From positions 840,001 through 872,000 of the forward strand of contig JAUIDC010000001.1 of assembly GCA_030429145.1 (NCBI GenBank): DNA of 32,000 nucleotides. The letters run 5' to 3'. The notes under the pieces are model-generated. The model saw only the letters and a program-made list of their open reading frames with translations. It did not search any database and was not told the origin of the DNA. The position numbers and the translations under genes are program-made. Below, piece after piece: positions 1 to 32,000 of the stretch (positions are counted from its first letter, which is position 1; every line of letters begins with the position of its first letter). The stretch comes from Candidatus Saccharimonadota bacterium (lineage in GTDB: Bacteria > Patescibacteriota > Gracilibacteria > Absconditabacterales > Absconditicoccaceae).

Positions 1-227
1 ACAATGAACTTTTGCATGGCGAGATAAAATATTGTCCGCAGGATAGTACACTTCTGAAAAGACGTACTGATGATATGTCTATGGAGGCGATTCAGGCAAG
101 ATTTGATGCCTTCTATAAGGAGACAAAACCTATCCTCGATGAGTATAAAACTGAAGGTAGACTCATAGAAATCAATGGTCAGCAACCTGTAGAGGCTGTT
201 ACGCTCGAAATACTCTCACACCTGTAG
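1..227 (+). CDS. adk: Adenylate kinase, C-terminal fragment (5' end cut by the window edge)
   Basis: Frame 3 is open from the window edge. The sequence ...LHGEIKYCPQDSTLLKRRTDD...RFDAFYKETKPILDEYKTEGRLIEINGQQPVEAV resembles the LID and C-terminal helix region of adenylate kinases. TAG stop at 225-227. Confidence 0.75.
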   Translation, partial: NELLHGEIKYCPQDSTLLKRRTDDMSMEAIQARFDAFYKETKPILDEYKTEGRLIEINGQQPVEAVTLEILSHL

Positions 228-279
228 TATTGAAAAACGCTTAGGGATTCTTATAACTGATAGCATAGTTTATGTCATA

Positions 280-969
280 ATGTTATCAGTCATGCAAAGT
301 TATATGCCGCAAATCGATCCAAGAGATTTATGCTCCGCGCTGAGACTATGCAGTGTCAGACAGTACGGAGACAAATACTACGTTGCCGTCAAGAGACTCG
401 ATGGCAGCATGACTGAGATACCATTTGACGAGATAGCGAATGCAGACAGCTATGAAGGCAAAACAATTAAGAGAATTTACGGCTCATGACATGTCTTCTT
501 CAATGAAGACCGCACAAAGATATTCTTAGTGACTGTAGAAAAAGGTGACAATAAACAGGTGCAATTTACTGGAGGCTCTCCTTTGGAAGAGACTCACCAA
601 CAGGTGGTATATAAGATAGGAAGAGAGGTGAAATTTTACCTTTCGAAGGTAGAAGAAAATGCAATTGCTCGTACAAAAAACAGAACGGGTGTCGAAGTGA
701 TTGATCACTATAACGAAACTCCTCTCGTTGACTGGGCATTGATGGAAAGCACTGATGATGAGGGCAATAGCTACTGGAAACTCGTCTGCCTCCTTCATTA
801 TATCGTGAAGAAATCTTCAGGGAGACTGAAGGCACAAAAAGGCATGGAAAATGTGACTGAAGGAGGACGATACGATGTTGATGCAATTCTTTCATGAAGA
901 ATCCCACATATCGCACCCAATGCTAAACTCATCGTGATGAAATCATTTGAAGTAATGATGGGTGGATAA
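280..969 (+). CDS. Hypothetical protein (229 aa when TGA is read as Gly)
   Basis: Track ORFs 280-489 and 529-897 are in the same frame and are joined by TGA at 487-489. A second TGA at 895-897 is read through to TAA at 967-969. No recognisable domain. Confidence 0.5.
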
Positions 970-1007
970 AAGTAAGTATATTTATTTATTGAATGAGATA
1001 ATCTCAT

Positions 1008-2441
1008 ATGAGTGAACAAAGATTTGGACTGGATAATATCGTAGCATGGGCTAAAAGAAAATGATTTGTCTATCCAGGATCTGATATATACGGCGGCCTC
1101 GCTAATGCATGGGATTACGGTCCATATGGTTCACGGCTCAAGAAAAACATCTCTGATGCTCGATGGAAGTTTTTCGTCACAGAAAGAGATGACATGGTAG
1201 CTTTTGATACAGCTATCCTTGCTCATCCACAAACATGGGTTGCCAGTGGTCATGTTGGTACATTTGGTGATTTTCTTATAGATGACAAAAAGACCGGCCA
1301 GAGATTTAGACCTGATAAGTTAATTGAGGATCATATTGCTGTCCATGGAGTTACAAGAGAACAAGTAAAAGAAAAATATGGCGTGGATAATCTTATTCCC
1401 GAGTCTTGGGGTGCAGAAAAAATGCATGAGTATATTATCAAGGAAGGGATTAAAAATCCTGATGCTAAAAAAGATGCTGACTGGACACAAATTAGAAAGT
1501 TCAATCTGATGCTAGAAACTCACTTAGGTGTAATAGCTGATGAGTCTTCTAGAGTCTATCTTCGTCCTGAGACATGTCAGTCACTCTTTACCAATTTTAG
1601 AAATCTTTGTGATACGACGAGAGTGCGCATACCATTTGGTATGGCACAGATTGGTAAATCATTTAGAAATGAGATTACTCCCGGACAGTTTCTCTATAGA
1701 ACAAGAGAGTTTGATCAGATGGAAATTGAGTATTTTGTAGAAAATAAAGAAGAAAAAGCACAAGAGGCATTTGACATGTGGAAGGACCTTTCGATGCACT
1801 TCTGGAAAAATATTGTACAATTGAAAGATGATAATCTTCGTTTCCGTGAACATGAACAAGACGAGCTTTCACACTACTCTCGCGGTACATTTGATGTAGA
1901 GTATAACTATCCATGGGGATGGGGTGAGCTACAAGGTATTGCAAACAGAGGTGACTTTGATCTCACGCAACATCAAAAAACATCAGGGAAAGATCTACAA
2001 TACAAAGATCCTTATACAGGAGAAAGGTATTTACCGTATGTTATCGAGCCGTCTTTTGGTTTGTCTCGTACTGTCATGGCGGTTATGTTGGATTGTTACG
2101 ATGAAGAAGAGGTAAAAGAAGGAGATAAGCGTGTGGTAGTAAGATTTCCATTTGCTATAGCACCAGTGAAGTACGCTATCTTCCCGTTGATGGAAAAAGA
2201 TGAAAAAATGGCAGGAATTGCGAAAGATATCTCGAAGAATCTCAGAAAACAAGGAATTAATGTAGAATACGATGGCGGTGGAAATATAGGAAAGAGATAT
2301 AGAAGACAAGATGAGATTGGTACACCGTACTGTATCACTGTTGACCATCAAACATTGGAAGATAACACAGTGACTATTAGACATAGAGATAGCATGGAAC
2401 AAGAGAGAATTGCAATAGATCAGATTAGTAGTTTTCAATAA
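1008..2441 (+). CDS. glyQS: Glycine--tRNA ligase, homodimeric class II type
   Basis: ATG at 1008 is in frame with track ORF 1194-2441. The N-terminus reads MSEQRFGLDNIVAWAKRK[TGA]FVYPGSDIYGGLANAWDYGPYG, and the TGA at 1062-1064 sits where GlyRS homologs have RGFVFPGS. The rest is a typical GlyRS catalytic core and anticodon-binding domain. TAA stop. Confidence 0.9.
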
Positions 2442-2470
2442 AAATTATTCTTTATGCATTTATCGTGCAC

Positions 2471-3487
2471 ATGAAACATATAAAAAAATGATTGCTCATT
2501 GGATTAGTTAGTGTGAGTACTCTCTTGCTTACGGGTGGTGCTTTTGCTGCAACAAGAACAAGCGTTGCAGGAGTACCTATCTCTACCTACTGCTCTGTTT
2601 ACGCAAAAGATGTCGCGACTAAGTCTGTTGCTATCAATTTGATCATCAAGATAAAAGATGATCCGACACTGAAAGAGTCACTGATGAGACAGTATGGTAC
2701 ATTTGTATCACTTGGAAAGATCTACTGTCAGGGTGAATTTGCGCCAGAAATGTATGAGATTGTAGTATCAAAGCCACCTGTTATAACCACCACTACTAGT
2801 CCAACAAATAGTACATCGAACATAGATATTTCAAATAACACGCCTATCATCAATACGCAGCAAGGCGTATTTAGCGGGGATGAAGACTACTTTACTGGAT
2901 ATGATGAGACTCCCCTTGCCTCACTCAACAGTCAACAAAGAGAAACTATCAATCAAAGAATCACTAAAGCAAAAAATGAGTTTGTTGAGATCGTCAATGA
3001 ACTTATCCAAGACGGCTGGTTAAAAGCTGAAGATAGAAATGAGATGGCAGGGAAGATCTCTTTCAAGTTTTCAAATAATTGTAATCAGCTCGATGGAAAA
3101 ATCCTTGTCAGACAGTGGTACAATCAGTTCAATGAACCAATAGAAAACGAGCTTATCAATCTATATGTGACGATAAACTTGTGTTTCACCTACAGTTATG
3201 AGGCAAACTATGAGACATTTCTCGATAGAATTATCTACCACGAGCTAGGACACTACTACAATTATTTCCACGATCTGGACAATAGCGAGTTTGCTAAAAT
3301 ATGCCGGCTCGATGGTCAAAATATCTGTGCGAATAGCGACTTCGTTAGCCCATATGCTAAAAGCGAGCCAGACGAAGACTACGCTGAGACTTTTGCCTAC
3401 TATGTCTATGACAAAAAGCCTGTAGAGGGCAATAAACTCCAGCAAAAGATAGACTATTTCAAGATCAGAGATCCAAGGTACCAATAA
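2471..3487 (+). CDS. Secreted HExxH zinc-metallopeptidase-like protein
   Basis: MKHIKK[TGA 2489-2491]LLIGLVSVSTLLLTGGAFA is a signal peptide. There is a Thr/Ser/Asn-rich linker, an IYHELGHYY (HExxH) motif, and a downstream DEDYAETFAYY motif. TAA stop. Confidence 0.6.
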
Positions 3488-3515
3488 CGTTAGTCGATCG
3501 GTTTAATTCATATTG

Positions 3516-3547
3516 ATATGCTATTTTTGACAAATAGCATATTTTTG
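3516..3547 (+). terminator. Rho-independent terminator after 2471-3487
   Basis: Perfect 11-bp inverted repeat ATATGCTATTT (3516-3526) / AAATAGCATAT (3532-3542), with a 5-nt loop and a following T5 run. Confidence 0.6.
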
Positions 3548-3554
3548 ATATAAT
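3527..3554 (+). promoter_or_regulatory. Sigma70-type promoter for 3599-4081
   Basis: TTGACA (3527-3532), a 16-nt spacer, then TGaTATAAT (extended -10, hexamer 3549-3554). The -35 element lies in the loop of the upstream terminator hairpin. Confidence 0.5.
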
Positions 3555-3598
3555 TTTATTATAAGATTTGGAGAATTTTATTTTCTATATGTTCTCTC

Positions 3599-4081
3599 AT
3601 GGTATTTGCAGAAAACTTTGAGCCTCAAGAAAAGAAGGAAAAAGATGCTCAACACACTGAAAGTAAAGAAAAACTTGATAAAGATGACATGGCCAAACAG
3701 GCTATGGAACTCCATAAACACCTTGTTGGGCGTTATGATGACGGAATGTATAATTATGAAAATAAGCAGACAAGAGAAATTTTTGAGGTAAAGATAAAAG
3801 GTAATGACATCGTCCTAGGAGTCACCCACATTGGAGAAAAGAAAGTGCTATTTACCTCAAAGGTTGATAATATTGGTCATTTCAACATCTCTATCCCAGG
3901 TGCAGGGACCGCACGTTACAACCCTGAGACGCACGAATATACAGGTACAGAATGAGGTATAAAACAAGTACAAGAATACCTCAATAGATGCCAAAGATAC
4001 CTCCAAGGAAGCAAAGAAAATATGGATAAAAGCATTGCCGAGAGAGAGTTTGATGATAAGCTCGACAAAGTATATAGATAA
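3599..4081 (+). CDS. Hypothetical protein (160 aa)
   Basis: Track ORF 3599-3955 ends in TGA (3953-3955). Read-through adds 42 charged, helical-looking residues (GIKQVQEYLNRCQRYLQGSKENMDKSIAEREFDDKLDKVYR) up to TAA at 4079-4081, which lies just before a strong terminator. Confidence 0.5.
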
Positions 4082-4100
4082 AAACTTTCCCAAGTGAACA

Positions 4101-4133
4101 AAAAAGCCCTGCTACAAGCGAGCGGGCTTTTTT
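4101..4133. terminator. Bidirectional rho-independent terminator between convergent genes
   Basis: GCCCTGCT (4106-4113) pairs with AGCGGGC (4121-4127). It is flanked by A5 upstream and T6 downstream, and sits between 3599-4081 (+) and clpC (-). Confidence 0.7.
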
Positions 4134-4150
4134 CTCTATAATAGTACTAT

Positions 4151-6742
4151 TTACCTCATCATCTGATCAATGAGCTTAGGCTCTACTTCATCATAGATAT
4201 ATCTATCAATAGGACGAGCACCAAACTGTGGGTCGTAGATCTTATCAATGATCTCTGCTACTTTCTTCTTTGTAAATCTTGGTATCTTGATCTCCTCTTT
4301 TTGCTTCCATGCATCAAGGAACTCATTTACTTTCATCACAAAGATTTCACTCAGATTTTCTTTGCTCAAAGGCTTGAAGACGATAGTATAATCAAGTCTA
4401 TTAAGAAGTTCTGGCTTCATCCACTCTTTCAAGCGAGCCATGATACGCTCTTTTTGACCTTCAAAATCTTTCTCACTCATACCCTTCTCGTCATCGCTAC
4501 TGAATCCAATAGAAGCGATCTTCTTACCAAACTCTTCTGAACCAAGATTTGAGGTCAATACAACGATAGTCGACTTAAAGTCAATCCAGCGCCCCTTATT
4601 GTCTTTCAAATGACCCTCATCAAGCATCTGTAAGAGTATGTTCATCACATCTGGTGACGCTTTTTCGATCTCATCAAAAAGCACAATACTATATGGTTTT
4701 CTTCTTACTGACTCAGTCAACACTCCTCCTTCATCGTAACCTACATAACCTGCAGGAGAACCGATAAGTTTTGAAGCACTATGTTTTTCCATAAATTCTG
4801 ACATATCTACTCTGATAAGCGCTTTTTCATCTCCAAAGTATTGCTTTGCAAGAAGTTTTGCGAGATATGTTTTTCCAACTCCTGATGGTCCGAGGAACAA
4901 GAACGAAGCGATAGGCTTGTTTTTCTGTACAACAGACAGTCTATTTCTCTTGATCGACTTCACAACTGCATCAACAGCCTCTTTTTGTCCAACGATACTA
5001 CCTGAAAGATCACTTTCCAATCTCTTAAGTTTCTCTGTCTCACTCTCTGTCACCATGTGAGCAGGCACACCGATCTTATCAGCGAGTACGTGACCAATAT
5101 CTTCAACTGATACTGTAGGTCTGAGATGTTCAGGTAGTGTATTTTTCATACGAAGCTGCTTCATCTCTGCCTTAATTTTTTCTTCTTGCTCTTTAAGCTC
5201 CGCAGCCTGGAAGTAGTCTTGCTTCTCGATAGCTTTCTCTATCTTTTCCTGCACAGCCATAAGCTTTTCTTCTTGCTTCTGATAGTCGTTATTTTTCTCA
5301 AGTTTTTCATTCATCGTTGACTTTCTCGCAGACGCTTCATCGATAATATCGATAGCTTTGTCTGGTAGATGTTTATTGAGAATATATCTCTTTGAAAGAG
5401 CAACTGACTGCTCTATCGCCTTATCATCAATAATCACTCCATGATAATCTTCAAAGTTTTTCTTGATACCATTGAGGATGTGCATTGTATCAGGGATACT
5501 TGGCTCTTCAACATAGAGCTCCTGAAATCTTCTTTTTAGTGCAGCATCTTTCTCGATATGTTTCTGATACTCATCAAATGTTGTTGCACCGATAAGTTTT
5601 ATCTTACCACGCGCAAGAAGTGGCTTTAACATATTGGCAGCATCTGCACTACCCTCCTGATTTCCTGAACCGATGATCGTATGTATCTCATCGATAAAGA
5701 GGATAATATTGTTTGTCACATCTGCAGCCTCCTCAAGGATAGCTTTCAGTCTTGCTTCAAACTCACCACGATATTTTGTTCCAGCTAAGAGTGATCCCAT
5801 ATCAAGCATCATGATACGCTTGTTTTTTAGCTTCTCAGGAACGTCACCAGCGACGATACGCTGTGCAAGCCCCTCCACGATGGCTGTTTTACCAACACCT
5901 GGCTCACCGAGAAGAAGTGGATTGTTCTTTGTCTTTCTGAGCAGTGTATACATCATTTGCTCGATCTCTTTGTCACGACCTACAACTGGATCAAGGTACT
6001 TATCCTTTGCCTCCATAGTAAGATCTGTTCCGAAAAACTCTATAGTCAATTTCTTGTCATCTCCTTTCTTGTCTTTCCCCATAGTGACAGTACTGCTGTT
6101 TACAGAACTTTCTAGTGGATTACCGTCGTCCATCATTCACTCATCTGGGAAGTCATGTTCCATCGCATTGAGGATGGTATCCATAGACTCTTTCGTCTCA
6201 AACTGAAACATACTTATATCATTTAGCGATAAATTAAGCTGTGAAATAAGTTTACCGATCATGCCGAAAAACGCAACCACGCCAACCTGCTTTACGACAG
6301 GGTTCTGCATAAGCATCATCAGCTTAGTCTTTATGGTTTCAAGGTCTGTATCATGCTCTTGGAGGTAGTGTGCAAGTTGGGTAGACAGTTGGTCAATTGC
6401 TATGTATAATAGTACCAAAAAGTTGTTTTTTGCGTCATTGTACTGCTCGAGCGAATCGAGTCTATTATGCAGATTTGAGTTCAACGAAAGATTCTGGAGC
6501 TGAATTTGTGGCTCAAGATCATTTCCCAAATTATAATAATCAGTAATATATGTCTGAATATGCACTGTATCGTGAAGTCCTAAGAACTTCCAGAACAGCT
6601 CAAAAAATTTCTTTTCCTTCGTATACATAAAGATACCAAGAAACATCTCATCTCCATCTATACTTTTTTTCTGTTTTGTCATACTGAAGATGCTTGCATA
6701 TGCAAGATAACGAATATTATCAGATTGGTTTTTCTTTGCCAT
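4151..6742 (-). CDS. clpC: ATP-dependent Clp protease ATP-binding subunit, ClpC-like class I AAA+ (863 aa)
   Basis: Track ORFs 6137-6742 and 4151-6136 are contiguous in the same frame, joined by one TGA (6137-6139). There are two AAA+ modules (GEPGVGKT and GPSGVGKT Walker A). A short UVR-like middle domain (QDYFQAAELKEQEEKI) favours ClpC over ClpB, and an IGF loop (ASIGFSSDD) suggests ClpP docking. The N-domain is divergent. TAA stop. Confidence 0.9.
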
Positions 6743-6902
6743 CTATCGTATTATACTTTCAAATTAAAATATCCTTCATACTATCTTCTTCTCTTTATCG
6801 TTTATCGTTCTTCATTTTTCTACTTTTCTGGTATCCAAAGTCCAGGGCAAATATCTCATGTATATATACGATGTTACTACTGGTAGTGTGACGATTTACT
6901 TC

Positions 6903-7283
6903 TTATGATTCACTCGACTTATTTTCTTTTTTCTCTGTCGGTTTTTGCTTAATAGCTTTTATCAATCCCGATAGCATTTTTGCTATATCAAGTGCTTCAT
7001 TGTAGAACTCAGTAAAGGTGTTTTCATCGATATAATCAAGCTCTTTTGCAACGTACAGCATGCTGCGTAGTTGCGCAGAGTCTTGTCTTGCCTGACTTAG
7101 ATACGCTGTATTCTCTTTGATACTTTTTCCATGCCCTACGGCGATGTGTGTCCCTATAGAGAGACACGGAGCACATATAAGCTCTCTCATCAGCAAATCA
7201 TCGATGCTTGAGAAGTGCTGATAGAGATTGATGCTCAAATCCTTTGCCTTTTGTCGGCAGTGAAGTTCTTCAAATGTTTTCAT
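6903..7283 (-). CDS. Four-helix-bundle protein (23S rRNA intervening-sequence protein / Avd-like family)
   Basis: MKTFEELHCRQKAKDLSINLYQ...CAPCLSIGTHIAVGHGK...YLSQARQDSAQLRSMLYVAKELDYIDENTFTEFYNEALDIAKMLSGLIKAIK follows the family pattern (F.dL.vWqkA..L...iy, a.SI..NIAEG, ArgS..E......a..l.yi). No in-frame TGA. TAA stop. Confidence 0.75.
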   Translation of the reverse strand: MKTFEELHCRQKAKDLSINLYQHFSSIDDLLMRELICAPCLSIGTHIAVGHGKSIKENTAYLSQARQDSAQLRSMLYVAKELDYIDENTFTEFYNEALDIAKMLSGLIKAIKQKPTEKKENKSSES

Positions 7284-7355
7284 TTTTGTTTTTATATGAG
7301 AAGGATAAAAAGTTTTACCCTCAGACTTTGGAACATTTTTGTTTTTGTGCTATAC

Positions 7356-7535
7356 TTAGTCTTTCTTCTTTTTCTTCAATTTTTTCATCTCATCTACTCC
7401 TCCCTTCACGAAATCTCTCGCCTTCCTTCGAAAGCTCTTTCACTTCGGCGTCATACTCGCACCCACTCCAAGGATTGTCGTCCCCAAAATGGCTCAGATG
7501 AGCAACTTATTCAACTTTTTCTCTATTTTTGGCAT
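7356..7535 (-). CDS. YtxH-like small membrane-associated protein (59 aa, tentative)
   Basis: Not in the ORF track because of two in-frame TGAs. The sequence is MPKIEKKLNKLLI[G]AILGTTILGVGASMTPK[G]KSFRRKARDFVKGGVDEMKKLKKKKKD. A Gly-rich hydrophobic helix followed by P-K-G-K-x-x-R and a charged helix resembles YtxH-type proteins. TAA stop at 7356-7358. Confidence 0.45.
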
Positions 7536-7644
7536 TCGTATCACGTACACAATTAAAGTGCTACATTTATAGACAATTGCTCTATAATTACAAGAGGTTT
7601 CGATACACAATCTGTTGATAATATCGCGAGATGAGAGAATATAA

Positions 7645-7672
7645 TTGACTTTCGTCTTTAAGATGCTATAAT
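7645..7672 (+). promoter_or_regulatory. Sigma70-type promoter for 7701-8108
   Basis: TTGACT (7645-7650), a 16-nt spacer, then TGcTATAAT (hexamer 7667-7672). Confidence 0.55.
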
Positions 7673-7700
7673 CTTCCTATCAACAAAAAAACAACTACCA

Positions 7701-8108
7701 ATGGCAACAACAAACCAAAGTACACAAAGACGAGATGAAATCTTAAAAGCTATCACAGAGTATTTCCCTCAGCCGTTTAAGAGCAATGAAGAGAAACGCT
7801 TTTTCCCAGAACATGATGCCTTTGATCACGTAGAGCTTGCTGGAATTTCTGACTTTCAGGAAGTAATGCTCGTTGCTCACCCAGACTATGAGCTTCCCAG
7901 CAAAGACCTTGTCATAGCATGGGACGGGATAAGTGAAGACCACGTGGGTATTGTCTCCGTAAAAATTACTTCTCCTTCACAAGAGAAGACAGTCATCATC
8001 AAATATGATAATGCTGCTGACGACATTATAGTGGAAGGAGTCGAGCCCGAACTAGCAGAACTCGTCAAAAAATATTTATTCTGCAGAGCTAAAGGACACA
8101 TTGATTGA
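7701..8108 (+). CDS. Hypothetical acidic protein (135 aa if TGA at 8106-8108 acts as the end)
   Basis: Intact ORF with no internal TGA, a consensus promoter upstream, and a canonical terminator 18 nt downstream. Its only nearby stop is TGA. Under table 25 the frame stays open to TAA at 8307-8309 (see findings). Confidence 0.5.
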   Translation: MATTNQSTQRRDEILKAITEYFPQPFKSNEEKRFFPEHDAFDHVELAGISDFQEVMLVAHPDYELPSKDLVIAWDGISEDHVGIVSVKITSPSQEKTVIIKYDNAADDIIVEGVEPELAELVKKYLFCRAKGHID

Positions 8109-8125
8109 GAACTATGTAAAACATT

Positions 8126-8149
8126 GCCGGTGGATAAACCGGCTTTTTT
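8126..8149 (+). terminator. Rho-independent terminator
   Basis: GCCGGT (8126-8131), loop GGATAA, ACCGGC (8138-8143), then T6. Confidence 0.7.
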
Positions 8150-8180
8150 ATTATATAAATACACTATACAGATCTTTATA

Positions 8181-8208
8181 TTGACTTATCTACATAAATA
8201 CATAAAGT
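8181..8208 (+). promoter_or_regulatory. Possible promoter for 8239-8580
   Basis: TTGACT (8181-8186), a 16-nt spacer, then TAAAGT (8203-8208). The architecture matches the 7645 and 9254 promoters but the -10 is weaker. Confidence 0.35.
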
Positions 8209-8238
8209 CTATGCTACTAAATCAAATACGCAATACGC

Positions 8239-8580
8239 ATGGAACTGAAACTATATACATTAAAAAATGGAGATACTATTCTTCTCCATCGAAAACGAAA
8301 CAATGGTAAATACCAGATTGGTATGCATGCCATAAACTTGAACTCTCCTCATTTGAGGATCAAGACCTACAACAATAGTCGTCTCTCTAATGAAGTCATC
8401 ATTCATGAGACAGACGCAAGAAACATACTCAACGCTCATTTACAAACTGACTTCTATCAAGGCGTACATGTAGCAGGCAAGCATACTTCTACCGAACAGA
8501 CAAAAAAGCGGTTGGAACAAGTCTGTAAATTACTGGATATGAAATATGTAGAGCCGAAAGTAAAAGAAGCTATTGCCTAA
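8239..8580 (+). CDS. Hypothetical protein (113 aa)
   Basis: Intact ORF from ATG to TAA with no in-frame TGA. No recognisable motif. Confidence 0.5.
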   Translation: MELKLYTLKNGDTILLHRKRNNGKYQIGMHAINLNSPHLRIKTYNNSRLSNEVIIHETDARNILNAHLQTDFYQGVHVAGKHTSTEQTKKRLEQVCKLLDMKYVEPKVKEAIA

Positions 8581-8610
8581 CGGCAAGATGTGGTTAACAA
8601 GAATTATTGG

Positions 8611-8646
8611 TTTTTCAGTCCCTGGTTTTCTGGGGGCTGTTTTTTT
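8611..8646. terminator. Bidirectional terminator between 8239-8580 (+) and the HD gene (-)
   Basis: CAGTCCCTGG (8616-8625), loop TTTT, CTGGGGGCTG (8630-8639), giving a 10-bp stem with G-U pairs. T runs lie on both sides. Confidence 0.55.
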
Positions 8647-9205
8647 ATTGGAAATACCCATAAAAGCTCTTCACCTGACTCCAATAGGTCTCAAGAAATT
8701 CTTTGTATAATGGATGATCAGCAAAATACTTATTGCCGTAGTAGACAAATAGTGGTGCTTTGATAAAAAGATAACCTTTTCTTTGTTCTAGAGTACAATG
8801 ATGGCACTCTGATAAGTTGTGTATCATGTCTGCTAATTTCACTGCCCAGGCATCTATATTTTCTTCATCTATCATCCTCTGCATCATCTCCCACCAAGCT
8901 GTTTCTTTTTCTGTCTGTGAAACGAGGTCAACTAAATGCACCGTTTTCTCACTATATCATAGGTCTTTTAACTGTTCAAATGTATATCCTCCATCCTCTA
9001 CTATATCATGAAGGTATCACGCATATACTATATCCTCATCAAATCCATATTTCTTCAATAACTCCCCTACTGCAACTGAATGGAGATAGATATCTGTCTT
9101 CAAACCTATACGTTGTCCAGGGATTGCTTTCTTCAATAGTTCAATTGTCTCTTCTCTAGTTGGCATATATTTCACATTTTTATTATAAAAAGCCATCATA
9201 CCCAC
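8645..9205 (-). CDS. HD-domain phosphohydrolase, SpoT/RelA N-terminal hydrolase-like (186 aa)
   Basis: Track ORFs 9017-9205 and 8645-8941 are in the same frame and are joined through TGA at 9017-9019 and 8957-8959. The sequence ...LHSVAVGELLKKYGFDEDIVYA[G]YLHDIVEDGGYTFEQLKDL[G]YSEKTVHLVDLVSQ shows the H...HD signature and resembles (p)ppGpp-hydrolase-type HD domains. TAA stop. Confidence 0.65.
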
Positions 9206-9253
9206 GCCTTGTCTCTATATCAAGGGATAGATTTTCTTCTACACACACTTGCG

Positions 9254-9281
9254 TTGACTTTTATCTTTCTAAGTATATAAT
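9254..9281 (+). promoter_or_regulatory. Sigma70-type promoter for the 9307-10388 two-gene unit
   Basis: TTGACT (9254-9259), a 16-nt spacer, then TATAAT (9276-9281). Confidence 0.55.
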
Positions 9282-9306
9282 TCACACATAAACAAAACCG
9301 ATAATT

Positions 9307-9744
9307 ATGTTAGACAAAAAGACAATAAAGTTGCTTCTCTCTAATATATTAGGAGAGCAATTCGACAAGTGGTATACAAGCGATCAACTACAAGACAGCA
9401 ACGTAGAAATCTCTGATGCTGAGACAAAAGTCTGTGACATGGATCAGATATCCAAGACTCTCTTCCACATGCTTTGGATTCGTAACGATTCTATTGGTGG
9501 TGCTGAAGAAAACCTCAGATCTGTCAACAAAGATGATGCTGAATGGCAAAGTAAAGCAAGTCGCTATGAACGAATCAATGCAGAACGACAACTCCTGGAG
9601 TCTCTTCTTCTATTCCATATGAGAAGACAAGCCGTACAAGCAAGAGTACAACTATCTGAAGTGATAGACGGACAGATAGTAGACAAACGGCTGCATGTAA
9701 GACATGGGTATATCATTGTAATAGAAAATATGAAAAAATCGTAA
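9307..9744 (+). CDS. Hypothetical protein (145 aa)
   Basis: Intact ORF from ATG to TAA with no in-frame TGA. It lies 20 nt upstream of the next ORF. Confidence 0.5.
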   Translation: MLDKKTIKLLLSNILGEQFDKWYTSDQLQDSNVEISDAETKVCDMDQISKTLFHMLWIRNDSIGGAEENLRSVNKDDAEWQSKASRYERINAERQLLESLLLFHMRRQAVQARVQLSEVIDGQIVDKRLHVRHGYIIVIENMKKS

Positions 9745-9764
9745 AACGCAAAAAACTACGTATT

Positions 9765-10388
9765 ATGTCTACTACAAACACAAAGCACATTATACTCAGA
9801 GCTCCCCACTCGTTCAGTCCTTATGTGGATACTCATTGGATGAGAATCCTTGAAGGCCTTATGTTGGAATGGAGGTGGGGTGAGTACACAGAAATGCTCA
9901 AAGACGCGCTGGAAGGAATCGACCGGAAATTGTACCCGCATTTGTATAGTATCAAAACTGCCACAGTAGGAGTAAACAAATTCCTACGCGCTCTACCGCA
10001 AGATCACGATGCTATACTACTGTCCTACAGTGATGACAAAGGACTGACTATCAAAACCTGTAACGAAGATGCGCCTGGATGTGAAATAGCATACTATGGC
10101 AATACCGATTCACATCTGGAGGACGCACTTGGCAAACTCACTCCCCCCAAGCATGGGGAGTTCGTACTCAATAATGAGCGTTGGGCTGCAAGCAACTTCG
10201 GCCCTACGAACAACACAATGTATGATTGCGTTGAATGCAAAGAAGCTGGGAGAACGCATAAGATTGTAGAGATTCCTGGGCCACCTGCTCCAGGCAATGA
10301 GGTCTCCTTTAAAGGAGATCCTACTCACTATAATCAATGCACATGCTGCAAGGCCGTTACTGGCGCGTGGGTGCCAGCACCGTACTAA
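9765..10388 (+). CDS. Hypothetical protein with a Cys-rich C-terminus (207 aa)
   Basis: Intact ORF from ATG to TAA with no in-frame TGA. The C-terminal CVEC...CTCC spacing suggests a zinc-ribbon-like element. A terminator follows. Confidence 0.5.
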   Translation: MSTTNTKHIILRAPHSFSPYVDTHWMRILEGLMLEWRWGEYTEMLKDALEGIDRKLYPHLYSIKTATVGVNKFLRALPQDHDAILLSYSDDKGLTIKTCNEDAPGCEIAYYGNTDSHLEDALGKLTPPKHGEFVLNNERWAASNFGPTNNTMYDCVECKEAGRTHKIVEIPGPPAPGNEVSFKGDPTHYNQCTCCKAVTGAWVPAPY

Positions 10389-10419
10389 TTACATTTGAAC
10401 GTTAAATATCTACACTGAA

Positions 10420-10444
10420 GCCTCCCGTATCTGGGAGGCTTTTT
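10420..10444 (+). terminator. Rho-independent terminator
   Basis: GCCTCCC (10420-10426), loop GTATCT, GGGAGGC (10433-10439), then T4. Confidence 0.7.
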
Positions 10445-10535
10445 AAAAAATAATTTTTATTGATTTTCTAAACGATATTTCGCATATCAATAGTATCATC
10501 TATTTCTAATATTATTTACTTTATTTTTCTCCCTC

Positions 10536-11804
10536 ATGAAATTTTCGATTCTTGCTTGCTTACTATCTCTTGTTTTCGTATGAGCTGCTTTCGCTCATCC
10601 AGGGAATACCGCTTCCGATGGATGTCATTATTGTAGAACTAATTGTGATAAACGATGAGTACCTTGGAATCAAAGACATTGTCATGGTGGTTCTTCTTTT
10701 CCTTCAAGCTCTTACCCGAGCTATACTCCAAGTTATACCCCTCCCTCTTACACAACGCCAACCATATATAAAACTCCTACCGAAGAGTGCCAAGAAGAAT
10801 ATTGAATAAATGCCACCGTAGGAACTACTAGCAACACATGTAAATGTAAAGAATGATATAAGTGGGCTACATATGGAGATTATTGTGAACTCAAAACATC
10901 TTTCAATACATGTGAAGATCGAATTAATTGATATTTATGAACAGATTGAGAATGTTATTGCAACACATGATATGAGTGGAGCACTTCTCAAAATAAATGT
11001 ATAAGATCTCAGACTGATCAAGAACGCTGTATAGAACTCTATGGAATTAATAGTTATAGTAGTAATGATGGCATGTGCAGATGCCAAACAGGATATACAT
11101 TTAATTCCAAACATACTACATTATGATGTATATCTGCAAGTCTATCTTGTCAATTAAGCTTTTCTGACCCAAACGTTTATAGTGACTGAATACCAAATAC
11201 CGATGGAAGATATAGCTGCTATTGTAAAGAATGATATCAAAGGGATAACCAGTGAAAATGTACTTTAAATTCTACATCTACAATACACAATAATGAGCTA
11301 GAAGATGCCATTCAACGAATGTATAAAAATGGTCTTACAAGCTATGATTCTATAGAATGATTTATGCCTTTCAATAATATCACAAGGGAACAGGCATCTA
11401 AATTTTTCGTATGATTGAACCAATTCATACTAGCTATAAAATGAGGATCTAAAGAAACAAATGAAAATAAGTGCGTATTTAGTGACATTAGTAATGCTGA
11501 TAGAACTTTAATTAGTTATATTAGCAAAGCATGTGATAGTTGAATAATAATTTGAAGTAAATGAAAATTTAACCCCAATGGAAAATTAACTAAGGCACAA
11601 GCATTAACAATTCTTATTAGAATTATCAATGGGAAAATGGATGAAAGTTGAGAGATATGGTTCGAAAAATACTATCACTCTGCTGCCAATAAAGGATTGC
11701 TAGACAAACTAGATTACCACCTATTGGACCTAGATAGGGAAGATATAAATAGAGGTGACATGGCGAAACTTATTTACAGAACATATTTATATACAACTAA
11801 ATAA
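10536..11804 (+). CDS. Secreted cell-surface protein: signal peptide, Cys/His-rich N-terminal motif, Tyr/Ser/Thr/Pro linker, four CxCxxGY Cys repeats, C-terminal SLH domains (422 aa)
   Basis: Absent from the ORF track because it has 19 in-frame TGAs (hand count). With TGA as Gly it is a single frame from ATG at 10536 to TAA at 11802-11804. It begins MKFSILACLLSLVFV[G]AAFA. Next come HPGNTASDGCHYCRTNCDKR[G]VPWNQRHCHGG and then SSFPSSSYPSYTPSYTPPSYTTPTIYKTPT. Repeats such as CKCKE[G]YKW and CYCNT[G]YEW follow. The SLH-like C-terminus reads FSDISNADRTLISYISKACDS[G]III[G]SK[G]KFNPNGKLTKAQALTILIRII. Confidence 0.8.
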
Positions 11805-11822
11805 ATCATTTAAGGAAAATTT

Positions 11823-12959
11823 TTATACTCTCTTCACAGCCTCACTAACCACCTCAGCTATCCCCTCTTCCAATGGTGAAGGAATAACACTTTCAGGATT
11901 CAAATCTTTGACTGCATCAGCTAATGCTTCAGCGGCAGCTATGAAGTGATCTTGCGTAAGATTTTGAATTTTTCATTCTAACGCTCCTTTGAAAACACCA
12001 GGAAATACTAAGACATTATTAACTTGATTTGGATAATCTGAGCGACCAGTTGCCACGATGTAAGCGCCTCATTCTTTGGCTTCTTCGGGCATAATTTCGG
12101 GAGTTGGGTTGGACATAGCGAAGACGATAGGTTTGTCGGCCATCTTTTGGATATCGGTTCTGTCGAGGACATCAGGCTGGCTGACTCCGATGAAGACGTC
12201 TGCTCATGGGAGGACATCTTTGAGAGATCATTGAGCATTGTTGAGATTGTATGGGATGATTTGATCTTTGTATTCATTACTGTTTCCACGTCACTCATAG
12301 AGTGCTCATTTGCTGTCAACGAGAACGATGTGTTTGACTCATCGAGCAATGAGAAGCTTTGCGATAGCTATCGCTGCCGCTCATGCGCCAGACATGACGA
12401 TTTTGATTTGTTCTTTGTCCTTGTTCACAAGTTTGAGAGAGTTTTGTAATGCAGCGAGTACGACAATAGCTGTACCGTGTTGATCGTCATGAAAGACTGG
12501 GATGTCGAGACGTTTTTTGAGTTGCTCTTCGATATAGAAACAGTTTGGCGCTTTGATATCTTCAAGATTGATGCCACCAAATGTCGGTGCAAGATTTTCG
12601 ACTATAGAAATAATTTCGTCAGGGTCTTGCGTCTTGAGTACAAGTGGCACCGCATTGACTCCACCAAACGTTTTGAAAAGGAGTGCTTTTCACTCCATGA
12701 CCGGTAGTCCTGCCATAGCCCCAATATTACCAAGACCCAGAACTGCACTTCCGTCGGAGATAACTGCGATAGTATTTCCTTTTCGAGTATAGTCATATGC
12801 TTTCTCTGGATCTGCTTCGATAGCTTTACATGGCTCTGCCACGCCAGGAGAGTAGAAAATAGAGAGATCTTCTCTCGTTTTTGCTGATGCTTTGGTGGTA
12901 ATTTCTATCTTTCCTTTGAGCTTTTCATGTGCTTCAAGTGATGCTTTTTTGTAGTCCAT
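11823..12959 (-). CDS. NAD(P)-dependent malic enzyme, short form (378 aa)
   Basis: A single frame with 9 in-frame TGAs (hand count). It contains ...[11 protein letters not shown]...[23 protein letters not shown][G][10 protein letters not shown]...[15 protein letters not shown]...IVMSGA[G]AAAIA..., the hallmark malic-enzyme motifs. TAA stop at 11823-11825. Confidence 0.9.
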
Positions 12960-13057
12960 ATATGAGATATTTTATAAGCTAAACCAACCGTTTACTTATA
13001 TGCATATGCACAAAGAGTACAAGTTGAAAGTCAGTAGGGAATCACTATGCTGACAGC

Positions 13058-14407
13058 ATGCAAGAGATACACACAGCAACAGAAGACACCGCAGGAAGCG
13101 AACCGATACTGTTTCCTGAGGAGCCACTGAAAAAAAAACTGATCCGCAACAGCTTTTGGTTGTATTTTTTCTCGTTTATCGTCGCCCCAACTGGGTATAT
13201 TATTAAGGTAATCGCTTCGCGTGAACTCTCGGTTGAGGATATTGGTATATTCTATTCGGTACTGGGAATTATTAGTCTGATTTCTACGTACAATGACCTC
13301 GGTCTGACCGAATCTATGCAATACTTTTTGCCACACTACCTGATCGACAAGAACTTCAAGAAAGCAAAGTCGATGCTTCAGTTTACGTTGGTGTCTCAGC
13401 TGATCAGTAGTGCACTTATTATCGTAGCACTCCTCTTTCTGGCACCTTGGCTGGCAACTCACTACTTTCAATCACCACTGGCACTCCCACTTCTCCAACT
13501 ATTCTGTATCTACTTCCTCATCATCAATACTTTTCAAATGATTCAGTCGCTCTTTATCGCGACACAAAAAGTAAAGCGGTCACAAGGTATTGAATGAGTG
13601 AGAATGTGGACAATAGTTCTTTTTGTCTTTCTTGGTTGGCAGTTAGATATCTTTAGTCTCAATCTGTTTATGTCATATCGGTTGATCGGACTGGCTCTTG
13701 CGACGATAGTTGGAGTGATCGCTGCCCGAAAGCACTTTTGATGGCTGAGCAAATACAAGAGTGAAATAGACCGAGCATCGATCAAGAAACGATTTGGCTA
13801 CGCATTCTGGGTGATCATTGGGACGAATGCGACGATACTTTTGACACAGATAGACCAACAATTTGCGCTTTATTTCTTTGGCGCAGAAAGTGCCGGATAT
13901 CGAACAAACTACCTCACCCTCTTTAACAGCATGGCAGTTATCTGCACGCCACTGATAGGATATCTTTTCCCACTGCTCAACGAGCTCAATAAGAAAAATG
14001 AGAGAACAAAGATAAGACTACTCAATCGTGCACTCTATGCTGGATTTTTCGCTATCGGTTTGGTGCTTGGGGTAGTTGCATACTTCTGGGGACCTGAGAT
14101 TGCGGTGCTACTCTTTGGAGAGAAGTTTAGATTTTCATGAGAGCTCTTTATCGTGAGTGCACCATTTCTTTGGCTTGTTCCTATCATGGGTATCCAGTTC
14201 CAAAACCTTGCCAGTCATGGTATGGTGAAACAAAGAGTTGGTGTGTTACTCCTCGGTGTTGCAGTAAACTGTGTTGTCAGCATCGTGCTTATGCGTGCTA
14301 TTGGTATCACTGGTATCATCTACGGTACTGCTGCTGGACAAGCTTCTGCTATCATCGCATCATTTATCATCCAACATATCCATCGTCGTCGTCATGCTTC
14401 AGTATAA
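13058..14407 (+). CDS. Polysaccharide/oligosaccharide flippase, MOP (Wzx-like) family (449 aa)
   Basis: Track ORFs 13058-13597, 13811-14140 and 14153-14407 are in the same frame, joined via TGA at 13595, 13739 and 14138. The protein is polytopic and hydrophobic with a typical Wzx-like profile. TAA stop. Confidence 0.7.
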
Positions 14408-15701
14408 TATCGTCACAGGAAAAAACGGAACAGTAAGGCGGTCAAACCGACAAAGTTTTTTGGATAGAGCGATACAAACTGAGTGAGACGAGAAAATAAG
14501 TCTGCTTATGCTCTGCTACAATCATATCGATCAGTTCTTTACTGCGCTAGATAGAGTAGATAGAGAACCAAGACGCAAAAATTTTGTTATCACTATCGTA
14601 CAAAATTCTGATCAGGACGATGCGAAAAAAGCTTTTGAAGAAAGAATTTCAAGTTATAAAAATATCAATGTCCTCTACCCTAAGCACAATCTTGGTTCTG
14701 CATGAGGCTATGCGCTCGGACAAGAGTATATTCTCAGCAGATGATATTCGCACCTCATCATGCTTGAGGATGATGTTGACCTCTATGACGATGATACTAT
14801 CTCAGCGACTATTGATGCCATAGAACACGACAAACAGGTACTTTTCATCAACGCTCCAGTAAATACTGATGGCGACCATTCTCGATACGTCCAATACGCC
14901 TGCTACCCTACTTCCCTCCTCGGACAGGCTGGTATTATCGATCCAAGATTTTACTTTAGAGCAGAAGATCTAGAATGGAGAGTAAGAGTAGAGAACGCGA
15001 TCAAAACCTATCACTATACAAAAACTATCGTTGAGAGAAACTATTTTCATCCTTATCTTAAAGGAGCGAACAATAGCGGCTCACGAATCTACTTCTCCCT
15101 CAGAAACCAACTATGGATGTTCCACAAACACCGCCAATGATTTTTGCAATTTTCTCTCATACTGGCACAGTACATTGCATATGGATTTCTTACCTTTCTT
15201 AGGAGTGGAAAACTCCTGATAGTAGCGTGTATCTGGCATGCTATCATTGATGGAACAGGTAAGTATAAACCGTTGGAGTATCATGGAGAGATGATAAGAT
15301 ATTTTTGAGAGTTTAAAAAAGTGATGGTGAAGGATATTGGATTTAAGTCGAAAGAGGTATGATTTGAAGCGCTAGAAGAGTGAATGAATATAAGAAATAT
15401 CATTGCGAGAACCTCGCTTGCATGATGAGATAGAGTGCATCTTTCAGCCTATTCGGGGTCGCTGGTGACGAGTGGTTGACTTCAGCCCGTATGGATGAAC
15501 TTCATTGCATGTCTGCAAAAACTTCTGGTGATTGAACATCTCAATCGACACAAGAAAGAACTGCAGGGAAAGATATTATCACAGTGAATCTTCTCGCAGT
15601 TGATTAATATATTATTGTTTTTGCCGTGTGTATTGCTATGATTAGCATCATCACTCGTAGCATCTCTGCGGATTTTATGCTCTACGCTCTTGAGAAAATA
15701 G
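14394..15701 (+). CDS. Family 2 glycosyltransferase (rhamnosyltransferase-like core) with an uncharacterised C-terminal third
   Basis: Frame 0 is open from ATG at 14394 (a 14-nt overlap with the flippase) to TAG at 15699-15701. Motifs include ISLLMLCYNH, NLGSA[G]GYALGQ...[G]YSHLIMLEDDV and YFSLRN. About 12 in-frame TGAs. The start (14394, 14460 or 14508) and the status of the last ~130 codons are uncertain. Confidence 0.6.
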
Positions 15702-16502
15702 ATGAGAAACATATCACAGTTTTTTACAAAACAGACATTGTCCTATCTGCTCTATTTGCCGAGAGTTTTCACGACGATCAAGCATCCAGTAGGATTTTTG
15801 AAATCATATATCACGGGAGGTCTGAGTATTGATACTATCTGTCTTAGAAGATGACAAAAATACAACATCGCAAATTTTGATGATCTCGGAGTGTTCTATG
15901 AGATCTTTATCAAGCGTGAATATGGGAAGATTCCACAGTGAAAAATTACTGTCGTGGATATCGGTGCGAATAATGGACTCTTTACTCTCTACTGTAAGTG
16001 GCAGAATCCGCAAGCGACCATCCACTGCTATGAGCCAATTCCTGCATGTGCGGAGCATATTCGTCAGATGGCTAAGGACAATGGTCGGGATGATATCCAT
16101 GTGCATGAAGCAGCGGTAGCTGATCAGAGCGGAGAGCAACAGCTCTATCTCAACGAGCAAATCACTGTCGCTGCTTCCCTCTACCAGGCAGTAGCAGGTG
16201 CTGAGTATGCTATTAACATCAAGACTACGAGTTTTGCTGACCTGCTGAGTGAAGACAATATAGAGACTATAGACTTTCTCAAAGTCGACTGTGAGGGTGG
16301 AGAGTACAGCATCTTTTCGGATATCTCTGCGGAGACCCTCGATCGCTGTAAGTATATCGCTATCGAATACCATGATATAGACGAACAAAAAACGGGCAAG
16401 AAACTATTCAACTATCTACATAGGCTTGTCGGAGAAAAAAGACGTGTTCTTTTTCACCCGCACCCTGCACACCCACACAATGGATTTATTACTATCAAAT
16501 AA
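15702..16502 (+). CDS. FkbM-family methyltransferase (266 aa)
   Basis: ATG lies directly after the upstream TAG. The sequence ...FDDLGVFYEIFIKREYGKIPQ[G]KITVVDIGANNGLFTLY...IHCYEPIP...IDFLKVDCEGGEYSIF...IAIEYH follows the FkbM pattern. In-frame TGAs at 15852 and 15939. Confidence 0.8.
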
Positions 16503-16515
16503 GCTCCTCTTCTCG

Positions 16516-17682
16516 ATGAAAAAAGTAAGATTTCTCTTCTACTCATGAGACGGCATCTTCAAAAACGATCATGTTTTTAAGGAACATGGAGCTATTATTG
16601 ATTATTTCAACAGACATGGCTACGATGCAAAGATGGTCTGTATTGACCATGGTGTGACTGTCAATGCACACGATGTCATCAACAAGAAAGTAGAGGTCAA
16701 ATATCTCAAAGATAAAAAGATGTTTCTATGAGTTTCTCTTGGTATCCTCTCCTATCTTTTCTCTCTTAAAAAACTTCACATCCTTATACTCACGCACTTT
16801 TCACCAAAAACATTTCTCTACGCTCTCTGGTATAGATTATTCAACCACGGCTGAAAGGTATATGTCAAAGCTGACTTTGATGCAGAGCGATTTAAAAATA
16901 ACGATCATGGATTTCTCAAAACCTCATTCGCTCCGCTCAGACGACTGGAGAAACTCCTAGTAAGATGGTTTACCTCCCTCGTTGACCTTATTAGCATAGA
17001 GACAAAGGAGTGAGAAAAACTACTGAAAGAGTACTCATCGGCATTTCACCAGAAACTTGCTTATATCCCCAATGGCTTTGACGAAGCATTTATCGATGAT
17101 CATGATCTTCGTCCGGGCTTCGAGAAGAAAACAAATAGCATCGTAACTATAGGCAGAGTCTGAACCTACCAAAAGAATACAGAGAAACTACTCGACATCC
17201 TGAAACAGGTCGATATGAAAGACCGAAAAGCATATATTATCGGCACGATAGATCCTACTTTTCAAGAGACCATAGATATCTACTTTGAGCATTTTCCTCA
17301 TCTGCGTGAAAAGATTGTTTTCACCTGACCTATCTACGATAGAACAAAACTGTTTCACTATCTCCAAGAGGCAAAAATCTACCTTTGCACTTCAAGATTT
17401 GAGTGATTTAGCCTCGTCTTCCCAGAGCTTCTTTCGCAAGGCTGCTATCTCATAAGCACACCGGTATCAGGGGTGCAAGACATTACTGATCATGAAAGAC
17501 TCGGAAGTATCCTTGAAAATACAGAAGAGTTTGTACATACTCTACAGTGATATATTAGTGAAAACAGCTACTCAAAAGAATTATTTCATGACATAGTAGA
17601 CTATGCGTATAGTCACTTTGCATGGGAAAAGCATCTACAAAGACTAGAAAATTTACTCTGTGGTGATACGAGATGAAAATAA
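16516..17682 (+). CDS. Family 4 (GT-B) glycosyltransferase (388 aa)
   Basis: No ORF in the track (9 in-frame TGAs). The frame was verified by hand from ATG at 16516 to TAA at 17680-17682. EX7E motif: SRFE[G, 17404-17406]FSLVFPE. Confidence 0.75.
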
Positions 17683-18707
17683 GTGATAAGGATAATCCGT
17701 TGTATATAAAAGCCTGTAAAAGAGAGTCTCTTTTTCGAACAGGTGCTGACGACTATGCCAATATAAAGATTCCCCAAAGGGTCAAAGAGTTTGAAAATCT
17801 GCAAAAAACAGGAGATCGTCAGCAAGACGAATTCGCTTTTTTACATTCTCTTGGAACGTTTCCACGTGGGTTATCCCTCGGTTCGTGAGGTGGAAGTTAT
17901 GAGTTGAAGCTACTACAAGAGTGAATAGTAGACCATTTTGTCTTTATTGATATTAGTGAACAAGCCCTCGAGACCCTGCAGAACAATGCTAAAAAACTTG
18001 GCCTCAGTGAGAAGATTGAAACGCGTGTACAAGATTTTAACTTTCTGGATCTCCCTGCAAATAGCTATGATCTCGTGAGCTGTCAAAACATGCTTCATCA
18101 TATCATCAATCTCGAAGAGTGTTTGCACGAGATCAACCAGTCATTAACTCCTGAGGGCATCTTTGTTACCAATGAGTGTATTGGGGAAAACAAGATGTAC
18201 TGGTCTGATGCAAAGATGAGCTTCGTAAAAACCTTTCAGACTGCACTTGCTGAAAAAGGTATAGAAAGCAATGAATATATTAGAACGAGTCCTACAGTTC
18301 TGACAAATAACTGCCCTTTTGAATGTATTAGAAGTGCTGAGCTCTACGATATTATCCAGCACTATTTTGGCGAGACAAAAGTAAAAGAGAATGCATATGG
18401 TCACCTCTGGCATGCACGAAATGCATTGAGTGATAATAGGTCTGATACCTATTTTGCACTACTAGAAACATTCGACAAATTTGTCAGAGAAGAGAAACTT
18501 CTGAGACCCAATCTCCTGTTTGGTATCTACAAAAAATCTCAGAAGCCACTACTAGAAACCAATAGCTGGTCTACAAGTGAGATGAAAAAACAGATCGGCG
18601 TAAGCAGATTCAGCGAACAAGCACTCATGCAACGATGAACGAAGACACAACAAAAACTACCAGGTCTCTATAAGTTTTTAAAACGTCTTTACTTCAAACT
18701 AAGATAA
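17673..18707 (+). CDS. Class I SAM-dependent methyltransferase (344 aa)
   Basis: Track ORFs 17673-17888 and 18075-18638 are in the same frame. Motif I reads LSLGS[G]GGSYE, followed by VFIDIS and DLVSCQNMLHHI. TGAs at 17886, 17922 and 18636. TAA at 18705-18707 overlaps the next ATG (TAATG). Confidence 0.75.
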
Positions 18708-19495
18708 TGAAACCTCAAGTATCGATAGTGATTCTCAACTACAATACACCCGAACTAACAACCGCATGTGTGCAGTCTCTCATTGCACATACAGCAGAGA
18801 TTTCCTATGAGATCATCGTGGTGGAGAACGGATCGAAGCCAGCTAGTAGAGAGTACTTTGAGCAATATCTTACTGACCTTCCATATGTGCATGCCGTCTA
18901 CTCAGAAAACAATCTTGGTTTTGGCTGAGGTAATAATTTTGGCTACAAGCACGCTGAATGAGACTATATTTTCTTTTTAAATAGTGATACCATCATTTGA
19001 GAAAATTCGATCAAAATTCTCTACGATCACTATACAAATTTAGAAAAAACAACGAAAGTATGATTTCTTGCACCAAGACTCTACTACGACCATGAGTTGA
19101 CCAAAAAACAGATGTTCGGCACGAAAGCACCTACGTTTTGAGACGTTTTACTCTACAATATTCCAGGCCTTAAAAACATTTGGAAGAAGAGATATGACCA
19201 ATTTCGCTATGCTGACCGAGACAGAGATAGCGACAAAGAGATCGGTAATGCAGGTGGCCCAGCATTTATGTGTTCAAGAAAATGCTTTGATGACATAGGA
19301 AGGTTTGATGAAAGATTTTTTCTCTACATGGAAGAGTTTGATACAGCCATGAGGCTACATAAAAAATGATATCACAGTTTCTTCACTGCAAAGACAAGCA
19401 TCGTTCATCTCGAAGATCAATCCCCAAAGATAAAACGAAAAAAGCTGAAGATTTCACTCTCCAGCATGTGTAAGTTTTTTTGGAAGTATTTGTAG
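18707..19495 (+). CDS. Family 2 glycosyltransferase (262 aa)
   Basis: Contains MKPQVSIVILNYNTPELT...IIVVENGS...NLGFG[G]GNNFG...IFFLNSD...GPAFMCSRKCFDDIGRFDERFFLYMEEFD. Six in-frame TGAs. TAG stop at 19493-19495. Confidence 0.8.
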
Positions 19496-19574
19496 TTACG
19501 AACCAGCCTGCATTGTTTCTTCGGTATCGACATCTACTTTTCAACTTCTCTCATCAATTTCTGCTTCCATGGTT

Positions 19575-19586
19575 CATAGTCTGGCG
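19575..19586 (+). repeat. Copy A of the 12-mer CATAGTCTGGCG
   Basis: Exact match to the reverse complement of 20631-20642, and an 11/12 match to 20734-20745. It lies in the spacer between the two convergent GT2 genes. Confidence 0.8.
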
Positions 19587-19687
19587 TAAGGACGGTTCGT
19601 TGTTTAACGGACGTCTTTTAGGGTATAATAACCACGATAAAAAAGACAATAGATATACAAAAAATATATTGATATTCTCATCTCATG

Positions 19688-20578
19688 CTAAGAACTCCTA
19701 GTCTTTTTTATGCCAAAAATACGATTACTTATCTGCACATAAAAAGAGATGATCTTATGAGAATTTGTCTTTGTAATTAACTTCCATACGATGGCAGAGA
19801 CTAACTTAAATAGTAATATTACTAGTAATTTTACTGTTGGGTAACCTAGTTTCTTATAAACATTGTATTGTCGTTTCAATACGGTGAATAATGATTGTTC
19901 CTTAAAACTCTTTACCTCATGTATTCTATACATGAATGTATAGTGAGGAATAACTTTAATGACATATTTTTGTGTAAACTGTAAATGGTAATCCCAATCT
20001 GCAAACAATCATGTTGTTTCATCAAACCTTATTTGAGCATCAGAGCGAAAGAGAGTCCCGCCAAATCCTAACGCATTATTATTACTTAAGAAGTCTTTGC
20101 TTGTAAGATGTATTTCTTTTTCTACGTTTAATAATACTTTTTCTGTATCTATTTTCTTTCCTTCTGCATTAATGTAGATTCTTTGTCAAGCGATGGCTCA
20201 TAGTGATACATCGTCCTGTAATTTCTCATATAACAACCTCAGAGAGGCGTGATCACAAAATTTATCATCATCGGATAAAAAAATAAAATACTTGCCTGCT
20301 ACCATATCAAGAGCTTTATTCCAATTGGGGATCATTCATATATTTTGATCATTATGGTAGTACCTAATACTAGGTGAGATAGTTTTATATGATTCCATCA
20401 ATAATGCCGTTTCATGGTTATCACTATTATCAACAATGATAATTTCCCCCTCGACATTATATAAACAATCTTGAGATAAACAGCTCTCTATACATTCTTG
20501 TAAATAATGTGGACGATTGTATGTTGGAATTAATATAGATATTTCAGGTGTTACACAAAAATTTTTATCTTTCAGCAT
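19688..20578 (-). CDS. Family 2 glycosyltransferase (296 aa)
   Basis: Track ORFs 20336-20578 and 19688-20008 are in the same frame, joined through four TGAs (20336, 20198, 20186, 20009). Motifs include ISILIPTYNRP, IIIVDNSD and FIFLSDDD. Confidence 0.8.
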
Positions 20579-20601
20579 CTGGCGGTATGCTTTTAAAGAT
20601 A

Positions 20602-20634
20602 CAAAAAAGGGCGACTAACCATCCTCAAGCCGCC
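20602..20634 (-). terminator. Terminator-like hairpin inside the leader
   Basis: The minus-strand RNA reads GGCGGCU (20628-20634), an 11-nt loop, AGUCGCC (20610-20616), then CUUUUUUG. The 5' arm shares 3 nt with the 3' strand of the 11-bp helix. Confidence 0.4.
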
Positions 20635-20642
20635 AGACTATG
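20631..20642 (-). repeat. Copy C (inverted) of the 12-mer CATAGTCTGGCG
   Basis: The plus strand reads CGCCAGACTATG, the exact reverse complement of copy A. Confidence 0.8.
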
Positions 20643-20733
20643 TCACCAAGATACCCCCAACGAAGGGAAGTACTCAGAAGAGAATAGCTAATCGCCTTCT
20701 CTTGCATTAAGGGTATGTCGTCTTAGTGTATAA

Positions 20734-20744
20734 CATAGTCTGGC
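20734..20744 (+). repeat. Copy B of the 11-mer CATAGTCTGGC
   Basis: Exact 11-mer match to copy A. It forms a perfect 11-bp inverted repeat with 20632-20642. Confidence 0.8.
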
Positions 20745-20756
20745 AGTAGCAGTATA

Positions 20757-20788
20757 CAAAAAAGAACCACCTTCTGCAAGATGATTCT
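20757..20788 (-). terminator. Rho-independent terminator after FkbM 20817-21671
   Basis: The minus-strand RNA reads AGAAUCAUCUU, loop GCAG, AAGGUGGUUCU (an 11-bp stem with two G-U pairs), then U6. Confidence 0.6.
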
Positions 20789-20816
20789 TTTAGTCGGTTT
20801 CCTGACTATAGGATGC

Positions 20817-21671
20817 TTACTCTCCTTTCCAAAAGTGACAATCGTGGTCATCGACCCAGTTATGATGAGTGAAACCGTATGATTTCATGAGCTGAATTGT
20901 TGCTTCTTTTGTAGGTACGTGAGGCATAATTTCGATGACGACGTCGCACTCAGACAACCCCGTCAGTAGCTCCTCCATTCCTTTCAGTACTTCGTATTCA
21001 AATCATTCTACATCCATAACGATGAGATCTGGCTTGATAGCAAGATGCATACCGTCGTATCTTTTCACAGGTACAGATATGAACTTTTCATGACTAGCAA
21101 GCTCATTGGATTTCACCATCTTGCTCGAAGCGTCATTTTCTGCTATGTACTCAAAGAGCGTTTCTCCATCGTGTTCTCCCAGACAGCAATTGTAGAGATA
21201 CGTTTTCTCTTCTACCTCAGAGAGGATTGTGTTGATCTTCAGTGTTCTAAATGTTGCTGGACTTGGTTCAAAACAGTAGACCTCATAGTCATGGTTTTTT
21301 GCGAGTTCAATAGCGTATCTTCCGATATGTGTACCGATGCTCAGAAATGTTTTGCGTTCGTTGTTTTTCGTTTTTTTGATATTATTTTTTATCACAGCCT
21401 GTACCTCTGGCTCGTAGTCAGGGATAAGTACTGTCCAGTGGTTGACGGTGCTACCGAGAAAGGTACCAAAGGGCGTTTTGAAAATAAATGGCTTATGAAA
21501 AAGCCTATGAGCCTTTGAGACTACCCTTCCCAAGGTGCCTAGCAGTACCGTATTGATCGTATAGAGCAACGCCAAAGCCAGATATCTTCGCATAAAGTCG
21601 ATACTTCATGAGATCTTTATATACCGAGGTATAGATGCAACTTTACTGAGAAGTCTTTTGATTTTCTTCAT
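20817..21671 (-). CDS. FkbM-family methyltransferase (284 aa from the upstream ATG)
   Basis: Track ORF 21003-21593 continues through TGA at 21003-21005 to TAA at 20817-20819 (...MDVE[G]FEYEVLKGMEELL...SYGFTHHNWVDDHDCHFWKGE). An in-frame ATG at 21669-21671 lies 3 nt after the GT9 stop and gives MKKIKRLLSKVASIPRYIKIS[G]SIDFMRRY.... The alternative start is 21593. Confidence 0.75.
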
Positions 21672-21674
21672 CAA

Positions 21675-22727
21675 TTAACGCACAAAAGGTAAAGTTTTCT
21701 GTAGTACTTCCTCTACTTCTATCCTATCCATCTCATCTCCTGCACATGCTGCAAAGCTTCCATATGCATCATAGCACTCAATATCCATCTTTCGAATTCG
21801 TTCTCCTGGGTATTTTTCGGTGCTAGTCAAATGCGGATACAGTCTTGCAGGATTAGTCGGCCCAGCAAGAGCAACCACAGGCACGCCAGCTACTGCACCA
21901 AAGTGCATAAATCAGCTCTCCTGACAGATAAGCACATCTGTCTTTGAGATAGCCGCAATAGTCTCTTTGAGTGAAAACTTCCTTGTCAGGTCGTGATAGC
22001 CTACGCGTTTCACCGTCAGTCTTCTATCCGATGGGCCACCGAAAGCGACCACATCATATCATTTATCGAGAAGTTCTGTGATAAGCTTTTCCCACTTCTC
22101 CAGTGGTCGCCATCTGCAGTCAGCTGTTCCATGGATACTTTTTGAGAGCTGATTGCCTCAGCCGAGAGCGATACCTATTTTTTTCCTTCGCTGAAAGCGG
22201 GTTTCTTTAAATGTCTGGTTTACCTTATCGCTCTGGGTCAGTGTGTACTCATAGCGCTGATCGTCCATATCGGGCTTGATACCAAGAAACTCACCGAGCG
22301 CCAGATAGTGTTCTACCTCTCTTCACTCTTTGTCTCGATAGTTCTTGTGTGTGAGGAACTTGCCGTCTTTTCCGAGTCTGTCGAGCCCGACTCTTTTTTT
22401 GAAACCTGCGAGCTTTGCGAGCAGGCCAAAGATTCGGTGCCTGTCCAATACCACTATCGTCTTATAGTGATAGTGATGTCTCATATGACGAAGTTGCAGC
22501 ACAAGCTGTATCATACGAAATATATTTCCTATCGTCTTCTTCTCAAAAATACTTTCATCAAAAACAGCGACCTCATTGATGGTCTTGTTTCCCTGCAATA
22601 TCACGGATGCTCTTTTTCCAACAAAATACCCTACTCTTGCTCCTGACTGTTTCACTTGTCTGACAAGCGGTGTTGTCATCAGCACATCTCCTATCGCTCC
22701 AATCTTGAAAAACAATATACTCTGCAT
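21675..22727 (-). CDS. Family 9 glycosyltransferase (ADP-heptose:acceptor heptosyltransferase-like, 350 aa)
   Basis: Track ORFs 22323-22742 and 21675-21908 are in the same frame, and no TAA or TAG lies between them (checked by hand). The sequence reads MQSILFFKIGAIGDVLMTTPLVRQVK..., then IGIALG[G]GN..., AFGGPSD..., and finally LICQES[G]FMHFGAVAGVPVVALAGPTNP. This is the GT9 pattern. Four in-frame TGAs. Confidence 0.8.
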
Positions 22728-22729
22728 AC

Positions 22730-23896
22730 CTACTTTGATCAATTATGTAAGAGTTTCTTATATACTGATAACACCAGCTGAATGCAATCCTCTCGTTTGA
22801 AAATCTTCTCTGGGATAGATTTGACGTCTGCATCGCCCTTAAAAAATGCTATAATCTTCTCAGATATCTCCCTTGGGCTTCCTGGCTCGACAAAGACTAT
22901 TTCTCCTGATACCACCTCAGGGATAGCAGCCACATTGGTTGTCATCAGAGGTTTCTTCATCGCACAGACCTCAGCAATAGCCAGTCCAAATCACTCTGCA
23001 TGTGATGGAAGACAAACAAGATCAGCCGTAGCAATCCATTTTTTCAATGTTTCTCCTCTTGCACCTGGTATCCACGTGATCTGCTCATTGTATCTTGCAA
23101 GTATCTCCTTATAGTCTTGTTCATCTACAGTCGAACGAATAAGTCCTGCTTTCTTCTTTGTATCTTGTGGCACGATAAGGACAAAATGAGCATCCTTATC
23201 AGCATCAGCCACAGCTGGGATAGCCTGTATCAGATCATCCAATCCTTTTGCCACTCATGGTCTACCAAAAAAGAGCACGATGTTTTTACCTTCCAATTTG
23301 TATTCCTTTCTTAGCTCTCCATTATCACTCATAGGTTTCCAGTGGTCATAGTCGATCGCATTGTAGACGGTCAAAAGTTTCTTATCGTCTATGCCATAGA
23401 CTATTCTTAAATTGTTCTTCGTGTAGTGTGATACACAAAGGTATTTATCAAAACGGAATCGTGTAAAAATGATATGCTCAAGAACAATTGAAAGATGTCC
23501 AAGCTTTCCAAGGAAACGATACCAGAGCTGTCCATATATCTCATGGACGTGAAGCACTGTCGGTAAGCCAGTAAATTTCTTTAGAATACCTGCTGGGATA
23601 GCGGCCATAAAAGTCGTTGCATGCACAATATCAACATGCTCACGCTTACAGATATCAAGAGCTTTTCTTAGCCCATATCGCATAAAGTCAAATCTCCCAT
23701 GCCCTACCCTATGGATAGTACAGTTCTCTGCATAGTCCTCTTTCTTTGCAAGTGACTGGTCATAACGTGACGTCACTATGGTCACTTTATGTCACTCAGC
23801 GAGTATGCCTTCGACGATTTTTGCGAAAAGTGTCTCGACACCACCGATGTGAGGATGAAAATATTCGAGGATAAAGAGGATATGTCTTTTATGCAT
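22730..23896 (-). CDS. Family 4 (GT-B) glycosyltransferase (388 aa)
   Basis: Three track ORFs plus an N-terminal extension share one frame. The sequence runs MHKRHILFILEYFHPHIGGVETLF...GRP[G]VAKGLDDLI...PSHAE[G, 22991-22993]FGLAIAEVCAMKKP. It ends ...LHN[G]SK then TAG at 22730-22732. Confidence 0.8.
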
Positions 23897-24623
23897 GATG
23901 ATGTTTTTTACCGCGATATCGATAAACAAAGAGTGTTTTGATGGCGTACCAACCATCCTTTAGCTTAATTTTCTTCCCATGCTTCTGTTTTCTTGGATAG
24001 TAGTGAATAGGCACCTCTCCATAGGTGTAACTTTGTCTCAGGAGCATTATAGTGACTGCCGGCTCCCATGCAAAGTCATTTTCTTTTGGATAGAGCAAGA
24101 TGTTTCTACACGAGTTATGATACATCTTATAACAGGTTGGTTCATCTGTCACCTTTCTTCCTACAAGGAGTGACGTAAGTAGCGAAACCACCAGTCAACC
24201 AAAGAGAAAGCCTACTGTTGAATAGTTCATACCGTAGTGTTTATAGCCACGTGTTCTTGAACCATAGCAAATATCCCACTGTTTTTCTTCCATAGTCTCT
24301 AGCATTCTCTCGAGATCTTTTGGCTCATACTCAAGATCAGCATCCTGTATCACATACACATCACCTGAAGCATGAAGCACTCCCTGCTTGATACTGTACC
24401 CCTTTCCATGGTTCTTATGATGGAGATATTTCACCTTACCCGTATAGACCTTCAAAAAAGTCTGGATAATATCATCACTTTTGTCTTTACTTCCATCATT
24501 CACGATAATAATCTCTTTTTCATAACCGATATGCGAAAAATCTAGGAGGGCAACCTTCTGCAGGAGCTGTCCGACAAATATTTCCTCATTGTAGACCGGT
24601 ATGATGATGGAGATTATCTTCAT
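23889..24623 (-). CDS. Family 2 glycosyltransferase, polyprenyl-phosphate sugar synthase type (GtrB/DPM1-like, 244 aa)
   Basis: Contains MKIISIIIPVYNEE...IIIVNDGSKD...NHGKGYSIKQG...VIQDADLEYEP. TGA at 24195-24197 joins it to the C-terminal piece. TAA stop at 23889-23891. Confidence 0.75.
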
Positions 24624-25030
24624 TCCTCTTTCCCAGAAAAATTAAAAAAATGATTCATAATGTAGTTCCAGACAAAGACTACTCACTTTGCGATCACTGA
24701 ACCTACAAGATAGTGTATCCCTGCATACTCCACAGCTCATTTCAACACGACGAGGTTGATGCCTAGTCCGATAACCTGAAAGAGGAAAAACAGCAAAGCT
24801 TGTACCCCATGTCTCCCAGAAAAATCACGAAAAGTCAGATATTTCTGAAAATAAAACCCAAAGGTAAAACTTATCACAAATGCCAACACCTGTGAGGTCA
24901 GATAGTAGATACCAACGAGATCGGTAAAAAACCAAAGGAAAAAGAGATCTATCATCGCTGCCAGACCTCCCCCGATGGCATATCTGATTAACTTTGAACT
25001 GTTTCGTACTCTTTTCGATAAGGTTCGCAT
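24614..25030 (-). CDS. GtrA-family small membrane protein (138 aa)
   Basis: Contains KLIRYAIGGGLAAMIDLFFLWFFTDLVGIYYLTSQVLAFVISFTFGFYFQKYLTF...[G]...NYIMNHFFNF. Three in-frame TGAs. It ends ...EE[G]R then TAA and overlaps the downstream ATG by 10 nt. Confidence 0.7.
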
Positions 25031-25066
25031 TGGCTGATTATAGAGATATCACCATAGAAATAAAGA

Positions 25067-26515
25067 TTAGTCGTGATGTTCTTTTGCGAGGGGAAAGAGC
25101 AATGCCATCGGAGCAAAGAAGATGACCAGCACCATGGTAAATACTCTATTTACTGTGGTTTGATCAAGGACAAACTTGTAGTTTTCCGTCACGAGGAAGA
25201 CAAGTAAGAAGATACCAAGGATAACGACAGGAGCTAAGATGAGAAAAAGTTTCTCTCTATCCATATGCTTTCTTCTAAAGAAAGCTCGAATAAGCATCAT
25301 CAGGAACAATACTGGTGCTACAGAATAATTATTGAGATCCCATATCGTATTCCAGATGGCTGGAAAGATCTCCCAGTGCACTGAAGCTGCTAGTCCAAGT
25401 CATGCATCAGCTCCTGCTGCTTGATTGAATCCAAGATTATAGTATGATTTGAGGAAGGTAAACGGTGCGATGAAAAAGAGAATGAGTGCTATAATGTATA
25501 TCCGTGTCGAAAGTTTTGAAAAGATATGAAGTTTTTCTTTTGTCTTCTTTCGGTGGATAAGAGAGTAGAGAATAAGTGCTATAAGCACGCCACTCATATA
25601 GACCACAAAGCCGTCATTTTTGACATAGGAGAGGATACTGAGAAACGCGATACCAAGGACAAACTCACTTGCATGTCCATCCTTCTGGAGCCGATCGTAG
25701 AATGCCATTACAGCAAGGGCCGTATAGGTAGCAGAAAGAAGATCCATATAGCCTTGTGTCGTATGCATAAAGAGTAACGGCAAGGAAATGATAACAGCTG
25801 GACCAATAAGTGCTGCTATAAGATTTTTCTTTTTCTGGTAGATCCATGTTGCAATGAGTCCGAGGAAGAAGAGTACAGACAGCCATGGGAAGAGATTGAT
25901 ATAGATATCATTGTAGCCGCCTATGAGATTCGCAATGAACGCTTGCATAGCAGGGATCATAATCGGATATCCAAGTCTTCCTCTACCAAGTATCTCAGAG
26001 GTATCTCCAAAGATATGTACTCCTCCATCGTAGAGGATATTCATGACAGGCATGTGCCAGTTACCAAATGCGTCATCTGCATACGAAGGCAAATTGGTTA
26101 CGAAGATGAAGGCAGTAACGAGGAAGGTTAACAGGAAGAGAATAAGGACAATAGCAATAGCCTTATGTCAATTGCTCATCTGTTTTCGACTTTTGATTTT
26201 TCGCTGAAGGGAGAGCGTTTTCCAAAGATCCTTTCGTTTGAGTGATGTAGCAAGAACTCTCACGACGAGTACTAGTAGCAAAAATGCTATAAGGATAGCA
26301 TATGCTGCTCGATCTATACCATAGCGAACAAACTGGAGAAGAAAGAGTCCATAGCTGAGCACTCCAACGCCGACAAATCGACTTGTCAGGTAGAAAAGCC
26401 AACTACGTAGACGACCTCCCATGATGATCCACGTTGCAATGACTCCTATCACGAGCGGAAAGAGAATATATGAAGCAAGATGACTAAGCATCAGACTACT
26501 AGAAAGTGCAAACAT
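25067..26515 (-). CDS. Polytopic membrane protein, GT-C (ArnT/PMT-like) glycosyltransferase candidate (482 aa)
   Basis: Track ORFs 26168-26515, 25400-26092 and 25067-25381 are in one frame, joined by two TGAs. There are 10 or more hydrophobic segments, and an acidic YADDAFGNW motif follows an early TM helix. The gene sits next to the GtrA and GtrB-like genes. Confidence 0.5.
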
Positions 26516-27507
26516 TATTGTGTCAGGTCATAGAAGATAAAATTGATACCAGAAAGCACAGCAGCTCCTGTATCTACTTCAGGCTGTACGTTAAAATAGA
26601 GGTGATAATTTGCCATCGAACCAGTTTTGACTACCGTACACGGACGCAGATAGACCGAAGACCAGTGTGCAACGAAAGGCCAGTCTGAATGTGCTTTTGC
26701 ATAGATAGTGCAGTTCTCAGCTTTGTTCTCAAGATTATCGAGATCGAGATACTCTCTTACCTCTCTCGTTACTGGAATATAGTTACCAAGTTCGAAGACC
26801 ACGTTCTCATAGTTTTGTTTATTGATATTGTGATAGGTATTTCTGCCGTGATCATATGTCAGTCTGGCTCCACCGATGATCATCAGTGTCATAAGCGCAA
26901 TGATACTTGCTCTGAGTAGCAGTTTCCATGAAAATTTCTTACGTACGATCAGAGTGATCACTACTGCGATGATGGCTAAGACAAATGCAAACAGTGGCCA
27001 TGACCGCCCACCAACCATAGGTCAGTAGTGCAGATTGATGCTATATGGGGCTATCTGTTCAAGATTCCAAAACCTCTTCCATGTCCAACCCAACGCATCT
27101 CCTACAGATCTATTTCTCATCTCGAGGTAGACTCACTCTGCTCTGAGTGGTCATGTCACGAGGAAAGCAACGTCTTTCTTTCATGCAGGAAGCTGTTTGT
27201 AGATCGGATCATCAGTAAATGACCACTCGTAATTGTTCGGCTCTACAAGCGTAGCGGCATAGACATTTTGTCAAACGATGTAGCCGTAGCCCCACATACC
27301 GTTGCCTTGCAAGGTTCCACTCGATACTTTGATCATATCGTTTCCGCCTTTTTCACCAAGCAAGATCACACAGCTTTGCTGACACCAAAAGGTGATACTG
27401 CCATCAGCATTTTCTGCGTACTGATTGAATCCTTGTTGTTCGTAGGCACTCACCAGTCCGACTCATCCGAAGACAAGCGCCATGATCATAAAGATAATTT
27501 TTTTCAT
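26515..27507 (-). CDS. Hypothetical exported/membrane protein (330 aa)
   Basis: Begins MKKIIFMIMALVFG[G]VGLVSA (signal peptide). Track ORFs 27271-27453 and 26515-27018 are in the same frame, linked by six TGAs. It has internal TM segments. Its TAA overlaps the next ATG (TAATG). Confidence 0.55.
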
Positions 27508-27530
27508 ATGAGAGATATATGTAAGTAAAG

Positions 27531-28442
27531 TTATGCTATTTCTTCTTTTGTCACTATACTGGTACCAACTTTACCAACAGCGATGGCACTTGCTTTGTTT
27601 CCAAAGACCACTGCCTCTTCTAGTGTCTTTCCAGTCGATAAAGCCACAGCCAGCGCAGCAATAAATGTATCTCCTGCTCCCGTTACGTCGTAGACCTGCT
27701 TCGCTTGTGTGTGCAGGTGTGATACTTTTCAGTCTTTTGTCACGAGCGTTGCTCACTTATCTCCTCTCGTGACTACTAGATTGATATCATACTCCTCTAC
27801 TATCTTTTGCGCTTCCTGTTCGATGATCTGATCATCATTAGGGATATCTTTTCCTATCAGCTCACGAAACTCTTTAAAGTTTGGTTTCATCAGATAGACG
27901 CCTTTAAAGTAGGTCATATGCTGTGGTTTGCTATCAACAAGGATAGGGATTTGTTGTTTATTCGCAAAGGCGATAATCTTTGTGATGAGCTCAGGACTCA
28001 TCGTCCCTTTATTGTAGTCAGAGACGACAAGATGCGTCGGCTGCAGTGAGGAAAGCACAGAAATGAGAGAGTCCTGTTCTTTTTCACTGAGTTCTATACG
28101 CTCCTCATAGTCGACCCTTAACATCTGCTGATGATAGGTCTTCTCGATAAATCTTTGCTTGGTAATAGTCGGAAAGGAAGTATAGAGTGGCGTACAAGGC
28201 AGATCGATCTCCTTACATGCGTCGACGAACATCTGTCCTGACAAGTCCTTTCCAATTGCTCCCACGAGAGAGGTCTCTTCTCCAAGAGCTTTAATATTTG
28301 CTGCGACATTTGCTGCGCCACCAAGCTTATAGTCCTCATTTTCTATATGCAAAAGAGGGCATGGTGACTCTGGATTGAGTCTTTTTACCCTTCCATATGA
28401 AAACTTATCTAACATAACATCTCCTATCACAACTATCGACAT
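27531..28442 (-). CDS. hldA: D-glycero-beta-D-manno-heptose-7-phosphate kinase-like (RfaE domain I, PfkB family, 303 aa); no adenylyltransferase domain
   Basis: MSIVVIGDVMLDKFSYGRVKRLNPESPCPLLHIENEDYKLGGAANVAANIKALG is very similar to the HldE/RfaE N-terminal kinase domain. The sequence ...VVTRGDK[G]ATLV...VYDVTGAGDTFIAAL carries the PfkB motifs. TAA stop at 27531-27533. Confidence 0.7.
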
Positions 28443-28479
28443 CGTCTATCTCTCACTATCTTGAACTAAAATGCTGATC

Positions 28480-29022
28480 TACATATTCACATATTGTATG
28501 ATATATTGTCTGATGACACTCTTGGATTCTTGCTGTGTCATCTGAAGGGACAACGAGTGCTATATCACTAAGAGGTGCTATCTTACCTCCTCACTTGCCC
28601 AAGAGTCCTAAGACAGTCATCTTTTTCTCTTTTGCTACTTTAATCGCTTGGATAATATTTGCTGAGTTACCACTTGTGGAAATAGCGATAAGCAGATCCT
28701 CCTCTTTTCCGATACCTGCAACCTGTTTTGCAAAAATCTGCTCATAGCCATAGTCATTTCATATAGCAGTAATGATAGACGTGTCCGTAGTCAGTGCGAT
28801 TGCTGGTAGAGAATCTCTTTCCGTCTTGTATCTACCAACAAGCTCTGCAGCCCAGTGTTGCGCGTCAGCAGCGCTCCCCCCATTACCACAGATGAGTATT
28901 TTATGACCGTTCCCCAGCGAGGAAACTACAAGGTTGATCGCTTGCTGCATCAACTCATACTGCTCATCAATAAACTTCTTTTTGACCTCAGCAGACTGAT
29001 AAAAGTACTCTTTCATATCCAT
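28480..29022 (-). CDS. gmhA: Phosphoheptose (sedoheptulose-7-phosphate) isomerase, SIS domain (180 aa as read)
   Basis: Contains ...[24 protein letters not shown]...[16 protein letters not shown][G][13 protein letters not shown]...[14 protein letters not shown]...[14 protein letters not shown]. Two in-frame TGAs. As read, the gene ends at TAG 28480-28482 just after a (TA)4 tract (see findings). Confidence 0.8.
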
Positions 29023-29040
29023 AAGGCGTTGATAGTGCTA

Positions 29041-30174
29041 CTATTTAAAGAATACCTTCTTATAGATCATCTCTACAAGTATCTTGATCGCATTGCCATT
29101 TTTCTGTCATTTGGAAAGACTGTACTCGGTATATTTAATATGCACCGGCACCTCTTTATATGCAATCTTATTTCTTCTAATGCAATCAAGCAGTTCAGAC
29201 GCATAGGTCATACCATCTGAGCTCAAGGTTATTTTACTGAGAGTACTAACATGGAGTGCTCTGTAGCCGTTGTGCGGATCGCTGACACGGAGTCTATTGA
29301 AAATCAGCGTCACTAATTTTGACCCCCACAGCACAATCTTTCTTCCTACAGGCATATTTTCCGCTTCGCCTCCCTTGATAAATCTTGAACCAAGAAACGC
29401 TTTCACTGAAGAGTGTGCCTGAATATATGAGTGGAATACATCCATATCAGCAATATCCATCTGCCCATCTGCATCAAAAGTCACAACCCATGAGATAGCA
29501 AGACGGTCATAATTACTCTGAAGAAATGAGAGGCCTGTCTTATTTGCGGCACCTCCTCCTCTATTTATTGCGTGAGAAAGAAGCAATATCGTTACATTAT
29601 CTTCATATTTTTCTATCAATCATTTTACCTGTTCATAGGTATTGTCCGTACTACCATCGTTTACTACAACTATCTTCTTATAGCCTGCGGCTACGATCTC
29701 ATCGATCGTGTTTGCTATCGTCTTTCACTCATTGTATGCTCTGATCAGAAAACAGTACGCATCTTTTTCGCTGTCACTCGTAGGCGTAATAGTTCCTTCT
29801 CTCTGCTGCAGTGCAAGAGCTGAAACAAGTCTCGTAGAGTGGAACTTTTGCTTCGTGAGCTCATTGAGCATCTCAAAGTAGAAGTATCCAAGAACAATGA
29901 GTGCACCATAGACGATAATATCAGCGACTCTTGCCACACCAAACACCTCTGCAAACGACTCTTGAAATCCAGGATAGAAAATACTAAGTAGTACAAGTGC
30001 TGTACCACCAACAAAGATGAGAAAGTGGATGAAATTGAGCCTTCTTCTTTGCAGTCCATCGATGGCAAAGAGCAAAAAGAGGATACTCGCTATGATCAGG
30101 ATAAAGCTCAAAGGACTCATGTACAAAAATGAGAAAACACATATAAATAAGGATATATGTTGGTTTTTACTCAT
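29041..30174 (-). CDS. Fusion of an N-terminal DUF2304-like membrane domain with a family 2 glycosyltransferase (377 aa)
   Basis: Track ORFs 29725-30174 and 29107-29619 are in the same frame and are joined by TGAs at 29725 and 29620, with a third at 29107. The N-terminal ~110 aa contain 3-4 TM helices followed by LVSALALQQ, resembling DUF2304. The rest reads ...IVVVNDGSTDNT...FDADGQ...DPHNGYRA (GT2). TAG stop at 29041-29043. Confidence 0.7.
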
Positions 30175-30201
30175 TTATAAGGCAATTGCAACGAAAAGGG
30201 A

Positions 30202-31383
30202 TTAGTTCTTTTTCGTTATTTTTGCAGAAAATATTTGGTCGTAGACTTGGATATCTATCTCGTCACCTGGCTCCAGTTTTTGTACATTGTCTTTCGACAA
30301 GTATGCTCCTTGCTGCATGAGCAATGCATAGCCACTTTGTAGTATCTTTGTAGGAGAGCTCGCCACGATCGTATGATACCACGCATCGATCTGGACTCTT
30401 GTGTGTTGCAGTAGCCCTTTTGCAGCCCTTACTATCTGTCACTGCCAGAGATCTATGTTATCTCTCATACGTATCAGTTTCTCTGTGCTGAGCGTGATGA
30501 TACTATCATAGAGCACAGTAATATTTTCTTCCCACTCTTCAAGGAGTTCAGTCAACTTATATGCAGCATCTGTAGGTGTTTTTGCTCCATACCAAGCGAT
30601 GTCCTGTAAGACAGTTTTATCTTGAGTATGGCCTACAGCAACGATGACCGGCACAGGCATCAGACAGATCATTTTTGCTATCTCGAAATCATTCTGCCAG
30701 GCCATCCCGCTACTCTCTCCTCCTCCACGAATGATCGCTACAGCGCTAAATTGTTCACCATCTTTTATATCTGTCATAATAGTAGTTAACTGTTCCTGGA
30801 CCTCTGCAATAGCATTGTTCCCGTGCATGGCACAGAGATACTCTTTGTATTCAATATTATAGCCAGATTGTGCTGCAATAGTGTAAAAATCCTTTAGTCA
30901 TGCAGCATCTTGCGCCGATATGATAGCGATCTTGTATGGTGGATATGTTCGTGAAAGATATTTATTGTTATAGATTATTTGTAGTTTTTGTAATTTTTGG
31001 AGAATATCCTCTTGTTTTTTTTGCAAATGGCCGAGTGTGTACTCTGCGCTGAGTTCATTGATGATAATGCTTATCCCATAGTCTTTATGAAACGAAAACT
31101 TCCCGTAAAAGAGCACCTTTAAGCCTGTCATCTCTGAAACGTCTCTCAGTTTTGTCTCACGAAGAAACTGTGCATAGATACTCTCTTGAAAGATACACCC
31201 CTTCACCTTCGCAACGATTTTTCCCTCCTCGTCGTACTCCACGAGCTCCGCATAGACATTTTTGCCTTTTTGCTGTATCTTTAAAATCTCTGCTCTTCAC
31301 CAAAAATCAAAGCCTCAAACAACAGCCTTGAAACTTCTGTCCAATATATCGAGCAACGCCGAAAGCGAGTATTGCATTTCCAT
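30202..31383 (-). CDS. xseA: Exodeoxyribonuclease VII large subunit (393 aa)
   Basis: ATG at 31381-31383 is in frame with track ORFs 30898-31242 and 30439-30828. The sequence runs MEMQYSLSALLDILDRSFKAVV[G]GFDFW[G]RAEILKIQQKGKNVYAELVE... (OB fold), then ...IAIISAQDAA[G]LKDF...IIRGGGE...AVGHTQDKTVLQDIA. Four in-frame TGAs. TAA stop at 30202-30204. Confidence 0.8.
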
Positions 31384-31395
31384 AATTGTAGTATA

Positions 31396-31418
31396 CAAAA
31401 AAGTGACTGCAAAGCCAC
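31396..31418 (-). terminator. Weak terminator after the pilin gene
   Basis: The minus-strand RNA reads GUGGC, loop UUUGCA, GUCAC (5 bp with one G-U pair), then U6, running directly into the xseA -10 box. Confidence 0.3.
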
Positions 31419-31433
31419 CTTTTTGTTTTTCTC

Positions 31434-31988
31434 TTATTGATTTTTTACATTTGGGGAGAGATCGTAGATAGATCATGAGTATGGTCCGCACCAGTCATTG
31501 GTATCGTTGAGAAATTTTCGTCACTGCACAGCACACCTGTCGGGGTCGTTTGGGTTTTCGAGTTTTGTTAACAGATCATAGGTATGTTTCGGTGAATTAT
31601 AGACTCCATAATAGGTGTATGTTCTAGTTGTTGCTCCAAATGCTACACCACCAGGAGTGTTGATCGGATCGACAGGCACAGAAGTCATATAGCCACTTAT
31701 AAACGCTGACCAACCAGTACTTGTACTATATGTATAGTGATTGGTATTGTAACTAGCTCATGCATATGGTAGCGGATATGTCGTGTTATCAACAAAGTAT
31801 ATCTCTAACGCATTATAGATATTTCTCAGATCAGTTTTTCTTTTTGTATCCCTTGCTCTCTCCTGCACAGATGTCAGTCTTGGAACAAGAGCTGCAGCTA
31901 AAATACCGATAATCACTATGACTATCAGCATTTCGATGAGTGTAAATGTTTTTTTTCTTTGCAAAAAAGTGCAGATATTATCTTTCAT
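31434..31988 (-). CDS. Type IV pilin / pseudopilin-like protein with a prepilin-type N-terminal domain (184 aa)
   Basis: Begins MKDNICTFLQRKKTFTLIEMLIVIVIIGILAAALVP (class III signal and hydrophobic helix). Track ORF 31758-31988 continues through three TGAs to TAA at 31434-31436. A C-terminal Cys pair (DRCAVQ...NDWCG) fits a pilin disulfide loop. Confidence 0.75.
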
Positions 31989-32000
31989 TAATTCTCTTTC

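Follow-up and report, generated by a model that had tools for sequence, protein, structure and literature searches.

The stretch of DNA analysed here (32,000 nucleotides, positions 1..32000, referred to as the window) comes, with high confidence, from an uncultured SR1/Absconditabacterales bacterium that uses the genetic code of its lineage: UGA for glycine, and CGA and very probably CGG for tryptophan. Under this code, UAA and UAG would be the only stop codons and arginine would be spelled by AGA, AGG, CGU and CGC alone. The combined code is already known and was published in 2021 (PMC8629427).

Taking TGA as sense resolved the window into 30 tightly packed main gene models (91% of the window coding) and two small additional genes, one of the 23S_rRNA_IVP family (PF05635; 6903-7283, minus strand; no TGA) and one at 8239-8580 (plus strand). 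The 30 main models hold 112 in-frame TGAs among 9722 codons, close to the 110 or so counted by hand in an earlier examination of the letters alone (the sequence-only reading). At least one TGA is carried by 28 of the 30 genes, among them g10 (19 TGAs) and g13 (12). In-frame TAA and TAG were absent from all 30 models, although both are plentiful when these genes are read in their two remaining frames (363 TAA and 339 TAG); the genes end in TAA (24) or TAG (6), and none of them required a frameshift. The sequence-only reading had described genes cut by TGA only and ending in TAA or TAG, and this description holds; the 2-12 pieces per gene that it gave were too few, since the range is 2 to 20. 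All eight TGAs that it had singled out (at 1062, 12690, 12381, 17404, 22991, 17886, 18926 and 8106) are in frame and in the contexts that it described.

With TGA masked as X, Pfam domains run uninterrupted across the TGAs in the malic enzyme, glycyl-tRNA synthetase (GlyRS), ClpC, GT2, GT4 and GT9 proteins. In the malic enzyme, the two domains (residues 16-148 and 162-360) enclose nine TGAs. A contig from a public, independent assembly (Logan, ERR3428547_5926) has the same sequence as the window across 20,388 bases. Gene calling on it with the standard code yields fragments, as had been anticipated for any such annotation: the malic enzyme appears in 89-residue pieces and ClpC is cut into 661 and 201 residues.

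Alignment with homologous genes strongly supports glycine, and not tryptophan, as the meaning of TGA in the window. In codon-level alignments with orthologues from relatives (seven loci), TGA was partnered by GGN 72 times, by TGA 42 times and by TGG once, and never by a Cys codon. Gly scored a log10 likelihood ratio of 88 against Trp and of 54 against the second-best amino acid. The GlyRS gene itself (g02; 1008..2441, plus strand; class II, alpha2 type, with PF00587 and PF03129) carries TGA, CGA and CGG once each. Its TGA (1062..1064), read as Gly, lies in a column where 73 of 74 standard-code enzymes have Gly and none of the 74 has Trp. In the malic enzyme (g11; 11823..12959, minus strand), comparison of the nine TGA positions with five PDB homologues gave 29 Gly and no Trp in 45 cells. 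Two of these positions, 12690-12692 (GLPVME-G-KALLFK) and 12381-12383 (the Rossmann motif SGA-G-AAAIA), are Gly in all five PDB enzymes. Opposite each of the nine TGAs the relative L082 has either TGA or GGA, and in a set of 120 malic enzymes from the clade the Trp introduced by table 4 gene calling exchanges one-for-one with Gly. Just upstream of the window, on the same contig, six of the eight TGAs of an SHMT gene correspond to Gly in the Thermus SHMT.

The column-by-column comparison, a check that the sequence-only reading had itself proposed, upholds the reading of TGA as Gly; for the EX7E motif of the GT4 glycosyltransferases the claim that TGA falls on invariant glycines went too far, the residue being usually Gly and Ser in BshA. 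The g21 TGA (22991..22993, minus strand; SHAE-x-FGLAIAE) was compared with one distinct solved homologue, BshA, represented by two PDB sequences (2jjm and 3mbo); because BshA has Ser here, the column is Gly or Ser rather than invariant. The other GT4 enzyme, g15, has its motif TGA at 17404..17406 (plus strand; context RFE-x-FSLVFPE confirmed). As g15 has no orthologue in L082, its reading as Gly at this position draws on the general TGA result. The TGA in motif I of the SAM methyltransferase g16 (17886..17888, plus strand) is GGA in the L082 orthologue, and that of the GT2 enzyme g17 (18926..18928, plus strand; NLGFG-x-GNNFG) is GGT. In g10 (10536..11804, plus strand), which encodes a Cys-rich, SLH-domain repeat protein, TGA makes up 54% of the Gly codons, and within the protein's internal repeat C.C..G-Y the glycine codon is TGA at 10854, 10968 and 11232 and GGA at 11091.

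Judged by the aligned codons and columns, CGA is a tryptophan codon in the window and not an arginine codon. The 30 gene models contain 49 CGA, 13 CGG and 105 TGG in frame. In the relatives' orthologues CGA was partnered by TGG 32 times and by a true Arg codon once, in evidence that comes largely from within the clade, with GlyRS and AspRS providing the support from outside it. The GlyRS CGA (1161..1163), read as Trp, lies on a residue for which every one of the 72 aligned standard-code enzymes has Trp, and the five closest relatives have TGG or CGR at this site. In the GlyRS genes of these five relatives, CGA codons coincide with columns that are Trp, Phe or Tyr in the standard-code enzymes. 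In the AspRS gene upstream of the window, CGA aligns with Phe, Phe, Phe, Phe and Gly of PDB homologues, while in the upstream SHMT gene it aligns with Leu, which is uninformative. Within the window, all five CGA codons of the GT9 heptosyltransferase-like gene g20 (21675..22727, minus strand; CGA at 22335, 22188, 22107, 21798 and 21792, read as Trp) are matched by TGG in the orthologue from L082. The clade-specific membrane protein g24 (25067..26515, minus strand) has seven CGA and two CGG codons; across 38 homologues W, F, Y or hydrophobic residues predominate at its CGA sites, and one CGA (25550-25552) stands in a column with Lys 22 times and Arg 10 times.

CGG is shown by the alignments not to be an arginine codon, and tryptophan is probably its meaning and the best candidate. 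None of its 16 non-self pairs was with a true Arg codon and eight were with TGG or CGA, counts that derive from few sites and include five partners from one variable GlyRS column. In that column (CGG at 1134..1136, plus strand), standard-code GlyRS have Glu (65), Gln (4), Ala (3) or Leu (2) and the relatives have Leu, Gln or Met; because of this variability the codon is uninformative. The assignment to Trp is probable because the CGG columns are aromatic or Trp-rich; those of g24 read F17/W10/Y10/R1 and L10/W9/I6/V5/F3 in the 38 homologues. A screen of all codons flagged TGA, CGA, CGG and TGG only. CGT, CGC, AGA and AGG exchange with one another and with Lys, never with CGA, and AGA predominates for arginine (220 among 337 true Arg codons).

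Other explanations were weighed against this code. The presence of in-frame TGA is all that speaks for broken genes under an unchanged code, whether pseudogenes, sequencing errors or selenocysteine sites. Pseudogenes and sequencing errors are rejected because the in-frame stops are TGA only (112 against no TAA or TAG, both abundant out of frame), no frameshifts occur, full-length Pfam domains cross the TGAs, the independent assembly is identical and five related genomes have the same pattern. Selenocysteine recoding, with its rare UGAs at Cys/Sec columns and a SECIS element, is likewise refuted: there are 112 TGAs in 28 genes, none of them opposite Cys, and Rfam had no match in the window. The probability of any of these is negligible. 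NCBI table 4, in which UGA is Trp, resembles the present case in that Mycoplasma and Spiroplasma are also low-GC, small-genome bacteria with a sense UGA. The database version of the malic enzyme (P0001) does show Trp at 9/9 TGAs, but this reflects pipeline calling only. The alignment columns described above refute table 4 (0 Trp in 45 malic enzyme cells, Gly in 73/74 GlyRS, log10 likelihood ratio of 88), and reading TGA as Trp would also raise the Trp content to 2.2%. We therefore consider it extremely unlikely; UGA is Gly here.

The alternatives for CGA and CGG accept UGA as Gly. The sequence-only reading had proposed plain NCBI table 25, with UGA=Gly as the sole reassignment; its glycine is fully supported and its restriction of stops to UAA and UAG agrees with all 30 gene models, the TGA at 8106 being a possible exception, but its CGA (49 codons) and its CGG (13 codons) as Arg are not supported. 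In favour of Arg, a few CGA codons occupy positions that are basic in relatives (13727, opposite AGG; 13772, opposite AAA; 25550, in the Lys/Arg column of g24), and several CGA or CGG codons of two orphan genes, g06 and g08, appear, by eye, in natural-looking Arg contexts. As a synonym for Arg, CGA would be expected to have AGA or CGT as roughly half of its non-self partners, the pattern shown by CGT, CGC and AGG; the pairing with TGG and the Trp column at 1161 in GlyRS (72 of 72) also contradict an Arg reading. Table 25 as it stands is thus very unlikely. Because three CGA sites are basic in relatives, a residual Arg-like use of CGA or ambiguous decoding is possible. In such an intermediate code, Arg- and Trp-type tRNAs would compete for CGA and CGG, or CGG would differ in meaning from CGA. 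The mixed partners of CGG (Leu, Gln, Trp and CGA) and the complicated history of CGG in the sister Gracilibacteria (PMC8629427) are compatible with it. The great majority of CGA sites are nevertheless Trp-like and CGG is never paired with a true Arg codon, and a few replacements of Arg by Trp are expected in any case because the codons are one mutation apart (CGU/CGC to CGA/CGG, AGA to CGA). We regard an ambiguous code as unlikely, and the three-codon code (UGA=Gly, CGA and probably CGG=Trp) as the preferred reading.

One TGA lies at the place expected of a stop codon. The TGA at 8106..8108 (plus strand), which the sequence-only reading had named as the one exception to termination at TAA or TAG, is real and is the only TGA of an orphan gene, g06, whose model spans 7701-8309 when the TGA is read through. 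A terminator-like hairpin, GCCGGTGGATAAACCGGC, followed by a T run (8126..8152, plus strand), begins 17 bases after it, and past the hairpin there is a new promoter-like site and then the next ORF. No homologue of g06 was found anywhere. It is quite unlikely, although conceivable, that UGA may still stop translation in certain contexts, or that a small accessory block at approximately 7.6-10.4 kb is recently acquired standard-code DNA. In favour, besides the placing of the TGA at 8106, the five small genes at about 6.9-10.4 kb lack internal TGA over approximately 730 codons, against some 8 predicted from the window average, and their CGA and CGG codons stand in Arg-like contexts when judged by eye. 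Against it, two housekeeping genes, g02 and g05, have nearly as little TGA, and none of the small genes has a homologue for comparison. Two of the five small genes sit just outside the 7.6-10.4 kb block.

By analogy with the literature on the clade, UGA would be read by a tRNA-Gly(UCA), with release factor 2 absent, and CGA and CGG by a tRNA(UCG), possibly also a tRNA(CCG), with Trp identity elements. Neither the window nor the 9.7 kb upstream of it contains a tRNA gene. A tRNA-Gly(UCA), defined by G1:C72, C2:G71, G3:C70 and U73, was absent from the window, the 9.7 kb upstream and eight in-clade loci (L001-L005, L082-L084). The relative L005 has a tRNA(UCG) with G73, G1:U72 and U20; the Trp identity of such a tRNA has been defined by G73, no A20, and A or G at position 1 paired with U72 (PMC8629427). 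Another relative, L003, has an ordinary tRNA-Trp(CCA).

Judged by its nearest GlyRS and malic enzyme relatives, the organism belongs to the Absconditabacteria/SR1 lineage, in agreement with the Gracilibacteria/SR1-type clade proposed by the sequence-only reading. In a search of 185,579 species representatives, GlyRS was at most 67% identical among the matches listed; the best loci among these are metagenome-assembled genomes (59-67% identity), one of them labelled Absconditabacterales, and all have sense TGA and CGA on Trp columns. The named relatives of the malic enzyme are Absconditicoccaceae, Absconditabacterales or SR1. The Absconditabacteria code, UGA=Gly with CGA/CGG=Trp, was described by Shulgina and Eddy (2021, eLife 10:e71402; PMC8629427) and is also given in PMC13092985 and bioRxiv 10.64898/2026.04.02.715157. 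The window resembles it in TGA=Gly and CGA=Trp, with CGG=Trp probable, in AGA as the main Arg codon, and in the Trp identity elements of a relative's tRNA(UCG). Table 25, the SR1 and Gracilibacteria code (Campbell et al. 2013; Rinke et al. 2013; both cited in PMC8629427), agrees with the window in UGA=Gly and in UAA and UAG as sole stops, but retains CGA and CGG as Arg; the GlyRS gene of a Gracilibacteria relative (L066) is without any CGA or CGG. Usage in the window, per 10,000 codons, is about 50 for CGA, about 13 for CGG and 108 for TGG, compared to less than 37 for CGA in all species and less than 7 for CGG in all but one species in PMC8629427, a rough comparison in which that study counts Pfam-aligned columns and ours counts whole genes over 32 kb only. 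The GC content of the window (about 40%) is slightly higher than that of the clades with reassigned CGA/CGG (0.26-0.38; PMC8629427).

The value of the window is practical rather than conceptual, in that it illustrates three ways in which public annotation errs. Standard-code gene calling shatters the genes, as in the Logan contig; table 4 calling replaces conserved glycines by Trp, as in the database malic enzyme; and table 25 translation puts Arg at approximately 62 positions, including the conserved Trp of GlyRS at 1161-1163. Profiles, trees and structure predictions made from the proteins of this clade need the three-codon code. The window may also show a heavier use of reassigned CGA (approximately 29% of its Trp codons) at a fairly high GC content of 40%. 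If this were true genome-wide, it would bear on the proposed dependence of such reassignments on very low GC.

Under table 11, the window has 60 open frames that are 100 codons or longer, and these cover 28.8 kb. With TGA as sense, open frames reached 61 kb, a gain far above that obtained with TAA or TAG as sense. Thirty gene models were built with TGA as sense, covering 91% of the window. They contain 112 in-frame TGAs in 9722 codons, in agreement with the count of about 110 made in the sequence-only reading, and at least one TGA is present in 28 of the 30 genes. In-frame TAA and TAG were absent, although these genes contain 363 TAA and 339 TAG in their two remaining frames, and the genes end in TAA (24) or TAG (6). 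Each of the coordinates and motifs named in the sequence-only reading was verified in the window sequence; its figure of 2-12 pieces per gene was too low at the upper end, where the maximum is 20. When TGA was masked as X, Pfam domains matched over their full length and across TGAs for GlyRS, a ClpC-like ATPase, malic enzyme, a Wzx-type flippase, glycosyltransferases (five GT2, two GT4 and one GT9), FkbM and SAM methyltransferases, GtrA, PfkB kinase, GmhA, XseA and a pilin.

Column by column, homologues bore out the earlier claim that TGA means Gly. The GlyRS column of the TGA at 1062 was Gly in 73 and Ala in one of the 74 standard-code genomes whose genes formed the comparison set. The nine TGA positions of the malic enzyme gene (11823-12959, minus strand), compared with five solved standard-code malic enzymes (45 cells), gave 29 Gly, 16 other residues and no Trp, and the two motif positions singled out beforehand in this enzyme were Gly in all five. 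Thermus SHMT has Gly at six of the eight TGAs of the SHMT gene located directly upstream on the same contig. Window genes were also aligned codon by codon with their orthologues in seven loci from relatives: L082 (a 21 kb Logan locus syntenic with the window), another malic-enzyme locus, and five that carry GlyRS. TGA was paired with GGN 72 times, with TGA 42 times, with Ala seven times, with Ser six times and with Trp once (both directions counted); a BLOSUM-based likelihood placed Gly 54 log10 units over the next amino acid and 88 over Trp. Composition was 6.7% Gly and 1.1% Trp with TGA as Gly, and TGA as Trp would mean 2.2% Trp. In a Cys-rich SLH protein, the motif C.C..G-Y is present four times, with TGA in three copies and GGA in one. 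Table 4 (UGA as Trp), selenocysteine and broken genes were therefore excluded.

Unexpectedly, Trp-Arg pairs were far in excess in this codon-pair table. The partners of window CGA in relatives were TGG (13), CGA (10), CGG (2) and a true Arg codon (1), and the relatives' CGA was aligned with TGG in the window 19 times. CGT, CGC, AGA and AGG swapped with one another and with Lys, never with CGA, and a screen over all codons flagged only TGA, CGA, CGG and TGG. Site by site against L082, all five CGA codons of the GT9 gene were TGG, including those in basic-looking local contexts. Outside the clade, all 72 aligned standard-code sequences have Trp at the position of the GlyRS CGA at 1161-1163; over 194 conserved GlyRS columns, AGA was Arg in 14 of 15 cases and CGT in three of three, CGA was Trp and TGA was Gly. 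In the five closest relatives, the CGA codons of GlyRS fall at positions where standard-code enzymes have Trp, Phe or Tyr, and CGA and CGG are absent from the GlyRS gene of a more distant Gracilibacteria locus (L066). Of five solved AspRS homologues, four have Phe and one has Gly opposite the CGA of the upstream AspRS gene; for the upstream radical-SAM gene and the GT9, the length or closeness of the PDB alignments was insufficient for CGA placement. Three CGA codons fell on basic columns, those at 13727-13729 and 13772-13774 (AGG and AAA in relatives) and that at 25550-25552 (Lys 22, Arg 10 in relatives). They either reflect true replacement of Arg or Lys by Trp or hint that CGA is still decoded as Arg to some degree. 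Since a single substitution separates Arg from Trp in a code with UGA as Gly and CGA/CGG as Trp, a small number of replacements of this kind is expected; some decoding ambiguity at CGA is possible.

CGG is rarer, with only 13 codons in the window genes. None of its 16 non-self pairs was with a true Arg codon and half were with TGG or CGA (true-Arg pairing was 46-67% for CGT, CGC and AGG). Two CGG columns of a clade-specific membrane protein (38 homologues) read F17/W10/Y10/R1 and L10/W9/I6/V5/F3. The pairs and columns show that CGG is not Arg, and its meaning is most likely Trp, although few codons were available.

Absconditabacteria are known to read CGA and CGG as Trp, besides the already known UGA=Gly (PMC8629427; Shulgina and Eddy, eLife 2021), as restated in two 2026 papers (PMC13092985; bioRxiv 10.64898/2026.04.02.715157). 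The joint change was attributed to one tRNA(UCG) reading both codons, and the Trp-identity criteria used were G73, no A20 and position 1 as A or G paired with U72 (PMC8629427). One relative with CGA on Trp columns (L005) has a tRNA(UCG) at 20226-20299 with the Trp-type features G1:U72, G73 and U20. ARAGORN labelled it Arg. It shares the sequence of its seven-base D-loop with the tRNA-Trp(CCA) of another relative (L003, 4186-4260). These were the only tRNAs found in the relatives scanned; ARAGORN detected none in the window, in the stretches of identical Logan contig (with a further 9.7 kb upstream) or in the related loci L082-L084, and Rfam gave no match within the window.

Per 10,000 codons, the window has about 50 CGA, 13 CGG and 108 TGG, CGA making up 29% of Trp codons. 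The CGA frequency is above the <37 of Absconditabacteria in PMC8629427, although codons were counted on a different basis there and the sample here, at 32 kb, is small; GC content, at about 40% in the same 32 kb sample, is also above the 0.26-0.38 given there. The TGA share of Gly codons varied strongly among genes (chi-square 88.6, 29 df, p = 6e-8). ClpC and GlyRS write 2-3% of their Gly codons as TGA, malic enzyme and several of the glycosyltransferases 30-39%, and the Cys-rich SLH protein 54%. The CGA/CGG share of Trp codons showed no heterogeneity between genes (p = 0.31). The final three codons of genes contained 3 TGAs against about 1 expected, which is not a significant enrichment (Poisson probability about 0.09). 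Start and stop overlap in ATGA at two junctions, between a GT4 gene and the SAM methyltransferase gene (g15/g16, 17673-17682) and between g23 and g22 (24614-24623). Since TGA is sense in the window, the upstream genes extend past the ATGA and end one codon beyond, at TAA (ATGAAAATAA, ATGAAGATAA). These junctions may be relics of former TGA stops, or chance.

The TGA at 8106-8108 (plus strand) is the only one of an orphan gene (g06, 7701-8309 if read through). A promoter-like site precedes this gene (7645-7672), and a terminator-like hairpin with its T run starts 17 bases past the TGA (8126-8152, plus strand). Beyond it come a second promoter-like site (8181-8208) and another ORF, which has its own terminator (8239-8580, plus strand). 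Reading the TGA as Gly adds 67 non-coding-looking codons that run across the hairpin into this ORF. Among 1.84 billion representative proteins scanned with HMMER, g06 matched only itself, as a 135-residue standard-code call. The TGA could be explained by a recent TAA-to-TGA stop-loss, a newly acquired standard-code gene, a non-gene or context-dependent termination; exotic readings are unlikely.

Five consecutive small genes at about 6900-10400 (6903-7283 on the minus strand, g06, 8239-8580, g08 and g09) lack internal TGAs over their roughly 730 codons, with about eight expected at the window average. Four of the five are orphans, and CGA/CGG here stand in Arg-natural-looking contexts, such as SRYE-CGA-INAE-CGA-QLL. 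L082 has other genes in place of the block, which may have been acquired recently. A phage origin of the 7.6-10.4 kb part found no support, tblastn and blastn against a phage collection giving no match. When g08, g09 and the ORF at 8239-8580 were joined into one chimeric query, no protein was matched, not even the genes themselves, which is possibly a failure of the method. The gene at 6903-7283 (126 residues) belongs to the 23S_rRNA_IVP family (PF05635, E = 3.6e-16) and adjoins ClpC, a pairing also seen in L082; a search around it for DGR-type (template/variable) repeats found only one weak 33-base repeat pair. Two L082 genes are absent from the window: a 702-residue protein with a faint reverse-transcriptase match after the malic enzyme gene (11266-13374), and, nearby, a predicted cyclodipeptide synthase/solute-binding protein fusion (14535-15887).

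The clade proposed in the sequence-only reading was upheld. The nearest GlyRS loci among the matches listed (59-67% identity, all with sense TGA) and the named malic-enzyme relatives come from SR1, Absconditabacterales or Absconditicoccaceae MAGs. Its assignment of table 25 held for TGA as Gly but was incomplete, because this table leaves CGA and CGG as Arg, and CGA and probably CGG mean Trp. Given the codon columns and pairs and the SR1-type relatives, the window therefore fits the published Absconditabacteria code and not plain table 25; the reassignment itself is already known. Public records follow other codes. The Logan contig ERR3428547_5926 (54 kb) shares 20,388 identical bases with the window, and its standard-code gene calls are fragmentary. 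The database copy of the malic enzyme, on a 936,577-base NCBI contig, has Trp at all nine TGAs, in the style of table 4, as do many in-clade homologues in the public protein collection at their TGAs. Among 120 in-clade homologues, Trp and Gly counts trade off, with a sum of about 30-34 per protein. Profiles built from table 4-style malic-enzyme sequences would contain false Trp.

What the first reader, a model, noticed from the sequence alone, without database searches (positions are those of the whole stretch)
10536..11804. A 422-aa SLH-anchored surface protein is invisible to standard ORF calling (19 UGA-Gly codons)
Between 10536 and 11804 the ORF track shows only a spurious 85-aa ORF in another frame. 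With TGA as Gly, a clean frame runs from ATG to TAA. It encodes:
- a signal peptide;
- a Cys/His-rich motif (GCHYCRTNC...HCHGG), which from memory resembles YHYH-type domains;
- a Tyr/Ser/Thr/Pro linker;
- four CxCxxGY(W/F)...C repeats;
- C-terminal S-layer-homology repeats.

This is about 45 TGA per 1000 codons, the densest recoding in the window. In three of the four Cys repeats the conserved Gly of the GY dipeptide is itself encoded by TGA. SLH domains imply attachment to a secondary cell-wall polymer, which is informative for an uncultivated lineage whose envelope is poorly known.
Basis: partly seen in the sequence, partly recalled or inferred. Interest (0 to 1): 0.65.

Follow-up and report, generated by a model that had tools for sequence, protein, structure and literature searches.

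The report
Wall-anchored surface protein, TGA-as-glycine bacterium
This is a real gene in an uncultivated bacterium that reads TGA as glycine; it encodes an exported protein held on the cell wall by a standard S-layer-homology anchor, so it is a sound but fairly ordinary annotation, not a new kind of system.

Summary
Window 10536-11804 (+) is a 422-codon ATG-to-TAA frame with 19 in-frame TGA and no TAA or TAG, where shuffles give about 25. TGA means Gly here, not Trp or stop.

The protein has five parts:
- a signal peptide, with cleavage inferred at AFA|H;
- a 32-aa His/Cys head, a Cys-rich variant of NCBIfam YHYH_alt that scores below its cut-off (PF14240 does not match);
- a disordered Pro/Ser/Thr/Tyr linker;
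- four 4-Cys EGF-like units, below every Pfam EGF cut-off;
- a complete three-repeat SLH module.

The SLH module passes the Pfam cut-off. Its model matches SpaA and Sap SLH structures, and a family profile matches SbsB across all three repeats. The residues of the primary ligand groove are kept (R284, G340, W375); G340 is TGA-coded.

Limits:
- A public protein collection already holds this protein, translated with TGA as Trp.
- SLH proteins are already named in Gracilibacteria.
- Two relatives use TGA more heavily.
- No csaB lies in the window, so the wall ligand is inferred.

Verdict: a new member of a known kind. The uncharacterised head domain is the most interesting part.

The parts
10536..11804 (+). 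Whole gene: 422 codons plus TAA, with 19 TGA read as Gly.
   Evidence: The frame is open except for TGA. Zero TAA/TAG against a shuffle mean of 25.5. Homologues cover the full length.
10417..10448 (+). Hairpin plus U-run between the upstream gene and this one. It looks like the terminator of ORF 9765-10388, so this gene is probably its own transcription unit.
   Evidence: RNA fold -18.2 kcal/mol, z = -5.5, no shuffle as good. The consensus terminator scan did not list it. The next gene downstream (11823-12959) is on the opposite strand and converges on this one.
10536..10595 (+). Signal peptide, aa 1-20 (MKFSILACLLSLVFVGAAFA). Cleavage is inferred after A20.
   Evidence: K2, then a hydrophobic core, then A-F-A. 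The model gives a helix at aa 2-18. In 81 homologues the residue before the His is Ala in 77, and position -3 is almost always small or aliphatic. No signal-peptide predictor was available.
10596..10691 (+). His/Cys head, aa 21-52 (HPGNTASDGCHYCRTNCDKRGVPWNQRHCHGG). A Cys-rich variant of YHYH_alt and a presumed metal site.
   Evidence: NF033223 scores 15.7 bits against a cut-off of 30, but over the full profile. Homologues P0106 and P0109 pass at 36 bits. H21, H31, H48 and C33 are invariant; H50 and C37 are at least 90% conserved. C30 and C49 are present or absent together in all but two of the 64 head sequences read. No PDB sequence matches.
10692..10781 (+). Pro/Ser/Thr/Tyr linker, aa 53-82.
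   Evidence: 27 of 30 residues are S, P, T or Y (read from the sequence). pLDDT is below 50 for aa 53-77. Similar linkers follow the head in P0002, P0004 and P0106.
10782..11267 (+). Four 4-Cys EGF-like units (C85-C117, C126-C155, C165-C198, C205-C242), forming a disulfide-rich stalk.
   Evidence: Regex and a 67-repeat alignment: the four Cys and the Gly are invariant, the Tyr at least 90% conserved. Every Pfam EGF-type model is below its cut-off. The model of homologue P0011 (repeats pLDDT 91-97) matches tandem EGF arrays Pvs25, Pfs25 and NELL at E 3e-5 to 5e-4.
11289..11444 (+). SLH repeat 1, aa 252-303. It lacks the leading F-x-D-V...W segment. It carries ITREQ with R284.
   Evidence: Pfam SLH scores 15.2 bits on this segment alone, profile positions 11-43. 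R284 is invariant in the family.
11472..11633 (+). SLH repeat 2, aa 313-366. A full repeat with GIIIG (G336 and G340, both TGA) and LTKAQ.
   Evidence: Pfam SLH scores 28.4 bits alone, above the cut-off of 20.8. It aligns to Sap SLH1, 6bt4, at E 1.2e-4. Codons checked.
11649..11795 (+). SLH repeat 3, aa 372-420. It has W375 (TGG) and INRGD with R406.
   Evidence: Pfam does not detect it alone. The family profile aligns it to SbsB repeat 3. The whole module matches SLH trimers by fold.

Best explanation
The stretch is a genuine, probably monocistronic gene of a Patescibacteria/CPR bacterium close to Absconditabacterales (SR1), which reads TGA as glycine.

Proposed mechanism:
1. The product is exported by the Sec pathway and cut after Ala20, so the mature protein begins with His21 (inferred).
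2. Its C-terminal 170 residues fold into a three-repeat SLH module. This module holds the protein non-covalently on a cell-wall glycan. The fold is shown on a model; the binding is inferred.
3. [quoted passage not shown] They are R284 from repeat 1, G340 from repeat 2 and W375 from repeat 3, which together form the primary groove G2. I therefore expect one binding site, most likely for a pyruvylated sugar (inferred).
4. Outward from the anchor come four disulfide-stabilised 4-Cys EGF-like units, then a flexible Pro/Ser/Thr/Tyr linker.
5. At the tip sits a 32-residue His/Cys knob of the YHYH type, which probably holds a metal ion.

The protein is too small, and lacks a lattice-forming domain, to be the S-layer subunit. 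It is best read as an SLH-anchored accessory surface protein that displays the knob for adhesion or for metal-dependent chemistry at the cell surface. The role of the knob is not known.
For: Gene and genetic code:
- The frame is open except for TGA, with zero TAA/TAG against 25.5 expected.
- Nearly all long ORFs in the window contain in-frame TGA.
- The window's GlyRS is 58-68% identical to those of MAGs labelled Absconditabacterales, SR1 or 'Peribacteria'.
- In the neighbouring malic enzyme, TGA aligns to Gly in PVMEGKA and in the GAGAAG nucleotide-binding motif, and never to Trp.
- In this gene, TGA positions 41, 107, 145, 233, 336 and 343 align to Gly in 61/63, 22/25, 19/24, 8/10, 3/3 and 3/3 standard-code homologues. 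Trp appears once in about 350 aligned residues.

Export:
- Signal-peptide features are present. Ala is at -1 in 77 of 81 homologues, directly before an invariant His.

Anchor:
- Pfam SLH scores 36 bits against a cut-off of 20.8.
- Sap SLH matches by sequence at E 1.2e-4.
- The model has pLDDT 88-97 over most of the C-terminal module (aa 251-422).
- Foldseek matches SpaA-SLH and Sap-SLH at probability 1.0, target TM 0.67-0.71, over about 180 columns.
- The family profile matches SbsB residues 8-168 across all three repeats at E 3.9e-10.
[quoted passage not shown] The residues were mapped.

Stalk.

Head:
-.
- PMC7824862 calls the YHYH domain 'enigmatic' and predicts a Zn site made of three His and an Asp.
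Against: - No CsaB-type pyruvyltransferase is encoded in the 32-kb window, and the rest of the genome could not be read.
- One survey of bacterial envelopes, which included 15 CPR genomes in its reference tree, reported that SLH and CsaB were lost in CPR (bioRxiv 10.1101/2021.05.31.446380). A pyruvylated ligand is therefore not assured.
- The head scores below its family cut-off, and its model confidence is only moderate (pLDDT 67-80).
- No signal-peptide predictor was available.
- Nothing here shows expression.
Confidence: 0.75

Rival explanations
1. [quoted passage not shown] Candidates are a non-pyruvylated glycan or modified peptidoglycan, as in the polyamine-dependent SLH binding described for Negativicutes OmpM.
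For: The window has no CsaB. SLH and CsaB were reported lost in the CPR genomes sampled, and that paper treats the Negativicutes' use of cadaverinated peptidoglycan as a possible exception to pyruvylated-polymer binding. Two of the three grooves lack the Gly29 and Trp13 equivalents: Y270 and K391 in place of Gly29, E254 and T324 in place of Trp13.
Against: The triad that defines the primary pyruvyl-ManNAc pocket in SpaA and Sap is intact. R284 is invariant in the family, and standard-code members have Gly and Trp at the other two positions.
Confidence: 0.25
2. It is the S-layer lattice subunit itself rather than an accessory anchored protein.
For: It carries an SLH trimer like Sap, SbsB and SpaA. 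S-layer-domain proteins and a periodic surface layer have been anticipated for a Gracilibacterium (PMC6851277).
Against: Only about 230 residues lie outside the anchor, and they are a linker plus small disulfide modules. The two S-layer proteins matched as near-full-length chains are far larger (SbsB chain 892 aa, Sap chain 814 aa). The anchor is C-terminal, whereas the profile aligns to the N-terminal end of SbsB (residues 8-168). Family members swap the non-SLH part freely, for example for Peptidase_S8 or for no repeats at all.
Confidence: 0.07
3. Not a gene: a pseudogene or chance frame, with TGA acting as stop. Alternatively TGA = Trp (table 4), as the public database translated it.
For: Table-11 calling finds nothing here. 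The database entry P0001 carries W at all 19 sites.
Against: Zero TAA/TAG against 25.5 expected. Homology covers the full length. TGA falls on conserved Gly of the GY, GIIxG and WG motifs, and Trp is seen once in about 350 aligned residues. G340 sits at a position where published structures say only Gly allows the required backbone flip.
Confidence: 0.02

Closest known systems
SLH-trimer cell-wall anchors of Firmicutes surface proteins: SpaA (Paenibacillus alvei, 6CWC/7SV5), Sap (Bacillus anthracis, 3PYW/6BT4) and SbsB (Geobacillus stearothermophilus, 4AQ1)
   Same: Three tandem SLH repeats. Target TM 0.67-0.71 to SpaA and Sap. The family profile aligns across all three SbsB repeats. TRAE-type motifs are present (TREQ, TKAQ, NRGD), and the Arg43-Gly29-Trp13 triad of groove G2 is kept.
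   Different: The module is C-terminal here, whereas the profile aligns to the N-terminal end of SbsB (residues 8-168). Repeat 1 lacks the leading segment with Trp13. Only one groove looks functional. Sequence identity is 15-18%. The host is a CPR bacterium with code 25, and two of the Gly in GIIIG are TGA-coded.
YHYH_alt domain (NCBIfam NF033223), the 'enigmatic YHYH domain' of Iyer et al. 2021 (PMC7824862)
   Same: A short module directly after a signal peptide, with the pattern H-x-G...D/N-G-x-H...H-x-H. It aligns over the whole 25-position profile. Intermediate homologues pass the cut-off. The conserved His pattern fits the His triad described in the paper.
   Different: It scores 15.7 bits against a cut-off of 30. 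Two extra Cys (GCH...HCH instead of GGH...HSH or HFH) vary together across homologues. Here the head sits on an EGF-like stalk with an SLH anchor, whereas most relatives carry it on secreted nucleases: SNase PF00565, PF07510 or Endonuclease I PF04231.
Tandem EGF-like arrays (Pvs25/Pfs25, NELL1/2; Pfam cEGF PF12662 and Pvs28 EGF PF06247)
   Same: The CxCxxGY...C hairpin motif. The model of homologue P0011 matches Pvs25, Pfs25 and NELL EGF arrays, with the six best at E 3e-5 to 5e-4 and probability 0.87-0.99. P0011 passes the cEGF cut-off, 33.4 against 26.6 bits.
   Different: Four Cys per unit, not six. The window protein is below every EGF cut-off; the best is Pvs28 EGF at 24.2 bits against 26. 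Global TM scores are low, 0.13-0.25. Many units begin with a short helix carrying the first Cys.
P0004 (662 aa, standard genetic code) and P0002 (485 aa, recoded): the only homologues found with all three modules
   Same: Signal peptide, HPGNTASDGCHYCRTNC head, PT/Y linker, 4-Cys repeats and C-terminal SLH.
   Different: 29% and 37% identity, different repeat numbers, and P0004 has an extra middle region. The neighbourhoods of two other family members (P0031, P0020) are unrelated to the window's.

Membership tests
SLH domain (Pfam PF00395 / PROSITE PS51272) trimer | Sequence match above the curated cut-off | tested here: met
   36 bits against 20.8, E 6.8e-9, two stretches. Repeat 2 alone scores 28.4 bits, repeat 1 scores 15.2, and repeat 3 is not detected.
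SLH domain (Pfam PF00395 / PROSITE PS51272) trimer | Three tandem repeats folding into the three-pronged spindle | tested here: met
   On an AlphaFold model (pLDDT 88-97 over most of the module): SpaA and Sap SLH at probability 1.0, target TM 0.67-0.71. The family profile aligns to SbsB residues 8-168 at E 3.9e-10.
SLH domain (Pfam PF00395 / PROSITE PS51272) trimer | Ligand-groove residues SLH-Arg43, SLH-Gly29 and SLH-Trp13 (rule from PMC6081394) | tested here: met
   Met for groove G2 only: R284, G340 (TGA) and W375. The other two grooves lack Gly29 and Trp13. The mapping is by sequence position, not by measurement on the structure.
SLH domain (Pfam PF00395 / PROSITE PS51272) trimer | A partner pyruvylated cell-wall polymer and a CsaB pyruvyltransferase in the genome | not testable with these tools
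   No PF04230 match among the window's proteins.
YHYH_alt (NCBIfam NF033223) | Score at or above the curated cut-off of 30 bits | tested here: not met
   15.7 bits, E 0.014, over the full profile. Homologues: P0106 and P0109 at 36 bits pass, P0105 scores 29.6, P0004 scores 25.7.
YHYH_alt (NCBIfam NF033223) | Conserved His triad plus an acidic residue, directly after a signal peptide | tested here: met
   H21, H31 and H48 are invariant and H50 is at least 90% conserved. D28 is present in the Cys-rich form; the GGH-type heads have Asp two positions earlier. Ala is at -1 in 77 of 81.
   Not listed at E up to 10, either for the whole protein or for the isolated head.
EGF-like domains (PF00008, PF07645, PF12662, PF06247 and relatives) | Score above a curated cut-off | tested here: not met
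   All are below cut-off. The best are Pvs28 EGF at 24.2 against 26 and EGF_Tme5 at 20.7 against 22. The repeat profile against PDB gives E 0.01-0.05, over the CxCxxGY...C part only.
EGF-like domains (PF00008, PF07645, PF12662, PF06247 and relatives) | Six Cys per unit in the 1-3, 2-4, 5-6 pattern | tested here: not met
   Four invariant Cys per unit in 67 aligned repeats.
EGF-like domains (PF00008, PF07645, PF12662, PF06247 and relatives) | EGF-like fold | tested here: inconclusive
   Tested on homologue P0011, not on the window protein. It matches Pvs25, Pfs25 and NELL arrays (six best at E 3e-5 to 5e-4, probability 0.87-0.99), but global TM is 0.13-0.25.
Genetic code 25 (SR1/Gracilibacteria, TGA = Gly) | In-frame TGA in most genes, aligned to Gly in homologues | tested here: met
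Genetic code 25 (SR1/Gracilibacteria, TGA = Gly) | A tRNA-Gly(UCA) and loss of release factor 2 | not testable with these tools
   No tRNA gene lies in the window.
S-layer lattice protein (Sap/SbsB type) | A large self-assembling domain besides the SLH anchor | tested here: not met
   Only a 32-aa head, a 30-aa linker and four small Cys units lie outside the anchor.

The most novel reading that the evidence does not exclude
The His-first head (mature N-terminus HPGxTxxDGCHYCRTNC...RHCH) may be an undescribed class of extracellular metal centre. In it the free amino group and imidazole of His1, together with H31 and H48 or H50, would hold a Cu or Zn ion in a histidine-brace-like site, stapled by a C30-C49 disulfide. 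Bacteria would mount it either on secreted nucleases or, as here, at the tip of a wall-anchored stalk. In that case this protein would be a surface-displayed redox or metal-capture device of an epibiotic CPR bacterium.
Probability: 0.12. Interest if true: 0.6.

Novelty: new member of a known kind. Interest (0 to 1): 0.33.

Why it matters
It gives a concrete, testable handle on the envelope of an uncultivated code-25 CPR lineage: a protein with a complete SLH trimer and one intact ligand pocket.

- One envelope survey reported that SLH and CsaB were lost in CPR. About 35 distinct recoded family members found here show that at least the SLH half is common in TGA-recoded lineages.
- The case shows how recoding hides surface proteins. 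JGI entries of one family member are 159- and 51-aa fragments. Public translations carry Trp where the pocket-forming Gly must be.
- The strongly conserved, structurally unsolved His/Cys head, shared with many secreted nucleases, is worth a biochemical look.

Beyond that, this is a routine annotation.

Tried and rejected
The Trp version P0001 was used instead.
- The first genome-contig scan, with P0001 as query, failed because its peptide patterns contained W at TGA sites. A call using a DNA reference failed on the in-frame stop.
- An exact look-up of P0001's contig found no record, so the rest of the genome could not be reached.
- The consensus promoter and terminator scan gave nothing above chance.
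- DNA-level repeats inside the gene: only a 25-nt pair at 84% identity, so the Cys units are old duplications.
- The head profile against PDB sequences gave no match.
- The SLH module against GenBank phages (tblastn) and IMG/VR gave no confirmed match. TGA codons in targets would break such alignments, so this is weak negative evidence.
- Synteny: two family members on long contigs sit in unrelated neighbourhoods, so the adjacency to the glycan cluster is not conserved.
- Source names for ten homologues: none are informative.
- A lipoprotein reading (Cys8) was rejected. The Cys is too close to the N-terminus, lacks a lipobox, and is not conserved.
- GC against TGA share across genes: no significant correlation, Spearman -0.20, P 0.26.
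Full report
**Observation**

Window 10536-11804 on the + strand translates as 423 codons from ATG to TAA. It contains 19 in-frame TGA and no TAA or TAG. Shuffling the same bases 2000 times gave a mean of 25.5 in-frame TAA/TAG and never fewer than 9. The open frame is therefore not chance.

Under table 11 the region shows only an 85-aa ORF in another frame, plus fragments of 40-59 aa.

The window as a whole uses TGA as a sense codon. Almost every long ORF bounded by TAA or TAG carries in-frame TGA. At 45 TGA per 1000 codons this gene is the most heavily recoded credible gene in the window.

**Which amino acid, and which organism**

The convergent neighbour (11823-12959, minus strand) is a malic enzyme with nine TGA codons. 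In alignments to solved malic enzymes these fall on Gly in the conserved PVMEGKA motif, in the GAGAAG nucleotide-binding motif, and at several other sites. None falls on Trp.

I masked the 19 TGA positions of the target gene and aligned it to 65 homologues whose composition shows a standard code. At the motif positions Gly dominates:

| TGA position | Gly in aligned homologues |
|---|---|
| 41 | 61 of 63 |
| 107 | 22 of 25 |
| 145 | 19 of 24 |
| 233 | 8 of 10 |
| 336 | 3 of 3 |
| 343 | 3 of 3 |

Trp appears once in about 350 aligned residues. So TGA = Gly (table 25), not Trp (table 4).

The window's glycyl-tRNA synthetase is 58-68% identical to those of metagenome-assembled genomes labelled Absconditabacterales, SR1 or 'Peribacteria'. 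That fits a code-25 CPR lineage. No tRNA gene lies in the window.

**Anatomy of the protein** (residue numbers from the Gly translation)

*Signal peptide, aa 1-20.* The sequence is MKFSILACLLSLVFVGAAFA: a basic residue, a hydrophobic core modelled as a helix, then A-F-A. In 81 homologues that carry the same head, the residue just before the head's first His is Ala in 77. Position -3 is almost always V, A, S, T, I or G, and the His sits at a median position of 27. I infer signal-peptidase I cleavage at A20|H21, so that His is the first residue of the mature protein. No dedicated predictor was available.

*Head, aa 21-52.* The sequence is HPGNTASDGCHYCRTNCDKRGVPWNQRHCHGG.
- It is 50-87% identical to the same module in 24 representative standard-code homologues. 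Most of these are secreted nucleases: SNase PF00565, PF07510, or Endonuclease I PF04231.
- H21, H31, H48 and C33 are invariant. H50 and C37 are at least 90% conserved.
- C30 and C49 are present or absent together in all but two of the 64 head sequences read: GCH...HCH against GGH...HSH or HFH. The model places them on two short paired strands, aa 30-32 and 47-49. I read this as a disulfide.
- The head matches NCBIfam YHYH_alt (NF033223) over the full profile, but at 15.7 bits against a cut-off of 30. Less Cys-rich homologues pass: P0106 and P0109 at 36 bits, with P0105 at 29.6 just below. It is therefore a divergent, Cys-rich branch of that family.
- Iyer et al. call the YHYH domain 'enigmatic'. 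They predict a Zn site made of three His and an Asp (PMC7824862).
- No solved structure contains the module.

*Linker, aa 53-82.* 27 of its 30 residues are S, P, T or Y by my count, and pLDDT is below 50 across aa 53-77. Linkers of the same kind follow the head in P0002, P0004 and P0106.

*Four Cys units, aa 83-244.* Each has the form C-x(n)-CxCxxGY-x(n)-C.
- In an alignment of 67 such units from the family, the four Cys and the Gly are invariant and the Tyr is at least 90% conserved.
- The window protein stays below every Pfam EGF-type cut-off. The best is Pvs28 EGF at 24.2 bits against 26.
- A profile of the unit finds only weak PDB matches (E 0.01-0.05), limited to the CxCxxGY...C hairpin.
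- One homologue, P0011, passes the cEGF cut-off at 33.4 against 26.6 bits.
- A high-confidence model of P0011's repeats (pLDDT 91-97) matches tandem EGF arrays. The six best hits, in Pvs25, Pfs25, NELL1 and NELL2, have E 3e-5 to 5e-4 and probability 0.87-0.99, with low global TM.
- So 'EGF-like' describes the fold fairly. Membership of the EGF families is not shown, and the unit has four Cys, not six.

*SLH module, aa 246-422.*
- Pfam SLH scores 36 bits against 20.8 on the whole protein. Repeat 2 alone scores 28.4, repeat 1 scores 15.2 (partial), and repeat 3 is not seen by Pfam.
- Sap SLH matches by sequence at E 1.2e-4.
- The model has pLDDT 88-97 over most of the module. Foldseek matches SpaA-SLH and Sap-SLH crystal structures at probability 1.0, target TM 0.67-0.71, over about 180 columns.
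- I built a profile from the family's C-terminal modules, masking ambiguous W in recoded members. It aligns to SbsB residues 8-168 across all three repeats at E 3.9e-10.
- This is a complete SLH trimer.

**How the anchor probably works**

Blackler et al. [quoted passage not shown] The Gly must undergo a backbone flip that no other residue allows. The primary groove G2 is built from Arg43 of repeat 1, Gly29 of repeat 2 and Trp13 of repeat 3.

Positional mapping gives R284 (ITREQ), G340 (GIIIG) and W375, so G2 is intact. The other two grooves lack the Gly29 equivalent (Y270, K391) and the Trp13 equivalent (E254, T324). I therefore predict a single binding site.

G340 is encoded by TGA and W375 by TGG. 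Reading TGA as Trp, as the public entry does, would destroy the pocket.

The ligand itself is inferred, not shown:
- No PF04230 pyruvyltransferase is encoded in the window.
- The remaining ~0.9 Mb of the genome could not be reached.
- One survey reported that SLH and CsaB were lost in the CPR genomes it sampled.

**Context**

A strong hairpin with a U-run lies at 10417-10448 (-18.2 kcal/mol, z -5.5), between the upstream ORF and this gene. The downstream gene is on the opposite strand and converges on it. The gene is therefore probably transcribed alone.

A glycan-synthesis cluster runs from 13058 to 30174. It includes a flippase, glycosyltransferases of families 2, 4 and 9, FkbM-type methyltransferases, GtrA, a PfkB-type kinase and a SIS-type isomerase. 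This adjacency is not conserved around two other family members.

The gene is compositionally odd for the window:

| Measure | This gene | Rest of window |
|---|---|---|
| GC | 0.33 | about 0.40 overall |
| GC3 | 0.22 (lowest in the window) | mostly 0.30-0.47 |
| TGA share of Gly codons | 54% | 15% pooled (P = 8e-8) |

. Two relatives from lower-GC genomes use TGA for 82% and 73% of Gly codons. The heavy recoding is thus typical of the family. It may reflect transfer from a lower-GC code-25 relative, but that is speculation.

**What is already known**

- The protein collection already holds this exact protein, translated with TGA = Trp, from a 936,577-bp contig (P0001).
- Sieber et al. noted proteins with S-layer domains in a closed Gracilibacteria genome and anticipated a surface layer (PMC6851277).
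- The three modules recombine freely. The head sits on nucleases in standard-code organisms, the Cys repeats plus SLH occur in recoded ones, and all three occur together only in the window protein, P0002 and P0004.

**Verdict**

It is a new member of a known kind: an SLH-anchored accessory surface protein. It is too small, and lacks the domains, to be the S-layer lattice itself.

The parts that would repay work are the uncharacterised His-first His/Cys head, and whether a CPR lineage has a pyruvylated wall polymer to go with its SLH proteins.

Noticed in passing
window 13058-30174: A glycan-synthesis cluster of about 17 genes starts 1.2 kb downstream of the SLH gene. It includes a Polysacc_synt flippase, five GT2, two GT4, a GT9 heptosyltransferase-like gene, two FkbM methyltransferases, a SAM methyltransferase, GtrA, and a PfkB kinase next to a SIS_2 isomerase (a possible heptose-nucleotide route). 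It contains no pyruvyltransferase. It could make a wall polymer or a protein glycan.
   Followed up: partly
window 280-10388 versus 10536-20578: TGA use is uneven along the window. Genes in the first 10 kb use TGA for 0-18% of Gly codons. From 10536 to 20578 seven of the ten genes are at 30-54%. ORF 9765-10388 (207 aa, no Pfam hit) has the highest GC in the window (0.47) and no TGA at all.
   Followed up: partly
BFVD entry A0A8S5RTL0 (not in the window): The best viral structural match of the SLH module is an 'SLH domain-containing protein' from 'Caudovirales sp. gcode 4' (E 5.7e-10, rmsd 2.9 A, 31% identity over 172 columns). A TGA-recoded phage thus seems to carry the same SLH subtype, perhaps as a wall-binding module. 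Searches of GenBank phages and IMG/VR found nothing further.
   Followed up: partly
window 10417-10448: A strong hairpin followed by a U-run (-18.2 kcal/mol, z -5.5) sits after ORF 9765-10388. It looks like an intrinsic terminator, but the consensus terminator scan did not list it.
   Followed up: yes
window 31434-31988 (-): A pilin-like gene with an N-terminal methylation motif and a T2SSG domain, at the edge of the window.
   Followed up: no
homologue cluster of P0016 (not in the window): The JGI/IMG members of this cluster are 159- and 51-aa 'hypothetical protein' fragments of a 410-aa family member. This looks like the same family broken up by table-11 gene calling.
   Followed up: no
window 10692-10781 (aa 53-82): The repeated S/T-Y-T/P-P pattern of the linker (SYPSYTPSYTPPSYTTPT) recurs in kind in distant family members (P0002, P0004, P0106). 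It could be an O-glycosylation tract. Tyr- and Thr-linked glycans are known on S-layer glycoproteins; that point is from my own knowledge and was not tested.
   Followed up: no
window 2471-3487 (+): A second exported protein in the window: an N-terminal signal-like sequence plus a weak match to the putative zinc metallopeptidase family Peptidase_Mx1 (26.1 bits against a cut-off of 25.6).
   Followed up: no

What the first reader, a model, noticed from the sequence alone, without database searches (positions are those of the whole stretch)
19575..20788. Thrice-repeated 11-12-mer and a structured leader bracketing the last GT2 gene: RNA switch or DNA inversion site
CATAGTCTGGC(G) occurs at 19575-19586 (+), at 20734-20744 (+) and inverted at 20631-20642. 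All three copies lie in the non-coding flanks of GT2 19688-20578. An exact 11-mer is not expected to recur three times by chance within 1.2 kb.

On the minus-strand transcript the region upstream of the gene reads in this order:
- the terminator of the preceding FkbM gene;
- a -10-like TATACT;
- an 11-bp helix (GCCAGACUAUG with CAUAGUCUGGC) that encloses about 90 nt with two nested helices of 6 bp and 7 bp;
- a terminator-like hairpin (GGCGGCU...AGUCGCC-U6) whose 5' arm overlaps the 3' strand of the 11-bp helix;
- CCGCCAG-AUG, where the segment covering the start codon can pair with the same CUGGCGG.

Mutually exclusive pairings of one segment with an upstream strand, a terminator arm and the start-codon region are the grammar of a riboswitch or attenuator.

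Alternatively, the repeats could be recombinase targets. Copies B and C are inverted repeats flanking a 91-bp segment. Copies A and C are inverted repeats flanking the whole gene. That arrangement could support phase-variable inversion of a surface-glycan gene. No recombinase gene is present in the window, and I could not match the leader to a known riboswitch class.
Basis: seen in the sequence. Interest (0 to 1): 0.65.

Follow-up and report, generated by a model that had tools for sequence, protein, structure and literature searches.

The report
Conserved leader RNA with three-way repeat
The three repeats belong to a previously undescribed, conserved folded RNA that sits in front of a swappable sugar-coat gene in tiny bacteria with an altered genetic code; the third repeat is a preserved fragment of the gene that this RNA originally controlled.

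Summary
CATAGTCTGGC occurs exactly three times, at the stated coordinates, and nowhere else in 41 kb of the source contig.

Five other lineages carry the same layout. Their proteins are 52-74% identical to the window's, and all use TGA as a glycine codon.

Copies C and B are the 5' and 3' arms of a ~113-nt hairpin on the gene-sense (minus) strand. A conserved promoter-like site lies just upstream. A terminator-like hairpin follows and overlaps arm B. The helices show compensatory and G-U changes, and the sense strand folds 8-13.5 kcal/mol better than the antisense strand. No Rfam family matches.

Copy A is not an independent flank motif. It lies in a ~100-nt relic of an FkbM-type methyltransferase gene (FkbM2) that follows this leader in four relatives. 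There the site is codons Ala-Pro-Asp-Tyr and is the longest invariant stretch of the gene (17 nt; shuffle p about 0.007). It drifted in the one lineage that lost the hairpin.

Best reading: a new cis-regulatory leader RNA. Its 3' arm can pair with the 5' arm, the terminator, the start-codon region or the downstream site.

DNA inversion between B and A is not excluded. No recombinase gene and no orientation variant was seen.

The parts
20817..21674 (-). FkbM-family methyltransferase gene (FkbM1), upstream of the leader
   Evidence: Pfam PF05050, E = 8.4e-13. Orthologs at 67-72% identity in syntenic loci.
20764..20787 (-). Terminator hairpin of FkbM1, flanked by A and T runs (20758-20763 and 20788-20791). 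Its loop carries a conserved -35-like TTGCAG at 20774-20779.
   Evidence: The stems covary in six lineages while the loop CTTGMA is kept.
20751..20756 (-). -10-like TATACT, invariant in all six lineages. It lies 16-17 nt after the -35-like hexamer and 6 nt before the 5' arm.
   Evidence: Alignment A3. The role as a promoter is inferred and not mapped.
20730..20744 (-). 5' arm of closing helix P1 (sense GCCAGACUAUGUUAU). Contains copy C of the finding (20734-20744).
   Evidence: C-to-U in L009 and L012 keeps pairing as G-U.
20707..20736 (-). Candidate leader mini-ORF MLYTKTTYP*. It starts at the AUG inside the 5' arm and stops at the conserved UAA in P2.
   Evidence: In frame in 5 of 6 lineages, with lengths 27/24/21/27/24 nt, always ending Pro-stop. 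Translation is not shown.
20705..20713 (-). P2 5' strand (CCCUUAAUG)
   Evidence: Pairs with 20654-20662. Two pairs show compensatory double changes and three show one-sided compatible changes.
20678..20703 (-). Apical module: P3 (AAGAGAA / UUCUCUU) plus loop GGCGAUUAGCU. Nearly invariant in sequence in all six lineages.
   Evidence: Alignments A1 and A2. All 10 pairs never vary.
20663..20677 (-). Conserved 15-nt asymmetric internal loop on the 3' side (CUGAGUACUUCCCUU)
   Evidence: Left unpaired in the consensus fold. The sequence is largely conserved.
20654..20662 (-). P2 3' strand (CGUUGGGGG)
20631..20646 (-). 3' arm of P1 (GUGACAUAGUCUGGCG), the hub segment. Contains copy B (20631-20642). 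Invariant in six lineages.
   Evidence: It is complementary to the 5' arm (-23.7 kcal/mol), to the downstream site (-22.8) and to the start region (-15.6).
20603..20634 (-). Terminator-like hairpin GGCGGCU...AGUCGCC followed by U6. Its 5' strand overlaps P1 by GGC.
   Evidence: 7 bp, 97.6% of cells paired, with G-U/A-U variation. Enforcing it costs 1.2-7 kcal/mol relative to the MFE.
20576..20585 (-). Start-codon region CCGCCAGAUG, complementary to UCUGGCGG of the 3' arm. The same context starts FkbM2 in relatives.
   Evidence: 8-bp helix with one G-C to A-U covariation and one G-U change. The same context is shared in L005, L009, L010, L012 and even L004.
19688..20578 (-). GT2 glycosyltransferase gene (four in-frame TGA = Gly). 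It occupies the slot held by FkbM2 in relatives and is fused at the old FkbM2 start codon.
   Evidence: 52% identical to the L002 GT2. Junction.
19516..19616 (-). Relic of the FkbM2 coding sequence (about codons 75-108), now in the 3' untranslated region of GT2
   Evidence: blastx: SVKQRTVLTPDYEPWKQKLMREV against L005 FkbM2, 65% identity over 23 aa, E = 1.7e-6 against a 6-protein set. Nucleotide alignment.
19575..19586 (-). Copy A (sense CGCCAGACUAUG): the former Ala-Pro-Asp-Tyr codons of FkbM2, 12 nt complementary to the 3' arm
   Evidence: Exact in six lineages (four intact genes and two relics). The relic flanks are only 46-62% identical. It lies in the longest invariant run of FkbM2.
18707..19495 (+). 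Convergent GT2 gene (262 aa) that bounds the variable slot on the other side
   Evidence: 74% identical to the L002 ortholog. Present in all syntenic loci.

Best explanation
What it is. The three copies are parts of one sense-strand RNA device. It was built to control an FkbM-family methyltransferase gene (FkbM2), and in this window it controls the GT2 gene that replaced FkbM2.

Layout. A promoter is embedded in the terminator of the preceding gene (TTGCAG-17-TATACT). It would start a leader RNA at about 20744. The first ~113 nt fold into a long hairpin: P1 (copy C paired with copy B), a lineage-specific middle stem, P2, a 15-nt internal loop, and an invariant apical P3 with its loop.

The hub. 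The 3' arm (CAUAGUCUGGCG) has four alternative partners:
- (i) The 5' arm. A full P1 takes three G-C pairs from the terminator.
- (ii) The terminator 3' strand AGUCGCC, followed by U6.
- (iii) The start-codon region YCGCCAGA-UG.
- (iv) A 12-nt site downstream. This is codons 86-89 of FkbM2 in relatives, and the relic in the GT2 3' UTR here.

Proposed mechanism. Whatever opens or stabilises P1 sets the balance between read-through with translation and termination with start-site masking. The trigger could be a factor or ligand binding the invariant apical module, or a ribosome translating the 7-9-codon Pro-stop mini-ORF that begins inside the 5' arm.

Shown. The conserved hairpin, its strand, the overlaps, and the conservation of all four partner sites.

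Inferred. The transcription start, termination, the trigger, and what pairing with the downstream site does.
For: Conservation.
- The same layout is found in five other lineages whose proteins are 52-74% identical.
- In the L002 comparison, the only DNA that aligned at E below 1e-20 was 275 bp at 81% identity covering the leader.

Structure.
- RNAalifold recovers P1, P2 and P3.
- 98.2% of cells are paired, against 37-56% when partners are slid.
- 3 pairs have changes on both sides.
- 5 of 500 shuffles reach the covariation score.
- The middle stem differs in sequence in every lineage yet pairs in each.

Strand.
- The sense hairpin is 8-13.5 kcal/mol more stable than the antisense one and has 4-7 G-U pairs in all six lineages.
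- The 5' arm changed C to U in two lineages and keeps a G-U pair.

Switch geometry.
- Full P1 and the enforced terminator differ by only 1.2-7 kcal/mol.
- The helix between the 3' arm and the start region is 8 bp, with a G-C to A-U covariation.

Downstream site.
- The 17-nt run GCGCCAGACTATGAACC is the longest invariant stretch in four FkbM2 genes. The next longest is 8 nt. Codon-column shuffles reach 17 nt in 136 of 20,000 trials.
- The site is exact in both relics while their flanks are 46-62% identical.
- It drifted to GCACCAGATTATG in L004. That lineage lost the hairpin and the 3' arm but kept the terminator 3' strand and the start region.

Promoter elements are conserved.

Mini-ORF. It is in frame in 5 of 6 lineages.

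Copy number. Single copy per locus, with no hit elsewhere in 180 kb.
Against: Data limits.
- There are no transcript data. The start site, termination and regulation are all inferred.
- Only six lineages are available, so covariation statistics are modest. The tool's own documentation says relatedness alone can give such shuffle results in 5-25% of cases.

Features that carry no covariation signal.
- P1 and P3 are nearly invariant. They carry little or no covariation evidence, and the constraint could act on sequence rather than pairing.
- The 3' arm and the downstream site never covary. Their pairing as RNA is inferred from conservation only, and a DNA-level role would give the same pattern.

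Weak points in the switch model.
- P1 and the terminator overlap by only 3 bp. They could largely coexist, which would make this a constitutive hairpin plus terminator rather than a switch.
- L009 has a C-A mismatch in the terminator. Its two changes fit an alternative pairing of AGUCGCC with the P3 loop instead.
- Keeping the downstream site after gene replacement, 1 kb away in a 3' UTR, needs an extra assumption under the RNA model.
- In L002 the mini-ORF is broken (ML*) and the start-region partner is missing, yet the hairpin is kept.

No ligand can be named, and the leader resembles no known aptamer.
Confidence: 0.55

Rival explanations
1. DNA inversion switch (a 'partial intergenic inverton'). 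The perfect 12-bp inverted repeats B (20631-20642) and A (19575-19586) would be targets of a site-specific recombinase encoded elsewhere. The recombinase would flip the segment between them. Here that segment is the whole GT2 gene with its start region. In relatives it is the start and first 85 codons of FkbM2. The result would be on/off phase variation of a surface-glycan modification. The RNA hairpin would be a separate feature that happens to share arm B.
For: - The inverted repeat is perfect and is conserved at synonymous sites.
- It is kept in non-coding relics after the cargo was swapped. An inverton needs both repeats whatever lies between them, so this fits.
- The site drifted in the lineage that lost B.
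- The locus is a variable surface-glycan cluster.
- Invertons with one repeat inside a gene are documented in many phyla (bioRxiv 10.1101/2023.03.11.532203).
Against: - No recombinase or invertase domain was found in the window's unannotated proteins.
- None appears among the called genes within about 8 kb in any related locus.
- All assemblies of three species from several samples have the same orientation: L002, L006 and L007; L012 and L013; and the window's contig, seen in 2 samples. No contig ends at a repeat.
- The repeat is only 12 bp, with no extended imperfect arms.
- The model gives no role to copy C or to the start-codon complementarity. It makes the identity of B with the arm of a covarying, strand-specific RNA helix a coincidence.
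- A direct copy (C) of a recombinase site would risk deletion of the gene.
Confidence: 0.18
2. Stand-alone small RNA. The promoter, the ~113-nt hairpin and the terminator would make a ~145-nt small RNA that ends at its own terminator. It would act by base pairing on the downstream 12-nt site, or with the convergent operon's transcript, which carries CAUAGUCUGGCG just before a hairpin plus U-run. It would not act as a cis leader.
For: - Promoter-like elements and a terminator-like hairpin with U6 bracket the element in all six lineages.
- 12-nt complementarity to a conserved distant site.
- On the + strand, copy A is followed within 0-4 nt by a hairpin and a U-run in both the window and L002. 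This is the layout of 3'-UTR-derived small RNAs.
Against: - The candidate seed (the 3' arm) is locked in a 15-bp helix of about -24 kcal/mol.
- The downstream gene has no room for its own promoter. Only about 30 nt lie between the U-run and the AUG, so it needs read-through.
- The start region is complementary to the same arm and covaries with it. This points to cis control.
- The + strand hairpins after copy A are weak, with z = -1.7 and +0.5.
Confidence: 0.12
3. DNA operator sites. GCCAGACTATG boxes (C, B inverted, A, and the shortened CGCCAGATG at the start) would be binding sites for a transcription factor that loops or represses the slot.
For: Four related boxes in direct and inverted orientation lie around a promoter and a gene start. 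L004 has a TrmB-like regulator gene inserted exactly where the hairpin was.
Against: - Compensatory changes in P2 and in the middle stem, which are not boxes, are not explained by protein binding to double-stranded DNA.
- Neither are the G-U-only changes in the 5' arm and the start box, nor the large sense/antisense folding asymmetry.
Confidence: 0.05
4. No function beyond history: chance recurrence plus a pseudogene remnant. Alternatively, a small mobile element (a MITE or an attC-like site) with terminal inverted repeats.
For: Copy A is indeed a gene remnant. The hairpin with conserved termini superficially resembles a MITE or an attC site.
Against: - The exact 14-mer is kept in two relics whose flanks are near random. 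At about 58% identity per base, the chance is about 5e-4 each.
- The leader is more conserved than the neighbouring genes.
- It is single copy in a complete 1.1-Mb genome and in 180 kb of loci.
- There are no hits in plasmid, phage, viral or JGI metagenome collections.
- The termini do not fit the attC core RYYYAAC/GTTRRRY, and the apex is invariant rather than variable.
Confidence: 0.04

Closest known systems
Transcriptional 'ON' riboswitches such as the pbuE/ydhL adenine riboswitch (own knowledge)
   Same: A promoter-proximal structured leader. The 3' strand of the closing helix P1 overlaps the 5' strand of an intrinsic terminator, so stabilising P1 favours read-through. The unpaired and apical nucleotides are conserved.
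   Different: No sequence or structure match to any Rfam family. No ligand is known. The overlap is only 3 bp. The fold is a single long hairpin rather than a multi-helix junction. The same strand also has a start-codon partner and a distant downstream partner.
Leader-peptide attenuators and arrest peptides (trp, erm, cat leaders; TnaC, which ends Pro-stop) (own knowledge)
   Same: A 7-9-codon ORF lies inside the 5' half of the leader. Translating it would melt the closing helix. It ends Pro-stop, a slow-termination context. Alternative hairpins precede a terminator and the main start codon.
   Different: The peptide sequence is not conserved apart from residues fixed by RNA pairing. No run of regulatory codons is evident. 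The ORF is broken in one lineage that keeps the hairpin. Its 5' UTR would be only about 8 nt. Translation is untested.
hok mRNA fold-back inhibition (the 5' tac element pairs with the 3' fbi element) and other long-range 5'UTR-ORF or 3'UTR pairings (own knowledge)
   Same: A 12-nt segment in the 5' leader is perfectly complementary to a site far downstream in the same mRNA. Here that site is in the 3' UTR, about 1 kb away. It is kept by selection beyond coding needs.
   Different: No toxin-antitoxin context. The pairing is inferred and not shown. The downstream site began as coding sequence and survived gene replacement.
Partial intergenic and intragenic invertons (Chanin et al., bioRxiv 10.1101/2023.03.11.532203; Milman et al. 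2023 as cited there)
   Same: One inverted repeat lies in the intergenic leader and the other inside the gene. The locus is for surface glycan synthesis. The repeats are conserved at synonymous positions.
   Different: No invertase nearby and no orientation variants among assemblies. The repeats are only 12 bp. One repeat is also the arm of a covarying, strand-specific RNA helix.

Membership tests
Any described RNA family (Rfam 15: riboswitches, leaders, sRNAs, ribozymes) | Covariance-model match at or above the family's gathering score | tested here: not met
   No hits at gathering score in the whole window. In 20500-20900 the best E-values were 3.2 and 5.8, at 13 bits against gathering scores of 41-49.
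Terminator-based cis-regulatory leader (riboswitch or attenuator expression platform) | Promoter, then a structured leader, then a GC-rich hairpin with a U-tract directly upstream of the regulated ORF | tested here: met
   Conserved TTGMAS-16/17-TATACT, a hairpin, GGCGRCU/AGUCGCC plus U6, and an AUG about 30 nt later in W, L005, L009, L010 and L012. This is computational only.
Terminator-based cis-regulatory leader (riboswitch or attenuator expression platform) | Mutually exclusive alternative pairings that involve the terminator strand | tested here: inconclusive
   P1 and the terminator share only GGC. The two states differ by 1.2-7 kcal/mol and could partly coexist.
Riboswitch | Direct binding of a small ligand to the aptamer | not testable with these tools
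   An invariant apical module and internal loop are compatible with a binding site. This needs in-line probing or ITC.
Structured functional RNA in general | Helices supported by compensatory substitutions across homologs | tested here: met
   3 pairs have double changes and several have G-U intermediates. 98% of cells are paired. 5 of 500 shuffles reach the score. The middle stem is lineage-specific but always pairs. The support is modest because there are only six sequences.
Leader-peptide attenuation | A short translated ORF in the leader whose translation remodels the downstream structure | tested here: inconclusive
   The mini-ORF is in frame to the conserved stop in 5 of 6 lineages and is broken in L002. 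Translation is untested.
Inverton (site-specific DNA inversion) | Inverted repeats flanking the invertible segment | tested here: met
   12-nt perfect inverted repeat A/B, conserved in six lineages.
Inverton (site-specific DNA inversion) | A cognate serine or tyrosine recombinase, usually encoded nearby | tested here: not met
   None in the window's unannotated proteins. None among the precomputed Pfam hits of genes within about 8 kb in nine related loci. The rest of the genome could not be read.
Inverton (site-specific DNA inversion) | Both orientations present in a population | not testable with these tools
   No reads are available. All independent assemblies show one orientation. This is only weak evidence.
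Integron gene cassette / attC | Core sites RYYYAAC / GTTRRRY, a variable apex, arrays of cassettes, and an integron integrase | tested here: not met
   The termini are GCCAGACTATG / CATAGTCTGGC. The apex is invariant. There is a single element per locus and no integrase.
MITE / REP-like dispersed repeat | Many copies per genome | tested here: not met
   The two-arm pattern occurs once in a complete 1.1-Mb chromosome, and that was the only hit in the whole genome collection. One model hit per locus in 180 kb.

The most novel reading that the evidence does not exclude
A portable RNA 'regulatory socket' for surface-glycan genes in TGA-recoded ultrasmall bacteria. One invariant 12-nt hub strand toggles among four partners: the 5' arm (which holds the start of a Pro-stop leader peptide), the terminator, the main start codon, and a clamp site downstream of the cargo. 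The flanking partners (the leader upstream and the clamp site downstream) are kept by selection while the cargo between them is exchanged. FkbM2 was replaced by GT2 twice, with different junctions. In the window, the new gene even re-uses the old start codon. This would be a new class of cis-regulatory RNA. It would also be the first case of a coding-sequence fragment being retained solely as an RNA pairing partner after its gene was replaced.
Probability: 0.3. Interest if true: 0.8.

Novelty: new variant of a known kind. Interest (0 to 1): 0.62.

Why it matters
Almost nothing is known about gene regulation in Patescibacteria/CPR bacteria. A full-text search for 'Gracilibacteria' together with 'riboswitch' returned two papers. 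The one read mentions riboswitches only as possible engineered tools.

This is a concrete, conserved, strand-specific structured leader with clear testable parts. It sits at the entry of a variable glycan-modification slot, and surface glycans are likely to matter for the episymbiotic lifestyle of these organisms.

The data also give a natural experiment. A 12-nt site inside a gene is held invariant at synonymous positions. It survives as a relic after the gene is replaced. It decays only where the complementary leader strand was lost. This shows selection on a leader/downstream-site partnership.

If the DNA model is right instead, it would document an inverton in a CPR genome. Either outcome is informative.

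Tried and rejected
Searches that found nothing:
- Rfam at gathering score and at E up to 10: no family.
- tRNA and tmRNA scan: none.
- JGI metagenome scans with two patterns, CAAGAGAAGGCG...CATAGTCTGGCG and the P3-loop pattern: 0 hits.
- Viral contigs: 0 hits.
- Plasmid and phage BLAST of the leader: no match.
- GT2 protein homologs were at most 42% identical, so the GT2 gene could not be used to find related loci. FkbM1 orthologs worked instead.
- L011 and L014 to L017 lacked the element and added no new leader sequence.

Ideas considered and dropped:
- The 5' arm or the 3' arm is a duplicated FkbM fragment. Similarity to the FkbM2 site does not extend beyond the 11-12 nt (by eye from the sequences).
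- A conserved small protein is encoded from the AUG in copy A. The peptides in the window and in L006 are unrelated.
- GCCAGA is a general translation-start context. It is absent upstream of the other 30 genes in the window.
- Integron attC or MITE: see the membership tests.
- Hammerhead-like core in CUGAGUA: it does not fit CUGANGA, and other lineages have CUUAGUA.
Full report
**1.
- CATAGTCTGGC is present exactly at 19575-19585 (+), 20632-20642 (-) and 20734-20744 (+). With one mismatch allowed there are 4 matches against 0.43 expected, and 0 of 100 shuffles reached 4.
- Copies A and B are a perfect 12-nt inverted repeat. So are copies B and C.
- The fourth, one-mismatch match at 7880 is the codons H-P-D-Y-E of an unrelated ORF.
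- The gene between A and B is a GT2 glycosyltransferase (PF00535, E = 8.6e-25). It contains four in-frame TGA codons.
- The whole window reads properly only if TGA is a sense codon. In the malic enzyme at 11823-12959, six of eight aligned TGA positions match Gly in PDB 2a9f, two match Ala, and none matches Trp. This indicates code 25.
- The 261-nt stretch spanning the FkbM-GT2 spacer folds far better than shuffles (z = -6.4).
- No tRNA and no Rfam family is found.

**2. Relatives.**
- The source contig is a 54-kb Logan assembly. A further 8.8 kb of it carries no more copies.
- A scan of one genome per species for the two arms at 75-105 nt spacing gave a single hit, in the 1.1-Mb chromosome OZ246420.1.
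- That locus (L002) is a different organism. Its proteins are 52-74% identical and in the same order. The only DNA that BLAST aligns at E below 1e-20 is 275 bp at 81% identity covering the leader. The three 11-mers sit in the same arrangement.
- FkbM1 orthologs gave more syntenic loci.
- Six distinct lineages carry the element: the window, L002 (= L006 = L007), L005, L009, L010 and L012 (= L013).
- The gene behind the element varies. It is GT2 in the window and L002. It is an FkbM paralog (FkbM2) in L005, L009, L010 and L012.
- L008 and L015 to L017 have nothing between FkbM1 and the convergent GT2.
- L004 has a TrmB-like gene and a 499-aa gene inserted into the leader itself. Only the terminator 3' strand, the U-run and the start region are left in front of its FkbM2.

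**3. What copy A is.**
- Translating the spacer after the window's GT2 gives SVKQRTVLTPDYEPWKQKLMREV. This is 65% identical to residues 78-100 of L005 FkbM2. The nucleotide alignment shows a ~100-nt relic at about 19516-19616.
- Copy A is the codons Ala-Pro-Asp-Tyr (GCG CCA GAC TAT).
- The window's GT2 starts with the same CGCCAG-ATG-C context as FkbM2 in relatives. GT2 therefore replaced FkbM2 just after its start codon.
- L002 has a different left junction, and its relic begins right at the motif.
- In the four intact FkbM2 genes (62-79% protein identity, about 50% identical codons at conserved residues), the longest invariant nucleotide run in 858 nt is GCGCCAGACTATGAACC, 17 nt. The next longest is 8 nt. 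Shuffling codon columns reaches 17 nt in 136 of 20,000 trials.
- In the two relics the 14-mer CGCCAGACTATGAA is exact while the flanks are 46-62% identical.
- In L004, which lost the hairpin and the 3' arm, the site reads GCACCAGATTATG.
- The site is therefore under selection for something other than coding, and that selection tracks the presence of the complementary strand B.

**4. What copies C and B are.** They are the arms of a hairpin on the gene-sense strand. The parts below come from alignment A1 and RNAalifold.
- P1 has 15 bp.
- The middle stem is variable. It differs in sequence in every lineage but pairs in each.
- P2 has 9 bp: CCCUUAAUG / CRUUGGGGG. It shows A-U to G-C in L009, G-C to A-U in L010, and several G-U intermediates.
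- A 15-nt internal loop lies on the 3' side.
- P3 with its loop is invariant.

Counting a structure of P1, P2, P3 and the terminator gives these results:
- 98.2% of cells are paired, against 37-56% for slid partners.
- 3 pairs have changes on both sides.
- 5 of 500 shuffles reach the covariation score.

Two results point to an RNA of the sense strand:
- The sense strand folds 8-13.5 kcal/mol better than the antisense strand in all six lineages, with 4-7 G-U pairs.
- The 5' arm changed C to U in L009 and L012, which keeps a G-U pair.

A covariance model finds exactly one hit per locus (147-164 bits) and nothing else in 180 kb.

**5. Surroundings of the hairpin.**
- Upstream, the FkbM1 terminator has covarying stems. 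Its loop keeps CTTGMA. An invariant TATACT lies 16-17 nt further on and 6 nt before the 5' arm. This looks like a promoter nested in a terminator, but it has not been mapped.
- Downstream, GGCGRCU...AGUCGCC plus U6 is conserved. It shares GGC with P1. Enforcing it costs 1.2-7 kcal/mol relative to the minimum-energy fold.
- The start region YCGCCAGA-UG pairs with UCUGGCGR of the same strand over 8 bp. The pairs are G-C in the window and L012 and A-U in L005, L009 and L010. L012 also has one G-U change.
- Duplex energies with the hub strand are -23.7 kcal/mol for the 5' arm, -22.8 for the downstream site and -15.6 for the start region.
- AGUCGCC can also pair with the P3 loop GGCGAUU. The two changes in L009 fit that pairing and break the canonical terminator. 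This is unexplained.
- The AUG inside the 5' arm opens a mini-ORF of 7-9 codons. In five of six lineages it ends Pro-stop at the conserved UAA/UAG of P2, with lengths 27/24/21/27/24 nt. L002 has ML* and a frame-breaking length of 28 nt.

**6. Interpretation.**
- The best-supported reading is a new cis-regulatory leader RNA. Its invariant 3' arm is a hub with four alternative partners. It controls read-through and/or translation of whatever gene occupies the slot.
- The trigger is unknown. The invariant apical module suggests a bound factor or ligand. The mini-ORF suggests translation-coupled attenuation.
- The role of the downstream site is the weakest link. Conservation shows that it matters together with strand B, but not whether as RNA or as DNA.
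- A B/A DNA inversion (a partial intergenic inverton, as described in the paper read) explains the retention of the relic naturally. It has no recombinase and no orientation variant among independent assemblies. It also leaves copy C and the start-codon partner unexplained.
- My estimates are RNA leader 0.55, inverton 0.18, stand-alone small RNA 0.12, DNA operator 0.05, and no function or mobile element 0.04.

**7. Novelty and limits.**
- The element matches no described RNA family. It was found only in this narrow clade: six lineages, one copy each.
- JGI metagenomes, viral contigs, plasmids and phages gave nothing.
- The general logic (leader hairpin, terminator, start-site masking) is a known kind. 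The conserved downstream partner that outlives its gene is unusual.
- There are no transcript or read data. With six sequences the covariation support is real but modest.

Noticed in passing
whole window; e.g. 11823-12959 (-), 28456-29022 (-): TGA is a sense codon throughout. Reading TGA as sense roughly doubles the total ORF length. In the malic enzyme, six of eight aligned TGA positions match Gly in PDB 2a9f, two match Ala and none matches Trp. This indicates genetic code 25, as in Gracilibacteria and Absconditabacteria.
   Followed up: yes
L002 (OZ246420.1), whole locus: The record is labelled 'Candidatus Peribacteria' (phylum Peregrinibacteriota), yet its genes carry 2-7 in-frame TGA codons each. 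Either the label is loose or the recoded clade is wider than the name suggests.
   Followed up: partly
window 10536-11804 (+): This Cys-rich, apparently secreted protein gene has 19 TGA codons in 422. Its neighbours have 0-12. It stands out in codon usage.
   Followed up: no
slot between FkbM1 and the convergent GT2: window 19496-20816; L004 3554-6918; L005 8853-9942; L008 8650-8710: The slot holds different cargo in different relatives: GT2, FkbM2, a TrmB-like regulator plus a 499-aa protein plus FkbM2, or nothing. This looks like a recombination hot spot in the glycan cluster. The two GT2-bearing lineages have different junctions. By the leader sequence (judged by eye), each looks closer to an FkbM2-bearing lineage than to the other.
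   Followed up: partly
L004 3829-6060: A TrmB-like regulator gene and a 499-aa gene are inserted inside the leader. The 499-aa gene's stop codon abuts the surviving terminator 3' strand TTAGTCGCC-T6 and the start region GTCGCCAGATG. A protein regulator may have replaced the RNA element.
   Followed up: partly
window 20707-20736 (-): A mini-ORF, MLYTKTTYP*, starts at the AUG inside the 5' arm. In 5 of 6 lineages the equivalent ORF is in frame and ends Pro-stop at the conserved stop in P2. In L012 it reads through a UGA, which is Gly in code 25.
   Followed up: partly
window 19587-19620 (+); L002 2903-2925 (+): On the + strand, copy A (CAUAGUCUGGCG) is followed within 0-4 nt by a hairpin and a U-run in both GT2-bearing lineages. 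The hairpin sequences are unrelated. The convergent operon's transcript may end with a segment complementary to the leader's 5' arm. The hairpins are weak.
   Followed up: partly
window 20610-20616 and 20690-20696 (-); alignment A1 columns 58-64 and 139-145: The terminator 3' strand AGUCGCC can pair with the P3 loop GGCGAUU as well as with GGCGRCU. The two substitutions in L009 (GGCGGUU, AAUCGCC) keep the first pairing and break the second.
   Followed up: partly
window 20764-20787 (-): The FkbM1 terminator is flanked by A and T runs, so it could act in both directions. Its loop holds the -35-like hexamer of the next promoter. The stems covary in six lineages.
   Followed up: partly
window 14271-15701 (+) and 13058-14407 (+): Two long code-25 ORFs overlap by 137 nt. 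The real start of the second, a GT2-like protein with a weak Pfam hit, is probably further downstream.
   Followed up: no
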